This document shows, piece by piece, positions 1 to 64,000 of a stretch of 64,000 nucleotides of DNA; position 1 is the stretch's first letter, and every line of letters starts with the position of its first letter. The notes below the pieces were generated by a model. It saw only the letters and a list, made by a program, of their open reading frames with translations. It ran no database searches and was not told the origin of the DNA. Position numbers and translations under genes: made by a program. Source of the stretch: a virus; IMG/VR virus record IMGVR_UViG_3300025000_000086, positions 6,791 through 70,790 of that record; one strand, given 5' to 3'.

Positions 1-455
1 GGTTTAATGGTAAAGCAGTAACTAAAAATACTATAGATGTAGTGGGAATTAAAGGTAATCTATTAAATCTTAGAGATAATAATGTAGATTCATATAAAGT
101 CATGGGTATCGAAGCAAAAGCAAGTTATTCAGATTTTCTAAATGGATTTTGCTGTCAGTGTGAGTATACATACGTCATTGCTCCTGTAGGAATTATACCT
201 GTTGATAAATTACCACCAAAAATAGGATTAATTACTATAAACTTGCAAAATTATTCAATTAAACAAAATAGAATAAGTAAATTTGAATTTAAAGGTATAA
301 ATACGATTAAACAATGTTCTAGCAGAAGAAAAGAGATATATAAACGTAATGACATTTATCTTGTAGATACTTTTAATATTCTAAGGAAAATTGCATATAG
401 AAACACTGTGAATGATCTATTTAAGAAAAATGAAATTGAAATTGATGGATTATAA
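1..455 (+). CDS. MmcB-like PD-(D/E)XK nuclease-fold protein (5' end outside window)
   Basis: Frame open from the window start; motifs IDVVGI...GIEAKASYSDF...CEYTYVIAP...P..IGLI resemble the MmcB family. Confidence 0.5.
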   Translation, partial: FNGKAVTKNTIDVVGIKGNLLNLRDNNVDSYKVMGIEAKASYSDFLNGFCCQCEYTYVIAPVGIIPVDKLPPKIGLITINLQNYSIKQNRISKFEFKGINTIKQCSSRRKEIYKRNDIYLVDTFNILRKIAYRNTVNDLFKKNEIEIDGL

Positions 456-469
456 AAAGGAGAGTACAT

Positions 470-649
470 ATGCAAAATATAACTATAAAAATTGCAAAAG
501 AATCAAATAAATTTGGATTTAATATTACATATGATGGTGATAATCATAAAATATTACATGGAACAATTTGCAATCATTGTGGAAATTATTTTGAAAATGA
601 AAAAATGAATATATATTGTTCCAATTGTTTTAAAATAATAAAACAATAA
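470..649 (+). CDS. small Cys-rich hypothetical protein (59 aa)
   Basis: AAGGAG RBS then ATG; two CxxC motifs (CNHC, CSNC). Confidence 0.6.
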   Translation: MQNITIKIAKESNKFGFNITYDGDNHKILHGTICNHCGNYFENEKMNIYCSNCFKIIKQ

Positions 650-861
650 ATAATAAAATAAATTACATATAAATTACATATAAAGGAGAGAATAATTATG
701 CCAGAAAATTGTCCTTATTATCAAAACTTTAAATGTCCGTATGCAGGTTTAACTTTTTGTACTTCGCCTTGCTTTGATTGTTTTTATGGTGAAATTAATA
801 ATTAATATTAAATTAGAATGTATAAATATAAAATAATTTAATAAAAGAAGGGGGAAATAAT

Positions 862-1281
862 ATGACAAAATTACACAAAGTAGAATTATATATTATAGAT
901 GTAAAAGATAACTATAGCAATTTAAAAGAAATTATGCATGACATAGAAAATTCTACAGATTGTAGTCTTGTTCCTTTTAATGCACAAGAAATTGAAATTG
1001 ATTGGCATGATGATATTGATATAAATTTTACTGATTGTCCAATTGAGAATTTTAGAGAATATTTTGAAGAAGCAGAAGGAAAAGAAGAATTAGAAAAATG
1101 CGTATATACGGAAGGTGAATTTATAAATTACGAATGTGAATTATTAAGAAATAATAAATGTTATATTGGCAATAAAGATGATTTTTGTTTAGGTGAAGAT
1201 AATTATTGGCGTTTTAATGGTGAATGGTGCTGTAACTATTATAATCCTGAATGTGGTTGTTGTAGACCGAGAGAAGAATAG
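862..1281 (+). CDS. hypothetical phage protein
   Basis: ORF with GAAGGGGG RBS. Confidence 0.7.
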   Translation: MTKLHKVELYIIDVKDNYSNLKEIMHDIENSTDCSLVPFNAQEIEIDWHDDIDINFTDCPIENFREYFEEAEGKEELEKCVYTEGEFINYECELLRNNKCYIGNKDDFCLGEDNYWRFNGEWCCNYYNPECGCCRPREE

Positions 1282-1428
1282 AAAGGATTGATATATTTTG
1301 AGTAAAGTAATATCAAATATAGTATTTTTTATTGTTAGTTTTCTATTAGTATTATTAGTAACACCTTTTGGATGGATTGGTATGTATATATTCCATGAAT
1401 TATTTTGGAAATAATACAAAAATAAATG

Positions 1429-1457
1429 TTGACAAGTGAGTAACAAAATGATAAAAT
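1429..1457 (+). promoter_or_regulatory. sigmaA-type promoter upstream of the nrdD-nrdG-dut cluster
   Basis: TTGACA-17 bp-TAAAAT with TG extended -10. Confidence 0.7.
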
Positions 1458-1500
1458 AAATATAAATTAAATAAACAATTAAATTAAGGAGGTGAAAATT

Positions 1501-1671
1501 ATTTGTGATTTAACTTTATGTAAAAATGATAATTGCAAGAAAGCACAGAATTGTTTAAGATTTTTGGCAAAACCAGATAAATATCAAAGTTATATGAATG
1601 GGAAAGATGATTGTGATGAAGGTAATGGTTATGAATATTTTTTGAAAGTTAAAATGTTGAAAAGGTGTTAG
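1501..1671 (+). CDS. small Cys-rich phage protein, probable ATT start
   Basis: AAGGAGGTG RBS followed by ATT TGT GAT TTA ACT TTA TGT (xCDLTLCKNDNCKKAQNCLRF...QSY). Confidence 0.55.
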   Translation: MCDLTLCKNDNCKKAQNCLRFLAKPDKYQSYMNGKDDCDEGNGYEYFLKVKMLKRC

Positions 1672-1782
1672 AATGATAAAATAAATATATTTAAAAGGAG
1701 GGTTTTATTCAATATTATTTGGTATTAATTAACTAATATAAAAAAAATACATAATAAATATAAATATATAGGAGGTATAATT

Positions 1783-4700
1783 TTGAAACAAATAATTAAA
1801 AGAAATGGTAGTATGGTAGATTTTGATACATATAAAATTACTATTGCGATTTTATCAGCATTAAATGAAACAAAAGAAGGAAATTATGAGACTGCTCAAA
1901 TATTATCAGATAAAGTAGTAATAAAAATTAATGGTAGAGATAAATTTAAAGTAGAAGAAATTCAAGATATTGTAGAAGAAGTTTTGATGACAGAAGGATT
2001 TCTTCAAACTGCAAAAAAATATATTATTTATCGTGAAGAAAGAGCAAAACAAAGAAATTTTGAATCTGATTTTATGAAACGTATCGCAAAAATTGATAAA
2101 GAAACTAGTAGAGATAATGCTAATATTGGTCATTCTACAGCAAGCAAAATGTATCAAATTGCTTCTGAAACAAGTAAGTATTATTATTTAAATAGATTAA
2201 TACCTAAACATCTTAGTAAATTACATAAAAATGGAGACATACATATTCACGATCTTGACTACTATTCTAAAAGCCCTAATTGCGTTTTACCTTTTGAATA
2301 TACTTCTATTAAAAATGAAAAAGGAGATATTAAAAATATTCAATTCTCATATTTTGATAATTTATTTGATGAATATACAACAATTAATAAAGAACAAACT
2401 GAAATAATCAATCCTATTGGATATAAAATTTTTGGAAGATATGGTTGGACGAATATTAATAGTATAATGAGAAGAAAATTAAAAGATAATGAACTAGTAT
2501 ATTGCATTAAAACAAGAAAAGGATTGCCTTTACATCTTACAGGAAATCACCAAATTCCTGTAATAAGAAACAACAAAGAAGAATTGATTTTTGTTAAAGA
2601 TGTATTAAAAGGCGATAAATTATTATATGAAAAAACAGATTTTGATGAACAATCTGAACTTCCAATATTAGATATGTTTATTGATAATATAAATGATCTT
2701 GAACATGGTATTACAATTAGGAACACTCATAAATTAATTCATTGGTTAAGATATAAATATGATGATTTTAATTTTAAATTTACAATTGGTAGAAAAGGAA
2801 GTTGTAAAGGTAATAATATGCTTAGTGGAGAAGAATATAAATTAATTTCTGAAAAATATCCTATCCCTTATGATATTAAAAAACAATTAACTGTTACAAC
2901 GACAAAAGGAATGAAAACCCTGCCAGCATATTTACCAATAACTTCTGAATTAGTAAGATTAGTAGGATATATTTTAGCTGAAGGACATTTAAGTATATCT
3001 TCTAGTGGAAGAAGTATTATGATTGCTAATATTAATAAAGATATTTTAAACGACATAGAACATTGTATTAATTACGTATTTCAAGACAAAGCAGGATATA
3101 GTTCTACTATTCAAAATTTAGAAGAAAGAAGAGAGAATGGTAAATATCTTAATGGTTCTGTATATATAGCATTTTTTAAATCTATTTTAAAAATTAAAAA
3201 TAATGCATCTGAAATGGATATTCCTGATTTTATTATGAATAGTGATATTAATTTAAAAGGTAACTTTATTCAATCATTAATGGATAGTGATGGTTATTAT
3301 GGTAGTAATAAAACTAATTATTGTACTTCATCTGAAAATTTTGCAAATAAATTAATTTTATTACTAAAAGATGTTAATATTGAATCAAGTTTTCATATTA
3401 GTGATAAAAAAGGAACAGATGTTTATTTAAATAATAAAATACAAGGGAAAAGAAACTATGATAATTATTATGTTAATGTTTATGATGTAAATAGTTTAAA
3501 TAATTTATTAAATATTGTTACACCAATTAAAAATACTGATATTATTCATGAGTATATAAATGTTACTACTAGTAATAATAGAGATCCGTTAGATGTGATA
3601 GACGTTTTAATTAAGAATAATTATAAAGATTTATATGTATATGATTTAGAAACAGACGAACATTGGTTTACTGTAAATAATTATATTGTTCATAATTGCT
3701 TATCAATTCCTTTAGAGCAATTATTAAGAACTGGTTATAATGGAGAATATGGATTTGTTAATTCACCAAAAAGAATTAAAAGTGCAATGGATTTAGCAGC
3801 AAATATTCTTCAAAGATGTTCAAATGATATTTTTGGTGGAACATTATTGCCTAATATTGATATGACAATTGAGAATTTGATAAATGATAAAATTATTGAA
3901 GAACCTACTGAAAGTGAATTAGAGCAAGCATGTCAAAGTTTACTTTATAATCTTGCTACCATGCCTACTAGAGCAGGAAATCAGATACCATTTTCTTCCA
4001 TGACATTTGGATTAGAAGAAGGTATTTGGGGTAGAAAAACATCTTTTGCAATGTTAAAACAATTTGAAAAAGGTATGGGTAAAGGCGAAACATTTATCTT
4101 CCCTAATATTGTGTTTAAAGTTAAAGAAGGAGTTAATTTTAATCCAGAAGATAAAAATTATGATTTATATAAATATGCAATAAAAGTTTCTTGTAATAGA
4201 ATGAATCCTACATTTGCATTTATGGATAATGCAGGTAATGAAGCATTTCCAGCAAAAGAAATTAATCCTATGGGATGCAGAAGCAGAATTGTTGCTAACC
4301 AACATGGAGATTCATGTTCAGAAAAGAGAGGAAATATTTTTCCAACAACTATTAATCTTCCTAAAATTGCTTTAAGAACAAAAGGTATGCATTATAATAA
4401 AGAATTAAAAGATTTTTGGAAAAAATTAAACAAGATGCTTGATGATGTTAAAGAATTATCATTACATAGATGGGGTATTCTTAAAAATCTTAAAGTAAAA
4501 GATATGCCTTTTGTATTTGGAGAGGATATATATTATAATTCAGGTGAATTATCTCCTGAAGATACCGTTGGAGAGTCATTAAAACATGGAACAATTGCTG
4601 TAGGATTTATTGGAATTGCAGAATGTGTAAAAGAATTAGTAGGTGTCCATCATGGAGAAAATGAAAAAGGATTAAAATTAGCATTAGAAATTAATAATAG

Positions 4701-5244
4701 ATTTAGACAATTTTGTGATGAAATGTGTGAAGAAACTAAATTAAATTGGTCGTGCTATGCCACTCCAGCAGAAAGTACCTGTAATAAAGTAATTAAAGAT
4801 AAAGAAGAATTTGGTATAATTAATGGAGTAACAGATAAGGAATATTACACAAACTCTTTCCATATTCCAGTATATTTTCCTATATCTATTGCCAGGAAAA
4901 TTACTATTGAAGGACAATTTCATAGATTTAATAATGCAGGACATATTAGTTATATTGAATTAACTGATGCTCCGATACATAATGTAGATGGTGTTGAACA
5001 TATTTTAAAACATATGAAAAATTCAGATGTTGGATATTGTGGTATTAATTATCCTAAAGATGAATGTTTAAATATTGAATGTAAAAATAGTGGCGTATTT
5101 GATGATTGCTGTCCTAAATGTGGAAATATAAATATTAGAAAAATTAGAAGAATATCTGGATATTTAGGATTTGAAGACAGAATTAATAGTAGTAAAAAGA
5201 AAGAAATAGATGAAAGATTGAAACACGATACGATAGGTAATTAA
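1783..5244 (+). CDS. nrdD: anaerobic (class III) ribonucleoside-triphosphate reductase with intein
   Basis: N-terminal ATP cone (IIKRNG), HIHDLDYY, MGCRS, YATPAES, C-terminal CxxC pairs and glycyl-radical motif RRISGYLG. Confidence 0.95.
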   Translation: MKQIIKRNGSMVDFDTYKITIAILSALNETKEGNYETAQILSDKVVIKINGRDKFKVEEIQDIVEEVLMTEGFLQTAKKYIIYREERAKQRNFESDFMKRIAKIDKETSRDNANIGHSTASKMYQIASETSKYYYLNRLIPKHLSKLHKNGDIHIHDLDYYSKSPNCVLPFEYTSIKNEKGDIKNIQFSYFDNLFDEYTTINKEQTEIINPIGYKIFGRYGWTNINSIMRRKLKDNELVYCIKTRKGLPLHLTGNHQIPVIRNNKEELIFVKDVLKGDKLLYEKTDFDEQSELPILDMFIDNINDLEHGITIRNTHKLIHWLRYKYDDFNFKFTIGRKGSCKGNNMLSGEEYKLISEKYPIPYDIKKQLTVTTTKGMKTLPAYLPITSELVRLVGYILAEGHLSISSSGRSIMIANINKDILNDIEHCINYVFQDKAGYSSTIQNLEERRENGKYLNGSVYIAFFKSILKIKNNASEMDIPDFIMNSDINLKGNFIQSLMDSDGYYGSNKTNYCTSSENFANKLILLLKDVNIESSFHISDKKGTDVYLNNKIQGKRNYDNYYVNVYDVNSLNNLLNIVTPIKNTDIIHEYINVTTSNNRDPLDVIDVLIKNNYKDLYVYDLETDEHWFTVNNYIVHNCLSIPLEQLLRTGYNGEYGFVNSPKRIKSAMDLAANILQRCSNDIFGGTLLPNIDMTIENLINDKIIEEPTESELEQACQSLLYNLATMPTRAGNQIPFSSMTFGLEEGIWGRKTSFAMLKQFEKGMGKGETFIFPNIVFKVKEGVNFNPEDKNYDLYKYAIKVSCNRMNPTFAFMDNAGNEAFPAKEINPMGCRSRIVANQHGDSCSEKRGNIFPTTINLPKIALRTKGMHYNKELKDFWKKLNKMLDDVKELSLHRWGILKNLKVKDMPFVFGEDIYYNSGELSPEDTVGESLKHGTIAVGFIGIAECVKELVGVHHGENEKGLKLALEINNRFRQFCDEMCEETKLNWSCYATPAESTCNKVIKDKEEFGIINGVTDKEYYTNSFHIPVYFPISIARKITIEGQFHRFNNAGHISYIELTDAPIHNVDGVEHILKHMKNSDVGYCGINYPKDECLNIECKNSGVFDDCCPKCGNINIRKIRRISGYLGFEDRINSSKKKEIDERLKHDTIGN
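2281..3696 (+). mobile_element. intein (472 aa) with LAGLIDADG homing endonuclease in nrdD
   Basis: Starts at Cys (CVLPFE), block B (LHLTGNH), LAGLIDADG-like LVGYILAEG and FIQSLMDSDG, block F/G VYDLET...NYIVHN|C; removal restores SPN-CLSIPL. Confidence 0.92.
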
Positions 5245-5246
5245 TT

Positions 5247-5729
5247 ATGATTGAAATTGCAGGGATTAGAACAGAAAGTTTAGGAGATGGAACAGGAGTA
5301 AGAACAGTAATATTTTTTCAAAAATGTACTCATTACTGTTATAAATGTCAAAATCCAGATACTTGGCAAGAAGGAAATGGTCAATTAGTTACAATACAAT
5401 ATTTACTCAATATAATAAAAAATGACGTATTATCAAATGGTGTAACATTTAGTGGTGGTTGTCCACTTTGTAATTCTAATTTAGACCAAATAATTTTATT
5501 AGCAAAAGAAATAAAATTATTAAATAAAAATATATGGTGTTATTGTGGGGAAAAAATAGAAGAATTAACTGGTAAACAAAATGAATTATTACAATATATA
5601 GATGTTCTTATTGATGGTAAATATATAGATGATTTAAGAAATGACACTTTGGCTTTTAGAGGAAGTGAAAATCAAAGAATTATTGACGTTCAAAAATCAT
5701 TAGAATATGATGAAATAATATTATTATAA
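5247..5729 (+). CDS. nrdG: anaerobic RNR activating radical-SAM protein
   Basis: DGTGVRTVIFFQKCTHYCYKCQN (CxxxCxxC), GVTFSGG, DVLIDGKY, FRGSENQR; follows nrdD. Confidence 0.93.
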   Translation: MIEIAGIRTESLGDGTGVRTVIFFQKCTHYCYKCQNPDTWQEGNGQLVTIQYLLNIIKNDVLSNGVTFSGGCPLCNSNLDQIILLAKEIKLLNKNIWCYCGEKIEELTGKQNELLQYIDVLIDGKYIDDLRNDTLAFRGSENQRIIDVQKSLEYDEIILL

Positions 5730-5750
5730 ATAAAGGAGAAATTATATATT

Positions 5751-6236
5751 ATGAACAACAAAATTAATTGTGCAATAGACGATCAAAATATCACTCTTCC
5801 CAAATATGAATCAGTCTGTGCTTCCGGTATGGATTTAAGAGCATGGAAATATTCATTACCAGAAAATCTAAAAGAAACACATGATTTTATTGAGGAAGGT
5901 ATCCATTTATATCCAGGTGATAGAATTTTAATTAAAACAGGATTACATATCCAATTGCCAGAAAATACAGAAGCACAAATTAGACCTAGAAGTGGTTTAG
6001 CATTAAAACATGGTATCTCAATTGTTAATTCCCCAGGCACAATTGACGAAGATTATGTTGGTGATGTAGGAGTTGTTCTTATTAATATGGGTACTGAACC
6101 ATTCAATATTAAACAAGGTGATAGAATCGCTCAAATGGTATTCCAAGAAGTTAAAAAATATGATTTAAAGATTGTTGATAAATTATCTGAAACAATTCGT
6201 GGTGAAGGTGGTTTTGGTTCTACTTTAGTAAAATAA
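5751..6236 (+). CDS. dut: trimeric dUTPase
   Basis: SGMDL, QIRPRSG, GTIDEDYVG, RIAQ, RGEGGFGST motifs. Confidence 0.95.
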   Translation: MNNKINCAIDDQNITLPKYESVCASGMDLRAWKYSLPENLKETHDFIEEGIHLYPGDRILIKTGLHIQLPENTEAQIRPRSGLALKHGISIVNSPGTIDEDYVGDVGVVLINMGTEPFNIKQGDRIAQMVFQEVKKYDLKIVDKLSETIRGEGGFGSTLVK

Positions 6237-6244
6237 CTAACTAT

Positions 6245-6273
6245 TTTAGCAGGGACTAAAAATCCCTGCTAAA
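6245..6273 (+). terminator. intrinsic terminator after dut
   Basis: TTTAGCAGGGA/TCCCTGCTAAA inverted repeat. Confidence 0.7.
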
Positions 6274-6308
6274 TATTAAATAAAAATAGAAAATAATGAA
6301 AAATATCA

Positions 6309-6337
6309 TTGACAGAATAAAAAAATAAATGTATAAT
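6309..6337 (+). promoter_or_regulatory. sigmaA-type promoter
   Basis: TTGACA-17 bp-TATAAT, consensus. Confidence 0.75.
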
Positions 6338-6368
6338 TAACAACATAGAAAGGGACAAGTTAACAACA

Positions 6369-6626
6369 ATGTCAAATCAAATAAATGAACAAAAAGAATC
6401 AATAAAATTAAAATGTATAAAAGAAAAATGTTTTCTATATTTTGAATCGGACAATAAATATTTTGAAACGTGTCAGTTAGTTAGTAAATATATTTTATTA
6501 GATAAATGCTATGGTATAACTGCAATTCCTAATAAAAAAGAAGAAGTTATTTGCAAGATAGCAGATTTAATTAAAGAATTTGATTGTTTGAATGAATTAG
6601 AGGAATTAATTAAAAATAATCAATAA
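6369..6626 (+). CDS. hypothetical protein
   Basis: ORF downstream of the promoter. Confidence 0.6.
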   Translation: MSNQINEQKESIKLKCIKEKCFLYFESDNKYFETCQLVSKYILLDKCYGITAIPNKKEEVICKIADLIKEFDCLNELEELIKNNQ

Positions 6627-6655
6627 TTAACCATAAAATAAGAAAGGAGATTATT

Positions 6656-6985
6656 ATGAAACAAATAATTACTATAAATCAACTTAATGAATTATCAAAA
6701 GAGCAAAAAATAAAACTATATAAATGGTGGATATCAAAAGGAATTAAAATGGGTGATATTTATTATTTAAATATTAATGGAAAACAAAGTATTGAATGTT
6801 TTACGCATAATTGTAATGGATTAAGTTTTGAAGGAACAAAAGTATATTGTGAATATTATCCATTATTAAATATTGGACAAATGATTGAATTACTAGATGA
6901 TTATGATGCACCATTAGTAAGAGTGAATGGAGTAAATAAATTATGTGATTTCTTATGGAAAGAAATTAAAAATACATTAAAATAA
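6656..6985 (+). CDS. hypothetical phage protein
   Basis: GAAAGGAG RBS; PLLNIGQMIELL motif typical of Bacillota phage proteins. Confidence 0.7.
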   Translation: MKQIITINQLNELSKEQKIKLYKWWISKGIKMGDIYYLNINGKQSIECFTHNCNGLSFEGTKVYCEYYPLLNIGQMIELLDDYDAPLVRVNGVNKLCDFLWKEIKNTLK

Positions 6986-7016
6986 AATATTAAAATAAAA
7001 GGAGAGATACCATTTC

Positions 7017-7715
7017 ATGACTACATCTAAACTTTCAACCAAAGACCAATTTATCCAAAACTTAATTAATACATTAAACAATGAAAATAAAAACAGAATC
7101 TATCACGACAAAAAACCTTTAAACATCCCCTATATAGTTTCAGTAATTGATCAACAAATTGAAAATTGTAAAGAATTCTTAGACGATATTACTAAGCATA
7201 CATATGATATCAATAGTTATGATGAAGATTATTCTGGAGGTTACACAAATGGCAAAATTACAATTTTAATTGAAAAACCAAAAGATAAAGAAGAAGAAAG
7301 TGAATATATAAATAATGCTTATTACAATCATTGTTATCATATAGAATTTTTACATGATGAAAGACATTGGGGATATTGCGAATGTACTCCTAAAGATGAA
7401 GGTTATAATGAAAATTATAGATGTTGTGGAATGGGTTGCGACTGGAATAGTCCTGCTTTTAGTATAAAAAAAGTTATTAGTTTAGGTAATTATTCATGGG
7501 AAGGACAAGAAAAAGATTATTGGGAATATAAAGAAAAGTTTGAAGCAAATGAGAAAAATATAAATGAAGAAGTAGAGAAATATAAATCAAAGCAAAAGAA
7601 ACAATATTTAATAGATAGAATCATTGAATTACAAGAAGAATTTGATAAATTAGAATTAAAGGAATTAGAAGAAGAAAAATTTAAAGAGTTTGGTACATTA
7701 AAATTAATCAAATAA
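7017..7715 (+). CDS. hypothetical protein
   Basis: AAGGAG RBS, long ORF. Confidence 0.7.
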   Translation: MTTSKLSTKDQFIQNLINTLNNENKNRIYHDKKPLNIPYIVSVIDQQIENCKEFLDDITKHTYDINSYDEDYSGGYTNGKITILIEKPKDKEEESEYINNAYYNHCYHIEFLHDERHWGYCECTPKDEGYNENYRCCGMGCDWNSPAFSIKKVISLGNYSWEGQEKDYWEYKEKFEANEKNINEEVEKYKSKQKKQYLIDRIIELQEEFDKLELKELEEEKFKEFGTLKLIK

Positions 7716-7760
7716 ATAATAAACTAATAATATAAATTATATTAAGAAAGGTGATATATT

Positions 7761-8540
7761 ATGACCGAATCAACAGAATTAATTGAAGTAAATAATACCA
7801 ATAATATAAACAATCAAATAAATCCTCACCACATAGCAATAGAAAATCCTGATTCTACTTGTTTTAATTGTTTGCAATTATATCCTCAAATTCACATAAT
7901 TCACATTCCACAACTTAATCATTCCAGTGAATTCAAACATTTTTCAACTAGACTACAACTTTGTGACGATTGCCTATCCTTAGCAAATCCTAATTGGTGG
8001 AAATTAGAAATTATCAAAACATATTCAGAATATGATATGATGCAATTAAATTATAAATACGAAAAAGAAATACTAGAATTCATTAATAAAATGCCACTAG
8101 CAGGTCAGGAATTATTTTATGCTAGATTTGGCTCTGGTGTACGTTCTAATCTTATGCGTGGCCAGGATTGGATTGACTATACACTAGGTATTCTACCACA
8201 TGAAAAATGTAAAAAATATGGTTATTACTCTCCACAAGAAATTCAAGCATATCAAGAAAGATTTCCTATATGTGAACATCCAGTAAATAGAATTTATGAT
8301 GATGAATCAAAAAATAGTTGGTGTCCATTTGGTGCTATTGGAGAATACAATCAAAAATGCTATAAAAATGGTAAAGATGATAATTGTTATGAATGTGAAT
8401 ATTTTCAAGAAAGAATAACTCCTATAAAAGATATTATGGAATGTGATTGGGGAGATTATGAAATTTATTATAAAAGTAAAATAAATGTGAATAAATATAA
8501 GAAAATGTTTGAAGAAGAAGGAGATTCTAATGATCAATAA
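7761..8540 (+). CDS. hypothetical Cys-rich protein
   Basis: GAAAGGTGA RBS, several CxxC motifs. Confidence 0.7.
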   Translation: MTESTELIEVNNTNNINNQINPHHIAIENPDSTCFNCLQLYPQIHIIHIPQLNHSSEFKHFSTRLQLCDDCLSLANPNWWKLEIIKTYSEYDMMQLNYKYEKEILEFINKMPLAGQELFYARFGSGVRSNLMRGQDWIDYTLGILPHEKCKKYGYYSPQEIQAYQERFPICEHPVNRIYDDESKNSWCPFGAIGEYNQKCYKNGKDDNCYECEYFQERITPIKDIMECDWGDYEIYYKSKINVNKYKKMFEEEGDSNDQ

Positions 8541-9018
8541 AATAAAACAATTTATAAACAATATAAATATAGAAATATATTGTAGAACATATAATATTAG
8601 AAATTATTTAAAAGTAAGAAAATACAAAAAATTATATCCAGATTATGTAGACAATGAATATAATTGTGGTTCATTAAAATTTATTTGGGGAATCACTTCA
8701 TGGGATGACCTAACTGGCAAAGATGCATTTCTACATACAATGAATGATATAGATATTATTTATGACAGAGATACTAAACTATATAATCTTAGCATTGAGA
8801 CAATTTATATGTTTGAAGGTAATAAAGAAGAAGAGGAATATAAGTATTTAAGATATTTATTAGATAAGTTTAGTAAGTATATGGATGATAATAATTTATC
8901 AAAAGATTATAAAACTTATCTTGCTATGTATGATTGTTTTTCAGCAGAATCAATTGAAGAGTTATATTTTAAATTTAGAGTGTTTGTTGAAGGATACTGT
9001 AGTGTATGTGGGTATTAA
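8530..9018 (+). CDS. hypothetical protein (start probably MINKIK)
   Basis: GAAGGAG RBS before the ATG at 8530. Confidence 0.65.
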   Translation: MINKIKQFINNINIEIYCRTYNIRNYLKVRKYKKLYPDYVDNEYNCGSLKFIWGITSWDDLTGKDAFLHTMNDIDIIYDRDTKLYNLSIETIYMFEGNKEEEEYKYLRYLLDKFSKYMDDNNLSKDYKTYLAMYDCFSAESIEELYFKFRVFVEGYCSVCGY

Positions 9019-9232
9019 TATTATAATTAGCGAATAAATCAAAACCATCAATTCACAAACCATTGATATTACTGTGTTTGTGACACTCAATATTAGTATA
9101 AATGAAAATTTTATTAAAACATTTTAAAATTATAAATACAGTAATATTAATGATTGTAAGTTATAAAATATTAAATCCTAATGAATCTAAATTTGGTGTT
9201 GATTTATAATATTAAATTAAAAGGAGGATATT

Positions 9233-9454
9233 ATGAAAATTTTTAAATGTAGTAAATGTGAATATTTTGAAAAAGATGATTGGTCAAATGGTGATTTAGA
9301 ACAAAAAATATTTGGAGTATATGGTCATTGTATGGATACTATAAACCCTGATTTTAATTCATTCGCACAAATTTATGGTAGAGGTATTCCAAAATTACAA
9401 GCAATATTTAGTCCTAAATGGTGTAGATTTAAAAATAAAAAGGAAAATAAATAA
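9233..9454 (+). CDS. hypothetical protein
   Basis: AAGGAGG RBS. Confidence 0.65.
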   Translation: MKIFKCSKCEYFEKDDWSNGDLEQKIFGVYGHCMDTINPDFNSFAQIYGRGIPKLQAIFSPKWCRFKNKKENK

Positions 9455-9456
9455 AT

Positions 9457-10113
9457 ATGGATATTAATTTATTTGCAAAAATAATAAAGAAACTAGGAAA
9501 AGACGATTTAGAAGATTTTGCATATACATATAACGGTAAAATCTATGGATTCAAAAATGTTGGAGATGATAATTGGGATGATGAAGGAAAATATCAATAT
9601 AAAACTGAACAAGGCAAATTAATAGAAATGGATGGAGATTATCAAGAAATACAATCATTTAACTATGGTATTTCTCGTTCTGTGCAAAGAAATGGTTCAT
9701 ATTTTACCGATTATAATTATGATTACGAGCCATATGAAATGTTTGAAATTAAAGAAGTTTTAGTACCAGAAGTAATTATTCCTGCTCATATGGAAACTAA
9801 ATGGGATAGGTTAAATATTGATTTAGATAAGGTTGTAGACGAACAAGAAGAAGAAAGAAAAAGAATTGAAGAAGAAAAAATTAGATTAAAGGAAGAAGAA
9901 AAAGCAGAAAAGGAAAGATTGATTAAATTATATCCGATGAATAGAATAGAAATAATTAAAATGGTAAATAAGAATCTTAAAAAGAAAGGAATAACTAAAT
10001 ATGGATTACAAGAAATGAGAAAAGAATATTTTGATATTGTTGTTAAAAAGAAATTAGAAAATCAAGATTGGATTGATTATCATAAGGGATTAATGAAAAA
10101 TGAAGGTATGTAA
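9457..10113 (+). CDS. hypothetical protein
   Basis: Long ORF coupled to the previous gene. Confidence 0.7.
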   Translation: MDINLFAKIIKKLGKDDLEDFAYTYNGKIYGFKNVGDDNWDDEGKYQYKTEQGKLIEMDGDYQEIQSFNYGISRSVQRNGSYFTDYNYDYEPYEMFEIKEVLVPEVIIPAHMETKWDRLNIDLDKVVDEQEEERKRIEEEKIRLKEEEKAEKERLIKLYPMNRIEIIKMVNKNLKKKGITKYGLQEMRKEYFDIVVKKKLENQDWIDYHKGLMKNEGM

Positions 10114-10146
10114 TAAATTAAATATAATTAAAAGGAGTAGATAATT

Positions 10147-10653
10147 ATAAATAAAGAATTAATGTTTTCTAGTGAATCGGATGAATGGTCAACACCTAAA
10201 GATTTTTTTGATAAACTTAATGAAGAGTTTAATTTCACACTTGATCCATGTGCTACACATGAGAATCATAAATGTGATAAATATTATACTATAGAAGATG
10301 ATGGTATGTCTAAAGATTGGTCAAATGAAATAGTATTTATGAATCCACCATATTCTAAACCAGAGAACCCATGTAAACTCAATTGCAAGAAAAAAGGATG
10401 TCAAAAGCGTGGTTATCATATTGATAAATATAAACCAGGGCAAGAAGATTGGATTAAAAAAGCATATGAAGAAAGTCAAAAAGGTACAATAGTAATTGCT
10501 TTGCTTCCATCGAGGACTGATACTAAATTTTTTCATAAATACATATATAATAAGATGGAAATTAGATTCATTGAAGGTAGATTAAAATTTAGTGGATGTG
10601 AAGATTCAGCACCATTCCCAAGTATGATTGTAGTATTTAGAAAGTTAAAATAA
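10147..10653 (+). CDS. phage N6-adenine DNA methyltransferase (probable ATA start at 10147)
   Basis: DEWSTPKDFF, FTLDPCA, FMNPPY, LLPSRTDT, GRLKF, APFPS motifs. Confidence 0.9.
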   Translation: MNKELMFSSESDEWSTPKDFFDKLNEEFNFTLDPCATHENHKCDKYYTIEDDGMSKDWSNEIVFMNPPYSKPENPCKLNCKKKGCQKRGYHIDKYKPGQEDWIKKAYEESQKGTIVIALLPSRTDTKFFHKYIYNKMEIRFIEGRLKFSGCEDSAPFPSMIVVFRKLK

Positions 10654-10689
10654 AGATTAGTAATAGTTATGAAATAGAAAGGAGAAAAT

Positions 10690-10868
10690 ATGGATATTCA
10701 AGAAATATTATTACAATTGAAAATTTAGAAAAAATATTAAATGAAATAGAATTAATTTGTGATAAATGTAATGGCACAGGTAAAATATTCAAACGTGCTT
10801 GGCTGAAGATGATGGTGATTATTATATGTGTAATAATTGCGAAGAGAAAGGTAGAATAAGAATATAGA
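10690..10868 (+). pseudogene. frameshifted small DnaJ-type Zn-finger gene
   Basis: RBS and ATG, but CDKCNGTG and CNNCEEKG lie in different frames. Confidence 0.45.
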
Positions 10869-10925
10869 TAACTTATAAAAAGTTATAAAATATCATATTT
10901 TAAAGTAGAAAGGAGGTAATTAATT

Positions 10926-12074
10926 ATCATTAAATCTTTTAAAATTCAATTAGAACCTAATAACAAACAATCTACTATTCTTTTTCAATGTAGTGGTACT
11001 AGTAGGTGGGCATATAATTTTGCTCTATCTAAAATACAAGAACATTATAAAGAAACAGGTAAATTTTTAAATGATGGTGAGATACGGAAACAACTTACTC
11101 AATTAAAGAAAAATGATAAAAAATATAAATGGTTATATAAATATAGTAATAATATAACTAAGCAAGCGATAAAAGATGCTTGTAATGCTTATCAAAAGTT
11201 TTTCAAAGGATTAAGTAAGTTTCCTAAATTCAAGAGCAAAAAGAAATCTAAACCTAGTTTTTACAATGATACTTTTAAAATTAAGTTTACATCAAAACAT
11301 GTTCAATTAGAAAAAATAGGCAAAATAAGATTATCTGAAAAAGATAGAATACCACAAGGAAAATATATGAATCCTCGTTTAACTTATAATGGTTTAAATT
11401 GGTATTTATCTATTGCTGTTGAAATTAAGAATGAAATTAAACCTATTTTAACTAATGAATCAATTGGTATAGATGTTGGTGTAAAAGATTTGGCAATATT
11501 AAGTAATGGAATAGTATATAAGAACATAAATAAATCTAAAAAAGTAAAGAAATTAGAGAAAAAATTAAAAAGATTACAACGTAAATCTTCTAAAAAATAT
11601 GAGAAAAACAAACAAGGAAATAAAATTATTAAAACTAATAATATAAAGAAACTTGAAGTTAAAATTAGAAAAATACATAAAATGTTTACCAATATTCGTA
11701 CTGATTATATTCAAAAGACAACTACAGAGATAGTGAGAACCAAACCATCTCAAATAGTAATGGAAACATTAAATATAAAAGGTATGATGAAAAATAAACA
11801 TTTAGCAAAATACATGCAAAAACAAAAATTATTTGAATTTAAAACATTAATAAAATATAAAAGTAATAAATATGGTATTAATTTTATAGAAGTAGACAGA
11901 TGGTATCCTTCTTCTAAAACTTGTTCAGAATGTGGTTATGTAAAATCAAAATTAAGTTTAAAAGAAAGAGAATTTATTTGTGAAGATTGTGGAATTGTAA
12001 TTGATAGAGATTTAAATGCAGCAATTAATTTATCACGATATAGTGACAATACTGTGAGTTACACAGAATTTTAA
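10926..12074 (+). CDS. tnpB: RNA-guided endonuclease TnpB (IS607-type); full ORF starts at a non-canonical ATC
   Basis: Stop-free frame from xIKSFKIQLEPNNKQ (HTH) after GAAAGGAGG; RuvC GIDVG, IVMETL, DRDLNAAIN intact; CSEC/CEDC zinc finger. Confidence 0.92.
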   Translation: MIKSFKIQLEPNNKQSTILFQCSGTSRWAYNFALSKIQEHYKETGKFLNDGEIRKQLTQLKKNDKKYKWLYKYSNNITKQAIKDACNAYQKFFKGLSKFPKFKSKKKSKPSFYNDTFKIKFTSKHVQLEKIGKIRLSEKDRIPQGKYMNPRLTYNGLNWYLSIAVEIKNEIKPILTNESIGIDVGVKDLAILSNGIVYKNINKSKKVKKLEKKLKRLQRKSSKKYEKNKQGNKIIKTNNIKKLEVKIRKIHKMFTNIRTDYIQKTTTEIVRTKPSQIVMETLNIKGMMKNKHLAKYMQKQKLFEFKTLIKYKSNKYGINFIEVDRWYPSSKTCSECGYVKSKLSLKEREFICEDCGIVIDRDLNAAINLSRYSDNTVSYTEF

Positions 12075-12219
12075 GCCTTTGGACTACTAAATCAAACAGG
12101 AGTAGAAATATCGAAACTGGGTAGGATGAATAAGGAAATAAACATAAAAGTTAATAAATTGAAATAGATTTATAATTTTTTGTAAGTTTTATATAACGGA
12201 GTTATGATTGAATTAGGAA
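12040..12219 (+). ncRNA. putative TnpB omegaRNA scaffold plus guide
   Basis: Structured region overlapping the tnpB 3' end, ending ...TAAGTTTTATATAACGG (IS607-like right end at 12199), followed by flanking guide sequence. Confidence 0.6.
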
Positions 12220-12380
12220 TGGCAATTGCTTTAAATAAGAAAGTATATTTATTTAGAGATGATTTTAGAAAATGTACAGATTCAGGTAAATATCCATTAA
12301 ATTTAATGTTGTTTACAGGATTACCTAAAGATGATTGGGAGAAATATTACTTTACTTCAGTGGAAGAAATAAATTTTTAA
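12198..12380 (+). pseudogene. 3' half of a nucleoside 2-deoxyribosyltransferase gene
   Basis: Translates GVMIELGMAIALNKKVYLFRDDFRKCTDSGKYPLNLMLFTGLP; no 5' half seen upstream. Confidence 0.75.
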
Positions 12381-12404
12381 TAATAAATATAAAAGGAGAT
12401 TAAT

Positions 12405-12668
12405 ATGAATCCAGAAGAATATCAACAACTAAGAATAAAAATAAACACAGATATTAAAAATTTATGGATAAACACACCTATAGAAGATAAATATTGTTAT
12501 GGTTGTATTGATTATGAGCATTATCCTGTTCGTGGTTCTGGTGCTCCTGAAAGACAATCGTATACTAGATGTACTACATTAGGAATGACTTGGGAATGTA
12601 GTAATAATAAAAAGAAAGTAGAAAGAATTATAGAATGTTTCTTAGGCAATTATAAAACAACAAAATAA
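12405..12668 (+). CDS. hypothetical protein
   Basis: AAGGAG RBS. Confidence 0.65.
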   Translation: MNPEEYQQLRIKINTDIKNLWINTPIEDKYCYGCIDYEHYPVRGSGAPERQSYTRCTTLGMTWECSNNKKKVERIIECFLGNYKTTK

Positions 12669-12906
12669 TAAAATAAATAAGGAGAGAATTGATTATGGAA
12701 GAAGGAGAATAAATTATGAATAATAAAAATGAAGAATTATTAGTTAAAATAAAATGCCCTAAATGTGGGAAAGAAGAATATTTACCAACATGTATTAAAT
12801 TACATGATTTAAAACTATCTTATCAATGTAATTATTGTTTATATAAAGAATTCATAAAAACTGCACACATTAGAACAGATGAATGGTTATAAAGGAGAAA
12901 TAAAAT

Positions 12907-13104
12907 ATGTCAAAACCACTCATAGAATTAATAACTTGCAATGCAGGTGATTGGAGTGTATTAAGAGTTAATTTAGGAGAAGATTATGAATATCAAGGTC
13001 ATTCAATCCCTGAAGGTGAATGGATTAGATTAATAAAATTGTTAGGTTATAAAGTTGAAGAAAGAAATATATCAGATGAAGATATGGAATATGGAAATTA
13101 TTAA
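12907..13104 (+). CDS. hypothetical protein
   Basis: AAGGAG RBS. Confidence 0.65.
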   Translation: MSKPLIELITCNAGDWSVLRVNLGEDYEYQGHSIPEGEWIRLIKLLGYKVEERNISDEDMEYGNY

Positions 13105-13336
13105 TATGAAGAATATAAAACTAATTAAAATAGACCAAGTTAATTTTCTATGGTTTACTTGGTTTAATAATAAAAAATACTCTATTATATGGGAAATTGA
13201 TTTTAAAAATATCTGGTGGTTTCCTAAATTTATAAATGAAAAACATACTGTTCATTGTGGATGGTTATTCTTTCAAATAGGATTTAGTAGATCTCCAGAA
13301 AGTAAATAAATATCATAAACTAAAAGGAGAATTAAT

Positions 13337-13885
13337 ATGAAAATTAAAATTATACAATCAACATATGATGATTATTGGTATAGTGAACATATCGGAGAAG
13401 AATTTAAAGTAGAAGAAAATGGTATTTGTGATTATAGAATTACTGATATTAATTCTGAACATTATAATAATTATATTTCAAAAGAAGATTGTGAAATTAT
13501 AGAAGACAAAGAAATTATAAATGAGATAATAAAAGAAAATAAAAATAATCTATATTATAATACTAATCTTGAAATGTATCACATCAAACTACAAGATTAT
13601 AGAATAAAGGTTGTCTGTAATAAATGCTATAAAAACGGTCAAGTTGATGAGAAATGTTCTGAATGTGGTGGAAAAGGTATTCATAATAAAACTAAACAAA
13701 AATGGGAAGTATCTAAGAAATTAGTTTCAATAGATAAAATTGATCGAGATAAAGATGGAGAATTACGATATTGGGAAGATAAAAGTTGTTTCTTTTATGA
13801 AATGGATAAATATTTACATTTTTCATATCAAGATGCTAAGAATGAATGTAAGAGAAGAAATAATGTGATTTTAAAAAATTCTTAA
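13337..13885 (+). CDS. hypothetical protein with CxxC..CxxCxGxG
   Basis: AAGGAG RBS; CNKC...CSECGGKG. Confidence 0.7.
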   Translation: MKIKIIQSTYDDYWYSEHIGEEFKVEENGICDYRITDINSEHYNNYISKEDCEIIEDKEIINEIIKENKNNLYYNTNLEMYHIKLQDYRIKVVCNKCYKNGQVDEKCSECGGKGIHNKTKQKWEVSKKLVSIDKIDRDKDGELRYWEDKSCFFYEMDKYLHFSYQDAKNECKRRNNVILKNS

Positions 13886-13914
13886 TATAATGACAATTGG
13901 TAATAACTTAAAAT

Positions 13915-13961
13915 ATACTAGATATGGTGTGTAAATATAAAATAACCACTATATCTAGTAG
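13915..13961. promoter_or_regulatory. tandem NrdR-box-like pair
   Basis: ATACTAGATATGGTGT (13915) and CCACTATATCTAGTAG (13946) fit acaCwAtATaTwGtgt, 31 bp apart. Confidence 0.6.
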
Positions 13962-14227
13962 TAAATCAATACAAATGTTCGAATTGGTGTTGATTTATAA
14001 ATTAAATTAAATAGGAGAGATATTATATGAAAACATTAGAAGATATTGGAGAAATTGTTTATATAGAAGGATTAGGATATGCAATACAATTATATCTCAA
14101 TGGTGAAGATATTGAAAATGAAGAATTAAAAGTTAAATGGTTACAATGTGCAAAATTAATGAATGAAATAGAAAATATTTTAAAACCTTATATGTATGAA
14201 TATTAAATTAAAAGGAGGAATTAAATT

Positions 14228-14403
14228 ATGAAAAAATTTGTTGTGGAAATGGCAGTAGGATTTTGTGCTAGTTTAATAGTAGATGCTAAAATAAAGAAGA
14301 AGCAATTAAATTAGCAAAAGAATTAGTTTTAGAAGATGCTACTGAATACTATGATGGAAATTTGGAAATAGAGGGTATTAATTTTGTAGATGAGATAGAA
14401 TAA
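14228..14403 (+). pseudogene. small gene with a 1-nt frameshift in an A run (or sequencing error)
   Basis: MKKFVVEMAVGFCASLIVDAK continues as NKEEAIKLAKE in another frame. Confidence 0.45.
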
Positions 14404-14428
14404 TTAAAATATAAAGGAGAGAGATTAT

Positions 14429-14956
14429 ATGAATTTTATAAAGGAAATTAAACAAATTAAAAAAATGTCATATGATGAATTTGAACAAAATAGAGAAAGA
14501 TATATTAAATTATGTAATTATATTAAAGAAACTTTTAATATTGATAATGATATAATTTCTAATATAGATATTGATTCTTTTTATATAAGTTATACAAATA
14601 AAAATTGGCATTTAGAAATATTTGAAAATCAATATGAACAAGAATTATGGTATAATTTATATATTAATAATTGTTTACATGATGCAGTACAATTAGTTGG
14701 AGAAAATGAATATTATAGTGTATTTTCTGAATATAATTTAATGGAACGTGAATTATATAATAACTTAATATTTTTAAAAGATAATAAAAGACAAAAAGTA
14801 GAGTATAGAACAATTAAAACAGATTATATTGAAGAAGAAGAAGATTGTGTAACTTGTGACTATTCTGAATTTGATAGTGATTCTGAATTAATGTGTACTT
14901 TACATGGATCTGTTCAAGATGACCGTAAACCATGTGAAGATCATACAAAAATATAA
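14429..14956 (+). CDS. hypothetical protein
   Basis: AAGGAG RBS. Confidence 0.7.
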   Translation: MNFIKEIKQIKKMSYDEFEQNRERYIKLCNYIKETFNIDNDIISNIDIDSFYISYTNKNWHLEIFENQYEQELWYNLYINNCLHDAVQLVGENEYYSVFSEYNLMERELYNNLIFLKDNKRQKVEYRTIKTDYIEEEEDCVTCDYSEFDSDSELMCTLHGSVQDDRKPCEDHTKI

Positions 14957-14971
14957 TTAAAATAGAAGGAG

Positions 14972-15952
14972 ATGAATATTATCAACACAAATATCCAAAC
15001 AAGATGTATAAACTCACAACAATATTCACTAGATAATCTATTTCATTTATGCAAATTAACAGACAATATCAGAAATATAGCATCAACTTCAGAAGGACTT
15101 AAATACCTAAAAACTATTCTGTCAGACAAACGTGCAATATTATACTTCAAACAAGCATCAACCAGAACATTTCTCTCATTTGAAAATGCGTGTCATATTT
15201 TAGGTATCTCATGTTCTGAAATTAGAGATACTAGTACATCCTCAGAAATTAAAGGAGAATCCGAATTAGATGCTATTAAAACATTCTCTCAATATGTAGA
15301 TTTAATTATTATGCGACATCCATCATCTGATTTTATCTATGAAATATCAGATAATTTACCTGATGATATGAGAATTATAAATGCAGGCTCAGGTTCAGAT
15401 CAACATCCAACACAAGCACTTTTAGACTTCTACACTATCTATAAATATGGATTAGAAAATAAAAAAATTGCATTTGTTGGTGATTTGTTAAGAGGAAGGA
15501 CTGTAAGATCACTTGCGTTATTATTAAATAAAATTAATGGGACTAAATTATATTTTGTTGCACCAAAAACATTTCAAATTAAATCTGATATATTAGAACA
15601 ATTGAATATTAATTATGAATTAACTGATGATTTTGAAAAGGTATTACCTGAGATGGATGTAGTTTATATGACAAGGTTACAAGATGAATATAAGCATGAA
15701 GGAATTAGTGAAAATGAAGTTATAGATACAAATAAATATAATATTAATAGTAATAATATAAATAAATTGAAAGATGATGTTATTATACTTCATCCGTTAC
15801 CTAGAAGAGAAGAAATTGCTGTTGAGATTGATAAAAATAAACGTGCTAAATACTGGGAACAATGCGAAAATGGAATGTGGATTCGTATTGCTTTAATTTG
15901 TAATATGTTTGAAATAAATGATATTAAGTTATTAGAGAAAAGAATTTATTAA
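14972..15952 (+). CDS. pyrB: aspartate carbamoyltransferase catalytic subunit
   Basis: FxxxSTRT, KGES, INAG..HPTQALLD, VGDL..GRTVRS, YMTRLQ, HPLPR motifs. Confidence 0.92.
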   Translation: MNIINTNIQTRCINSQQYSLDNLFHLCKLTDNIRNIASTSEGLKYLKTILSDKRAILYFKQASTRTFLSFENACHILGISCSEIRDTSTSSEIKGESELDAIKTFSQYVDLIIMRHPSSDFIYEISDNLPDDMRIINAGSGSDQHPTQALLDFYTIYKYGLENKKIAFVGDLLRGRTVRSLALLLNKINGTKLYFVAPKTFQIKSDILEQLNINYELTDDFEKVLPEMDVVYMTRLQDEYKHEGISENEVIDTNKYNINSNNINKLKDDVIILHPLPRREEIAVEIDKNKRAKYWEQCENGMWIRIALICNMFEINDIKLLEKRIY

Positions 15953-16050
15953 AATATAAAAAGGATAATAAAATATGAATAAACAATCTGAAATGATAGC
16001 AAAATGTCATAATCTAATAAATGAAATTGATGAAAATAAGGAGAAGATAT

Positions 16051-16371
16051 ATGTATAATGCTCATTATTTAAAAGAAGTTAAACTTTCAAAAGAAAAACA
16101 AAACGAGTGTATAAAAAATGGTAATGTATATTGGAGAAATAAAAAGATTTATTGTTTGACTTTAGTTGATGATACATTTGCTTTTGGATATGATATAAAA
16201 AGAGAAAAAGCTGATTATGTATATATTGAAAATTATACAGGGAATAATAAAAGTTTAGATATTCCTTGTTTAAATGTCAAGAATATAGCTAAAACTACTA
16301 CTAGCAATACAGTTATTTATAATATAAAGCATATTAAGATATTAGCGAATATTGAACATTGGTTGCATTAA
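16051..16371 (+). CDS. hypothetical protein (start MYNAHY)
   Basis: AAGGAG RBS before the ATG at 16051. Confidence 0.6.
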   Translation: MYNAHYLKEVKLSKEKQNECIKNGNVYWRNKKIYCLTLVDDTFAFGYDIKREKADYVYIENYTGNNKSLDIPCLNVKNIAKTTTSNTVIYNIKHIKILANIEHWLH

Positions 16372-16422
16372 TAATTGTACACAAATTTTGTCATTGATCA
16401 TGATATAGAAGGAGGTGTTAAT

Positions 16423-16671
16423 ATTTTAACTAAATTAATAAATAATAAATTAATCAACAATAAACTACAAGAAATAATTAACTATTTTGAATTAGAAGAA
16501 GGATATAATAAAGATGAAATTATATCTGATATTTTAAATAAAATTAAAGAATTAGATAATCATGATGCAAATGAGATAAATTTAGAATGGGATGGAAATT
16601 ATTTAACTAATTTAGATGATTTTATAAATCAATTCTATAATCAAATTATAAATGGTGATGCAATGTTATAA
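16423..16671 (+). CDS. hypothetical protein, probable ATT start
   Basis: GAAGGAGGTG RBS lies inside the called ORF, just upstream of ATT. Confidence 0.5.
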   Translation: MLTKLINNKLINNKLQEIINYFELEEGYNKDEIISDILNKIKELDNHDANEINLEWDGNYLTNLDDFINQFYNQIINGDAML

Positions 16672-16702
16672 GAAGTTATCAAAATAAATAAAGGAGAAAT
16701 AT

Positions 16703-16891
16703 ATGAAAATTGAAGAATCACTTAATATTTTATTTAATGAATTGGAAGAAAAGAGAATAAATTTATTAGATGAAATTAGATGGTATTCTGGAAAAGCAAT
16801 AAAATATAACAAAGAATTAACAATAATTGAAGAAAGAATATCTGCATTAAATGAAATTAAAAGATTATGTCAATTTAGATTATTAAAATAG
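16703..16891 (+). CDS. hypothetical protein
   Basis: AAGGAG RBS. Confidence 0.6.
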   Translation: MKIEESLNILFNELEEKRINLLDEIRWYSGKAIKYNKELTIIEERISALNEIKRLCQFRLLK

Positions 16892-16899
16892 GAGGAATT

Positions 16900-17097
16900 A
16901 TGTTTAATAATAAAAAGAATAATATTCAATTAGACGAAGATGAAAAAATTATAATAATTAGAAGTCTTGATAGATATTGTGATGAACTAAAACAAATTAT
17001 AAGTAATCCAGAAGTATCTAAAAATGATCTTTTATTTATATGTACTTCTAGTTATTTTAATTTAGTAGACTGTGTAAAAAGAAAGTTAAATGATTAG
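16900..17097 (+). CDS. hypothetical protein
   Basis: AGGAGG RBS. Confidence 0.6.
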   Translation: MFNNKKNNIQLDEDEKIIIIRSLDRYCDELKQIISNPEVSKNDLLFICTSSYFNLVDCVKRKLND

Positions 17098-17313
17098 AAA
17101 AGGAGATATATGAATACTAAATATAAATGGAAAATGAATATTCAAAAATATGATAAAGGCACTTTTCTATTAGGTTTAAATTTTAATACTAACGATGAGT
17201 ATGGTAAAGACGAAAGAGAAACTTATATATGTATTTATCTAGGAAAAATTATGATTATTGTTGGTAAATACCATTAAATTATATTCATTAAAAGGAGAAG
17301 GAGAAATAATAAC

Positions 17314-17712
17314 ATGAAATACGGAATAAAAGATATTTGTAGTTTGAGAATTTGTAATAATGCAGGCGAAACTTTATCAGATTGCAATATCCCTACAAGT
17401 GAAGCAATGAATTTTATACAAAATATTATAAAAGAAAAAAGTAATACAATTAAATCAACTGAAGAAGAAATAAAATTATTAGCACAATCAATGATAAATA
17501 AATTTAAGGAGAATGATATTATGAATAAACCACCACTAGGAATTATGCCTAAACATATCTATGAATTACAAAGAGTTCAAGATATTTGTAGGGCATTACA
17601 TGAATATTCTTGTTATGAACAATCAATTAATAATTATGAATTAATGATTAAATGGACAGAAGAATTAAATGAAAGATTAAGTCATTTAAAATATGATTTG
17701 GAAGATTTATAA
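17314..17712 (+). CDS. hypothetical protein with second internal start (MNKPPLGIMPK at 17521)
   Basis: RBS before both ATGs. Confidence 0.6.
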   Translation: MKYGIKDICSLRICNNAGETLSDCNIPTSEAMNFIQNIIKEKSNTIKSTEEEIKLLAQSMINKFKENDIMNKPPLGIMPKHIYELQRVQDICRALHEYSCYEQSINNYELMIKWTEELNERLSHLKYDLEDL

Positions 17713-17748
17713 TGTAAAAAATTATTAATATATGAAGGAGTAAACAAT

Positions 17749-17982
17749 ATGGCATACAACATCCATTCAGATCGACAATTCTTTGAGAAATTCCAACACA
17801 TAGAAAATAGAATCAAAGAATTATCTAATATATTTCAAAATGAATACATAGAAGTTTTAGATGTAGAATTTATAGATTGGATTAAAAATGCAAGACAATT
17901 GCAAATAGATTTCACTCAGTTAATTTATGAAAGTAAGAATAAATTTGTATGGAATTGTAAATATGATGATTGTGATTCTTGA
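17749..17982 (+). CDS. hypothetical protein
   Basis: GAAGGAG RBS. Confidence 0.6.
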   Translation: MAYNIHSDRQFFEKFQHIENRIKELSNIFQNEYIEVLDVEFIDWIKNARQLQIDFTQLIYESKNKFVWNCKYDDCDS

Positions 17983-18013
17983 TTAAAATAATTTCTAAGA
18001 AAGGAGGTTACAT

Positions 18014-18211
18014 ATGAACAAAAATAAAATTCATTTAGAAGCAGATGTACTAGAAAAATTTATAGAAATGAATAAATTAGAAGGTGCTAAAGAAGAGAGA
18101 AAAAGGATTGCTGAGAAATTAGTAGATGATGGTTATTGTTGTATTAAATTTCGTATTGCGTGTACTGATGATTGTGTAAATTGTATGGGAAATTATTTAG
18201 AATATGAGTAA
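18014..18211 (+). CDS. hypothetical protein
   Basis: AAGGAGG RBS. Confidence 0.6.
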   Translation: MNKNKIHLEADVLEKFIEMNKLEGAKEERKRIAEKLVDDGYCCIKFRIACTDDCVNCMGNYLEYE

Positions 18212-18431
18212 CGATAAAAAATATAACGATACATAAAGGAGATATATACTATGCCATTAGGTTTATTAATAGGTAAAGTAAATTGTCCAAAATGTGGAGA
18301 GTTAATTGTTAATCCTAAAGTTACTGATTTAGATGATAATGAAAAACCTATTATTATATGTAAATGCGGTAATTGGTTTGTGGTTGATTGTGAGAAACTA
18401 AGATATTAAAAAGGAGATACATTATATAAAT

Positions 18432-18650
18432 ATGAATAATTTAATATGTCCGTTTTGTTTGCAAGATATTTCAAATGGTAATCATGCTTGGAATTGTCCA
18501 ATGAATCCTGTGAATATTAATAATGGTGAATTTCAGTTGAATAATCATAAACATTTTAATAATTTGTTTACGTATCCTAAAAATCTAAATAAAATAATCG
18601 AAAATTCAAAAATTATAAAAATTGATATTCCACAAAGTGTTGATTTATAA
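18432..18650 (+). CDS. hypothetical protein (CPFC..H..NCP)
   Basis: AAGGAG RBS. Confidence 0.5.
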   Translation: MNNLICPFCLQDISNGNHAWNCPMNPVNINNGEFQLNNHKHFNNLFTYPKNLNKIIENSKIIKIDIPQSVDL

Positions 18651-18918
18651 GGGTTTGTGGGATCGGATTTCGTGATAAAAGTCATGTTTGGTTTGGTTAT
18701 GATCTATGATGATTTAAAAAAAGAAATTAAATTCAAATGATTTACTTAAAGAATTATTAGAACAGGCAGAAATAATTAATATTAAAGAATACGAAGATGA
18801 TATTGATTGTTTTCGTATTAATATAAGTGAACCTAATATTAATGATTTTATTTCTACATTAAAAGAAGAAATAAAAGATGAAATTGTAAAAATCCTTAAC
18901 AAAATATAAAAATAATTG

Positions 18919-18947
18919 TTGACAACAAACTAATAAAATGTTAAAAT
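18919..18947 (+). promoter_or_regulatory. sigmaA-type promoter for the large ncRNA
   Basis: TTGACA-17 bp-TAAAAT with TG extended -10. Confidence 0.75.
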
Positions 18948-18952
18948 AATAA

Positions 18953-19568
18953 TGCACAAAACAATAAAAAAAATTATTGGAAAGCACTATGGAGATTAGT
19001 TAGGGAGTGCAATAGGGATATTAAATTCAGATGAATTAGATTAATCCATTAATGGACTTAGATAAACAGGATAGTCTGTTAATATTCCTTTCTGCTGTTG
19101 TGGGTTTCAGTAGATAAAAATAATCCGAGAGTTACGGATAAGAAAATAACTCATATGTGAAGTTTGGTGGGTATATGCAATGAATTTATATAGTTATGAC
19201 AGAGTATCTGTATAATGGAAATTGTATATGGGATGATTAAGATAATACATGAAAACTCTGTTGTTTTACATCTTAGTCATGGTCTATAAAGGTGGGAATA
19301 TAGACAAAAATATTTTAAACCGTTGTTGTTTTAAAATGGGATTACATGTAAATGTAATGAGGTGTAGGATAACTTAAGTATCTGAGGGTGGAATTTCTTT
19401 TTCTCAACAATCAACTAACCATCAATCCCCAAAATTGATTGCATTGGTCAAGCAAAACAACAGGTATGACTAAAGCATACTTGTTGACAAGAAGACTAAT
19501 CCGTATTGGTTAGTACGGTTATATAAAGTAGTAGGTATTTTGGGTAGTTACTACTTTATATATTTCTT
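18953..19568 (+). ncRNA. large (~600 nt) highly structured ncRNA candidate
   Basis: ORF-free, G/U-enriched, many hairpins with G-U pairs, several pseudoknots, promoter and terminal hairpin. Confidence 0.75.
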
Positions 19569-19597
19569 TATATTAAATGAAAAAGGAGAAATATATT

Positions 19598-20005
19598 ATG
19601 AATACAAAATTGTTAAAAATAATAAAAATGTTACAAGATGAGGTACAATTACATATTGACACTATGAAGAAAATTGAACAAGAATTAGTTAATCAAGAAG
19701 AAAATATAAAATATACTAATTGGGATATTTCAACAAATAATATTATTGCTGATAGTATCACTATTAAAGAAAATGGTGAAATATTATTAAGAATAGATAA
19801 AGATGGTATTACAACATCAAGCAAAGTAAAGGAATTAAAAGAAGAAGATGAAACAGATAAATTTATTAATTTTCTTTTAGATTTAGAAAAAAGAATTACA
19901 AAATTAGAAAATAATAAATTAGATAATGATATAAAAAATATTAGCAATAAAGTTGTAGAAAATATTTTTAATAGTTTAAAAAGAATGGATAAAAATATTA
20001 AATAA
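19598..20005 (+). CDS. hypothetical coiled-coil protein
   Basis: AAGGAG RBS before MNTKLL. Confidence 0.65.
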   Translation: MNTKLLKIIKMLQDEVQLHIDTMKKIEQELVNQEENIKYTNWDISTNNIIADSITIKENGEILLRIDKDGITTSSKVKELKEEDETDKFINFLLDLEKRITKLENNKLDNDIKNISNKVVENIFNSLKRMDKNIK

Positions 20006-20064
20006 ATAGTATATTTAGGGTATTGTTAATATGATACCCTAAATATCAACATTAAGGAGATTAT

Positions 20065-20292
20065 ATGATAACTTACAATAAAAATGGCGAACCAGAATTA
20101 AATGAATATGTTAGAAGTATTAGAGATTTAGAATATATTATGGGTAATTTAAATGATGCTATTATGGAATTAAATAATGATGCAAAAGAAATTACAAATA
20201 AGTTTAATGAATTAAAACAATATACTGAGGGATTAGAGGAATTACTTGATAGACATGAGATTGATTATGAATATAAAAATATTGATATATAA
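20065..20292 (+). CDS. hypothetical coiled-coil protein
   Basis: AAGGAG RBS. Confidence 0.65.
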   Translation: MITYNKNGEPELNEYVRSIRDLEYIMGNLNDAIMELNNDAKEITNKFNELKQYTEGLEELLDRHEIDYEYKNIDI

Positions 20293-20319
20293 TAAAATAA
20301 TAAATAAAGGAGAATACTT

Positions 20320-21075
20320 ATGATTAAAGTAACATTATTAAATCCAGAACAAATAAAAAACATATTTAAAGAATGGGGATCTTTCGCCTGTGAATGTTAC
20401 GCAACACCTCAAAAATATGCAGAAAAAGTAGGCAATAGTTGTTTTGAATCAGGACATTACAGTGGAAGTAGAACTGAATATATTAAATTCAGAATTGAAG
20501 GTATCGATCGTGGGGTTAGTGAGCAAATCATGCGACATGAAATAGGAGTAAGACAAAATCCTATAGATGAACATACATATGATGAAAATCCTAATAATAT
20601 AATCAAAAATCTTAAATCATTTAGATATGTAGATATGAATGATTTTGATTATACTACACCTACTACTATTGATAAAATACCAGAAGCAAAAGAAGAATAT
20701 GATAGAATCAATAATGAAATAAATAAAAGTAGAATTAAAATTAAAGATATTTTAATTAATAATAAAGTAAAAGAAAAACAAGCAGTTGAAGATGCTAATT
20801 ATATTTTACCTAGAGCAACAAATACTACTTTAACTATTGGTTTTACAATTGAGGCATTAATTCACTATATGCATAAAAGATTATGTGTTAGAGCACAAGA
20901 TTTACATAGAAAAGTTGCAATGATGATGAAGGAAGAAGTGATTAAGGTATTGCCACAATTAGAAAATAGGTTAGTTCCTCAATGCGAGTATCTTTTGTGG
21001 TGTCCAGAAGGTGATATGTCTTGTGGGATGAAACCTACTAGAGATAAATTGATTAGTGATTTATATGAAAAATAA
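20320..21075 (+). CDS. thyX: FAD-dependent thymidylate synthase
   Basis: SGHYS..E, FRIEGIDRGVSEQIMRH...KSFRY, DANYILP, KRLCVRAQ, PQC...CPEG. Confidence 0.88.
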   Translation: MIKVTLLNPEQIKNIFKEWGSFACECYATPQKYAEKVGNSCFESGHYSGSRTEYIKFRIEGIDRGVSEQIMRHEIGVRQNPIDEHTYDENPNNIIKNLKSFRYVDMNDFDYTTPTTIDKIPEAKEEYDRINNEINKSRIKIKDILINNKVKEKQAVEDANYILPRATNTTLTIGFTIEALIHYMHKRLCVRAQDLHRKVAMMMKEEVIKVLPQLENRLVPQCEYLLWCPEGDMSCGMKPTRDKLISDLYEK

Positions 21076-21289
21076 TATTAAAATAATAATATAGAAAGGA
21101 GAAAATAATATGATTCCAAGATGTTGTTATCAATGTTATGCCTTTGGTTTATGCTTCCCTAAATCAAATTATAAAGGTTGTTCAGACTGTATAGATAACA
21201 TAGATAAATCAAATTGTAAAAGAGATATTTGTTTAGGGTTTATACCAGAGTCGCAAACTGATTGATGGGTGAGTAGAAAGGAGTATTAT

Positions 21290-21826
21290 ATGCATATCAT
21301 ATTAATATCAGGTAAAGCACAAAATGGGAAAGATCAAAGTGCTAAAATAATTAAACAAAAATTAGAACAAAAAAATAAAAAAGTATTAATTACTGCATAT
21401 GGTGATTTGGTTAAATATGTATGTGAAAAATTTTTTAATTGGGATGGCAAAAAAGATGAAAAAGGAAGAACACTTTTACAGTATGTAGGCACAGATATTG
21501 TAAGAAGCAAAAAATTTAATTTTTGGGTAGATTTTATTATTAATGTTTTAAATTTCTTTGACAATGAATGGGATTATGTTTTAATTCCAGATATGAGATT
21601 CCAAAATGAAATACATAGATGGAATGGACTTTGGGACATTACAACATTAAGAGTTAATAGATTGAATTTTGAAAATAATCTTACATATGAACAAAAGAAT
21701 CATTCTTCTGAAACAAAACTTGATAATTATCATTTTGATTATGTTATCAATGTAGAAAGTGGATTGGATAAATTAGAGAAAGAAATAGATAAGTTTGTGA
21801 AATGGATGGAGGAAATTGATGAATAA
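21290..21826 (+). CDS. deoxynucleoside monophosphate kinase
   Basis: P-loop ISGKAQNGKD, RTLLQYVGTD, IPDMRFQNE, HSSET. Confidence 0.85.
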   Translation: MHIILISGKAQNGKDQSAKIIKQKLEQKNKKVLITAYGDLVKYVCEKFFNWDGKKDEKGRTLLQYVGTDIVRSKKFNFWVDFIINVLNFFDNEWDYVLIPDMRFQNEIHRWNGLWDITTLRVNRLNFENNLTYEQKNHSSETKLDNYHFDYVINVESGLDKLEKEIDKFVKWMEEIDE

Positions 21827-22385
21827 AAGAAAATTCTTCGTTGATATGGATTCGACCATTACTAATAGTGTTAAAAGTTTTTGTGATACTTACAACAAAA
21901 TATATCAATATTATCCAGATTTTAAACCAGCAGACACAAATAAATTACAACGATATGATTTAAAAGATATTTGCCCGTTAGTTAATAATCCACTTGATAT
22001 ATTTGATCATGATTTATTCTTTCAATACTTAGAATTTATTAATAATAATACATATGAAGTTTTAGAGAAATTAAATAAGAAGTATCAATTAATAGTAACG
22101 ACAATTGGTACTCCAATTAATTTATCTAAAAAGAGTATTTGGTTGAGTGACAAATTACCATTTATCAAGGATTATATATTACTTAGAAATGATGGATGTG
22201 TTATGGATAAGAGTATAGTGGATATGTCAGGAAATGGAAATATATTTATGGATGATGTAGAGAGTAATTTAATGAGTTCAAATTGTGAGAATAAAGTATT
22301 ATTTGGTAAGAGATTTGATTGGAATAGAAAATGGAATGGGAATTGGTGTTTGGATTGGAGTGATGTTGAGGAGATTTATTTGTAA
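21816..22385 (+). CDS. 5'(3')-deoxyribonucleotidase (HAD family)
   Basis: FFVDMDSTI, K..WL, IFMDD, DWN motifs. Confidence 0.8.
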   Translation: MMNKRKFFVDMDSTITNSVKSFCDTYNKIYQYYPDFKPADTNKLQRYDLKDICPLVNNPLDIFDHDLFFQYLEFINNNTYEVLEKLNKKYQLIVTTIGTPINLSKKSIWLSDKLPFIKDYILLRNDGCVMDKSIVDMSGNGNIFMDDVESNLMSSNCENKVLFGKRFDWNRKWNGNWCLDWSDVEEIYL

Positions 22386-22455
22386 GGAATAGGAATAAAT
22401 TAATTAGTTAATACATAAGATGTTTTAAACAATTAATTAAGGAGGAATAACCAAA

Positions 22456-22635
22456 ATAAAATATACAAATGAACAATATTCAGAATATTATAAAAATACT
22501 GAACCAATTGAAACTATCATAGATGATGAATGTATTATAAAAATTTATCCACCTATAGAATCTCCTACAGAAGAAACATATCAACAATATTATAGAGCAT
22601 TAGGACAATTATTATTAAAGAAAAAACCAGCGTAA
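22456..22635 (+). CDS. putative recombination directionality factor (SprB-like), ATA start
   Basis: 59 aa after GGAGG RBS, convergent with the recombinase across the att site; C-terminal helix TYQQYYRALGQLLL recalls SPbeta SprB. Confidence 0.5.
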   Translation: MKYTNEQYSEYYKNTEPIETIIDDECIIKIYPPIESPTEETYQQYYRALGQLLLKKKPA

Positions 22636-22659
22636 TTGCTGGTTAATTTTTTGACTAAA

Positions 22660-22713
22660 TTTATTCTTATGAGTGTGTGCATAATGAGATGTTTGCCTAC
22701 TCATAAGAATAAA
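22660..22713. other. candidate attP site
   Basis: Perfect 15-bp inverted repeat TTTATTCTTATGAGT/ACTCATAAGAATAAA with 24-bp spacer, overlapping the recombinase 3' end. Confidence 0.7.
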
Positions 22714-24292
22714 AAGATGGAGTAATACGAATTTCAAATAATGTTTTATTTATCCTTTCAAATTCAACATTTTTAATAACCGATTTTAATAAAATATTTT
22801 TCTCTGTTTTATCATTGCAATTTTCATATGCTTCTAAAACAGTTTCTACTTTATCTTGCCATTCAAGAAACTTCTGTTCAAAATTATTATTTACATTTTC
22901 ATTAGAAATAAGTAATTTTAACTTATCTAATTCATTATTAAGTTCGTTTGTACGTTCTTTATACATAATATCATCTATAAGTCCATCTTCCCATTTTTCA
23001 TAAGCAAATTTAAGTTTACGTTTTAATTCTAATTCCTTCTTATGCATTACATCATTTATATCTACTGAATTTTCTTTTTTATTATTAACAAAATTATTAA
23101 AATCATCTTCTAATATTTTTTTTGCTTGTTTAATTCCCATGTTTTTTAATTTTTTCAATAATAATAATAATTTTCCTTCAATTTTTCTATACATGGCATA
23201 ACTACATCCTGGTTTAGTACACCATAATACTTCTTGAAAATAAGTTTTTCTAGTTCCATCTTTTTTATCATAATGTGTTCTAGTAGTCTGTTTAATCATA
23301 GTTTTTTTACATTTACTACAAATAACTAATCCTGCTAATTCACAGGGAGAAAAATCCAATTTATTATGCGGTGCAGTACCTCTATTATTAAATTTTTTCT
23401 GTGCTAATTCCCAAGTTTCTTCATCAATAATAGATTCATGTGCATGTTCAACAATTATATGTTCATCTAAAGGTCGATCTATTACTATTGATTTATTATT
23501 TTTTATTACACGTTTTCTTCTATAATACATGACTGTACCATTATATACAGGATTAGAAAGAATTCTTTTAACAGTAGATGGTTCCCATGTTATACCATTT
23601 TTTGGAGTATGAATACCAATTCTAGTAAGATATGTTGCTATTGCTCTAAAAGAAACTTCTTTGCCATCAATTCCATTTACATAAAGAATAAATATTAATC
23701 TAACAATATCTGCTAATTCTTCAATTGGTTCTAATTTAGAAGTTTGTGAATTTAATTTGTATGCGAAGGGAAGGTTTCCAACGATCCATTTACCTTCAGT
23801 GGCAAGATTGTATTTTGCACTTGTCATTCTTTGTCGAATTAACTCGAATTCTTCACGGCTCATGAACATCTCAAACCTAATCTGTCTAACATCAGAAGAA
23901 TTTGAAGGATTATAAATTTTATAAGGTGTAATGATATAAATATTTTTAGATACAACCAAATCATAAATTACACCCATATCACTATAATTACCTCTACCTA
24001 ATCTAGATAATTCACGAACAGCAATACAATTATATTTGTCTAATTTTAAATCTTCTAATACTTGTTTAAAAACTGGTCTAGTTTCTATTTTATCTCCAGA
24101 ACCAATTTCAGAAACTTGGTCATAAGGAATATCTAAATCATCTAATACTTTTGTCATTATTTTTTGCTGTGTAGCTAAAGTATCTTCACCTGTACGTTTT
24201 TCCTTTTCAATATCTTGCCTAGAACGTCTAAGATAGTTGATTATTTTATAGATATTTTGTTGCGGAGAAGAATAAGAATAACTTTTAGACAT
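22697..24292 (-). CDS. large serine recombinase (SprA-like integrase)
   Basis: YLRRSR, SG...RP, ELSRLGR catalytic domain; recombinase domain; CSKC...WCTKPGC zinc ribbon; coiled coil. Confidence 0.93.
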   Translation of the reverse strand: MSKSYSYSSPQQNIYKIINYLRRSRQDIEKEKRTGEDTLATQQKIMTKVLDDLDIPYDQVSEIGSGDKIETRPVFKQVLEDLKLDKYNCIAVRELSRLGRGNYSDMGVIYDLVVSKNIYIITPYKIYNPSNSSDVRQIRFEMFMSREEFELIRQRMTSAKYNLATEGKWIVGNLPFAYKLNSQTSKLEPIEELADIVRLIFILYVNGIDGKEVSFRAIATYLTRIGIHTPKNGITWEPSTVKRILSNPVYNGTVMYYRRKRVIKNNKSIVIDRPLDEHIIVEHAHESIIDEETWELAQKKFNNRGTAPHNKLDFSPCELAGLVICSKCKKTMIKQTTRTHYDKKDGTRKTYFQEVLWCTKPGCSYAMYRKIEGKLLLLLKKLKNMGIKQAKKILEDDFNNFVNNKKENSVDINDVMHKKELELKRKLKFAYEKWEDGLIDDIMYKERTNELNNELDKLKLLISNENVNNNFEQKFLEWQDKVETVLEAYENCNDKTEKNILLKSVIKNVEFERINKTLFEIRITPSFYSYE

Positions 24293-24502
24293 ATAATACT
24301 CCTTAATTGAATAATTTAAATGTAATACTATTTAAACAATACTATTAATATTATTCTACATGGAGTATGAATTATCCTTTTTAAATAATTTTACAAAAAT
24401 CAATAAAACAGGTATATTTTTATAGCAATATGATATAATTATGAATAAGATAGTTAAAAGTATTTAAATTGATTAAATTAATTAGTAAGGAGTGAATAAT
24501 GA

Positions 24503-25661
24503 TATGAGTGTTGTTGAGAAGGAGATAGGGAATATGGATACAATGAAAAATACAGAATGGGAACTTCCTTTACATCCATTATACAAAAATGGTGAGATAG
24601 TTCGTTACACAGGAAATGTATCGCTTGGCATTTTAAGTTCAATGTATCGTGATGGTCAAATTTATTATAATCCTTTAAAACAGAGGGGAACAAAAGTAGG
24701 GAAAGATGGAAAAATTGAACCATTTGTTATTAAGTCTAAAGTTAAAGAAATAACTACTAATATATTGTCAAATAAATTTTTTGGTAATTTAATAACTTTA
24801 AATATTAGAAAAGAAGAAAATCCTGTCTTGCATTATGATGAAAATTTAAATATTCTTCATGGAAAAAATAGATTCGAATTAATTGATGGTTGCCATCGCT
24901 TAACTTCTGGTTTGTTTATTTTAAATAAATGGGAAAAACTTAAAGAAAAAGATAAGCATTTACTAATAAACCCTTTTGAATATGAAATGATTGTAAGTGT
25001 TGAAATTTTGGATGATCAAAATTCATCTGCCCTTTTTAACGAGTACAATAGTAAGCAAACAAAAGTAAATTCCAATATTACTAGCTTTTTAGATGTTTAC
25101 GATTTATCTAATACTGTGGCAAGAAGATTAATAAATGAATCTGAATTAAGAGACAAAATTAAAATTGGTGCTGGTTCATTAAGAGTTAAAGGTGATAATA
25201 ACTTAACAAATTTTGCAAAAATATACGAAGGTATTAAGAGTAATTTTAGAGATAAAATATTAACTAAAAATGAAGCAGATAAAGTTGCAGATTACTTAAT
25301 TTTATATTGGAATGAATTAGTAAATTTACTCCCTGGATACTTTGGTGATATTTCAAATCGTCAAGAAATGAGAGATAAAGATTTAACAATTCAACAAATA
25401 ACTTTTAATGCGTATTTTGCACTTGCTAGAAAATTATATGGATTGGAAAATTGGCAGGAGAAATTAGCAAAAATAAAAGAACCAGTACAAGTGGATGGTT
25501 TTAGAGGTTATATATTTTCTAAGGATAATCCTTATTGGTCTGAGTGCTTCAGAATCAAAAATGGTATTCCAATGGTCGTTAACAGTAGTAGCACGATTCG
25601 TGCGGTTACTAAACATGTTGTTAGTTATATTGTTCCAGAAGACAAGGTTAAAAGTGAATAG
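24503..25661 (+). CDS. DGQHR/DndB-like ParB-superfamily protein
   Basis: QRG motif, LIDGCHRL, LFNEYN. Confidence 0.7.
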
Positions 25662-25668
25662 TAAGATA

Positions 25669-25698
25669 ACCCTCTAGCTTTTAAATTTGCTAGAGGGT
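25669..25698. terminator. bidirectional terminator
   Basis: ACCCTCTAGC/GCTAGAGGGT between convergent genes. Confidence 0.7.
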
Positions 25699-25711
25699 AT
25701 AATTTATTTAT

Positions 25712-26911
25712 TTAATTTTTCAATGCCTTATCCAATATTTCTTCTATCTTATCAAAATCCCAATACCAAATAATTAATAAATTTATATTATGATTCTGTG
25801 CGTAAATACATTTACGATTATCATGCTCTAACTGTTTTTCAAAATCTTTAATTGTTTTATGTATACCTCTAGTAAATTTCTCATGCTGTCCACCATGATA
25901 CTCAATAAGAAGATTATATTTTGGAATATAATGGTCATAAGAAAGATTTTTATTGCCTAGTCCTATAAGACCATCAAATTCTTTTTGAGGTATAAAATAA
26001 TTTTTATTATATTTATTATTATCTTCTAATTTATCAAATTCTTCTTGTGACATTTTAACCCAATTGTTTTCAATTAATACTTCATTAATTTTATTCTCAC
26101 CTTTAGATTTATTACATTCTGGGCAACCAGTTTTTAATTTACCATTTCTACTTTTAATTCGTGCGTACCAAGAATAATTACATTCTTTACACTTCCACCA
26201 AGCATATTGACTACTCCCTGGAGTATAATCTTCAGGATTTTTATCATTTTTATTGTAATCCCATTCCTTACATAGTTTTGGATTATCTTTTAATAAATTA
26301 TTTTCTTTTGTGGCATATCTACCGGAACAATAAGGACAACCATTACCATCAGTTCTATGACTTATGTTTGCATACCATTCATGTCCTTTTTCACAAATCC
26401 ACCATGCATATTGAGGAGTCCCACAAGTAATATCATAAGGTGTAAGTTCACCATTTAAAATAGGATGCCACTCTTTTGCTAATTCTGGATTTTTGGTTGC
26501 AAGACAATTAGAGATTCCTACTTGATGTCCTGAACAAAATCCACATCCATAACCAGCATGAATATAGTTCCAATTTGCTTCAAATTCTTCACCGCAACCA
26601 TCTTTTAAGCATTTCCATATTAAATTATCTTTAGCGTCAATATACTTTTCACTAACTAATTTAAAAGGTTTATTATTTAATTTACACCATAAATTTATAT
26701 TTTGTATGGTATAAGGATTAGATTTATGAAATCTTTTAGGTATACATTTATTTAATAAATTACTAAAAGTAATCATATAATAATACCCTTCATTGTCTCT
26801 TAAAATCAATTTTTCTTTATTATTTTTATATTCTTTACTAATTAACTCATATTCTAATTTATTAACATATTCTTTTACTTCTTCATAAATCCATATTTTT
26901 CTTTTACCCAT
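25712..26911 (-). CDS. free-standing putative homing endonuclease (zinc-ribbon repeats plus Vsr-like PD-(D/E)XK domain)
   Basis: NPELAKEWHP...WWICEKGHEW...GCPYC repeats; SKGE...LSYD...LIEYHGGQH...HD..K. Confidence 0.8.
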   Translation of the reverse strand: MGKRKIWIYEEVKEYVNKLEYELISKEYKNNKEKLILRDNEGYYYMITFSNLLNKCIPKRFHKSNPYTIQNINLWCKLNNKPFKLVSEKYIDAKDNLIWKCLKDGCGEEFEANWNYIHAGYGCGFCSGHQVGISNCLATKNPELAKEWHPILNGELTPYDITCGTPQYAWWICEKGHEWYANISHRTDGNGCPYCSGRYATKENNLLKDNPKLCKEWDYNKNDKNPEDYTPGSSQYAWWKCKECNYSWYARIKSRNGKLKTGCPECNKSKGENKINEVLIENNWVKMSQEEFDKLEDNNKYNKNYFIPQKEFDGLIGLGNKNLSYDHYIPKYNLLIEYHGGQHEKFTRGIHKTIKDFEKQLEHDNRKCIYAQNHNINLLIIWYWDFDKIEEILDKALKN

Positions 26912-27181
26912 AATTATTCTCACCAAATCCTTCCGTCGATTTTTAAATTTTGCAATCTTTCAATTGCCAGCTCCGATTACCCAATAAAAAATAAAAAGAA
27001 GAGAGGCATCGGAATTTACCTCTCTTATCAACCACATTGGCCTATGTGATTTATCTTTTTCCACACAAAAACAAAAAAGAGCAGAAATTAATCCACTCTC
27101 AAAAAGTTAACCTACATTTTTAAATTTATAAGTATAATGTAGGTTAAATATTATATTAATAATTCAAATATTACGTTCTAA

Positions 27182-27439
27182 TCACAACTCTCTACCGCAC
27201 ATCATACAATACCCAATCTTAATCTCATCCAAAACTTCCATTCCTATATCATCTGCTTCAAACAAACTCAAATTGTTATTCTGAAAATATAAGAAATATT
27301 CTTTATCTTTAAAGTTAGATGATGTAGATAGGGTAGAGGATTTAGAAGATTTAGAAGATGATAAGAGTACGGTTGATTTTGAGCAGAAATTACATTCAAT
27401 TGATTCTTCTATATCTATATTATCTATTAATTTATTCAT
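27182..27439 (-). CDS. hypothetical Zn-binding protein
   Basis: CNFC...YCMMCGREL; RBS present. Confidence 0.6.
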   Translation of the reverse strand: MNKLIDNIDIEESIECNFCSKSTVLLSSSKSSKSSTLSTSSNFKDKEYFLYFQNNNLSLFEADDIGMEVLDEIKIGYCMMCGREL

Positions 27440-27724
27440 ATTTATATTTCCTTTTTATTTTATTTTTAAAACTATTATCTATCTTATTCACAACATAATA
27501 AAAAACAATAAATATTATTATTTGGATGGATTATTCCCCAGTTAACTGGGGAATAAGACAGACAACAAACCGCTTTAGCGGAATAGTATGATTGTGGAAT
27601 AAAGTGAACCATCACTCATATAAGTATGCCACCAAAAATGTCAAATCATATATAAAGTAGGATTCACTGTATAACTAAAAATTAAAAAGGATACGCTCTC
27701 TATAACTGTATAGAGGTATATCCT

Positions 27725-29701
27725 TTATGAAATATTATAATTTAAATTTATATATCTATTATTAGATTCAATATCTATATTTTTATCTTTGATATATTGT
27801 AACATTAATGGTTTATTCATTGACTTTTTAAATGTAATATCTTTCATATCTAATAATTCTTTAATTTTTGCTTTGCTTAATCCTTTATCTGTTAAAATAC
27901 CATCATTAATCAATTCATTTCTATAATCTTCATCTAATTTTACTTTTTCATAAAATTCAATTAAAGTATCTACAGTTTCTTTATTATTTTCTACTTGTTT
28001 TCCAGTTTTCTTTGATTCATATTTTAAATTCCAGTTATAATCAATCTGAATACCTGGCATTGCTTTTTCTATTAATGCATCAATTTCACGATCACGATTT
28101 ATAAGATATCCATAAGTTTCAGGACAATTTCCTTCAACATAACCTCTACATTTCACTCTATTTAAGGTCTGTACAATAAGTGATGAGATCGTAGATATTT
28201 TTACTTTTTCAAACTCTTTTTGTTTATATTTTCTATTACCCTTGACTGGAACAAGTGTAGTGTCTAAAGAATTAAATTTTTCTGCTGATAATTCATCTTC
28301 ACTCACAGAACTTGTAAAATACATTAATGGATATATTGCATCAGGTAATAATTGAATACCTAATACAAATATTTTTTCAAATTTACTCCATTTATTTGAT
28401 CCTACAGTTCTTCCGTAATGAGTTATATCAATTTGTTCTAATTTATCATAATCCTTCAATGCTTCTTTAATTAATTTATCTCTTTCTTCGCTATTAGTTA
28501 CAATTAAAACTTTTTCTTCACCTACTATTTTACTTTTAATATCTTCAATAATTGCACCTAATAATCCATCTTCTAATCCTTTCTTCATAGATGAAGATGA
28601 ACCTGTAACTCCATTAAAAATATTTAAATGCATATTCTTATATGATTTTATTTGTGGTAAATCTCTTACTTCTGATTTATCATCAATTTCATATAAATAA
28701 TTAATGCCAGATGTAGCATCTAATGTTATTTTATAAAAATAAGGATTATTTATATCTATATACTTATAAGTTATTATAGATTTATATTTGATATCTTTAT
28801 CAATATTAACGTATCCACCTGTTGCCAACATTGTTCTTATTGCCATATATGCTTCTTTTGCTTGTCTATCTTTACAAGAAAAAAATAATTCATCTAATCC
28901 TTCTGGCACTTCAACATTTTCAAAAGTGCAGAAGAATACACTGTTTTTCTTTATATCATATGACCGAAGAAATTCTTTCTTAATCTTAGTAATAAATCCA
29001 TTAAACTGATCATAAATATCTTCATTGCCAAAATTCATGATAGCATTTTCTATAGTAATTATAGTATTCATATTTATTGTCATAAATTGAACATTATTTA
29101 TTGCTTCATCTATAATTAATCTTTCTCTATAGTATGTATTATATTTACCATGCTTTGTATTAATTCTTTTGTCAGACCATTCACATAATTTTTGTATATC
29201 ATCTTTATCAATTAACTGCAAATATCCAGTATGAGTTAATACAATTACTGGATATTCCTTTAATTCATCATTACTGATAGAATTTTTTCTTCTATTGTTT
29301 TCAATATCCATTCCACTATGATAGGCATATGCTAAATCTATTCCAACCTTTTTATTAATTGTATTTACTGTTTCTTCACAATCTTCTATTGTTAATTTTA
29401 ATATAATCGTTCCTGCATATGATTGTAATAATTTATTTTTTAACATATAAGAAATTCCGTTATTCATAGCAGTACTCTTGCCACAGCCCGTAGGAAAGTT
29501 AACAATTGCTTTCTTGTCTCTGATTGGGTAGAATAAAATATAGTAAAGTAGTTGCTTTAATCCTTTATAATATTCTCCGTCATAAGGTATAACTACGTTA
29601 TAATTTGCTAATTCTTCCATTGTTAAATTGACAGCATTTATTACATGATTTTTCTTTGTTTCTAAATCCATCTTATCTAAAAATTCTTTGTAACTAATCA
29701 T
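27725..29701 (-). CDS. SF2 helicase-like protein (possible origin-binding replication protein)
   Basis: FPTGCGKST Walker A, LIIDEA, LDAT, GSN, Q...R.R motifs. Confidence 0.75.
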   Translation of the reverse strand: MISYKEFLDKMDLETKKNHVINAVNLTMEELANYNVVIPYDGEYYKGLKQLLYYILFYPIRDKKAIVNFPTGCGKSTAMNNGISYMLKNKLLQSYAGTIILKLTIEDCEETVNTINKKVGIDLAYAYHSGMDIENNRRKNSISNDELKEYPVIVLTHTGYLQLIDKDDIQKLCEWSDKRINTKHGKYNTYYRERLIIDEAINNVQFMTINMNTIITIENAIMNFGNEDIYDQFNGFITKIKKEFLRSYDIKKNSVFFCTFENVEVPEGLDELFFSCKDRQAKEAYMAIRTMLATGGYVNIDKDIKYKSIITYKYIDINNPYFYKITLDATSGINYLYEIDDKSEVRDLPQIKSYKNMHLNIFNGVTGSSSSMKKGLEDGLLGAIIEDIKSKIVGEEKVLIVTNSEERDKLIKEALKDYDKLEQIDITHYGRTVGSNKWSKFEKIFVLGIQLLPDAIYPLMYFTSSVSEDELSAEKFNSLDTTLVPVKGNRKYKQKEFEKVKISTISSLIVQTLNRVKCRGYVEGNCPETYGYLINRDREIDALIEKAMPGIQIDYNWNLKYESKKTGKQVENNKETVDTLIEFYEKVKLDEDYRNELINDGILTDKGLSKAKIKELLDMKDITFKKSMNKPLMLQYIKDKNIDIESNNRYINLNYNIS

Positions 29702-31243
29702 CTAAAATACCTCACTTTCAGGTATTTTATTTTTTATTTTTATATATTCATCATAATACATCCAAACTAATTTTGTACCATCTTGTAATTTAGTTGATTG
29801 TGTTATATGTCTACAACAATTTGATATATTTGAAGCGTAAATATTGTATGTATTAGAAGCATCTACTATACAATTAAAAATTTCTTTAGTTGTTAAACAT
29901 ATTATTTTCCTTTTATTTTTATTATTATATTCTTCTTTTGGATCATAATCACACCAATTTAATTTAACACCTTGCTTAAGATACCTTATAATTGTACTTC
30001 TACTTATATTAATTTTATTAATTATTTTTGAAACATTATTAATTCCACTATTCCATAAATCACAAACAACTTTTACTAAACTATTACAAGCAAATTCATG
30101 GCATTTTAACCAATCGACATCTTCTTTTTTGAAATTTAATAATTTAGGCAATTCACTATTCATAATACTATTTTTAATCCATTCCATATTTGATTCTCTA
30201 CAATCTAAAACTATGTAATTTTCAATATTATTTTCTTTTGCTAATTGTTCTTTTTGTTTATCATTTTCTTGATTTTCTTTTAAAGATTTTGATCTAGCCC
30301 AAGACCCAGTAATACGATCTTCGTAATGTTGTAAACCATGTGTTTCTACTATGCATTGAAAATTATCAATATAAAAATCATATTTATAATTACTACACCA
30401 TTTAAAAGTAGTTTTAGATAATTGTGCTTGAAAATTATTATTAAGTAATTGTTCTAATACATTAAACATAAATTTTTCTGGATAACTAACACCATCAGAA
30501 CACTTTTGGCAAGAAAGTCCATTCTTTATTAAAGTAGGAATTAAATATTCTCTTTCATGACCACATATAGGACATTTCATAAGAATTAATTTACTTGACC
30601 CTAATGAGTATTTATATGCATCTTCTTTATTTACTAGATATTCAGTCAAATGTGGATGTGTTATTGCTATAGTATTACATTGACTACATTTTATACTTCC
30701 TTTTTGACCACCAACAAAACAATGAATATCACGTAATTCACTTTTATGTTCAGGATGATCTAAACACTTAAACCAATATCCTTTTTTATTAAGACCATGA
30801 GAACTACAAGTCACATCACTAGGAGTTAATTTATTACCATTCTCGTCAATATTTAATTCATAATCCCATCTTTCCATAATTTTATTTGCTTCATTTTTAG
30901 GAAGATTTTCATAACACCAATCATAAAAAGATATCCATTTTTTATTTCCATTTGCGGCACATTTTGCACAATAATAACTTCCATCTTCTTTAACACATTT
31001 TAAATAATCTATCCATCTTACTTGTGGTAATATTGTTCCGCAAGCATTACATCGAACAATAACATTTGCATGACTTTTTGGACTTATATCTTCTATTTTT
31101 ATAATTATTTTTGTTCCTTGTTTAATTTTATTTTTTCTTCCTTGATTATCAGTCCATTTAGGAATTATATACCTTTTTTCTTCATAATAATTTGCATTAC
31201 TACCACTTATTACAACTTCAACTTCTTTGCTAATTAATCCCAT
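29702..31243 (-). CDS. free-standing putative homing endonuclease (Zn ribbons, Vsr-like nuclease, C-terminal NUMOD1-like)
   Basis: SYPEKF...YDFYI...IVETHGLQH...D..K; IICLTTKEIF..I..AS. Confidence 0.78.
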   Translation of the reverse strand: MGLISKEVEVVISGSNANYYEEKRYIIPKWTDNQGRKNKIKQGTKIIIKIEDISPKSHANVIVRCNACGTILPQVRWIDYLKCVKEDGSYYCAKCAANGNKKWISFYDWCYENLPKNEANKIMERWDYELNIDENGNKLTPSDVTCSSHGLNKKGYWFKCLDHPEHKSELRDIHCFVGGQKGSIKCSQCNTIAITHPHLTEYLVNKEDAYKYSLGSSKLILMKCPICGHEREYLIPTLIKNGLSCQKCSDGVSYPEKFMFNVLEQLLNNNFQAQLSKTTFKWCSNYKYDFYIDNFQCIVETHGLQHYEDRITGSWARSKSLKENQENDKQKEQLAKENNIENYIVLDCRESNMEWIKNSIMNSELPKLLNFKKEDVDWLKCHEFACNSLVKVVCDLWNSGINNVSKIINKINISRSTIIRYLKQGVKLNWCDYDPKEEYNNKNKRKIICLTTKEIFNCIVDASNTYNIYASNISNCCRHITQSTKLQDGTKLVWMYYDEYIKIKNKIPESEVF

Positions 31244-31410
31244 TCTAACATCTCCTTTAATATTATTTTTGATTTCCTTATAAAAATATTAATAAGCAGA
31301 CAGGTGTAAGGATTCACTTTTCGATGATCAGTCTAGTCTGCTTACTTGTGTTTATTTCAACACAAAAAAGAACATTCACAATTTGAATGTTCTAATTTCT
31401 ATTGAAATAT

Positions 31411-31713
31411 TTATTTATATTTATCACATATCTCCTTACTCTTACTTCTCAAATAATCACACAAATATCCCTTCACAATTTTCAATACAACATTTTTTGA
31501 TTGACCAAACTTTTTAGGATTAACTTGAATATCATTATTTTGAAAATCTTTAAATAAACTAATCAAATCATCTCTGACACCTTCAAAATGAAGAAATACT
31601 TTTGCTTTATTACCACGTTTCTCCACAATATCAAATCCAACAATCTCATAACCTAAATAATGCAAATAAGCACAAAAATTTGAATCAGAATATCTAAATA
31701 AAACTTTTTCCAT
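31411..31713 (-). CDS. small phage protein (DUF5659-like)
   Basis: D.NFCAYLHYLGYE...KVFLHF pattern; AAGGAG RBS. Confidence 0.55.
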   Translation of the reverse strand: MEKVLFRYSDSNFCAYLHYLGYEIVGFDIVEKRGNKAKVFLHFEGVRDDLISLFKDFQNNDIQVNPKKFGQSKNVVLKIVKGYLCDYLRSKSKEICDKYK

Positions 31714-32092
31714 AATCAAATGACACTCCTTTAATAATTATTTGTTAATAAAAAACAAAAAAAGAGAGGACATAATAATCCTCTCTCTCCACTAATCATA
31801 AATCAAAAACAAACTCCATATATCACCCAAATTAACCACTCAAATTTCCCACACCTACATTTTGTCCTAATCAAAATAAACCCTCTAAATAACCATAAAA
31901 TATCGTCAAAATTAATAATTACCAATATAATACAATTTTAAAATAGTTGTAATATAAAGGTTTGTTGGTTGTTTATTTTGATAGATTTTTAGCAGTTTAC
32001 TCTGCAATGGAATATGTTTTAAGTCTTTATTCCGACTAACCAAAATATCATTATGAAACAACAATTAGGTAACAATATTATTTCTCCTTAAT

Positions 32093-32121
32093 TTGACTTC
32101 CCACTAAACTTTTGCTATAAT
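32093..32121 (+). promoter_or_regulatory. antisense-oriented sigmaA promoter
   Basis: TTGACT-17 bp-TATAAT with TG extension. Confidence 0.6.
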
Positions 32122-32222
32122 ATATCCAACATAATATTAATTCTTCGCAGTTAACTTTCTGCAAAATAACACTAGAATTGGGTATCCATATGTTCTAGTG
32201 TTATTTTGTTTTTTAATTTTTA

Positions 32223-32486
32223 CTAATTATTTATTAATTTTATTAAATTTTGTAGATTAGGTATAAATTTTTTTACAGCATCAGCAGAAATTATTAATTC
32301 ATTATTATTAAGTAATTTTACAACTTGTTCATTTGGTTTAGTATTAAATAATTTATTTATTATATCTTTTACTTTACTATTATTTACTACTATTCCACCT
32401 GTAGGAATTATTAAACTATCATCATATTTCATCGTTATATCACCTTTCTCAAATAACTTATTTATCATATTCATAATTTTACTCAT
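32223..32486 (-). CDS. small protein homologous to the tape measure C-terminal segment
   Basis: GGI...DIINKLFNT..NE.VVK.L..EL.I....K.FIPN.QN matches the TMP C-terminus. Confidence 0.7.
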   Translation of the reverse strand: MSKIMNMINKLFEKGDITMKYDDSLIIPTGGIVVNNSKVKDIINKLFNTKPNEQVVKLLNNNELIISADAVKKFIPNLQNLIKLINN

Positions 32487-32622
32487 ATTAAATTCTCCTT
32501 ATTAATTATTAATTATTCTTATTAATTTACCTCCTCTATCTTGACATTTAAATGGAAAATAAAGTCACAATATGAAAGTGGGGGAGGAGCGAGAGGAGAC
32601 AATGTGTAAAAGGTAGAGGACT

Positions 32623-32979
32623 CTATTTTATTTCTCCACTAATATTAGCATCAGATTTAACATTACTATTGCTACTATTACTATTTTTATTCATTAATGT
32701 TTCGACCGATTTTACACTTACGCTCGCTAAAATTATTCCATTAATAAAATTTATAAAAATTGCTTCACCATTGAATATATTTTCTCCTAAAAAATGTTTA
32801 GATAAAAATAGTAAAAACTCAGAAATCATGAAAACTAGGTATTTCGTAGATAATGTTTTACCAAACGCTTTTTTATAGATGTTATCTACAATGTCTTTAA
32901 AATATTGTACTAGTAATACAACTACTAGAATTAAAGTTGTAATAGTAGATAGATTCTGAATTGAAATAAATTGTTCCAT
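32623..32979 (-). CDS. putative holin
   Basis: Three hydrophobic segments, directly after the endolysin. Confidence 0.7.
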   Translation of the reverse strand: MEQFISIQNLSTITTLILVVVLLVQYFKDIVDNIYKKAFGKTLSTKYLVFMISEFLLFLSKHFLGENIFNGEAIFINFINGIILASVSVKSVETLMNKNSNSSNSNVKSDANISGEIK

Positions 32980-33022
32980 AATAGAACACACTCCTTTAAT
33001 ATTTAATTATATTAATTTTATC

Positions 33023-33802
33023 TTATTTATTATTTATTTTCTCTAACAATCTTGCCATCATAGTAAATAACAACCAATTATCAGTTTTTTCATCCATTTT
33101 ATTACTCCATAAATTACCATCATTAATAATCCCATTTTTAATTAAACTATCCAATGAATTAATTCCTGCGTCTTTCATCCATTTTTCTATTGCCATATCA
33201 ATTAATTCCTCCTTGTTATTATTTGTATTTAAATTTTCTGTTACTTTTAATTGTAAATTAAAACATTTAACTAATCCATTTACAATCGAATCTGCTAATC
33301 CATCTAAAAACTTATTATCTTTAAGTAATTTAGCATTATTAGATGAAGATACAAATAAATTCTCTAATAAAATTGCTGGCATATTACTTTCACGTAAAAT
33401 ATGAAAATTACTTTTCTTCATACCACGATCAATTACATTATAATTTTTCAAATAACTCATTACTTCATTATGTATTACCTTTTGATATTCTATAGATTTG
33501 CTAGAAGGATTAGTATAAATATGTGATTCCCAACCACTTGCATTAATATTTGTTGCTGAATTACAATGGAAACTAATAAGATAATCAGCATTAATTTTAT
33601 TAGCATATTTTGTTCTATCAGATAATTGACCTCTAGGTAATACTATAATTTCACAAATGTATTTATTTTGTAGACGATCTATTACTTCATTAGAAATAAT
33701 TTCATTTAAATTTGCTTCTATCAAATTATTCCCACAAGCACCTGGATCATTTAATTTATACTGTGGAGTTATTCCATGACCTATATCTACCAAAATTATC
33801 AT
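33023..33802 (-). CDS. endolysin, N-acetylmuramoyl-L-alanine amidase (Amidase_3)
   Basis: VDIGHG, DPGA...E, ISFHCN, SGWE, PAILLENLF. Confidence 0.92.
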   Translation of the reverse strand: MIILVDIGHGITPQYKLNDPGACGNNLIEANLNEIISNEVIDRLQNKYICEIIVLPRGQLSDRTKYANKINADYLISFHCNSATNINASGWESHIYTNPSSKSIEYQKVIHNEVMSYLKNYNVIDRGMKKSNFHILRESNMPAILLENLFVSSSNNAKLLKDNKFLDGLADSIVNGLVKCFNLQLKVTENLNTNNNKEELIDMAIEKWMKDAGINSLDSLIKNGIINDGNLWSNKMDEKTDNWLLFTMMARLLEKINNK

Positions 33803-33838
33803 ATTTTAAATTCCTCCTTTTAATTTAACAAATTTCAA

Positions 33839-34195
33839 TTACTTCACTGCCATGTAAATACTCCCACCAATAGTTGCCAAACCTCCGAAAAATAAAATTA
33901 TTTGTATATATACCTTACTTTTCCCATCAATTTTTGCCACCTCAACTTTAGTAGAATTGTCTTGTTTGTTCATAAGTAAGTTATTCAATCCTGATAGCAT
34001 GGCATTATGATTGGTTAACATTTGCCCCTCGATCTTATCCATACTTTTTTTTAGGGATTCCTGACCTTGTTTAACATTATTTAATGTTTCATTATTCTTG
34101 GCAAATTCGATTTCTATACTTCTCAATCGTTCATCATGAGACTTTATTCGCTCATCTACTTCATTAAAACGCTCTTTAATTTCAATAGTATTCAC
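33839..34195 (-). CDS. XhlA/hemolysin-like lysis protein (probable GTG start 34195)
   Basis: Coiled coil (HDERLRSIE) plus C-terminal TM, upstream of the endolysin. Confidence 0.6.
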   Translation of the reverse strand: MNTIEIKERFNEVDERIKSHDERLRSIEIEFAKNNETLNNVKQGQESLKKSMDKIEGQMLTNHNAMLSGLNNLLMNKQDNSTKVEVAKIDGKSKVYIQIILFFGGLATIGGSIYMAVK

Positions 34196-34379
34196 TTTAC
34201 AACCATCTCCTTCCGAAATTTCATCAATTCCATTATAAAGACTTCCACAAAAATTCCTATCAATCTTATCATTCTTATAATTATTTTCACTATTTATCAT
34301 AAAACAATTGACACCTCTCTTATTATGTTATATAATTATAATCACACAATAATAAGTGCATTTTATTATTGCTGTTAAT

Positions 34380-34414
34380 AACTACAATGGAATGAGAGTG
34401 ATTCCATTGTAGTT
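34380..34414. terminator. hairpin terminator
   Basis: AACTACAATGGAAT/ATTCCATTGTAGTT inverted repeat. Confidence 0.55.
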
Positions 34415-34600
34415 TCAAAATACATATTAAACTAATCATAATTCAACATTGCAACAATCTAACAATCTAAAATAAAATTAATCTTAGAATCTCAATTAAA
34501 TCTCCGCGAGAGCCTACGAGCACCAGAGAGGTTTATATTGAGATTCTATTTATATTTTTAAACATATTTCTAATAACACAATTCTAATTCCATAATCAAT

Positions 34601-35704
34601 TTATACCACCATATAACTTATTCCTTCACCACTTACAGAAGAATCTATGTATATTAAATTTGCGTTAGACACTTCAATTGTTCTATATTCTAATTTTTCA
34701 ATTTCTACTCCATAGACAGTAGAAGATACATCACTTCCACCAATGTAAATATATCCTGTATTTGCTCTTTTAGCAGTTATTGTTACTTTTTTACAAGAAA
34801 TACCAGGTAATTGTACTCTGGTTCCAGCAGTAGTAACATTAATAGTTGCGCCTGTTAATGTACCACTACTAATTATTTTCATACTACCAGGATTAACATC
34901 AGTAAACTTTTCTGTTCCATCTGCATTAATAGGCACTATTTTACCAATATTAGCAGTACCACTTGGAATAGGGTTAGTTATCTCAATAGGTAATGCACCA
35001 GTACCATCCCCTTGTAATTGTTTTATAATACCTTTTGAAAAAGCAATTAAACTACCAGATAATGTAGGATCTATAATTGGACTATCTGCTTTTAATCCAA
35101 TACCAACAATACCACCATCAGATGAATTTATACTACCAGGATTTAGACTAGTAAATATTTCTGTTCCTGAAGAATTTTTATTTACTATTCCATTTGTAAC
35201 CCCAGGAGTAGTTTGATCAATTTTAACACTAGGGATATTATTTATTTCAACAACATTATTATCGCTATTTAGTGCCATTGCTTTACCTAATACAGTAATA
35301 TTACCACTTGTATAAGAAGTAATTTCTGCTCTAATTTTTAACAAACAATTACAATTAACCTTATAAATACCAGGAGAAGTAATTAATGATAAAATATTAT
35401 TATCATCTTTAGTTACTTTTATTGGTACAAAATTAGCACCATCTACACTTCCTTTTACAGTTATTTCTCCTACAAATGTTCCTGTTACTTGTAATTTTAC
35501 TGTCCCATACCCATCAACTGTAAAATCTACACCATTGCCTATTGCTGAAGCAGAATCTTGTAGAATTAAATTCTTAGGTTTAGCAGAATGTATCATTACA
35601 TATTGAGAATTGCTTTCGCCTTTAATTTCTGTATACTGTAAACTATTAGCATCTAAAATTTGTGGTACAAAATTACCATCTTGGTCTGTAATTAAAACTG
35701 CCAA
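34601..35704 (-). CDS. virion/tail-associated beta-rich protein
   Basis: G/T/S-rich, located in the tail module. Confidence 0.6.
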   Translation of the reverse strand: MAVLITDQDGNFVPQILDANSLQYTEIKGESNSQYVMIHSAKPKNLILQDSASAIGNGVDFTVDGYGTVKLQVTGTFVGEITVKGSVDGANFVPIKVTKDDNNILSLITSPGIYKVNCNCLLKIRAEITSYTSGNITVLGKAMALNSDNNVVEINNIPSVKIDQTTPGVTNGIVNKNSSGTEIFTSLNPGSINSSDGGIVGIGLKADSPIIDPTLSGSLIAFSKGIIKQLQGDGTGALPIEITNPIPSGTANIGKIVPINADGTEKFTDVNPGSMKIISSGTLTGATINVTTAGTRVQLPGISCKKVTITAKRANTGYIYIGGSDVSSTVYGVEIEKLEYRTIEVSNANLIYIDSSVSGEGISYMVV

Positions 35705-35730
35705 ATATATTCACTCCTTTTATATTAATA

Positions 35731-36090
35731 TTATAAATATGGATATATTTTAGGTATTTTACTACCTACAGATACATTAAAATTATTCTGATTACTTTTA
35801 TTTCCAAATATATTTAATTGTAATATTTCCGCATTTATTATTTCTACAGTAATAAATTTAGTTTTATCTGTTGTATTTATAATATTGCTAAATTCATTTA
35901 GTCCTTCTAGTTCTGATATTTCATAAATATTATTACTAATCATTATATTATAAATATTAAATTCTCTAACTATATAACTAGAAAGAGTATTACTTGTAAT
36001 AACTTTCCCATACAAGTAATACTCTTCATTAGAATTCACGTTCATTTTATAAAATTTCTGATTAGATATTTCTGATAAAATTAAATCCAT
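35731..36090 (-). CDS. hypothetical tail-region protein
   Basis: GAGGTGG RBS before MDLILS. Confidence 0.55.
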   Translation of the reverse strand: MDLILSEISNQKFYKMNVNSNEEYYLYGKVITSNTLSSYIVREFNIYNIMISNNIYEISELEGLNEFSNIINTTDKTKFITVEIINAEILQLNIFGNKSNQNNFNVSVGSKIPKIYPYL

Positions 36091-36111
36091 ATAATCAATT
36101 ACCACCTCATT

Positions 36112-39100
36112 TTAAGGTCTAATTTTAACCAATACTAAACCTTGTCTTCTAGCAACACTTATTGTACCAGAATAATTATTACCTCTCATTGTATACCAAG
36201 TACCAGAAGGTAAAATATAAGATTGTGTAACTTCGTTCATATTTAATAATGCTACACAATTATCAAACTTTCTACTAAATAAACCATTATTCAATTGATA
36301 ATCTTCTAATGGATTTCCAGTAGTAATAAAACATTCAGGTTGCATTTGTTCATGCCAGTTGCTTCCGTATGTATCTGATCCCCAATCTGAATGACAATAA
36401 TAAGCATTTTTATGTTTACCCATTAAAAATCCTGCCAAACTAAACATTCTAGCAGGATATAATTCACTTGAACTTCTAGCAAGAGCAACTACCCATTTAT
36501 CATTTTCTCCACACCATTTTATAAAATCTATTTCATTTTTTATGAATTCTAAATCAAATCCTTCTGTTGTAATGACATCTGGATTTGTTGTCCAAGTATA
36601 TAACCAAGTTTCTAATAAATATCCATCAAATGGCATTGCAAGTAATTTTGTATCTTCTACAAGTGTTCCATCTAAATTAAAATCTCTAGCACATCCGAAA
36701 TTAGTCGTAAGATATTTACCTTGTCTGTGCAATTCATTTGCTAATAATTGCATTCTATTAGCACTAGAAGATAATCTCTCATAAACACTTCTAAAATTTA
36801 GTAATTGACTTGCTTCTGCTGACCAGTTAAAATCTACAAGAGTACCATAACTTTCTCCCCAAAAATCATCAATATATATTCCATCTGACCATATTTCTCT
36901 TTCTCTGATTAATCTATCGACATACCATTGTACTGTTTCAAGGTTTTTCCAATCATAATAGTATCTACCATCACCAAAAGGACTAGAAAATCCAGTTGCA
37001 TCTACGCAAAACCATTCCTTACGTTGTGCCATAATCTCTTGCCATCCTATTTGATTTGGATAATCTGATAAATCATCAAAATAATGAAATAAAAATAATT
37101 CAGGGTATAATTTATATATTACGTCAGCTTTTACATTTGACCAATCAGATATAGGACTATAGTGCATATCATAGTCAAGCATTTGCTTTTGGTTATATAC
37201 TGTAGGACGAAAAACTTCCCATCTGCCTATTCTTTTTGTTACATCAGGTAATATTTTTTGTATTTTAGGTACAATAACTTCAGCATATAAATTATTAATA
37301 TTTGTAGGCAAATTATTTTCTATTATTGGTTCTTGCAAATTATCTAAAACAAGTGGATAAATAGTAAGAGTTTTAGAATCAGTGATACCTTCATATGATG
37401 CATTAATTGTTATTTCACTAGATATAGATGGTAATGTATAAATAGCATTGGATAATCCAATTGAATTAGTTGGTAATGATATAATACTGCCAATATTTGG
37501 AGATATAGAGTAATTAACTGTAAGATTTTTCTGTTCAACATTATTCCCATTATATTTTAATTGTGAATATAATTTAATTTGTTTAATTGTTTCAGTATTT
37601 AATTCTGTATAAGGTATTGTTAATTCTACATCATCTACAATAGGAATATCTTGTTCTTCTATCACAATTATATCATCTACCCAAATAATTCCTGTTCCAC
37701 CTCTACCAATATCTATTATTATATCTATTTCTTTAATTGTTTTTGTTGGAATAAATTCAAAATTTAATTGTGTCCAATCAAATGTATCTGAAGGCCATAT
37801 CTGAGCAGTACCCAATGGATTCCATTCACTTGTATCATCTGTATATTTAATCCAAGTCTCAAACCATAAATTTGCACCATTTATACAATTTTCACCTTTT
37901 GCCCAAGCATTAAATATAACCTTTTTAGGTGTAATTTGATTTAAAGTAACTGTTTGTTCTATTTGTGTATATCTACAATCAATTCTATCAATATTAAATT
38001 TGCAAGATAAAGGAGTAGAATGATATATATTTGAATCTATACTTATACCTAATCCTGTAACATCTTCATCTGACATATTTGTGCCATAATTAGACCATCC
38101 AGATAATTGTAAAGAAAAATCATTATTTGAAATATTATTAATTGTAACTATAGGTATTATACTACAATTTTCAATCCAGTTATATTCACCTTGAAATACC
38201 CAAAATCTTAATTTTGCTTTAATATATCCTGTAGTATTAGGTTCAAATAATACTTTATATTGATTACCTATATTGGATACTGTGATATATTTATATACGG
38301 TTAAATCTTGATTATCATTCGCATCATAATAATGCAATGATATTTGTAAATTAGAGGAAATAATATTCTCTCTTTTAAAATAAAATCCTACTTCCAAATT
38401 GTCTCCAACATTCACATCGAACTTTTGAGATTGAACAATAACCCAATTATCTGTTATGTCATCATATATTGGAGGAGTAATTTTAAATGCTTTACCAGAT
38501 GATTGTATTATAGGATTTTCAATATTTGTTACAGTAGCGTTCACTCCAACACTTGACCCATATACTTCCCATCCAGAAGGAATTGTAGAATTGACAGGAT
38601 AAATAGAATAATTACCATTATATAAATGCTCAAATGTTTGAATGGGAGAATCTTCCTCTTTTAAACTTAAAGCATTCATAAAATATGTAATTCCTTGTGA
38701 ATCACTACCATATACTAAATATCTAAAATCTACTTCAATTGCATCAATAGGTGCTTGTAAAATAATTTGATTTAAATTATATGTTATTGTATATGGAATT
38801 GTATAAAATTCTTCATCTCCTGATCCATCACTAGTATTAAATTGTATCCCTAATAATCCGTTAGAATTAGCAGTAGATTTAGTATATATTGAGAAATTAT
38901 ATTGTCTGCCACCAATTATAGGAACATTAGATTTATTTATACTTTTCCATGATGCTTTAGGAAAATTAAAATACATTGATCTTGTACCATCAATTGCTAC
39001 TTCATTAGAAAATCCACTATCTACAATAGAATCACCATAAATATTAAATCCTGAAGGGAAAGTTGTACCATCTTCAAAAGTTCCATTTGCTAATAATTCT

Positions 39101-41640
39101 GGATATTCTGGTTCTATAATTTCTCCTGGTAATTGTATTCTATTTATTGTTGGTTTTTGTGGATTATTTCCCAAATAATATTCTTTATCTAATTTAGCAT
39201 AATAATTATTAGCATATATTCTATAAACTGCAATTGTAAAATCTGTTGCAACTACTAAATTTATACCTATTATATTCCAAGATGTTATACCTATTATTGG
39301 TATATCTATATATTGTATAATATTTCCACTTAAATCAAATACAATAAATTTATTTTGATTATTATCATAAGTTATTAATTTATCATAATATAATGACAAT
39401 CCTTTACAATCAAATGATCCTTTAATATTAAAGTTATTTGTAATATTCCCTATTAAATTAAATATTTTCACTATTCCAGAATTTGATATTCTTGCAATAT
39501 GATTATCATTAATAAAACAAAAATCTGTAAATCCAATATTGCCAGAATATGTTATTGTATTAGATAAATTATATACATCACCAATATTATTCATATACCA
39601 TAATTCATCATTAAAATAAGATAATGCTACAATATTTATTTCTGATTCTATTAAATTTAATTTATTAGGGACAAATATATCTGATTCATAAATACCTGAA
39701 TCTGTAGTAATATAATATTTATTTGCATGAGATAAATATAATATAGAATTAATATCTTCATCAACAGAATAAATAGCATTCACATTTTCCACAGGAATAC
39801 TACCATTGTCAAATATTATTTTATGATTAACATTATCTATATTCCATAATTTTGCCGTATTTGTTATAGAAGGATAACCAGATAATAAATTTGTACCTGT
39901 ATCATAATAGATATATCCATTATTTCTTAATTGCTCAGCAGATATTTCAGCAACTAAATGATTCTGTCCATCATTCCATATTAATTTTTTAACTCCTGCA
40001 ACGCTATACTCCCAAGGTTGAATAGTGTCTTCATTTTGTGTCATATATATTTTATAACTTGTCGCACCATCAACTGGACAAATTTCTATAGGAACACAAT
40101 TAGTATTTGAAATAGCATCTGTTATTGCTCTTACTTCATTTGATCTGTCAGTCTCACCAAAAGAAGTACATGCAGTAACACAATAATATCTAGTATTATT
40201 TGCAGGAATATTTCCTCCTGTAGTCACTAACCATCTATCAGGATGAACAATATGAGGTATTCTTAAATACTGATCAGTATTTATATTATTTACTTCTATT
40301 TCTGAAATATTATTATTCCAAGGAGATATAGTATACTCAGTATCATTTATTTTTGTCATTTCTGAATTTTGTAATAATGTAAATGATTTAAATGTATTAG
40401 AAGCAATAAATTCTCCTATTAATCCATCTGTTATAAACGATACACTATTATTATCTTTAATATCTAATTCTACATGATTAATATTTATAATATTGTCAAG
40501 ATTAATTACATTTGTGCTATCAATATTATTACTAGGTATTTCTAATATGTTTTTATTTGAATTAATATTAATTGTATTAGAAGATAATAATGGTTCAGAA
40601 ACTAATAAAACACCACCTATATATCCATTATCTCCACTAATATTAGTGATTTCAATATCTACTTTTTCAGAATATAATGTATTCATAATATAAATAATAT
40701 CTGTTTGCCATTGATTACTTGTCTCTATATTGATAATTTTTTCATTAATTATATTTCTATATCTATCTAATAGTTTAATATTTACTTGAAAATTAGTTAC
40801 TCCTAAACTCATAGAATATATAGTTATTTTTTGTTTTAGTAATCCTTTGTCAATGCAAATATTATTTTGACTTATAGAACTATTATTTTGCATAAACATA
40901 GAATTTGTGCCAATAGGATTAATTTCTTCTATAATTGTTGAATTTACACAATCCCATCCTGTAGGAATAATATCATCACTTGAATAAAAAAAATTAGAAT
41001 TCATAATAACATTTTCTATAGGTAAACTTACTTGTGGAATATCTAATTCTTCTAAAGTAAATCCACCATACCATGCTTTACCTACTGAAAATCCTCTATG
41101 TAATATATGAAAAAATAAATATTTTACTGGTCTTGAAGGAATAAAAGTTTTTTTCTTAAAAGTAAAATCATAAGTCCCCTCATCAAAAGTTAAATTACCT
41201 CCACCAACAGCAGGCCAACCAGGAGGATAACCAATAAACCCAACATTTATGATTGGATTACCTGTGCAATTTTCAGCAGATACATAAGCAGATACTCTAA
41301 TTGGTTTAACTTCTGTTTGATTAATTGCTATTACCTGTGTTATACCACCAGATTGTTGTACTAATAGGTTAGTAATATCAAGCATAATAGATTTACCACC
41401 AGAGGGAGGAGATAGGGTACTCCAATCTGCCCCACTCGAATCAAATCTGCCATAATCGCAACCCCCAAGGTAAAACCAGTAATCAGGAGAAATACCATTT
41501 CCTCCTAAAGTATCACATATTCCATTATTAGCATAGCAATGATCAGAAGGATCATATGGAAAATTACCTTCACTGTCCATTACTTGAATATTCCCAAACG
41601 TACTAATGGTTAAATCAGGATTATATAATAGATTTGCGAT
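36112..41640 (-). CDS. large tail fibre/spike with carbohydrate-binding repeats and C-terminal glycoside-hydrolase-like domain (probable ATC start)
   Basis: CBM4/9-like repeats (LLANGTFE, NNDFS..GW, IWVDDI); C-terminal DGIYIDD...FDGYLLE...GLFSRKFDN; frame extends to xANLLYNP behind AGGTGA. Confidence 0.75.
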   Translation of the reverse strand: MANLLYNPDLTISTFGNIQVMDSEGNFPYDPSDHCYANNGICDTLGGNGISPDYWFYLGGCDYGRFDSSGADWSTLSPPSGGKSIMLDITNLLVQQSGGITQVIAINQTEVKPIRVSAYVSAENCTGNPIINVGFIGYPPGWPAVGGGNLTFDEGTYDFTFKKKTFIPSRPVKYLFFHILHRGFSVGKAWYGGFTLEELDIPQVSLPIENVIMNSNFFYSSDDIIPTGWDCVNSTIIEEINPIGTNSMFMQNNSSISQNNICIDKGLLKQKITIYSMSLGVTNFQVNIKLLDRYRNIINEKIINIETSNQWQTDIIYIMNTLYSEKVDIEITNISGDNGYIGGVLLVSEPLLSSNTININSNKNILEIPSNNIDSTNVINLDNIININHVELDIKDNNSVSFITDGLIGEFIASNTFKSFTLLQNSEMTKINDTEYTISPWNNNISEIEVNNINTDQYLRIPHIVHPDRWLVTTGGNIPANNTRYYCVTACTSFGETDRSNEVRAITDAISNTNCVPIEICPVDGATSYKIYMTQNEDTIQPWEYSVAGVKKLIWNDGQNHLVAEISAEQLRNNGYIYYDTGTNLLSGYPSITNTAKLWNIDNVNHKIIFDNGSIPVENVNAIYSVDEDINSILYLSHANKYYITTDSGIYESDIFVPNKLNLIESEINIVALSYFNDELWYMNNIGDVYNLSNTITYSGNIGFTDFCFINDNHIARISNSGIVKIFNLIGNITNNFNIKGSFDCKGLSLYYDKLITYDNNQNKFIVFDLSGNIIQYIDIPIIGITSWNIIGINLVVATDFTIAVYRIYANNYYAKLDKEYYLGNNPQKPTINRIQLPGEIIEPEYPELLANGTFEDGTTFPSGFNIYGDSIVDSGFSNEVAIDGTRSMYFNFPKASWKSINKSNVPIIGGRQYNFSIYTKSTANSNGLLGIQFNTSDGSGDEEFYTIPYTITYNLNQIILQAPIDAIEVDFRYLVYGSDSQGITYFMNALSLKEEDSPIQTFEHLYNGNYSIYPVNSTIPSGWEVYGSSVGVNATVTNIENPIIQSSGKAFKITPPIYDDITDNWVIVQSQKFDVNVGDNLEVGFYFKRENIISSNLQISLHYYDANDNQDLTVYKYITVSNIGNQYKVLFEPNTTGYIKAKLRFWVFQGEYNWIENCSIIPIVTINNISNNDFSLQLSGWSNYGTNMSDEDVTGLGISIDSNIYHSTPLSCKFNIDRIDCRYTQIEQTVTLNQITPKKVIFNAWAKGENCINGANLWFETWIKYTDDTSEWNPLGTAQIWPSDTFDWTQLNFEFIPTKTIKEIDIIIDIGRGGTGIIWVDDIIVIEEQDIPIVDDVELTIPYTELNTETIKQIKLYSQLKYNGNNVEQKNLTVNYSISPNIGSIISLPTNSIGLSNAIYTLPSISSEITINASYEGITDSKTLTIYPLVLDNLQEPIIENNLPTNINNLYAEVIVPKIQKILPDVTKRIGRWEVFRPTVYNQKQMLDYDMHYSPISDWSNVKADVIYKLYPELFLFHYFDDLSDYPNQIGWQEIMAQRKEWFCVDATGFSSPFGDGRYYYDWKNLETVQWYVDRLIREREIWSDGIYIDDFWGESYGTLVDFNWSAEASQLLNFRSVYERLSSSANRMQLLANELHRQGKYLTTNFGCARDFNLDGTLVEDTKLLAMPFDGYLLETWLYTWTTNPDVITTEGFDLEFIKNEIDFIKWCGENDKWVVALARSSSELYPARMFSLAGFLMGKHKNAYYCHSDWGSDTYGSNWHEQMQPECFITTGNPLEDYQLNNGLFSRKFDNCVALLNMNEVTQSYILPSGTWYTMRGNNYSGTISVARRQGLVLVKIRP

Positions 41641-41670
41641 TTAAAATCACCTACTTTGCAATATACTAAA

Positions 41671-42177
41671 TTATATTTCTTGTATTTGAATCCAAGTTGT
41701 ACTACTATTAACTGGTGCAACATTAGCAGTAAATACAATTTTCCCCTTATTAAATTTAGGAAAACATTGAAAAGCACCATAAACAATTTTACTATTATCA
41801 GGACATATAAATGATATTTCTGTACCTGTGCCATCATACCATTTAAACCAATCTCCTGATGCAACTTCATTTTCAAATGTAACAGTTAATGCTTGATTTT
41901 GATTATTATTTATAGCAATCAATATTGCTTTATTTGATACAGGAATTTCTATACTATCAGTTAATTTAATTCCATTCCAAGCAATTGTTGTTCTTTGTAA
42001 AAATGTTTTATTTTCACTACTTAAAGTTGTATCAACTGGCAATCTATTTAATTCATTAACTCCTGTAATGCCATCTTCTTGATACATTTTACACGGTATT
42101 ACAAAGTCATTACCATTATTAACTACTTCAACTGTTCCTGTTATTAAATTAAAATCTTGTGGAAATGTAAAAGGCAT
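41671..42177 (-). CDS. tail-region hypothetical protein
   Basis: AAGGAG RBS. Confidence 0.65.
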   Translation of the reverse strand: MPFTFPQDFNLITGTVEVVNNGNDFVIPCKMYQEDGITGVNELNRLPVDTTLSSENKTFLQRTTIAWNGIKLTDSIEIPVSNKAILIAINNNQNQALTVTFENEVASGDWFKWYDGTGTEISFICPDNSKIVYGAFQCFPKFNKGKIVFTANVAPVNSSTTWIQIQEI

Positions 42178-42201
42178 TTAATTATCATCTACTCCTTTCA
42201 T

Positions 42202-42486
42202 TTATGTAATTATTAATGTTTTTGCACAAGTATGAATATTATAATTATATTGTATTTTAAATTTAGAAGCATCAGAATCATTCTCATTAACTAATTTAAT
42301 ACATCTAATATTCTCTTTATGTATAATTCTTAATGGACTTCCTACTGCTTCATTTGTAATAGGTATTTGTAATATTTCATTATTGTTATATATATTCAAT
42401 TCTCCTAATTGTGTATAATTAGATTGTGTGTCTATATTTCTTCCTGGCATACACCCACCTATGAATACGTTTGGCAAAATATTCAC
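42202..42486 (-). CDS. tail-region hypothetical protein
   Basis: ORF within the operon. Confidence 0.55.
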   Translation of the reverse strand: MNILPNVFIGGCMPGRNIDTQSNYTQLGELNIYNNNEILQIPITNEAVGSPLRIIHKENIRCIKLVNENDSDASKFKIQYNYNIHTCAKTLIIT

Positions 42487-42494
42487 CTTCTTTT

Positions 42495-43109
42495 TTAATT
42501 AATTAACCACATTCTACCATTAAATAAATCATCTGTAGGGTTATTACTTCTTACTTCAATACTAGTTATATTTGAAGCATCTTCTATGTAATCCCATATA
42601 TCACCATTATATCTGTATATTTTATTAGTAGATTTTACTTGTACTCTCCAACCAATTTCAGGAGTTGAATATATAGTATCAAGATCAGAAAAATTTGTTA
42701 CAGGTGGTTTATATATTATTTTAGTATTGTCTACAACATCTTGAAGAGTTTCTGTTATATCTCCATTAGAATCAATTTGAGTGAATACTCTTGATGAATT
42801 TAAATACATACTACCTGTTCCCATATAAGAATATAATTGAGTTAATCCATTATTTAAAGAATTATGATAAACTATACCTTGATTATAATCAACATAAAAT
42901 TGATTTTCACTAGGATTATTAGAAGTAGTTTCAATCCAAGTTATATCATTTCCTACAATTTGTACTTTATTAGCGTATTCAGGAATTTCAGAAAGAATTA
43001 CTTTAGAATTTACAATTTGCTGATTCTCATTTATTTGTAAAAAAGGGTCTGTAGAATCTCCTTTTCTTCTTCTTGAAATAATCGAAGTTTGAAAATCAAA
43101 AACAGACAT
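42495..43109 (-). CDS. SPbeta-like baseplate/tail protein
   Basis: RRKGDSTDPF, LSEIP, FYVDYNQG, Y.GTG pattern. Confidence 0.65.
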   Translation of the reverse strand: MSVFDFQTSIISRRRKGDSTDPFLQINENQQIVNSKVILSEIPEYANKVQIVGNDITWIETTSNNPSENQFYVDYNQGIVYHNSLNNGLTQLYSYMGTGSMYLNSSRVFTQIDSNGDITETLQDVVDNTKIIYKPPVTNFSDLDTIYSTPEIGWRVQVKSTNKIYRYNGDIWDYIEDASNITSIEVRSNNPTDDLFNGRMWLIN

Positions 43110-43126
43110 ACAATCACACTCCTCCA

Positions 43127-44320
43127 TTAAATTATATTATTTAAACAACTTACTAAATCATTTAAATCACTTGCTCTTAAATCATCTGCGTCTTCATCAT
43201 CTATAACATCACTAATTCCTAATTTTGTTGTTGGCAAATTTGTTCCATTCATTGGGAGAATGGCATTTCTTGATTCATTGAACATACTTGCATAAAATAT
43301 ATTACCACTATAAGCAATTGTAAAATTAATAGTAGATAAATTTTTGTACTGTCTAAATAGATTTATTTTACTATTTAAATTATTCCATTCATAATAAATT
43401 AAATTTGTTGCTGGATCACCTTGTATTTTTGGCGTATCCCAAGAAAAATTACTTGGCCTTGCATCAGTTGTTACATATAAATCATTTGACCAATAATAAC
43501 TATTTAACCAACTATCTTCAGGAAATACATGATAACTTGATAAAGCATTAAATTTATATTCTGTATCTGGAGATAAATTTGTAAATGTTACTATTCTATC
43601 ACCAGAATTATAACCATCATAATATATTCTTTGTATTTGTGATAATACACCATTTAAATATAAATATACTTCTATTTGTGTCCAATTTCCTATCATTCCA
43701 TCTGCTAGTCTAATATCAATAGTATATGTTGAAACAGCAGACATAGTAATATTACCTGGAGATTTAGGAGTGGTTACATAATCACCTTCATCTCCATATG
43801 AGGAAACACCTTGAGAATTTTCTGCTCTTACATCAAAATAATATCTATATCCATATAATGTATTATTTAAAGTATAATATGTATTATAAATTGGAGTTGC
43901 ATATTGCCATCCACTATTGCCTATATATGCTAAAGTATAAAAATCAGCATAATCAGAAGGATTCCAATTAATTCTAAATGTACCTTCTCCTTGATTAGTT
44001 ACCCAAGGTGTTCCTGAAGGTGTTTCTGGCGCAGGAGTATCTGTTATTTCTGAAATATAATATCCATCTCCACCAATAACATACCACGCACCTTGATAGT
44101 ATGCTTTACAACAAAAACTATACCATGTATCAGGTGATAATCCATCATATGTAAACACATTACCACCTACACCTGTTTGACCACGCCAAGCATAAGGGTC
44201 TTCTGGATCAGTTCCTACATACCAAGCAAAATCATCATACTCAGATAATGGATATTGTAAACCATCTGCATAAACTGTAATTGATGTTGATGTTATATTA
44301 CTTGTTGATAACCATGACAT
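43127..44320 (-). CDS. fibronectin type III repeat virion protein
   Basis: GLSPDTWY, YYFDVRAEN, NLSPDTEYKF motifs. Confidence 0.75.
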   Translation of the reverse strand: MSWLSTSNITSTSITVYADGLQYPLSEYDDFAWYVGTDPEDPYAWRGQTGVGGNVFTYDGLSPDTWYSFCCKAYYQGAWYVIGGDGYYISEITDTPAPETPSGTPWVTNQGEGTFRINWNPSDYADFYTLAYIGNSGWQYATPIYNTYYTLNNTLYGYRYYFDVRAENSQGVSSYGDEGDYVTTPKSPGNITMSAVSTYTIDIRLADGMIGNWTQIEVYLYLNGVLSQIQRIYYDGYNSGDRIVTFTNLSPDTEYKFNALSSYHVFPEDSWLNSYYWSNDLYVTTDARPSNFSWDTPKIQGDPATNLIYYEWNNLNSKINLFRQYKNLSTINFTIAYSGNIFYASMFNESRNAILPMNGTNLPTTKLGISDVIDDEDADDLRASDLNDLVSCLNNII

Positions 44321-44440
44321 TTATATTATTCACCTACTTTAAAAATACAAATAAAATATAATAGATTTAATATTTGTTATATATTAAATCTATTATATAA
44401 ATATTATGTTATTTATAGTTAATTATAGTATTATAATTAC

Positions 44441-44656
44441 TTATTTAACATTTTCTAATTGTATTAACATATCTTTATATTTAATAATATCAGTATCAAT
44501 CCTATTAATTTCTAATTGAAGATTATTTTTTCTTGCTCCCAAGTCAATTAATTGTTTATAGATAAATTCAGGTGTTATTGTTTGTTCTTGAACAACTGTT
44601 TGCCTTACTTTCATTACACCATTATCATTAATTATTTCCATAGTATTGTCTGCCAT
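44441..44656 (-). CDS. small coiled-coil tail-region protein
   Basis: AAGGAGG RBS. Confidence 0.65.
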   Translation of the reverse strand: MADNTMEIINDNGVMKVRQTVVQEQTITPEFIYKQLIDLGARKNNLQLEINRIDTDIIKYKDMLIQLENVK

Positions 44657-44834
44657 TAGGGAATTCCTCCTTTAAATTTAAATTTTATTTGTAGTTTAAT
44701 TTGTAATTTAATAATAAATCATAATAAATTTATAATAATTATATTTATCGACATTAAAACACATATACCAACATTCTTTGTCAAAGGAAATGACTCCTGA
44801 CTATAGAATTAACATAGAGAAAGGAGGTGGTATA

Positions 44835-45044
44835 ATGAGTATAGGTGGATTTAGAATGCCACAAATACCATCAATTGAAACTGATAGTGATTGTGAACAT
44901 ATTCCAATTTGTGAAAAACTAGATATAATTACAAAAGATTGTTTTAGAGGAGTGCATCCTATGAGAAGATGCAATCAAGGTCAATATGCTCAAATTAAAA
45001 TTCTTTCAATGATTCTAAATCGACTCCCATCCCAACAAGAATAA
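44835..45044 (+). CDS. small Cys-containing accessory protein (start MSIGG)
   Basis: GAAAGGAGG RBS. Confidence 0.55.
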   Translation: MSIGGFRMPQIPSIETDSDCEHIPICEKLDIITKDCFRGVHPMRRCNQGQYAQIKILSMILNRLPSQQE

Positions 45045-45153
45045 ATTTTTGTAATTCTTTTATTTTTAAAATTTCTATAAACATACTTTCCAACTGTTCT
45101 TTAAGAGCAGTTTCTTTTTGTTCATTTGTTTGGACAGTTTTTTCTTTATTCAT
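44995..45153 (-). CDS. small hypothetical protein (52 aa)
   Basis: AAGGAG RBS; MNKEKTVQ...LKEF. Confidence 0.5.
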   Translation of the reverse strand: MNKEKTVQTNEQKETALKEQLESMFIEILKIKELQKFILVGMGVDLESLKEF

Positions 45154-45248
45154 AATAAAAACACTCCTTTTTATTTTATTTTATTATATTTGATTAAAAT
45201 AAAAAGACCTCTTAATGAGGTCTTAATTGTTAACACATTTTAATTAAA

Positions 45249-45944
45249 TTAATTAACTTTATTCTCAAGTAGATTAACATTCTTTTTATTCCAACGCTTT
45301 AGAATATACTGAATACCCTTTGGTGTCACAAGTGTAACCGGAATATCCACAATTTCACCTTTTATATACATAGATTTTATAATCACTAAAAAGTATCCAG
45401 CGTCGATAAATTGTTGTCTAGGTATATTATGTCTTTCCTTTTTCGACATTAATATATCTTCACTTCTGAGAAAGGCGAACATTTTATTCCTGCCTTTGAG
45501 TTTTAATACTTTAGCAACTTGGAGCATTGTGAAGTTGCTCCTTGTGTTAATTACTTGGTTATAGAATTCTATTTTAGGTTGTTGTTCCTCTAGTTTTTGT
45601 TGGAGCAGTATTAATTCTCCTTTCCTTAAACCTTCTAAAAGATTCCAAACCCAATCCATAAAAGCATTTGCATTTGACTGTCTACTCCAACGACATATTT
45701 CATAAATACCTCTTGCTTCGTATAAATATGTGTTTCTTCCGTTTACCAAAGTGGTAAATGAATATTTATCAAGTCGCTCTTTATGCCTATCATGAATTTT
45801 CCCAATTGCAGTCATCGGATCTGAGTATTCCAAAGCAATCCCCATTTGTTCTCTTGTCATAAAAATATCATTATTAATATTTCTATATAAATCACATACA
45901 GTACCCTGAAAATTTTCACTCTTATATAATACTAAATCATTCAT
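45249..45944 (-). CDS. phage antirepressor (Bro-N plus KilA-C/ANT)
   Basis: FMTREQMGIALEY..P...I, F.DWVW, AK.L..GRNK.F..LR, TLVTPKG. Confidence 0.88.
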   Translation of the reverse strand: MNDLVLYKSENFQGTVCDLYRNINNDIFMTREQMGIALEYSDPMTAIGKIHDRHKERLDKYSFTTLVNGRNTYLYEARGIYEICRWSRQSNANAFMDWVWNLLEGLRKGELILLQQKLEEQQPKIEFYNQVINTRSNFTMLQVAKVLKLKGRNKMFAFLRSEDILMSKKERHNIPRQQFIDAGYFLVIIKSMYIKGEIVDIPVTLVTPKGIQYILKRWNKKNVNLLENKVN

Positions 45945-46431
45945 CTTGCTCACCAACTTCTCCAACGAAGCTAAAAATACAACTGTCACAAAAATCTAAA
46001 GAATTAACAATTTCACCACTATTTTCTCCATCATCATAATGACTTCCGTAATTAATACTGCCACTGTGGACTCTCCATATTGTTTCTTCTGGCACTAATA
46101 TTTCTTTGCCACATTTATAACATCTAGGATATATAAATTTTCTTTCTAATGTACAGACACCAACTATGTAGTCATTAGTTTTAATAGAAACCACATCAAA
46201 ATAAAAATCATTATTCAAATTAGATATTGAATTAATTTTACTTAACTCAATAGAAGTTACTACACAATCATCCTCTGATTGATCATGAAATTGGATATAT
46301 TCATCTGTTAATTGGTAGGAGAATGAGTTATAAACGTAAGTTGCTGATAGTGTATTATTTAGTAAAGAGTGGAAACTTATTTCACATTTTCTGTCTACGA
46401 ATTGGTTTAGTAGATTATAGTTATTCTTCAT
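45937..46431 (-). CDS. hypothetical protein with Zn finger
   Basis: GGAGG RBS; CYKC...YGS.YD...FCDSC. Confidence 0.65.
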   Translation of the reverse strand: MKNNYNLLNQFVDRKCEISFHSLLNNTLSATYVYNSFSYQLTDEYIQFHDQSEDDCVVTSIELSKINSISNLNNDFYFDVVSIKTNDYIVGVCTLERKFIYPRCYKCGKEILVPEETIWRVHSGSINYGSHYDDGENSGEIVNSLDFCDSCIFSFVGEVGEQDE

Positions 46432-46560
46432 AATAAAAACTCCTCCATTTAATTTAATTATAAGGTGCGTAAATCAAAATCAACCTTACAATCATATTGT
46501 AATAGAAGAGTTTCATTTTGTCAATAATAACTTTACAAAATTAATAATAAAAATTTCTAT

Positions 46561-46785
46561 TTAGTCTTTGATAATTTTACATTCATATAAATCTGTTATT
46601 TTACAATCTAAAGCGTAAGCTATTTTTTCTAATGATTGTATAGTAGGGTTATCTGATTTTTCAAGTGAATTGAGATTTTGTCTACTAACACCTGCTTTAT
46701 TAGCAATAAAAGTTCTGCTTGTTCCATACTTTGCTTGATACTCATTTATTCTTTCTTCTATTTTATTGGTTATTTTAATCTTCAT
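46561..46785 (-). CDS. XRE-family HTH regulator
   Basis: IANKAGVSRQNLNSLE...PTIQSLEKIAYALDC.I.DL. Confidence 0.88.
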   Translation of the reverse strand: MKIKITNKIEERINEYQAKYGTSRTFIANKAGVSRQNLNSLEKSDNPTIQSLEKIAYALDCKITDLYECKIIKD

Positions 46786-47031
46786 ATAAACCACACCATC
46801 CTTCACCTATATTATACTACAACTACGTATGTATCGGTAGGTGAATGTTTGTTAATACTATAATACAATATGGAAGGGAATATGTCAAGTAAATTGTCAA
46901 TATAATTATTTTTTTATTTTGTTAATATAGATAGCAATTTACCATTTATTTTTTGCAATATACACATTTGCATTACCATATAATTTATGGTATAATAATA
47001 CAAAACTAAATTTAAAAAGGAGAGTAATATT

Positions 47032-47610
47032 ATGTTTAAAATTAACAATAAGAATATTCAGAAAATTAAATATTTTAGTTTAGGATTAATTACAAGTAGT
47101 TTATTATTTTCTTCAGTTACTTTTGCTGATAACTCTGCTATAAAAATTTATTTAAATGGCAAACTACTTGAAAATGCAGAAGTTATCAATGTTAATAATT
47201 CTACTTATTTGCCTGTGAGAAAATTATGTGAAGCATTAAAAATGAAAGTTAATTTTGATAGTGCAAATAATAGTGTGATTATTGATAGTAGTGATATAGA
47301 TGTTAATAACATACAAACTAAACAAATTCAAGAAAATCAAAAATCTCAACAACAAAATAGTATTAATAATACATCTAATGATATTAAAGAAACTACTTAT
47401 AATGGAATTAAATCAATTAATATTAATGGAAAAACATATTTTAATGGTAGAGAATATAATATTAAATTTCCTGGTATTCTAAATTGGGACAATAAAAAAC
47501 AAAAAGCGTATATTAAAACAGATAATGAACATATAGAAATAGAAAATTTGCCAGAAAATATTCAATTATTATATGGACAAAGTTATTTTAATATTAAATA
47601 TTATAGATAA
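47032..47610 (+). CDS. secreted protein with copper-amine-oxidase N-terminal (stalk) domain
   Basis: Signal peptide, IKIYLNG, TYLPVR..EAL..V.FD. Confidence 0.75.
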   Translation: MFKINNKNIQKIKYFSLGLITSSLLFSSVTFADNSAIKIYLNGKLLENAEVINVNNSTYLPVRKLCEALKMKVNFDSANNSVIIDSSDIDVNNIQTKQIQENQKSQQQNSINNTSNDIKETTYNGIKSININGKTYFNGREYNIKFPGILNWDNKKQKAYIKTDNEHIEIENLPENIQLLYGQSYFNIKYYR

Positions 47611-47612
47611 TA

Positions 47613-50558
47613 TTAACCAAGTTTAGCAACTAATGGTTGATCCAATCTATTAACTCCTGAATATACACCACCAAGAGCAGTTAAATAAATTGCATTTGCA
47701 TTAGGAGTATAAAACATACCATCACCTGTAGAACCCCATGTTACACCACTATTAAAATCAAGTGGATTTAAAATTAATTGATTCCCGACAGAACAATCTG
47801 TCCCAACATCAATAGTTGTATCAGTCGTAAGACTCCCAGCAGTTACAGTACCTAAATTTGCAGTAATTGCAGATAATGTATTTACACTAATTTTATCTGC
47901 ACTTACACTATTGTCAGATAAATAATAACCATTAATTTTAGTATTTAATTCACTTAAAATATCTATACCTTGTATTCTTAATGTATTACAATCAATATCA
48001 CCTGTAACTTCTGCATCTTCTGCATGAAGGAATCCACCAGGAGTTACTCTAAATTCAGCATTAAGGAATGTACTCGCACCTAAATATAAACCATTTTCAT
48101 CAATATGGGTTTCTCCAGCAGTACCAGAATTAATCTCGACATAACCTTTTGTTACCAAATTACCATCGTTATTTATATAGAATAAATCATCCCACACTGG
48201 GGCTTCAATCGTTCCAGTATTTTTTTGGATCTTTATGCCGTTTGAAATATTCATTATTATTCTACTCTTACTATCTGTTTTAGTTATTATTAATGACATA
48301 TCTTCAATATTTACACCATTTTGGTCTACAGAAAAATTGCCTGCTTCATTGGTTATTGTTAATATTGTAGATGCAACAATTTGGCCAATTAACTTATGTG
48401 CATATACCCCCGACCCATCAATTGCAATATCTAAAGAATTCCATCCGTTGGTTGTTAGTGCAATTATTCCATGCATAAGACGAATTGCCTTTTGAACATC
48501 ATCAGGATTCGTTATGGTTATTCCTCTACCATTTATTTCTACTGATTCATTTACTCCTGCTAATATTTCTCTTAAAGATGAATCCCATTTATTATTTAAT
48601 ATATCATTTACATCACTTTTAATATCATTAGCACTATTCCATCCAAATTTATTTTGCTCAACTGTAATCCCTGCATTTATACTTTGATTTAGCATCTGTA
48701 AATATTTGTCTTTATTTTGATTTATATCTTTTAAGTTACTAATTATTACAGAGATATTACTATTTTCAAAATCATATGTAATTTCATTAATTTTTGCTTT
48801 CACATTGACATTGAATTTATCGTATCGTATATTTACAATTTCTGACAATTGTAACTTATCCCTATCATATTGACAACCAATGTCAATGCAACCAAATAAA
48901 TCCACTATATCAATCTCGATTATTGTCGCAGGCTGATAGATTTTTGCAAATTCCAATTTCCCCCAATTTAACAATTCTTGGACATCCGAAATATACTCAT
49001 TTCTTACTTCTTTCTTAATTATAAATGACCTTTTTAATTCTAATATTTGTTCTGGTGTAAAATTATTACTCACAGATAAAAGATCAGTTAATATATTCAT
49101 CTGAATATTTATATTACTAATTTGATTCTCTAAACCATTATTAACTTTACTACCAATAGTACAAGTAACTCCTGTGCTATCTGTATCAGTAAATGTAATA
49201 TCAAAATTTGCTTGATCTTTGGTTGTAAAATAAATTATACTGACAGTATCATTAATAACACTACATTTAAAGATAGGAATTAGAGGGAATTTATTATCAT
49301 AATTATAATATATACTATTAATATAGTTATTTATTTTTGTAGCAACAGTATTTATTGTATCTCCTAAAACTACTGGAATATCTATTACCTTATCATCAAT
49401 AGTTAAATTAATATTACCATCAACAATACATGGATTAGTAATTGTAATATCCACTAATATCGAGTTAATATCTTTATATTTATTATCTAATTCTATTTGT
49501 TTATTATTTCTATCTGTGATAAGTGTAGATGTGTCTAAATTATTTGCTTGCCCAATATCAATAGCATCTAAAATTACATACATTTCTGTTTTTAAATCTG
49601 TTAAATCAGTATTTGCAGTATTTAATGTTTCTTGCAATGTTATTTTTTGTGTTAGTAAACTATTATATTCTCCTTCTTTTGAAGATAATAGATCATTGTA
49701 ATCTAATATAGAATTCGCTAAATCATCCGACATGTAATCGCTATGAATTAATACATTTTTATTTTCGTCCCTAGAGAATGGATATAAAAAATAAGTAAAA
49801 TTCTGCAAAAATGGCATCCCTGTAGTGTTAGAACTGGCAATAGATATATTATCTTTACCATAAATATACAATTGTGTACAAAATGAATCAGGATCTATTG
49901 TATTATTTATTGATTTTAAATATTTACCGTATGCGAAAGATAATCCCCTATCTAATCCGTATGTCTCAATATCATACAGACTAACAGTATAATTTATTGT
50001 ATCAAATACAACTAATGCCCCAAAGGTATTAGCTATATCATCACATATAGTATCTAAGGCAGTCTTTCCAGAAATATCAAATTGTCGAAACATAATGTCG
50101 AATTTTGTATCTATATGTCCAATTATCCATGTAGTGTCGCTTAAAATATCCGTCAACACAGTAGTAGCATTAATAGAATCAGTTGTTTTATATCCATTTA
50201 TAATTTCATTATTTAACAAATAAGCCAAAGAAAAACAAGTAATATTTTTTATTGCTGTGTTATCTTCAGTGTCGTTATCTTCTGGCAAATTTATAATAAA
50301 ATATTCAACATAATCATTTAAAACAAATTTAATTAAATACCTATGTTTGAGTAAATTATAATTCGGATTCACAATATATTCATGATTTATATCTTTATAA
50401 TAATTTAACGAAAATGAGAGTTCATTTATTGATGATAATTTTAAATTTAGTGTAATATTAAAAGCATCTGATAACTTGCCAATTATAGATAAATTTGGTT
50501 TACATACATATAAATCTGGTTTTTGTCCAATTTTTGAATAATCAATTTCAAATGACAA
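47613..50558 (-). CDS. tail spike/Tal-like (prophage tail endopeptidase-family) protein
   Basis: SPbeta-like N-terminus (SSINELSFS, YGKYLKSI, YIYGKD), coiled coils, C-terminal beta repeats. Confidence 0.8.
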   Translation of the reverse strand: MSFEIDYSKIGQKPDLYVCKPNLSIIGKLSDAFNITLNLKLSSINELSFSLNYYKDINHEYIVNPNYNLLKHRYLIKFVLNDYVEYFIINLPEDNDTEDNTAIKNITCFSLAYLLNNEIINGYKTTDSINATTVLTDILSDTTWIIGHIDTKFDIMFRQFDISGKTALDTICDDIANTFGALVVFDTINYTVSLYDIETYGLDRGLSFAYGKYLKSINNTIDPDSFCTQLYIYGKDNISIASSNTTGMPFLQNFTYFLYPFSRDENKNVLIHSDYMSDDLANSILDYNDLLSSKEGEYNSLLTQKITLQETLNTANTDLTDLKTEMYVILDAIDIGQANNLDTSTLITDRNNKQIELDNKYKDINSILVDITITNPCIVDGNINLTIDDKVIDIPVVLGDTINTVATKINNYINSIYYNYDNKFPLIPIFKCSVINDTVSIIYFTTKDQANFDITFTDTDSTGVTCTIGSKVNNGLENQISNINIQMNILTDLLSVSNNFTPEQILELKRSFIIKKEVRNEYISDVQELLNWGKLEFAKIYQPATIIEIDIVDLFGCIDIGCQYDRDKLQLSEIVNIRYDKFNVNVKAKINEITYDFENSNISVIISNLKDINQNKDKYLQMLNQSINAGITVEQNKFGWNSANDIKSDVNDILNNKWDSSLREILAGVNESVEINGRGITITNPDDVQKAIRLMHGIIALTTNGWNSLDIAIDGSGVYAHKLIGQIVASTILTITNEAGNFSVDQNGVNIEDMSLIITKTDSKSRIIMNISNGIKIQKNTGTIEAPVWDDLFYINNDGNLVTKGYVEINSGTAGETHIDENGLYLGASTFLNAEFRVTPGGFLHAEDAEVTGDIDCNTLRIQGIDILSELNTKINGYYLSDNSVSADKISVNTLSAITANLGTVTAGSLTTDTTIDVGTDCSVGNQLILNPLDFNSGVTWGSTGDGMFYTPNANAIYLTALGGVYSGVNRLDQPLVAKLG

Positions 50559-50616
50559 TAAATTTCACCTAACTTTCTTTATTATTATTTAAATATATAG
50601 AGATTTGTATTAATTG

Positions 50617-52212
50617 TTAGTTAAAAATGTATTTATTTAATATTTCTTCAATATTATCAAAATCCCAATACCATATTTCAAGTAAATTTATATTATTATT
50701 CCATGCATAAATACATTTTCTTTGATCGTGTTCTAATTGTTTTTTAAATTGTTCTTCTGATTCATGGAATCCTGGTATATATTTTTCATGCTGTTCACCT
50801 TGATATTCAATCAATAAATTTAATTTGGGTATGTAAAAATCATAAGATAATAAACCATTTCCCAAACCTACTAAACCATTAAATTTCATTTGAGGAATAA
50901 AATAATTCTTATTATATTTATCTTCATCAATTAAATTATCAAAATCTTCTTGTGATATTTTAATCCAATTTTTATTAATTAATATTCTATCTATTTCTTT
51001 TTCACCTTTACTTTTACAGCATTCAGGACAACCAAATCCACTATTTCTACTATAAATATATGCTTCCCATTCATGCTCACATTCTTTACATACCCACCAA
51101 GCGTATTTGCCACTGTTGGGACAAAACTCTTCAGGTCTTTTTTCATTCTTCTTATAATCCCATTCTTCACATAATTCAGGATTATTAACTAGTAAATTAT
51201 AGTCTTTTGAAGGTAATTGTCCTGCACAATAAGGGCAACCACAACCAGAATTTCTACTATTAATTGTCGCAGGCCACTCATGTCCTTTATCACATTGCCA
51301 CCAAATATCTTTACTACCACTTACAGTAACATCAAAAGGAGTCAAATCACCGTTCAACGTAGGATGCCACTGTTTTGCAAGTTCAGGGTTTTTAGTTGCA
51401 AGACAATTGGATAAGGCAATTTGTTTACCAACACAAACTCCACAACCTTGATTATTTGTTATTATTTGATCTATACTTGCTCTAAATTCTTCTCCACAAT
51501 TTTCTTTTAAACATTTCCATTTTAATTTCTTTTTACTTCCTTCATATGTATCACTTAATAATTCAAACGGTTTATTATTTAATTTACACCATAGTTTTAT
51601 ATTTTGTATTGTATAAGGATTAGATTTATTGAATTTATCTGGTGTAGTTTTTTGTTGTAAATCATTCCATGTTATAAAATAATAATAATCTTCATTATCT
51701 TTTAATATAAGTTTTGAAGCAGAATTAACATATTCATCACTTATTAATTCATAATTTAAATTACGTATAAATTTTTTAACTTGTTCATATGTAAGTTTTG
51801 AATTTTCTATACGTTTAATATTTTGACAAATAGGACACTTTGTACCACTTAAAAAACTATGTGGTGTAACAGGCCATTCATGATCGCATTTATTATGTTT
51901 TATCAATATATTTGTTTTATTATTTATATATTCACCAATAACTTCATATTCATCACCAACTAATTGATAAACTTCTTCTTTAAATTGTTTTGTATCTTTT
52001 TTATTATTGCCAGAACACTTAGTACATCTAATATTTTTATTTAAAAAACTATCAGGATAAATACTCCATTCATAATTACTACAACTTTCATTATTATGCC
52101 TAATCTTAACTTTTATTCTAGCATTAATATATTCGTCTAATATAGTATATTCATCCCCAACTAAATTATATACTGCTTGTAAAAATTCATCGTTAGTTCT
52201 TTTTCTTGGCAT
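50617..52212 (-). CDS. free-standing putative homing endonuclease, close paralog of 25712-26911
   Basis: Same Zn-ribbon repeats and SKGE...LSYD...LIEYQGEQH nuclease; additional N-terminal repeats. Confidence 0.8.
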   Translation of the reverse strand: MPRKRTNDEFLQAVYNLVGDEYTILDEYINARIKVKIRHNNESCSNYEWSIYPDSFLNKNIRCTKCSGNNKKDTKQFKEEVYQLVGDEYEVIGEYINNKTNILIKHNKCDHEWPVTPHSFLSGTKCPICQNIKRIENSKLTYEQVKKFIRNLNYELISDEYVNSASKLILKDNEDYYYFITWNDLQQKTTPDKFNKSNPYTIQNIKLWCKLNNKPFELLSDTYEGSKKKLKWKCLKENCGEEFRASIDQIITNNQGCGVCVGKQIALSNCLATKNPELAKQWHPTLNGDLTPFDVTVSGSKDIWWQCDKGHEWPATINSRNSGCGCPYCAGQLPSKDYNLLVNNPELCEEWDYKKNEKRPEEFCPNSGKYAWWVCKECEHEWEAYIYSRNSGFGCPECCKSKGEKEIDRILINKNWIKISQEDFDNLIDEDKYNKNYFIPQMKFNGLVGLGNGLLSYDFYIPKLNLLIEYQGEQHEKYIPGFHESEEQFKKQLEHDQRKCIYAWNNNINLLEIWYWDFDNIEEILNKYIFN

Positions 52213-52376
52213 ATTAAATTAAATCCTCCTTATTTATAAATATTATAATATTATTCCTCACTCAAAAATAAAAATAGAGATGGGTAGAGAGGAGGTTCTA
52301 CCCATTTTTCAGTAGGTTAATTACTCCTACCTATCCCTATAAAATTATATTCATAATTAATCAATCAATCAAACAA

Positions 52377-52580
52377 TTAAAATCTACCAGTCAATTCAAA
52401 CTTTTCAATCTGCTGACCAGTATACTTACCATCGCAAAAATTCTCAAATTCCTTATAATTTAAATCAGTAAAAAATTTTATTTCAACACTCAAAGCATAC
52501 GCAATATGACAATATTTGTAATTGCACAGCATTAAATTTTCTGAACCTTCTGCACATATAATTGGTTTTCTTTTCAACAT
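52377..52580 (-). CDS. hypothetical protein
   Basis: AGGAG RBS. Confidence 0.55.
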   Translation of the reverse strand: MLKRKPIICAEGSENLMLCNYKYCHIAYALSVEIKFFTDLNYKEFENFCDGKYTGQQIEKFELTGRF

Positions 52581-52600
52581 TTATCCAATCACTCCTACCC

Positions 52601-52924
52601 CTAATAATTATACTCAACAAATATTTCCGCACCACAACACATACTCAAAATTACCTGTTCAGCACCCATACTAGGAGCAATAGGATTCCTATGTATGTCT
52701 AAAATATCATCTATCCTAATCATCAAATTCTCATATTCACGTTCCTCATTATACTCCAAAAACCCAAACTGATACTTACCATTCACAAAACTAAGGAACT
52801 CAAAACCATCATACAGCACGTTCACAATAACCGTTTCTGTTTTAACTTCCAACCATACAGGCTTTCCTAACAATCCTTCCATAATTTCTTCAAATTGTAA
52901 ATTAGTTAATTGATTGTATTCCAT
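52601..52924 (-). CDS. hypothetical protein
   Basis: AAGGAG RBS before MEYNQL. Confidence 0.6.
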   Translation of the reverse strand: MEYNQLTNLQFEEIMEGLLGKPVWLEVKTETVIVNVLYDGFEFLSFVNGKYQFGFLEYNEEREYENLMIRIDDILDIHRNPIAPSMGAEQVILSMCCGAEIFVEYNY

Positions 52925-53102
52925 AAAATAAAACAACTCCTTTTCTAATATTGTAAGGGAAAACTTATCCTTTACTTGATATTAGTATAAAGGAATTTGC
53001 TTGGGTATACAAATCTGTTAACCCATCATATTCGGTTAAATAACTATATTATGGTTGAATATCATCAAATAACTATTATTTACATAGAATATCTCTATAT
53101 TC

Positions 53103-53450
53103 CTAAATATCCTTACTATTCAAATAATCATTAATATATTTTTCCATCTCATAAATCTTTTGCTGTATGCGTACTAATTCCAATATTAATTGTTCAGTAT
53201 CCTCTAAATTAGAATCATTAATTTTATTTGTATATATTTTATGTTGAAGAATTTCTTTATCACAAAATAATTCTCTCAATTTATTAATTGAATCCAAATA
53301 TTCAGGTTGTTCTTTATCCAAAAATATAGTAATAATATCTCTAACAAAATCTGAAACATTTTTACCTTGTTTCTTAGCTGTAGATTCAATACGCTTTTTT
53401 AATCCAGGTGTTACTCTTATTATTAATTTATCATCTTTAACTGCCATCAC
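53103..53450 (-). CDS. ribbon-helix-helix DNA-binding protein
   Basis: LIIRVTPGLKKRIE..AKKQGKNVSDFVR. Confidence 0.75.
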   Translation of the reverse strand: MMAVKDDKLIIRVTPGLKKRIESTAKKQGKNVSDFVRDIITIFLDKEQPEYLDSINKLRELFCDKEILQHKIYTNKINDSNLEDTEQLILELVRIQQKIYEMEKYINDYLNSKDI

Positions 53451-53700
53451 AACTCACTCCTTATCCACTATATTATACACTATGCATATGTAATTTTCAA
53501 AAGTAGAAAGGAAGCAACATATCAAATCATAGTAACACATCAAACCCACTAAACCAATACTAAACCAACTAAAAATTCTAATATCATATTAACATACCTA
53601 TCACATAAAGTCAAGTATAATTATTTTTATATTCTATTAACAAAGACAATAATAATTATACTTGACTTATACACATACCAACATTCAAATTAACTAACTA

Positions 53701-54201
53701 TCAACTAACACAACCTTTAACATTCTCATTCTCTTCATTCTTGCTTTTCTCATTCTCATCTTTAACCATCTCACAAAAATCTCTCGCACTCAAAACTTTA
53801 AATCCTAATTTATCAACATCATGCATACCACTTTTAAAATCATCTGAAATTAAATAGTCTGCTTTACCTTTCATCGCACATTTCAAAAACATAGAATCAA
53901 ATTTATCATTGATTTCAGGTGTAACAGTATTAATAGTATTGACAGAAGTAGAATAATAAAATGATTCCATTATATATTGAAGTAACAATATTCTATTTTT
54001 AATATCAATAATATTATACCTTGCAAAATTTTTTGCTACATAAACTAATTCACCTATAGTATCTTGTGAAAATAATAAATATATTTGTTTATTATCAACC
54101 ATATTCATTATCTTAATATATTCATTATCTTCTTCAGAAGAAAATAATCCATTAATAAAAATATTGGTATCAAGAACAATTTTAGGTGGTTTATATCTCA
54201 T
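53701..54201 (-). CDS. PIN-domain putative toxin
   Basis: IVLDTNIFI, E, D.FD..FL.CA..GKADYLISDD. Confidence 0.85.
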   Translation of the reverse strand: MRYKPPKIVLDTNIFINGLFSSEEDNEYIKIMNMVDNKQIYLLFSQDTIGELVYVAKNFARYNIIDIKNRILLLQYIMESFYYSTSVNTINTVTPEINDKFDSMFLKCAMKGKADYLISDDFKSGMHDVDKLGFKVLSARDFCEMVKDENEKSKNEENENVKGCVS

Positions 54202-54460
54202 ATCTTTTAATCCCCAATGTTTTTCTAATTTCTTTATTTGTTAACCCTTTTTCCTTTATTGCCATTTGAGCAATTTTTCTAATATTACTCATACAATTAA
54301 AATTTGTATTTTCCTCTAATTCAACTGTAGAATCTTTTATTTGAATTCCCATCGTCATTCTTCCAACCCTCCTTTTTAAAGGTTTAGTTCCTCGTCTTGT
54401 TATACCAACATTCCTTTTATGAGATTTTCTTGTTGCTCTTGATTTAATCCGTATTACCAT
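54191..54460 (-). CDS. putative antitoxin partner of the PIN toxin
   Basis: Small basic ORF overlapping the PIN start; own promoter. Confidence 0.5.
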   Translation of the reverse strand: MVIRIKSRATRKSHKRNVGITRRGTKPLKRRVGRMTMGIQIKDSTVELEENTNFNCMSNIRKIAQMAIKEKGLTNKEIRKTLGIKRYEI

Positions 54461-54539
54461 AAAATCACACTCCCATCTAAAGTATTATACCATATGTGTA
54501 ATCACAAATAAAATATCTTATTGTGCTTACATTAATAGC

Positions 54540-54568
54540 ATTATACAATAAGGGAGTAAGTGTGTCAA
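54540..54568 (-). promoter_or_regulatory. sigmaA promoter for the TA-like pair
   Basis: TTGACA-17 bp-TATAAT on the - strand. Confidence 0.75.
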
Positions 54569-54610
54569 GCAAAATATCAATATATTTATATTTATATTCT
54601 AAAAATCCCA

Positions 54611-55408
54611 CTAATAATACTTAAATTGATATTTAAAATAAAACTTTACATTACCTAATATCCTCAACGTATTTAAACCAGGAGGAATAGATAAAAATTC
54701 AAAATTAAAATTATCATACCTACTTGTATTTAATAAAGATGTTGTAATAAGTTCATTTTCATTACTTACTGATATTTCTTCTTGATCTATCAAATCAGTA
54801 AATTTAAATTGTATATTATTATTTGATAAATTTTGAATTACAAAATCTCCATTACCAACTTTAGTAATATATATCTCTGGTTTACAATCCACATCACCTT
54901 TATTATTAAATATAATATCTGTCCATAATATATTTTCAGACATATCATATATATTTGATTGATAAACAGGTGAATAGCAATATGGTGAATTACAAATAAA
55001 CGATAATGTAACATATCCTTGGTTAATACAATTGTGAGATATAATAGGATCGCCATCTAACATTATATAATATATTTTTGTAATAGAAGTATTATCAGAT
55101 GATTCATCAATAAATGTTAAAGGAATAAAATATTGACTGTCAATTGTTCTTGCCAATAAACGTAAATCATCAGATGTAAATGTATTTTCAAATGCAAATG
55201 TTGCATTAAATTTTAATACAGATGGTTTTTTATAAGTTAAATATGGATTTTCCCTACCTTTTATATATGTTAATTCAATTTCTCTTGAATATATAAATGG
55301 TTCTTCTTGCATTCCAGTATTAATATTACAATGAATTAATTTTAATTCTTGATTAGATATACCATTTATAGTAAAATTAGTTGATGATTTTATTAAAATA
55401 TGTTTCAC
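54611..55408 (-). CDS. distal tail protein (Dit)
   Basis: Directly after the TMP; F.CNSPYCYS, N.GD...PEI, PGLN.L.I.G. Confidence 0.8.
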   Translation of the reverse strand: MKHILIKSSTNFTINGISNQELKLIHCNINTGMQEEPFIYSREIELTYIKGRENPYLTYKKPSVLKFNATFAFENTFTSDDLRLLARTIDSQYFIPLTFIDESSDNTSITKIYYIMLDGDPIISHNCINQGYVTLSFICNSPYCYSPVYQSNIYDMSENILWTDIIFNNKGDVDCKPEIYITKVGNGDFVIQNLSNNNIQFKFTDLIDQEEISVSNENELITTSLLNTSRYDNFNFEFLSIPPGLNTLRILGNVKFYFKYQFKYY

Positions 55409-55489
55409 CTACTTTCTACTTTCAATAAAATAATAGAGTAGTAATATGTTTTTAAATTATTACTACTCTATAAAATAAATATAATAATA

Positions 55490-58400
55490 TTAAATTTGTT
55501 TACCAAATTTTCTAACTCCATTTATTAAATACTTTGTTACATTATCAATATCACTCTTACTATTTGCATTCATATTTGCAACTTCAACTGTAAGATTATA
55601 AATGTTTCCACCACTTGTCGCTACAGAAGGAGTTATATTTGGTATAAAGCTATTAACAAAATTCTGCATATTAGGAATGAAATTTTTCATTACATTATTT
55701 TGTGGTATTGCAAGTTCACCTTTAAGCATTTTAACTACAGTTTCATTAGATTGAGTATTAAATAATTTATTTACAATATCCATTATTTTATTAGTAGGTT
55801 TATTAGCAATAATACCACCTTCATGATATATATCAATTATTCCATTATTCCATTCTACATCATGTCCTAATGCTTCTGCTACTTCTCTTATACCTACTAA
55901 AGAATCATTTCCTTCTATTTTTTTATAAGCAAAACTTTTACCACCTATAATAACTGGTGTTCCTTCTCCATCCCAACTTACACTTTCCCCTAATGCATTT
56001 GCTAATGTAACTGATTTCATAATTGCTGTACCATCAGTATTTTCATAACTTCCTGGTGAAAATGTGGCTATTGGAGATGGTGTATTGCCAGAATTACTAG
56101 AGTTATTGCTAGAATTGTTATTAGAATTGTTATTGCTACTACTTGTACTACTACCACTACTGCCTAAATTTCCAGTCAATTGATTAATACTATTATTTAT
56201 CTCACTTGCAAGAGTATTCCCAACACCTTGACCTAAATTGCTAATATTATTTTTTACAAATGTTAATAATCTAGTTAATTCTGATATAGTATTGTCGATA
56301 TTACCCTTCATTAATTCTTGACTTATATTAGAAAAATTAATTTCATTATCAATCATATCTTGATAATATTTTTCTGTTTCATCTTTAATTTTTTCTAATC
56401 TTTCTTTCTCTGCATCATATTTATCATCTTCGGCATCTTGCTTTTCTTTAATATCTTTTTCATAAGCATCTAACTGATCATTTAAAGAATCTTTTAATAA
56501 TTCTTTTTCTCTATCTTTTTGAGTTTTAGATATTTCTAAATCTATTTCTGAAAGTTCTTTTAATAATTCTTCTTTTTTTGCTTTTGCTTCATAAGAATCA
56601 TCATTTCCCAAATAATCAATTTGCTTCTGAATATCTAATTTTTCTTCATTTAATTTTTTAATATTATCTTCATAATCTTCTGTGGAAGATAATTCATCTA
56701 GCAATTTTAATTTCTGATTGATAGAATCTTCATATTGATCCAATTCATCATCAAGATTTTCTTTTACTTTATCATGTCTTTTATCTTCTGCTTCCATTTG
56801 TTCATCAATTGCTTCTAATGCTATATCTTTTTCTTTCTCGTAGGCATCTTTGATTAGTGAAATTGTATCATCTATGATTTGTTTTTTATTGTCATACAAT
56901 GCTTTTTGATTATCTAATATCTCTATTGTTGTATCGCTTATTGCTTTCTGTAATTCTTGATATCTTAATGTTCCTACAATAGTATCTGCTAATTCTTTTT
57001 GATATATTGCTTGTTTTTCTAATAAAGCAGATTTTATATTAGAATATTGAATAATTTCATTTTTTAAAGCATTATTATATTCTTCCGTTCCTTTTTCATT
57101 CATCTCTTGTTGAGATTGAGCAATTTTTATTGCTTCATTATACTTATCTATTTTATTTGTTACTTCTTCAATCTCACTAGATGTTATTTCTGCTTGTTTA
57201 TCAGATATTTCTTTCTGTTTATTCCACCATTCAGCAGATAATGCTTTTCTTTTTTCAATTGTTTCTTCTAAAAATTGCTTATCTTTAAATGTACCATCAA
57301 TAATACCCTTTTTCATATTCTCAATGGCTTGATCCATTTGTTTTGCTTGTTCTGCTAATTGTTTTTGAATACCTGTAGTATTATTTTTCTGTACTAATAA
57401 TTCATTTCTATATTCTGGAGAAGATTTAGACATGCTTTCTGCAAATACTTTAGAAAAATTGCTTCTTTGTTCAAATTCGCTGATTATATTATCTGATTCT
57501 TGCCATAAATCTGTGTACCATTCTTTAGAATTTTGAGCAAATTTCTTCTCTAATTCTAGTATTTTAGCATTTATTTCTTCTTGATGTTTAATTCTGTCTT
57601 CTGTTAATTTTTCGTAGGATAATTCACTACTTATAGTGCTTGTCATTTGGCCATTTGAAAATTCTTTATATAAATTCCAAACAGAGTTTTGCCAATTGTC
57701 ATCTGTAGCATATATACCAGTAGGTAAATTACCTTTATTACCTTGATTTAATTTATCAAAACTAACATTACCTGGAGTCATACCCCAAGCTAACATTTTT
57801 TTAACTGTTCCTTCTACTTGCTGTTCAAGTCCTGCTTTAGTATAATCTGATCCTGAATCATATGATCCGTAACCAGTATACATTCCATTTTTGCCATCTC
57901 CTGATTTTCCCCAATTAGTTTCTTGCTCTCCGATAGCAAGTATTAATGCAGGATCAACATTATATTTTTGAGCAAGAGATAAAACAGTATTAACGATTTC
58001 AGGAGATATTTTATATCTGTCTATAGCAGAACGTGAAGTATTAGTTGTTACAGTTTTTTGTAAAGCAGTATTAACATCATTAGTTAATAAATTATAAGGA
58101 TTAATTGCTTTTTTATTAGCATCCGTAATCCCGTAATGTAAATGTGGTGTACCTTTAGCATTGCCGCTATCTCCAACATATCCTATTACTTGACCTGCTA
58201 ATATTTCTTGCCCTATCCCTAATATTTTGCTAGGGTCAGTATTCATATGAGCATAATAATGTCTATTACCTTGAGGATCAGATATTGTTACACCCCAACC
58301 ACCTTTAGCACCAGTATTTCCAGCACTTAATACTTTACCAGATGTAGTTGAATGTATTTCTGTTCCAAAATCAGCCATTATATCTATTCCTTCATGTTTA

Positions 58401-60886
58401 CGAGAACCACCATCTCTAGGTGCTCCAAAGGAATCTTTTAATTGTGTTCCAGGTATTGGGTTAGGCAATTTACCATTAGAAGTAGTAAATGATGTTATTG
58501 ATACAGTATTTAATCCATCTCTTTGTTGTTTTAAATAGTCAATTTGTTCCTTAATTTTTAAATTTTCAGCATGAAGTGCATCTCTACGTTCCTGAGAACC
58601 TTTTACTGCGTTTGAAGTAATATCTTCTAGGGAGGTGAGAGCGTTATTATATTTTTTTATTTCATTTGTTACTTTTTCCCATGCTAGGGATTCTGCTGAT
58701 TTTGCATTGGTTGTGGAATTAGAATCTTTAATACCAAGATTAGGAGAATTTAAAACTGCATTGCTTTTTTCTACTGCTTGTTTTAATTCTACATATCCAT
58801 TAATTTTATCTCGCATTGCAGACATTTCTTTTGAATCTTTTATATCTCTAGAATATCCTCTTTCTTTCTTCCATTCTTCAAATAATTTTTGGGCATCTTC
58901 CATATTTTTTAAACTGTCTAATCTACTAGCAACATAAACATCTGTAACATCTTTTTTTACTTGATCTAACTTACTATAATAATCATCTGTTGATAATTTA
59001 CCAGAAATATAATCTTTATTTAATGAATTACTAATTTTTAGATATGCTTCTTGAATTTCCAATAATGTTGTTAATTTAGTTATTTCTAAATTATATTGTG
59101 CTAATCTTGCTGTTGTTTGAGTTGAAACTATTTTTGCTTTTTCAATCTCTGCTTTATTAGTTACTGTTGCTGTTTCAATTGTTTTATTTTTCAAATCATT
59201 TAATTTAGAAGTGTTTAATACTAGCATTCCATTTTCAACATCAACAACATCATAAAGATCCTTATGTTTATCAACGTGTTTCATTACTTCTTGGGCGGCA
59301 TCGTTATTAGATTCTTTTGCTTTTTCTAATAATTGATTATAGAGTTCTATTTTTTCTGATGTGTCAGTTGTTGTTTTTTGGATTGATTCAATAGCACCAT
59401 TAAAATCAAATACCTTTTCTTTTGCTTCACTTATTGATAAACCAAATTTATCTGTTATTGCTTTTGCTACATTTTCTGCAACAGGATTACCTAGATAACT
59501 TAATTTCTCAGTTAATTTACTAACAGCGTTGTTATTAAAATCATCTATATCTTTTTGAGTTTTATTAGTATTTTTACTTAAGTCATTAAATTCCTTATTG
59601 ATATTATTAAATGTACTAGCAAAACCATTATCTATTAAATTAGCAGAAAATATTTCTATACCACCAGATTTTTTTATTTGCTCTAATACATCTTTTGATT
59701 TTAATAAACTACTAATAAAATTATCTAATTCTTGAGGTTTAAAATCTTTAAATCCATCTTCATTCTGCAATGTTGCTGTGAATCCAGATTTTAATTCATC
59801 AAATGTTTTTATTGATTCTGATTTTAATTCTAATAATTCTTTTTTTGTTCTATTTATATCTTCTAATACTGTTTTATAACCAGATTTATTAGTTTCTGCC
59901 ATTCCAGAATCTAAAAATTCTTTTTTTATTCTTTCATAATCTGCTAATTGATCCATTTTTGATTTTATATTTTTTTCATTAGTTAGTAGGTTATTAACAT
60001 CCTTATCACCAGTTTTATAGAATTGTTCTGACATTTCTTGACGTTTTAAATTTAATTCTTGCTCTTTTAAGTCTAAGTATTCTTGTAGTTTGCCTGAATT
60101 TAAGGATATTGCTTTTCCTTCTGCATCAAATTGATCAATTGAATTAGGGTATAATGCAGATAATTTTTCCGTAACATCTGCTAATTTTTGTTTTTGTTCT
60201 GATGTAAGGGATGTTGCTTGTGATAAATCATTATATGTTTTAATTAATTTCTCTGAATCTGAAATTTCTGAAGATAATTTTTGTACTGATTGAGTTAATG
60301 AGTTAAATTCATCTTTTTGTTTTTGCGAATGTTGAGATATACCTTGACTAATTAATTCAAAAGCAATATATGCTGTAGTTAATCCAGTAATAATTAAACC
60401 AATAGGATTAGACATAAATGCTAATTTTAAACCATTTAATGCAGAAGTAAAAGTTCTAGTTGCAACCGTAACCATTGCTTGCCTTGTAGTCAAACCATCT
60501 AATGAAGCAGAAAATGTCCTAATATTAGCAAAAAGAGAAGGGAATATACCAACAAACGCATTTTGAGCATTTCTTGTTAGTAATAAACTTCCTTTCCATA
60601 ATAATAATCCAGTAGTAGCAATTCCAAGAACAGTAGGAAGATTTCCTAAAGAATTTATTAAAAAGGTAAGAGTATTAATTACTCCTTTTAATGTACTAGA
60701 ATCTATAGATGATTGCCAAAATCCTTCCCAGCTTGCCTTTAATTTATCTAATCTTGCAGCAGTTGATTCTTGGTATATAGCGAACTTTTGTTCTGATGAA
60801 CCAGCAGAGTTCATAGCGTTCTCATAATTTTTTAAACTGGTTTGGTAATTGGATAATAATGTTATGCCACGATTGCGTTGGTATGT
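55490..60886 (-). CDS. tape measure protein, exon 2 (M23 peptidase and lysozyme/SLT-like domains)
   Basis: Long coiled coil; HEGID/YYAHM/PHLHYG; AQKYNVDPALILAI..QET; joins exon 1 in frame. Confidence 0.9.
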   Translation of the reverse strand, partial: TYQRNRGITLLSNYQTSLKNYENAMNSAGSSEQKFAIYQESTAARLDKLKASWEGFWQSSIDSSTLKGVINTLTFLINSLGNLPTVLGIATTGLLLWKGSLLLTRNAQNAFVGIFPSLFANIRTFSASLDGLTTRQAMVTVATRTFTSALNGLKLAFMSNPIGLIITGLTTAYIAFELISQGISQHSQKQKDEFNSLTQSVQKLSSEISDSEKLIKTYNDLSQATSLTSEQKQKLADVTEKLSALYPNSIDQFDAEGKAISLNSGKLQEYLDLKEQELNLKRQEMSEQFYKTGDKDVNNLLTNEKNIKSKMDQLADYERIKKEFLDSGMAETNKSGYKTVLEDINRTKKELLELKSESIKTFDELKSGFTATLQNEDGFKDFKPQELDNFISSLLKSKDVLEQIKKSGGIEIFSANLIDNGFASTFNNINKEFNDLSKNTNKTQKDIDDFNNNAVSKLTEKLSYLGNPVAENVAKAITDKFGLSISEAKEKVFDFNGAIESIQKTTTDTSEKIELYNQLLEKAKESNNDAAQEVMKHVDKHKDLYDVVDVENGMLVLNTSKLNDLKNKTIETATVTNKAEIEKAKIVSTQTTARLAQYNLEITKLTTLLEIQEAYLKISNSLNKDYISGKLSTDDYYSKLDQVKKDVTDVYVASRLDSLKNMEDAQKLFEEWKKERGYSRDIKDSKEMSAMRDKINGYVELKQAVEKSNAVLNSPNLGIKDSNSTTNAKSAESLAWEKVTNEIKKYNNALTSLEDITSNAVKGSQERRDALHAENLKIKEQIDYLKQQRDGLNTVSITSFTTSNGKLPNPIPGTQLKDSFGAPRDGGSRKHEGIDIMADFGTEIHSTTSGKVLSAGNTGAKGGWGVTISDPQGNRHYYAHMNTDPSKILGIGQEILAGQVIGYVGDSGNAKGTPHLHYGITDANKKAINPYNLLTNDVNTALQKTVTTNTSRSAIDRYKISPEIVNTVLSLAQKYNVDPALILAIGEQETNWGKSGDGKNGMYTGYGSYDSGSDYTKAGLEQQVEGTVKKMLAWGMTPGNVSFDKLNQGNKGNLPTGIYATDDNWQNSVWNLYKEFSNGQMTSTISSELSYEKLTEDRIKHQEEINAKILELEKKFAQNSKEWYTDLWQESDNIISEFEQRSNFSKVFAESMSKSSPEYRNELLVQKNNTTGIQKQLAEQAKQMDQAIENMKKGIIDGTFKDKQFLEETIEKRKALSAEWWNKQKEISDKQAEITSSEIEEVTNKIDKYNEAIKIAQSQQEMNEKGTEEYNNALKNEIIQYSNIKSALLEKQAIYQKELADTIVGTLRYQELQKAISDTTIEILDNQKALYDNKKQIIDDTISLIKDAYEKEKDIALEAIDEQMEAEDKRHDKVKENLDDELDQYEDSINQKLKLLDELSSTEDYEDNIKKLNEEKLDIQKQIDYLGNDDSYEAKAKKEELLKELSEIDLEISKTQKDREKELLKDSLNDQLDAYEKDIKEKQDAEDDKYDAEKERLEKIKDETEKYYQDMIDNEINFSNISQELMKGNIDNTISELTRLLTFVKNNISNLGQGVGNTLASEINNSINQLTGNLGSSGSSTSSSNNNSNNNSSNNSSNSGNTPSPIATFSPGSYENTDGTAIMKSVTLANALGESVSWDGEGTPVIIGGKSFAYKKIEGNDSLVGIREVAEALGHDVEWNNGIIDIYHEGGIIANKPTNKIMDIVNKLFNTQSNETVVKMLKGELAIPQNNVMKNFIPNMQNFVNSFIPNITPSVATSGGNIYNLTVEVANMNANSKSDIDNVTKYLINGVRKFGKQI

Positions 60887-62110
60887 CAATCTGTTACTTT
60901 CACCTTACGGTTACTGACCATATAAAATGGCGAGTAGGAATTTCTTCCTACTTCTGCATCTCGATATAAGGGGTCTATAATGCAGTTCAGACTATATCAT
61001 TCTCTTATTTTAAAATAAGAGAGTTGGCGTATATATAATGTTACCATTATATAATTTAGTCGTTACGGGGAATTAATGATTAGAAATTTACTATTTGATG
61101 ATAAGAATTAGATAAATTTATTTTTGCATTATTAATTATTTTAATAATTTCATCATCTGAAGGCAAAATATCATTAGGACAATCTATACAAATTTGCTTC
61201 CAACCCAAAGATTTTAAATAAAAATATCTTTTATTTTCTTGATTTTTGAATTGAGCAGGAGTTAATTTACCTATTTTTACTGATAAATCATGTCCTCCAC
61301 CATTATATTCTATGTATATCATTTCTTCTGGATAGGCAATATCTAAAGAACAATTTGACACTGGATAATTTAATTCTCCACCTAGTAAATTATGTAAATA
61401 TATTTGTTGCTTAGAACGTGGAGCAGTTCCATTTTCATATAATGTAATTAATCTTTTTTTATTAACAATATTTTTATATTTATCTAATTTCATTATATGT
61501 TCTACTCCATATTTTCTTTTTATAGTTTCTTTAGATTTATTCTTTACTTCTTGCAATTGAAAAACATTATCCACCCCAAATTTTTCATTAAGAGTTATTT
61601 TTGCTTTATTCACATTTTCTTTAGCATACATAGATTTATTTTCTGATAAATTATTTCTACCAATTTCTGTTTGTGTATACCATTCATATCCATATTTATT
61701 TAAATTAGTTTCTTTCATTTTTTCTAATTTACATTCATCACAAGCATCTTTTTGTCCTTCAATTGTACCATCAAATTTCCTATTGTACACTTGAATTTCT
61801 CTATTAAATATTCTTTCACAATAATCACATTTTAATTCTATTTGCTTTTTAGAATATTTTCCTAAATCTTTATAATGTATTTTTAATATATCTCCAATAT
61901 TACATTTCTTATAATTTCTTCTCATATATCTTAAATTTTCTTTTGTCACTTCAATATTTACATATTCATTATTTATCAATAAAATCACTTCCTATAATTA
62001 TAATTATATTCTAATCATTAATTCTTCCCTCGGTATTACCTTCCCCAAGGCTTCCACCGATATAAGCCAACTTCATTATATACATCACTGTATATATGGG
62101 CTATTAGTTA
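60887..62110 (-). mobile_element. group I self-splicing intron in the tape measure gene
   Basis: P1 GGU|UA-ACUAA-UAGCC with U-G wobble at the 5' splice site; P3 GUUGGC/GCCAAC; P7 GACUA/UAGUC; terminal G before exon 2; spliced frame TTLFG-TYQRNRG. Confidence 0.9.
61080..61988 (-). CDS. intron-encoded putative homing endonuclease (Vsr-like PD-(D/E)XK)
   Basis: In an intron loop closed by AAUUAAUGAUUA/UAAUCAUUAAUU; KYG/KFGV repeats; LDIAYP..IYIEYNGGGH...LKSLGW. Confidence 0.8.
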   Translation of the reverse strand: MILLINNEYVNIEVTKENLRYMRRNYKKCNIGDILKIHYKDLGKYSKKQIELKCDYCERIFNREIQVYNRKFDGTIEGQKDACDECKLEKMKETNLNKYGYEWYTQTEIGRNNLSENKSMYAKENVNKAKITLNEKFGVDNVFQLQEVKNKSKETIKRKYGVEHIMKLDKYKNIVNKKRLITLYENGTAPRSKQQIYLHNLLGGELNYPVSNCSLDIAYPEEMIYIEYNGGGHDLSVKIGKLTPAQFKNQENKRYFYLKSLGWKQICIDCPNDILPSDDEIIKIINNAKINLSNSYHQIVNF

Positions 62111-64000
62111 ACCGAACAACGTAGTTGTAATATAACTTTTTTCATTTTTGGATAAATTTTGAAATTTTTCACCAAGCAAATCCATTACTTTAGCGAAGTC
62201 AAGTAATTGCCCTTGTGAATCTGTTGCTTTAATACCAATTTGTGATAAGGCTGTTACAACTTCATTTAAATTAGTGGAATCCTCTTGATTAAAACCAGTT
62301 TTTTTTATTGATTCATATCTAGAAATTACACTATTTAAACTTCGTCCAATAGTTGACGCACTCTCTCTGGTGATACTAGAAATTGTTGCAAGCCAGCTGG
62401 CACTTTTTTCCAGGGAAATATTACTATTTTCACTCGCGGATGCTACTCTTGTTAACGCTTCTCCAATTTCTGCTGCATCTGAAGCAGTGGTGTCTCCTAA
62501 TGTAGCAAAAACATCTATAATTTTCTGTACACTTTCACCTGTCGCATTTGCTGTTGCAGTAATAATTTTATCACTTTGTTGTAAAGATATTGAACTAATT
62601 TTTGCATATTGAATTATAGATTTCATTCTATTTTCAACATCATTATCATTCAAACCTTGCCTATATAAATTAGCAGAAACAGATGCAATTTCTCTGGTTG
62701 TAGTAGACATTTCTTTACCTAATTGATTGTAAGATTGAGCAAGATTATTTACTTCTTCTTGTGTTTTATTTGTAACAATACGAATCTGATTTAAAGAATT
62801 TTCTAAATCAGAAATGTAAGAAACTCCCAATTGTAGTTGCCTAAAACTCCCATATACTAAATTTGTACTTATCGCCCATATCATTATTTTTTTTGCTGCC
62901 AATTCAACCATTGAAGTAAAACTATAACCATCTCTATTTACATTGCGAAGTTCTCCTGAAACCTGTGCTACTCTAGTTCTCACATTATCCATTTGTGAAG
63001 CATATCTTTGAGCAGATATTTCACCATTTCTAAATTGTCTTTCCATATTCCCAAGAGTACTAACTTCTGAAGAAACTCTTGTATCTGCAAAAACTCTATC
63101 TTTGTTAACTTTTAATCTTTCTAGGGCATTATTTATTTTATTAATTTGTTGTTCTATTTTATCAGCATTGCCAATAATACTAGTATTTGTTTTATGTTCT
63201 TGATTTATAGATGAATAATAATCTTTTTCTGCTTTAGTTAATGCCTGAATTAATCTTGCTCTTTCTTGTAAATCTTTTGTAGATGAACCAGACAATTTAC
63301 CACTATTATACAATTTATTTCCAGCATCCATAAATTCTTTTGCAGAAATAGTTGCCGATCTATACTTAAGTATTAATTTATCTACTTCTCCAATTTCTTT
63401 AATTATAAATGTATTAGTAGACGTAGTTTTAGGTTTAGAAATAGAATTATCAAGTTCTTTCTGTGCTAATTTTAATACTTGCAATAATTTAGATCTTTCT
63501 TTTAAATCAGAATTAGACAAAATACTATTACTAGATAATTTACCATTATTTAATATATCATTGGCAGAATTAATAAAATTCTTTGCAGACATAGTTTGAG
63601 ATTTATATTTAAGAATTAATTGGTCAATTGCATTAATTTCTTTTTTTATTGCTTCAATTTTAGTATTTGAATTTTTAATAACTTTTTCGGCAGATTCTTT
63701 TGAAGCTAATGCTATTTTATTAAATAACATTTCTTCATTTCCATTTTTATCTGTTTTTACATCTACTACAAAATTAATCTTTTCTTTAAGTTTTCTTTTT
63801 ATTTTGTCAACGCTAACTTCAAATTTTTTCAAAGATTCATCTGCACTACTAAATGCTTGTTTAACTTGTACATTCTGCCCCAAATTTTTAAAATGATCTC
63901 TTATTCTATCAAGAGTAGTAATCATTCTATTCATTTCTTTATTTGCTTCATCAAAACTGCCTACTTTAATTGCTTTATTACCAGATTTACTTGCCTTTTC
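62111..64000 (-). CDS. tape measure protein, exon 1 (5' end outside window)
   Basis: TP901-type TMP core (LAQSYNQLGKE, TRESASTIGRSL); frame open to the window end. Confidence 0.9.

What the first reader, a model, noticed from the sequence alone, without database searches (positions are those of the whole stretch)
18919..19568. ~600-nt promoter-driven, multi-pseudoknot ncRNA in the early arm
Seen in sequence: a consensus sigmaA promoter, then ~620 nt with no ORF in an otherwise gene-dense arm, ending in a long hairpin (19521-19561). Pairings I can trace: 19014-24/19079-89 enclosing three small hairpins; 19091-97/19108-14; an H-type pseudoknot (ATCCG 19123/CGGAT 19135, loop GAGTTA with TAACTC 19147); 19196-205/19255-64; 19267-75/19358-66 enclosing three hairpins; a kissing match TTAGTCAT 19273 with ATGACTAA 19466; long-range 5' closure AGTGCAAT 19006/ATTGCATT 19438 and TTAGTT 18996/AACTAA 19413; and a 3' pseudoknot (ACTAA/TTAGT with CCGTA/TACGG). 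G-U wobbles favour a + strand RNA. Established: large ornate phage RNAs (ROOL, GOLLD) of this size occur in Bacillota phages. Inference: this is such an RNA or a new class; I cannot assign a family.
Basis: partly seen in the sequence, partly recalled or inferred. Interest (0 to 1): 0.82.

Follow-up and report, generated by a model that had tools for sequence, protein, structure and literature searches.

The report
New modular structured RNA in phage
A roughly 615-base stretch of a large phage genome encodes not a protein but a folded RNA with its own promoter and terminator, built from interchangeable domains and matching no known RNA family; what it does is still unknown.

Summary
The feature is real. 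Window 18919-19571 (+) holds a near-consensus sigma-70/sigmaA promoter with an extended -10. About 615 nt follow that are closed in all six frames. They end in a 15-bp hairpin (19520-19562) followed by a U-rich tract.

Nine distinct homologues were found, all in IMG/VR or metagenome contigs. None was found in GenBank phages or in the GTDB genome motif scan. No Rfam 15 family matches, and direct ROOL and GOLLD models also miss.

The 3' domain (19415-19571) is kept in 9 of 9. It shows compensatory changes at 10 of 40 pairs, a count reached by 0 of 500 shuffles. Its hairpin loops are invariant while the stems vary. G-U pairs fix the + strand.

The 5' and middle domains are swapped, duplicated or lost, giving 7 architectures in 9 sequences. 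Covariation there is weak. Related phages carry an empty site or a small ORF in the same slot.

The first ORF downstream falls into 8 unrelated groups in 9 loci. That argues for a stand-alone accessory RNA gene rather than a gene-specific leader.

Expression and function are untested.

The parts
18919..18947 (+). Promoter: -35 TTGACA, 17-nt spacer, extended -10 TGtTAAAAT. The start site is inferred near 18954.
   Evidence: 11 of 12 consensus positions, TG present. Conserved in 8 of 8 homologues with a 5' flank. A sister promoter lies at 1429, upstream of nrdD.
18954..19571 (+). Predicted RNA body, about 615 nt. The ends are inferred, not mapped.
   Evidence: no open frame. (raised GC). (9 distinct homologues).
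18979..19124 (+). 5' domain D1. It has hairpin 18984-88/19006-10 with a 17-nt loop holding GAUUAGU (18994-19000), a variable arm closed by 19014-24/19079-89, and hairpin 19091-97/19108-14 with loop UUGUGGGUUU.
   Evidence: 12 pairs, 100% paired, 2 compensatory, reached by 12 of 500 shuffles. Arm stem checked by eye. Absent or degenerate in L016.
19122..19309 (+). Middle module M (long form). Candidate pseudoknot 19125-27/19135-37 with loop 19129-34 pairing 19147-52. H2 19172-81/19221-30. Loop-loop 19199-205/19255-61. H3 19233-43/19270-80. H4 19282-88/19299-305 with loop AAGGUGGGAA, followed by an A-rich linker.
   Evidence: 39 pairs, 98.5% paired, only 2 compensatory, reached by 22 of 500 shuffles. 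Module types and copy number.
19310..19414 (+). Module C. Hairpin 19313-20/19328-36. Hairpin 19341-47/19352-58 capped by a GUAA tetraloop. Weak hairpin 19367-71/19379-83. Pyrimidine-rich linker.
   Evidence: Present in 4 of 9 (window, L027, L014, L035). The two compensatory changes in the GUAA hairpin were read by eye; MAFFT misaligned this part.
19415..19571 (+). 3' core D3. P1 19421-26/19434-39 with loop CCCCAAA. P3 19445-49/19494-98. Variable P2 19458-68/19476-86. P4 19501-05/19514-18. Terminal hairpin 19520-34/19548-62 with the invariant loop GGUAUUUUGGGUA, then a U-rich tract 19563-71.
   Evidence: 40 pairs, 97.2% paired, 10 compensatory, reached by 0 of 500 shuffles; slid controls give 0-2. 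P2 is present in 9 of 9 with at least 6 different stem sequences. Model R1 scores 139-172 bits on all 9.
19428..19544 (+). Candidate tertiary or quaternary pairs, all invariant: CCCAAAA 19428-34 with UUUUGGG 19538-44; (C/U)UAACCA 19415-21 with UGGUUAG 19507-13. A third links D1 to D3: GAUUAGU 18994-19000 with ACUAAUC 19495-501.
   Evidence: Complementarity read. There is no covariation, so these are proposals only. The loops are invariant in 9 of 9 while the neighbouring stems vary.

Best explanation
This is a stand-alone gene for a large, highly structured non-coding RNA carried as an accessory cassette in the early region of a small clade of AT-rich large siphophages.

Host sigma-70/sigmaA-type RNA polymerase starts at the consensus promoter, at about 18954. 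The 3' end is set by the long hairpin 19520-62 plus the U tract. That signal is probably leaky, because the next ORF begins 15-37 nt further on (GTG 19577 or ATG 19598) with no room for a promoter of its own.

The RNA folds on the + strand into a conserved 3' core and zero to three exchangeable upstream domains.

The mechanism I commit to is inferred, with about 0.45 probability within this statement. The RNA acts in trans as a folded particle. Its invariant hairpin loops make loop-loop contacts and bind a host or phage partner early in infection, as a scaffold or decoy. These loops are the C-rich P1 loop, the U4G3 loop of the terminal hairpin, the D1 loop, and the GUGGG loops that end D1 and M.

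Shown: the promoter and terminator signals and their conservation, the absence of coding potential, homologues, strand, helices with compensatory changes, modular shuffling, and presence or absence among relatives.

Inferred: transcription itself, the ends, every tertiary contact, action in trans, and any partner.
For: - Promoter: with conservation.
- Non-coding: all frames closed in 9 of 9 homologues.
- Homologues: 9 distinct sequences.
- D3 structure: 10 of 40 pairs compensatory, reached by 0 of 500 shuffles, 97.2% paired against 31-43% when slid.
- P2: a hairpin in 9 of 9, with at least 6 different stems.
- Strand: G-U pairs are present in 9 of 9 at columns 33-84 and 93-100. These would be A-C on the other strand.
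- Loops: the terminal-hairpin loop and the whole of P1 are invariant while the terminal stem covaries at 7 positions. That is unexpected for a mere terminator.
- Cassette boundaries: homology begins at the promoter and ends about 12 nt after the hairpin.
- Downstream genes: the first downstream ORF forms 8 unrelated groups in 9 loci.
- Empty sites: L043 has the same promoter with no RNA. G001 has a 63-aa ORF there instead, and the window's downstream ORF is 76% identical to G001's.
- Absence in relatives: model R1 finds nothing in 5 of 5 further related records, including one complete 161.8-kb genome.
- No consistently placed antiterminator partner. The best alternative duplexes are -6.7 to -10.3 kcal/mol at varying positions, against -14.9 to -26.5 for the hairpin.
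Against: - No transcript evidence. No RNA run holding the stretch was listed, so promoter use and both ends are predictions.
- All 9 homologues come from a narrow group of related contigs, so relatedness inflates shuffle statistics (caveat stated by the tool).
- Covariation in the middle module is weak: 2 of 39 pairs, reached by 22 of 500 shuffles. In D1 it is modest: 2 of 12 pairs, reached by 12 of 500.
- Every proposed pseudoknot or kissing pair is invariant and so untestable here. In a 617-nt AT-rich RNA, 7-nt complementarities are expected by chance.
- The repeated GUGGG motif is only mildly enriched: 3 observed against 0.78 expected, reached by 18 of 500 shuffles with no multiple-test correction. 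Multivalent display is therefore not established.
- Downstream ORFs have no promoter of their own, so the RNA is also physically the leader of any read-through mRNA.
- The window's simple terminator scan did not call the hairpin, because it has too few G-C pairs.
- No partner gene co-occurs with the RNA.
Confidence: 0.55

Rival explanations
1. It is a cis-acting leader of the early operon. The structured RNA and its hairpin set how much transcription or translation reaches the genes behind it, by attenuation, processive antitermination in the manner of put RNA, or a ligand- or factor-sensing switch.
For: The element lies directly between an early promoter and ORFs that start 15-45 nt after the hairpin, with no intervening promoter. 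The architecture is promoter, structured RNA, terminator-like hairpin, ribosome-binding site. GACUA(A) in D3 has three possible partners, which could in principle be a switch.
Against: The first downstream ORF forms 8 unrelated groups in 9 loci. No conserved antiterminator pairing was found. The terminal loop is invariant, which termination does not require. Size and module copy number vary from 0 to 3. Relatives express the same downstream gene without the element. No riboswitch or leader family in Rfam matches.
Confidence: 0.2
2. It is an RNA-only homo-oligomer of the ROOL/GOLLD kind. The invariant complementary loops (CCCAAAA with UUUUGGG, UAACCA with UGGUUA) pair between molecules and build a multimeric particle.
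For: The RNA is phage-encoded and about 600 nt long. [quoted passage not shown] That paper also reports that kissing loops first read as tertiary contacts proved to be intermolecular. The two loop pairs here are invariant in 9 of 9 while the stems vary.
Against: There is no sequence or structure match to ROOL or GOLLD. No tRNA genes lie nearby (0 in 64 kb). The same loops can pair within one molecule. There is no covariation and no experiment. Distribution is very narrow.
Confidence: 0.15
3. It is a ribozyme, or a processed array whose modules are released as separate small RNAs.
For: Large size, conserved junction nucleotides, a conserved GNRA (GUAA) tetraloop hairpin, and A/U-rich single-stranded linkers between modules.
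Against: No ribozyme family matches. No substrate context such as an intron or a repeat junction. The modules are dispensable.
Confidence: 0.05
4. It is a DNA-level element, such as an origin, a packaging site or a recombination site, whose inverted repeats only look like RNA structure.
For: Both strands fold better than shuffles (z -3.41 and -3.50). The slot is a hotspot for gene exchange.
Against: Conserved G-U pairs at covarying helices work only on the + strand as RNA. A conserved promoter and a U tract frame the element. P2 keeps its shape with unrelated sequences.
Confidence: 0.05

Closest known systems
GOLLD RNA (Rfam RF02032)
   Same: Phage-encoded, several hundred nucleotides long, with many helices and loop-loop contacts. 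It has a conserved 3' region and a variable 5' region, and its function is unknown (passages of PMC12286853).
   Different: No model match at E <= 10. No adjacent tRNA genes. This RNA is driven by an early-type promoter, whereas GOLLD is reported to rise at lysis. Distribution is far narrower: 9 sequences. Oligomeric state is unknown.
ROOL RNA (Rfam RF03087)
   Same: About the same size (the model has 574 positions). Found in phages and prophages, predicted to hold multiple pseudoknots, with no known protein partner.
   Different: No model match at E <= 10. No tRNA island. The domain make-up here varies in copy number, which the passages I read do not report for ROOL.
phi29-type packaging RNA (pRNA); comparison recalled from memory, not from a call
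   Same: A phage RNA made from an early promoter, whose hairpin loops pair between molecules to form a ring. One candidate pair here (AACC with GGUU) has the same letters as the loop pair I recall for pRNA.
   Different: No Rfam match of any kind. This is a large tape-measure siphophage, not a phi29-like podovirus. It is more than three times longer. The resemblance is probably coincidental.
HK022 put RNA and other leader antiterminators; recalled
   Same: Sits immediately downstream of an early phage promoter and upstream of a terminator.
   Different: About ten times larger, modular, dispensable in relatives, and with invariant loops. No test of antitermination was possible.
Short candidate structured RNAs from IMG/VR (PMC10690425; passages read)
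   Same: Mined from the same kind of IMG/VR intergenic regions. That pipeline required at least 3 regions, and this RNA has 3 IMG/VR contigs.
   Different: Those motifs are 29-151 nt long.

Membership tests
ROOL (RF03087) | Match to the family covariance model | tested here: not met
   No hit at E <= 10 in the whole 70.8-kb record or in the all-family scans. The control genomes also gave no hit, so that call has no positive control.
ROOL (RF03087) | Lies in a phage or prophage, often beside tRNA islands | tested here: inconclusive
   Phage context is met. There are 0 tRNA genes in the 64-kb window.
ROOL / GOLLD | Forms an RNA-only multimeric cage | not testable with these tools
   Needs native gels or cryo-EM. 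Here there are only invariant complementary loops.
GOLLD (RF02032) | Match to the family covariance model | tested here: not met
   No hit at E <= 10 (where controls rang only below the cut-off).
GOLLD (RF02032) | Conserved 3' region with a variable 5' region | tested here: met
   D3 is present in 9 of 9, and the upstream domains give 7 architectures in 9 sequences. This is a resemblance, not homology.
Any Rfam 15 family (by recall this includes OLE, raiA, HEARO, pRNA, T-box, riboswitches, group I/II introns and small ribozymes) | Covariance-model match | tested here: not met
   4227 models were scanned. Only LPR69 appeared, at 16.8 bits and E 1.2 on the - strand. There were 0 hits at E <= 1 in 7 homologous loci totalling 59,794 bases.
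Riboswitch or gene-specific cis leader | Recurring association with one downstream gene family | tested here: not met
   The first downstream ORF forms 8 unrelated groups in 9 loci by blastp at E <= 1e-3.
Riboswitch or attenuator | Conserved alternative pairing that competes with the terminator | tested here: not met
   The best partners of the terminator strands fall at different places and are much weaker than the hairpin. This was a simple duplex search, not an exhaustive one.
Type III toxin-antitoxin RNA | Near-identical short tandem repeats, then a terminator, then a conserved endoribonuclease toxin gene | tested here: not met
   The modules are 125-190 nt long and diverged. Downstream ORFs are unrelated. 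The window's downstream ORF has no Pfam hit and also occurs in G001 without the RNA.
Intrinsic-terminator-ended bacterial or phage RNA gene | Promoter, non-coding body, and a stem-loop followed by a U tract | tested here: met
   The hairpin is -14.9 to -26.5 kcal/mol in 9 of 9 and is followed by UAUUUUU in most, and by UUUCUUU in the window.

The most novel reading that the evidence does not exclude
This is a third, unrelated class of phage-encoded RNA that assembles by itself through intermolecular kissing loops into a multimeric particle. Unlike ROOL and GOLLD, it varies in valency or size because whole domains are gained and lost between closely related phages. It would act early in infection to capture a host RNA or protein.
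Probability: 0.15. Interest if true: 0.9.

Novelty: new variant of a known kind. Interest (0 to 1): 0.7.

Why it matters
Bacterial and phage non-coding RNAs longer than about 500 nt with conserved complex folds are rare. Nearly all that have been understood turned out to be ribozymes or large assemblies.

This one adds a class with no detectable relation to ROOL, GOLLD or OLE. It has two features that make it experimentally attractive:
- A compact, strongly supported core of about 140 nt. It also survives in a natural 250-nt minimal variant.
- Natural variants with zero to three added domains, which amount to a ready-made deletion series.

Because the RNA sits behind an early promoter in a hotspot where relatives carry other small genes, it may belong to the host-takeover or counter-defence repertoire. 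In that area RNA effectors are barely explored.

The limits are a very narrow known distribution, no cultured host and no expression data.

Tried and rejected
- GenBank phages, blastn with 11-nt words: no match.
- Exact-motif scans of IMG/VR with four conserved motifs returned only the same two contigs.
- A 16-nt module motif gave 18 further loci. Blastn flagged four (L048, L054, L055, L064). I read L048 and L054 and both are chance matches inside coding sequence. L055 matches only the stretch after the hairpin. L064 matches only L016's upstream flank. Neither of those two was read.
- GTDB genome contigs: 0 matches to a 24-nt D3 motif.
- Of the 26 metagenome stretches that hold the 19-nt P1 hairpin, 8 are homologues and 18 are chance.
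- Relatives found through ThyX (5 loci) and through the upstream zinc-finger-like gene (6 loci) added no new RNA copy. Model R1 found nothing in 5 further records.
- Expression: no RNA holder was listed. The three runs shown held next to none of the sampled words.
- Hidden coding or a recoded stop: rejected. The 42-aa ORF (73 aa in L014) is truncated or lacks a start in L013, L019 and L036 (read).
- CsrA-type GGA sponge: 13 GGA against roughly 8 expected by my own rough composition estimate, and GUGGG is only mildly enriched. Not supported.
- G-quadruplex: the G tracts are not conserved between module types.
- PyrR, T-box and pRNA resemblances were recalled from memory. None is backed by an Rfam hit.
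- Antisense targets of the loops elsewhere in the window: only scattered 8-mers.
- RF01998, which I recalled wrongly as GOLLD, is group-II-D1D4-1. It also gave no hit.
- Text searches of the paper library turned up no description of such an RNA. A word search cannot establish sequence novelty, and the supplements of PMC10690425 could not be read.
Full report
SETTING

The window is bases 6791-70790 of a 70.8-kb IMG/VR virus record that CheckV rates 39% complete. It is very AT-rich, with GC of 0.19-0.31 in 300-nt windows.

The + strand of the first 22 kb carries many small ORFs and nucleotide-metabolism genes:
- an NrdD with an intein and a LAGLIDADG domain
- an aspartate carbamoyltransferase
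- ThyX
- a dNMP kinase
- a 5'-nucleotidase

The - strand from about 27 kb carries tail genes, a tape-measure protein and several HNH homing endonucleases. The 981-aa tail protein is most like those of 160-170-kb Bacillus siphophages, at 36-38% identity over 65% of its length. 'Large phage of a Bacillota-like host' is therefore plausible but not proven.

WHAT IS AT 18919-19571

A promoter-like site matches the consensus at 11 of 12 positions: TTGACA, 17 nt, TAAAAT, with TG before the -10. It is the best of 11 such sites in 18000-20500. The number of sites is below the shuffle mean (23.7 +/- 5.7), so a count proves nothing. What counts is conservation. The hexamers and the TG are kept in 8 of 8 homologues that retain a 5' flank, while the spacer and flanks change. 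In L014 almost everything but the hexamers differs. A sister promoter sits at 1429, upstream of nrdD.

Downstream, the longest ATG ORF is 42 aa. Each of the six frames holds 11-22 stops; all three stop types occur in five frames and the sixth has TAA and TGA only, so no single stop reassignment opens a frame. Every frame is likewise closed in 9 of 9 homologues. The ORF-free gap 18651-19576 is the largest genuine one in the window. GC rises to 0.27-0.32.

The stretch ends in a hairpin at 19520-19562 (-18.0 kcal/mol), followed by UUUCUUUAU. In the homologues the hairpin is -14.9 to -26.5 kcal/mol and is mostly followed by UAUUUUU. The window's simple terminator scan missed it, because the stem has too few G-C pairs.

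Minimum free energy is better than shuffles on both strands: z is -3.41 and -3.50, with 0 of 20 shuffles reaching it on each. That test does not choose a strand.

HOMOLOGUES

GenBank phages gave nothing. A relative found through ThyX held a 67%-identical copy. Motif scans of IMG/VR found one more contig.

One metagenome scan with the 19-nt P1 hairpin returned 26 stretches. Eight are homologous by blastn and the rest are chance. After removing duplicates there are 9 distinct sequences:
- the window
- L027 (96% identical to the window)
- L014 (79%)
- L013 (67%)
- L019, L036 and L029
- L035 (cut at its 5' end by the contig edge)
- L016

A covariance model of the 3' domain scores 139-172 bits on all of them. 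Nothing else among the 37 sources searched scores above 24 bits. A 24-nt invariant motif has 0 matches in 185,579 GTDB species genomes. The window's record holds one copy.

NO KNOWN FAMILY

- Rfam 15 at gathering thresholds finds only RAGATH-18 elsewhere in the window.
- At E <= 10 over 18700-19800 the sole hit is a 16.8-bit match to LPR69 on the opposite strand.
- Seven homologous loci give 0 hits at E <= 1.
- ROOL (RF03087) and GOLLD (RF02032), run on their own over the whole record, give nothing at E <= 10.
- ARAGORN finds no tRNA or tmRNA in the window.

ARCHITECTURE

The sequences share four kinds of block.

D1 (18979-19124) has three parts:
- a hairpin GCACU/AGUGC with a 17-nt purine-rich loop
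- a variable arm closed by 19014-24/19079-89
- a hairpin 19091-97/19108-14 with loop UUGUGGGUUU, followed by AUAAAAAU

M (19122-19309) has a small hairpin whose loop can pair just downstream, then helices H2, H3 and H4. H4 again carries a GUGGG loop and is followed by AAAAAU.

M occurs in a long form and a short form. The long form has extensions on H2 and H3. The short form lacks both. The two extensions carry complementary 7-mers, 19199-205 and 19255-61. These are present in 6 of 6 long modules, with one A-C mismatch in L036, and both are absent from 4 of 4 short modules.

C (19310-19414) is present in 4 of 9. It includes a hairpin capped by a conserved GUAA tetraloop.

D3 (19415-19571) is present in 9 of 9.

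The combinations differ from sequence to sequence:
- D1-M-C-D3 in the window, L027 and L014. The window and L027 carry a long P2; L014 has a short one.
- D1-M(long)-M(short)-D3 in L013 and L019.
- D1-M(long)-D3 in L036.
- D1-M(short)-D3 in L029.
- M(short)-C(extended)-D3 in L035, whose 5' end is missing.
- A degenerate 5' remnant plus D3 in L016.

That makes 7 architectures in 9 sequences.

EVIDENCE FOR STRUCTURE

D3:
- 40 pairs, 97.2% of cells paired.
- 10 pairs show compensatory changes, against 4.8 +/- 1.2 in shuffles. No shuffle of 500 reached 10.
- Slid controls give 0-2 compensatory pairs and 31-43% pairing.
- The terminal hairpin contributes 7 covarying pairs, CCGUA/UACGG contributes 2 (to CUGUG/CACAG in 3 of 9), and UGGUC/GACUA contributes 1 (in L016).

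P2, which MAFFT misaligned, folds as a hairpin in 9 of 9 with at least 6 different stem sequences.

D1's two hairpins are 100% paired, with 2 compensatory pairs, reached by 12 of 500 shuffles. The arm-closing stem is kept in all five arm variants with a matched base-pair deletion and an A-U to G-C change. I read this by eye.

The long M module is 98.5% paired but shows only 2 compensatory pairs, reached by 22 of 500 shuffles. The short M set has 1. Support for M therefore rests mainly on conservation, on comparison between module types, and on the joint presence or absence of the two extensions.

All homologues are related to one another. As the tool warns, that can inflate shuffle-based measures. 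The pair-count measure is the more robust of them.

STRAND

G-U pairs occur in 9 of 9 sequences at covariation-supported helices (columns 33-84 and 93-100). They would be A-C mismatches on the other strand. The promoter and the U tract agree with this.

INVARIANT LOOPS

P1 (stem and loop) and the 13-nt loop of the terminal hairpin are identical in 9 of 9, while the terminal stem changes at 7 positions. A hairpin that only terminated transcription would have no need for a fixed loop.

Three complementarities link conserved regions:
- CCCAAAA (19428-34) with UUUUGGG (19538-44).
- (C/U)UAACCA (19415-21) with UGGUUAG (19507-13), the loop of P4.
- GAUUAGU in the D1 loop (18994-19000) with ACUAAUC (19495-501).

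All three are invariant, apart from one C/U position that gives either G-C or G-U. They cannot be tested by covariation, and 7-nt matches are expected by chance in an RNA of this size and composition. I list them as candidates only.

Supported or allowed:
- 19014-24/19079-89
- 19091-97/19108-14
- 19196-205/19255-64
- CCGTA/TACGG
- the terminal hairpin
- the small pseudoknot at 19123-52 (allowed, but invariant)

Not supported:
- 19267-75/19358-66, which competes with covarying H3
- TTAGTCAT/ATGACTAA, whose partner lies in a P2 extension unique to the window and L027
- AGTGCAAT/ATTGCATT, not kept in the homologues
- TTAGTT/AACTAA, not kept in the homologues
- ACTAA/TTAGT, which is invariant and competes with P3

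GENOMIC BEHAVIOUR

Homology starts at the promoter and ends about 12 nt after the hairpin.

Upstream, a small zinc-finger-like gene is syntenic in most loci. The gene next to the promoter differs between loci.

Downstream, the first ORF starts 15-45 nt after the hairpin. Among the 9 loci only L016 and L029 share a homologous first ORF, which gives 8 unrelated groups.

Several relatives lack the RNA:
- The closest relative by ThyX (92% identity, G001) has the promoter, a 63-aa hydrophobic ORF in place of the RNA, and then a 76%-identical copy of the window's downstream ORF.
- L043 has the same promoter followed by about 170 nt and a gene, with no RNA.
- Five more related records, one of them complete at 161.8 kb, lack D3.

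The RNA is therefore an accessory cassette in a variable early slot.

HOW IT MOST LIKELY WORKS

What is shown is the anatomy above. My inference is a stand-alone RNA gene transcribed early. Its product folds into a conserved 3' core decorated with optional domains. It acts as a folded particle through its invariant loops, binding a host or phage partner or other copies of itself.

Against a gene-specific leader or riboswitch:
- the downstream genes are unrelated
- the loop is invariant
- module number varies
- there is no conserved antiterminator

In favour of some cis effect, the downstream ORFs have no promoter of their own. Read-through must therefore occur, and the element necessarily forms their 5' leader.

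I could not find a repeated loop motif strong enough to claim a multivalent sponge. GUGGG occurs 3 times against 0.78 expected, a count reached by 18 of 500 shuffles.

COMPARISON WITH WHAT IS KNOWN

The closest analogues are GOLLD and ROOL. Both are phage-borne, about 600-800 nt long and pseudoknotted, with unknown function. GOLLD also has a conserved 3' region and a variable 5' region (passages of PMC12286853).

Membership fails on the only testable defining feature, the covariance model. The tRNA association is absent as well.

A 2023 survey of IMG/VR intergenic regions reported motifs of 29-151 nt (passages of PMC10690425). Its supplements are closed, so a fragment of this RNA might be listed there.

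Word searches of the paper library found no description of such an RNA, but they cannot test sequence identity.

LIMITS

- No RNA run holding the stretch was listed.
- The host is unknown.
- The family is small and comes from a narrow set of contigs.

Noticed in passing
window 10920-12137: A 384-codon open frame (10920-12074) matches TnpB/IS605 OrfB domains: HTH_OrfB_IS605, OrfB_IS605 and Cas12f1-like TNB. It has no ATG, GTG or TTG before 11367, so the ORF list shows only 235 aa. The single Rfam hit in the window, RAGATH-18 (63 bits), lies immediately after its stop at 12076-12137. The placement suggests that this RNA motif is the guide or right-end RNA of the TnpB-like gene.
   Followed up: partly
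window 18715-18909: An open stretch of about 62 codons ends at 18909, just before the promoter, and has no canonical start codon. At the same position G001 has a 67-aa ORF that looks unrelated by eye. It may be a decayed gene or one with an unusual start.
   Followed up: partly
window 1783-5244: The anaerobic ribonucleotide reductase NrdD is interrupted by an intein with a LAGLIDADG endonuclease domain. It is preceded by a promoter almost identical to the one that drives the RNA (1429).
   Followed up: no
window 25712-26926, 29702-31243, 50617-52212, 61080-61988: At least four HNH-type or other homing-endonuclease genes are scattered through the structural arm.
   Followed up: no
window 22697-25661: A large serine recombinase on the - strand sits beside a DndB-like / GmrSD_N-like gene on the + strand, at the switch between the two transcription arms. 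The recombinase suggests a temperate lifestyle.
   Followed up: no
L043 4514-4740: A related phage has the same early promoter followed by a second promoter-like site and a leader of about 170 nt, but no RNA cassette. This is an 'empty site'.
   Followed up: yes
L016 225-469: A natural minimal variant of about 250 nt keeps the promoter, a decayed trace of D1, an extra copy of the GACUAAUCC motif and a complete 3' core. It also carries the only compensatory change in helix P3.
   Followed up: partly
window 19121-19137 and 19497-19518: The pentamer AATCC occurs 4 times in the RNA against 0.44 expected, a count reached by 0 of 500 shuffles. Two of the copies open similar hairpins (AAUCCG ... CGG) whose loops are complementary to a nearby single strand. 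This hints that M's first hairpin and D3's P4 are paralogous pseudoknot units.
   Followed up: no

Follow-up and report, generated by a model that had tools for sequence, protein, structure and literature searches.

Why should three separate nuclease genes of one virus be preceded by the same folded RNA, and what would that RNA do for them? The window, a 64,000-nt stretch of viral DNA, carries these genes on its minus strand, and a preliminary description had claimed that a shared three-way junction with a pseudoknot stands in the leader of each. Reading and exact mapping of the minus-strand leaders of nucleases A, B and C, together with their relatives, confirmed this, and each leader folds in the order P1-UA-P2-GAWAA-P3-P1'. 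The genes and the elements of the fold are as follows.

25712 to 26911, minus strand: nuclease A, 399 aa, DUF4379 zinc-ribbon repeats (Pfam PF14311, E 6.7e-40; PHROG 559/9084, 'HNH/homing endonuclease').
29702 to 31243, minus strand: nuclease B, 513 aa (Pfam PF14311).
27725 to 29701, minus strand: helicase-like gene, 658 aa, resident owner of leader B in the relatives compared.
50617 to 52212, minus strand: nuclease C, 531 aa, DUF4379 repeats (Pfam, PHROG).
26993 to 27060, minus strand: copy A core, P1-UA-P2-GAUAA-P3-U-P1', long-P2 variant (read and mapped).
27060-27054 with 26999-26993, minus strand: copy A P1 (mapped), UA following its 5' strand.
27051-27044 with 27037-27030, minus strand: copy A P2 (mapped).
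27029-27025, minus strand: copy A GAUAA (mapped).
27024-27018 with 27007-27001, minus strand: copy A P3 (mapped).
31294 to 31343, minus strand: copy B core, short-P2, canonical int-alpA-like (mapped; Rfam 30.8 bits, covariance model R2 63.1 bits).
31343-31336 with 31301-31294, minus strand: copy B P1 (mapped).
31322-31318, minus strand: copy B GAAAA (mapped).
31317-31304, minus strand: copy B P3 hairpin (mapped).
31347 to 31363, minus strand: extra small 5' hairpin GUGU...ACAC of copy B, between the upstream terminator and P1 (by eye).
52274 to 52340, minus strand: copy C core, long-P2 variant (descriptor match, R2 59.6 bits, mapped).
52340-52334 with 52280-52274, minus strand: copy C P1 (mapped).
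52331-52326 with 52316-52311, minus strand: copy C P2 (mapped).
52310-52306, minus strand: copy C GAAAA (mapped).
52304-52297 with 52288-52281, minus strand: copy C P3 (mapped).

Copy B has the exact junction UA/GAAAA/CU, copy C has UA and GAAAA without J31, and copy A has UA, GAUAA and U. The stems of copy A measured 7, 8 and 8 bp in the descriptor search, and those of copy B are short (P2 2 bp, P3 3 bp). The extra 5' hairpin of copy B is a feature of helicase/primase-type leaders, with GUGC/GCAC in L179 and GUGU/ACAC in the window when compared by eye.

The single-sequence folding energies of the three copies (z = -0.87, -2.08 and -1.15) are not significant alone, and a loose descriptor finds about 2.8 chance matches per shuffled window, so that the case for the fold rests with relatives. 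MAFFT alignments of all copies were structure-inconsistent, and modelling was therefore seeded from two equal-length relatives. Model R1 was built from two sequences passing Rfam and found B, C and long-P2 forms. Model R2, a covariance model from other loci in which both subtypes were included, was run on the record from which the window comes and scored 63.1 bits at B, 59.6 bits at C and 26.3 bits (E 0.004) at A; its low-score matches include plain hairpin-plus-SD sites. A fourth, weak R2 match at 60641-60745 was taken as false, its location reading as coding sequence.

In a 27-sequence alignment fitted to the model, 93.4% of cells are paired, against 45-58% with the partner slid, and double-sided changes occur at 16/16 pairs; pairing as high was reached in 0/500 shuffles. 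The covariation suggested earlier among the copies is thereby borne out. Complementarity between loop and tail as high as that of each loop with its own tail occurred in 0/2000 permutations of the tails. G-U stands at the first P2 pair in 14/27 sequences, which shows that the RNA lies on the same strand as the mRNA of the gene behind it. Across phyla, the helices vary while the junction nucleotides UA, GANAA and YU stay conserved.

The fold had been catalogued before. The preliminary description called the RNA undescribed, and this claim to novelty has to be corrected: relatives upstream of homologous nucleases exceed the gathering cut-off (35.8 bits) of Rfam RF02996, the int-alpA RNA (L026 46.8, L041 38.8 and L030 38.3 bits), and copy B scores 30.8 bits, 5 bits under it. 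Copies A and C have no Rfam match even at E up to 10, and RAGATH-18 is the only Rfam family that passes the gathering threshold in the window; the int-alpA link surfaced through an Rfam scan of the relatives rather than of the window. The RF02996 consensus runs P1-UA-P2-GAAAA-P3-CU-P1'-linker-AAGGG, the model ending at what we call box 1 below, and the family is filed as 'Gene; sRNA', not as a cis element. Continuity of A, B and C with accepted members runs via intermediates, by R1 and then R2. Judged from these sequence comparisons, A, B and C are divergent int-alpA members, B near-canonical and A and C of a long-P2 subtype.

What is shared with int-alpA is the element order, the junction letters UA/GAAAA/CU, a P3 loop of the CCUU type and an AAGG box on the 3' side; copies A and C differ in a P2 of 6-8 bp with a long loop, and A has GAUAA for GAAAA. 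The context differs as well. In proteobacterial elements, canonical copies are flanked by a P4-type integrase on one side and an unknown gene on the other, with AlpA coming after the latter; those inspected begin soon after the stop codon of the integrase and reach as far as the start codon that comes next. The window copies are not beside integrase/alpA, the source of the name, and are followed by nuclease genes instead, in an AT-rich phage setting of homing endonuclease and replication genes rather than integrase/alpA islands. The int-alpA RNA is reportedly an orphan motif of the 2017 survey by Weinberg et al. The main text of that survey (PMC5737381) does not mention it, and no functional study of int-alpA was found in the open literature searched.

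Which genes does the leader serve? In related phages, DUF4379, GIY-YIG, HNH and NUMOD-type endonucleases, a helicase and a primase-like gene stand behind the motif. It had been proposed that the motif moves with this nuclease family, and that holds in part: within five whole related phage genomes it precedes 3/18 DUF4379 reading frames, whereas 6/9 of its matches there lie ahead of non-DUF4379 genes (GIY-YIG endonucleases, one helicase, one primase-like gene and others), and bacterial nuclease loci carry it in 0/15 cases. Relatives of nuclease B's family are mostly without it, and GenBank phage searches with the window DNA and the tape-measure protein gave no matches. Because the same leader stands ahead of unrelated proteins, the further proposal of a nuclease-bound RNA cofactor is unsupported.

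For some endonuclease genes the leader does appear to travel as a module, as suggested by a block of about 135 nt with 87% identity between the leaders of a DUF4379 gene (L058) and a GIY-YIG gene (L140), the boundary of which falls exactly at the start codon and which includes a compensatory change in P3. At nuclease B, the helicase relatives have the leader directly ahead of the helicase with the nuclease absent between them (5/5), and the nuclease B insert is flanked on each side by a copy of the helicase start region. These comparisons indicate that nuclease B entered between the helicase gene and the leader that already stood in front of it. Since leader B is owned by the helicase gene, copy B counts against the motif moving with the nuclease, and nuclease B is a specific example of how a homing endonuclease gene can take over the translation signals of a gene already in place. 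The site of nuclease C is an endonuclease hotspot upstream of the tail gene; in relatives it is occupied either by different endonuclease genes, which have the motif, or by a Bro/Ant gene, which lacks it.

All three P3 loops are complementary to a downstream GGA tract, as had been described; the tract, however, is a separate box (box 1) upstream of the gene's Shine-Dalgarno (SD), and further sites complementary to the loop follow it.

26972 to 26977, minus strand: copy A box 1, AUCGGA, pairing with P3 loop UCCGAU (27013-27008) over 6 bp.
26931 to 26935, minus strand: copy A possible box 2, CGGAA, complementary to loop UUCCG (by eye).
31275 to 31280, minus strand: copy B box 1, UAAGGA, pairing with P3 loop UCCUUA (31312-31307) over 6 bp.
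31252 to 31257, minus strand: copy B box 2, the Shine-Dalgarno AAGGAG, with AAGGA complementary to loop UCCUU.
52255 to 52259, minus strand: copy C box 1, GAGGA, complementary to loop UCCUC (in 52295-52289) over 5 bp.
52225 to 52230, minus strand: copy C box 2, the Shine-Dalgarno AGGAGG, complementary to loop CCUCCU; start codon at 52212.

The loop is complementary to the SD over 5 nt in copy B, where box 2 lies 9 nt from the start codon (31243), and over 6 nt in copy C, where the predicted duplexes are -10.4 kcal/mol for box 2 and -8.3 kcal/mol for box 1. The loop:box 1 duplex of copy A is predicted at -8.8 kcal/mol, and its second match (CGGAA, 5 nt) is off the SD, the likely SD GGUGAG (26924-26919) lying downstream of it with no overlap. 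Among the three copies, the two-box feature is weakest in A.

We then consider 34 instances that are non-redundant by loop, many of them phylogenetically related. At least two separate sites (at least 5 nt) complementary to the instance's own loop occur within 55 nt in 27/34, the second site being absent in 7/34, while with permuted loops the number of two-site instances averages 7.6, peaks at 17 and reaches 27 in 0/5000 permutations. The loop and boxes resemble the anti-SD/SD consensus, and part of this likeness is generic and only partly controlled by the permutation. Box 1 begins 6-19 nt past P1', the gap from box to box is 4-24 nt, and an open start codon follows box 2 by 3-15 nt in 24/27. 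Mean predicted duplex energies are -8.0 kcal/mol for box 1 and -8.4 kcal/mol for box 2, the box 2 duplex being predicted at least as stable as that of box 1 in 16/27. Covariation of the two boxes extends past the SD core (GCAAGG twice, GGUUGG twice, CGAAGG twice, UAGAAAGGAU), and canonical proteobacterial copies have the two-box feature too. No earlier description of it was found in the literature searches made.

The cis-regulatory reading put forward earlier is the best reading of a covarying 5' leader of each nuclease gene. In the form that we propose, to which we give a probability of about 0.5, the P3 loop of int-alpA-family leaders would toggle between box 1, as a decoy, and the true SD and so control translation in cis. 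The RNA is the 5' leader of the following gene, arranged around the three-way junction UA / GANAA / YU, and its P3 loop mimics the anti-Shine-Dalgarno tail of 16S rRNA; the loop is able to pair with box 1 or with the real Shine-Dalgarno, two purine boxes that resemble each other. The two pairings would be mutually exclusive and of about equal energy. Pairing with box 2 would hide the ribosome-binding site and turn translation off; pairing with box 1, the decoy, would leave the site free and translation on. The balance may be set by junction folding or by some junction-binding factor, and free-standing homing endonuclease genes of several families use the leader, as a carried module or, as for nuclease B, after insertion behind a resident copy. 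Family identity, structure, covariation, the two boxes and the range of genes served are results of the analysis, whereas the toggling of the loop, the sense in which it would regulate and a trigger for it are proposals from sequence. As a counterpoint, box 1 is transcribed first and is closer; if it always won, repression by the loop would not occur and a switch would be superfluous.

The alternative that survives best, which we consider rather unlikely, is a static leader in which the junction and the loop:box 1 pseudoknot form constitutively and protect or insulate the 5' region of the mRNA, for which an SD-like stabiliser such as STAB-SD of cryIIIA would be a precedent; the SD match would be a by-product of the SD-like character of both boxes. 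It would suit a box 1 that is transcribed first and nearest the loop, an Rfam model that stops there, and the lack of a clear second site in copy A and in 7/34 instances. It would leave unexplained why box 2 fits the loop of its own instance more closely than it fits permuted loops (0/5000), has instance-specific flanking bases in common with box 1 and is predicted to form the equally or more stable duplex in 16/27.

A protein or ligand might instead be what the leader binds, either in the junction as a riboswitch-like pocket or through a CsrA-type dimer on the GGA boxes, and the bound factor would then decide which pairing forms. CsrA-type dimeric regulators have a GGA consensus and a two-site spacing, and the leaders offer two GGA boxes 4-24 nt apart, one on the SD, besides UA, GANAA and YU conserved across phyla amid variable helices. 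This reading is doubtful, as the downstream mobile-element genes have no metabolite in common, the factor is only hypothetical, and the covariation of loop and boxes points to RNA-RNA pairing, which is superfluous in a protein-only model.

That transcription stops in the U-rich linker, releasing an sRNA whose exposed anti-SD-like loop pairs in trans with both boxes of mRNAs that have the leader, seems to us quite unlikely. The Rfam type 'Gene; sRNA', the U-rich run after P1' in AT-rich phage copies and a terminator scan flagging P3 plus tail in copies A and C are consistent with it, but most GC-rich canonical copies have a linker other than a U run (UCCCGACC, AAGUAUUU), the partner boxes are always in cis at no more than 55 nt, and the canonical element spans from shortly after the integrase stop to the next start codon. 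Very improbable is a self-cleaving or processing element separating the endonuclease message from the upstream transcript: the phage/mobile-element context, the RAGATH-18 element in the same window and, as a weak hint, the conserved junction UA step would fit, yet no Rfam ribozyme family was matched and the known core sequences of hammerhead and twister are absent. Chance hairpins and ordinary terminators in AT-rich intergenic DNA, which the weak z-scores, the 2.8 chance descriptor matches and the R2 matches at hairpin-plus-SD sites might suggest, are hardly credible given the covariation, the permutation tests, the Rfam matches and a conservation that spans Bacillota-type phages and proteobacterial elements.

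Several simpler readings were dropped. An intrinsic terminator lost weight in that a GC-rich stem with a U run is not conserved across members, canonical GC-rich members being mostly without a U run. Hammerhead, twister and tRNA-like readings were dropped by eye, core sequences or a T arm being absent. A leader-peptide model was abandoned because short upstream reading frames after box 1 occur in some copies only (L026, L129, L014, L074 and copy A) and are not general.

With the toggling leader as the preferred reading, int-alpA becomes open to a regulatory hypothesis, as a leader that reaches up to the start codon and has a loop matching both a decoy and the true ribosome-binding site. The genes served are of endonuclease, helicase, primase-like and satellite kinds, from Bacillota-type phages to Proteobacteria. 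A tentative extension, possible rather than probable, is that int-alpA leaders are portable, signal-responsive two-state switches and that at least four unrelated homing endonuclease families spread by insertion precisely at the leader/start-codon boundary, inheriting the control from resident genes.

Known systems share parts of this arrangement. Homing endonuclease genes of T4, I-TevI among them, have hairpins that sequester the ribosome-binding site, and the leaders of the window resemble them as structures before free-standing endonucleases, with a loop that in copies B and C is predicted to be able to pair with the ribosome-binding site. They differ in that sequestration would fall to a loop, on one arm of the three-way junction, that a second, decoy box is present, and that the element also stands ahead of non-nuclease genes. 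The T4 type also has an internal late promoter, the transcript of which is without the sequestering strand; in the window leaders a scan for sigma-70-like promoters, from which the phage's own types may differ, gave 6 matches vs 3.1, 0 vs 2.6 and 4 vs 3.2 in shuffles, and so no internal late promoter above shuffles. The STAB-SD of cryIIIA mRNA is an upstream SD-like stabiliser and, like box 1, an SD-like box in a 5' leader distant from the start codon, whereas the int-alpA box has an internal loop as its partner and is found in Proteobacteria too. In the preQ1-II and SAM-II riboswitches and the S15 rpsO operator, a pseudoknot at or near the Shine-Dalgarno sets translation and two conformers compete. 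The window leaders have a comparable SD-adjoining pseudoknot with predicted alternative conformers, except that their alternatives are two near-identical boxes rather than a hairpin and a pseudoknot.

The source IMG/VR virus record spans 70.8 kb with an estimated completeness of 39%, and no near relative of the window was found among the GenBank phages searched. Three reading frames in the window carry Pfam matches to the DUF4379 treble-clef zinc-ribbon repeat:

25712-26911, - strand, DUF4379 reading frame (nuclease A)
29702-31243, - strand, DUF4379 reading frame (nuclease B)
50617-52212, - strand, DUF4379 reading frame (nuclease C)

The PHROG families matched by these frames are labelled HNH or homing endonuclease, and homologues in bacterial assemblies come chiefly from Clostridia-type Bacillota. 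Elsewhere, the stretch 11367-12137 (+ strand) holds a 235-aa TnpB-like frame, short for its family, with OrfB_IS605 and Cas12f1-like TNB domains and, one base after it, a RAGATH-18 RNA (12076-12137; 63 bits). A 2024 article (PMC11061315) reportedly describes IS607 TnpB nucleases whose guide RNAs derive from RAGATH-18.

Re-reading of the sequence and exact mapping of positions confirmed the leaders of the three nuclease genes (copies A, B and C) as written in the preliminary description, with the layout P1-UA-P2-GAWAA-P3-P1', where P1' is the 3' strand of P1. Single copies were unconvincing alone: folding z-scores were -0.87, -2.08 and -1.15 for A, B and C, copy B has only 2 bp in P2 and 3 bp in P3, and a permissive descriptor found approximately 2.8 sites per shuffled window by chance. 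Relatives of the three nucleases were therefore taken from viral contigs and searched. With a stricter descriptor, clean additional copies turned up directly upstream of homologous nuclease genes; their helix sequences differ and their loop-tail pairs match. Covariance model R1, seeded from two descriptor-found copies, recovered copies B and C and additional copies. Model R2, built from 13 sequences and run on 100 sources, gave 46 matches with E no higher than 5 and approximately 17 distinct loci at E < 0.01 with the window excluded; its scores in the window's own record were 63.1 bits for B, 59.6 for C and 26.3 (E 0.004) for A. The suspected covariation was borne out, with 93.4% of cells paired and 16/16 modelled pairs changed on both sides in a 27-sequence alignment that was fitted to the model and hence favours it; the descriptor matches were obtained independently of the model. 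None of 500 shuffles reached these values, and slid partners paired at 45-58%. Judged by the G-U pairs of the predicted helices, the functional strand is the one that is sense for the gene behind it.

Inspected by eye, the P2 loop very often has a palindrome of 4-6 nt in its middle (GGCC, GAUC, UAAUUA, UCAUGA, UUCGAA, UGUACA, UUGCAA). Palindromic P2 apical loops occur in the window at 27043-27038 (A), 31331-31325 (B) and 52325-52317 (C), and at the related viral loci L017, L018, L020, L041, L051, L058, L074 and L140. They could reflect loop-loop dimerisation, a DNA-level palindrome, or hairpin perfection via template switching.

The fold had been thought undescribed, but it is a variant of an already known orphan RNA family. 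In an Rfam scan of the relatives in E-value mode, L026, L041 and L030 matched int-alpA RNA (RF02996) at 46.8, 38.8 and 38.3 bits, above the gathering score of 35.8 bits. The RF02996 consensus reads P1 (8 bp), UA, P2 (4 bp), GAAAA, P3 (5 bp, loop AaaCCuUua), CU, P1', a linker and AAGGG, matching the architecture first drawn from the window, down to a box complementary to the loop of P3. Copy B scored 30.8 bits, below the gathering score, and RF02996 gave no match to copies A and C. In both, a long loop caps a P2 of 6-8 bp, and the junction of A reads GAUAA; we file them as a putative long-P2 variant of the family rather than as certified members. The family reportedly originates from a 2017 survey by Weinberg and colleagues. 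The motif is absent from the main text of Weinberg et al. 2017 (PMC5737381). A full-text literature search for 'int-alpA' found no functional study; the term was used for an RNA listed in E. coli strains and, elsewhere, as wording for a gene order. Canonical copies, collected by a pattern from the Rfam consensus, came from 31 viral contigs (approximately 13 distinct). Those inspected show a P4-type integrase gene, the motif, a 240-310-aa gene without a Pfam family, and then AlpA; one copy lies upstream of a weak TnsA-like nuclease and another upstream of an FkbM methyltransferase.

Because nuclease-derived loci are biased, five large related phage genomes were scanned whole, giving nine motif matches at E up to 0.01. 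Downstream were two DUF4379 nucleases, two GIY-YIG endonucleases, and one each of a helicase, a primase-like protein, a 171-aa zinc-ribbon protein, a protein resembling the nuclease B N-terminus and a truncated remnant. At further loci the motif precedes an HNH gene (L069) and endonuclease genes of the NUMOD type (L181, L185). The motif precedes only 3 of the 18 DUF4379 reading frames in these genomes and none of the 15 bacterial nuclease loci searched, so the proposed tie to this nuclease family did not hold; nor did the suggestion of a nuclease cofactor, since the same leader serves unrelated proteins. By eye, leaders of the helicase and primase type (L176-L180, L138, L141) show an extra small hairpin (GUGU.../...ACAC; GUGC/GCAC in L179) that separates P1 from the terminator of the gene upstream; in the window it lies at 31347-31363 (- strand). 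L093 has a tRNA gene immediately before the motif (2317-2390), and L074 has one approximately 75 nt before it (4136-4236).

For copy B, the leader stands immediately upstream of the helicase in all five helicase relatives, with no intervening nuclease. A relative's leader plus approximately 20 nt of helicase reading frame aligns to window 31423-31220, and the 33 nt preceding the helicase start align a second time, to 29740-29702, where the nuclease B frame ends. The helicase start region is duplicated at 31220-31243 and 29702-29740 (- strand), the start and end of nuclease B, which looks like the footprint of a nuclease-gene insertion at the helicase translation start. The nuclease-free relatives and the duplication together place the insertion of nuclease B at the helicase start region, where it took over the helicase leader and Shine-Dalgarno (SD); on these alignments, the copy B leader does not travel with the nuclease. 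At the copy C site, upstream of a tail gene, four relatives carry other endonuclease genes, each with the motif, and the single relative whose gene at this position is of the Bro/Ant type lacks it. Behind the portal gene, at one and the same locus, L058 and L140 share a block of approximately 135 nt, 87% identical, whose end coincides exactly with the start codon and whose P3 carries a compensatory substitution (G-C to A-U). Unrelated reading frames follow this block (DUF4379 versus GIY-YIG). The helicase leaders, the copy C site swaps and the shared block mark the leader as a discrete module; endonuclease genes come to stand behind it by bringing it along or by insertion at its 3' edge. In L058, the inserted nuclease gene is closely followed by a 72-aa frame (3273-3491) in which part (LPEGEK.GSCSLN...) of the upstream 545-aa gene, taken by eye as the portal gene, occurs again; this repeat could be another insertion footprint.

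The tract originally paired with the P3 loop is not the real SD. In most copies 6-19 nt separate this box 1 from P1', and another box resembling it comes 4-24 nt later. At least two separate sites complementary to the instance's own loop (at least 5 nt, within 55 nt) occur in 27 of 34 instances non-redundant by loop sequence; loops permuted among instances gave a mean of 7.6 and a maximum of 17 such cases, and 0/5000 permutations reached 27. Box 2 sits 3-15 nt ahead of an open start codon in 24 of the 27. Bases that lie outside the SD core and are particular to an instance recur in both of its boxes (L020, GCAAGG twice; L143, GGUUGG twice; L151 and L159, CGAAGG; L142, a 10-nt match), and the pattern is present in proteobacterial copies too. 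Mean predicted duplex energies are -8.0 kcal/mol for box 1 and -8.4 kcal/mol for box 2, the more stable duplex being box 2 in 13 cases and box 1 in 11, with 3 equal. Copy B has UAAGGA and then AAGGAG, copy C has GAGGA and then AGGAGG, and copy A has AUCGGA plus a mere 5-nt CGGAA off its likely SD. In L026 (after 2476) and L129 (after 2143), a 6-8-codon frame, missing from other copies, follows box 1, spans box 2 and ends at an AUGA in which its stop codon overlaps the main start.

The part of the preliminary interpretation that stands is a likely cis-regulatory role. The P3 loop resembles the 16S anti-SD tail, and we infer a two-state switch. The loop could pair with either box, never both at once; on the SD (box 2) it would turn translation off, and on the decoy (box 1) it would leave it on. 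Conservation at the junction suggests that its nucleotides form a defined tertiary fold, or else a site for binding, either of which might set the balance between the two pairings. We regard a static protective fold as unlikely. Less probable still is that the leader is a protein or ligand target. Slightly behind comes a terminated trans-acting RNA, as Rfam types the family; termination is made less plausible by the GC-rich members, most of which have no U run behind P1'. Promoter-like matches near copies A, B and C were not above shuffles. A ribozyme is very improbable.

The closest known system is int-alpA RNA. Beyond what was found described in the literature searched, the present loci add to it a setting among endonuclease and replication genes, the pairing of one loop with two boxes, and the capture of a leader by nuclease B.
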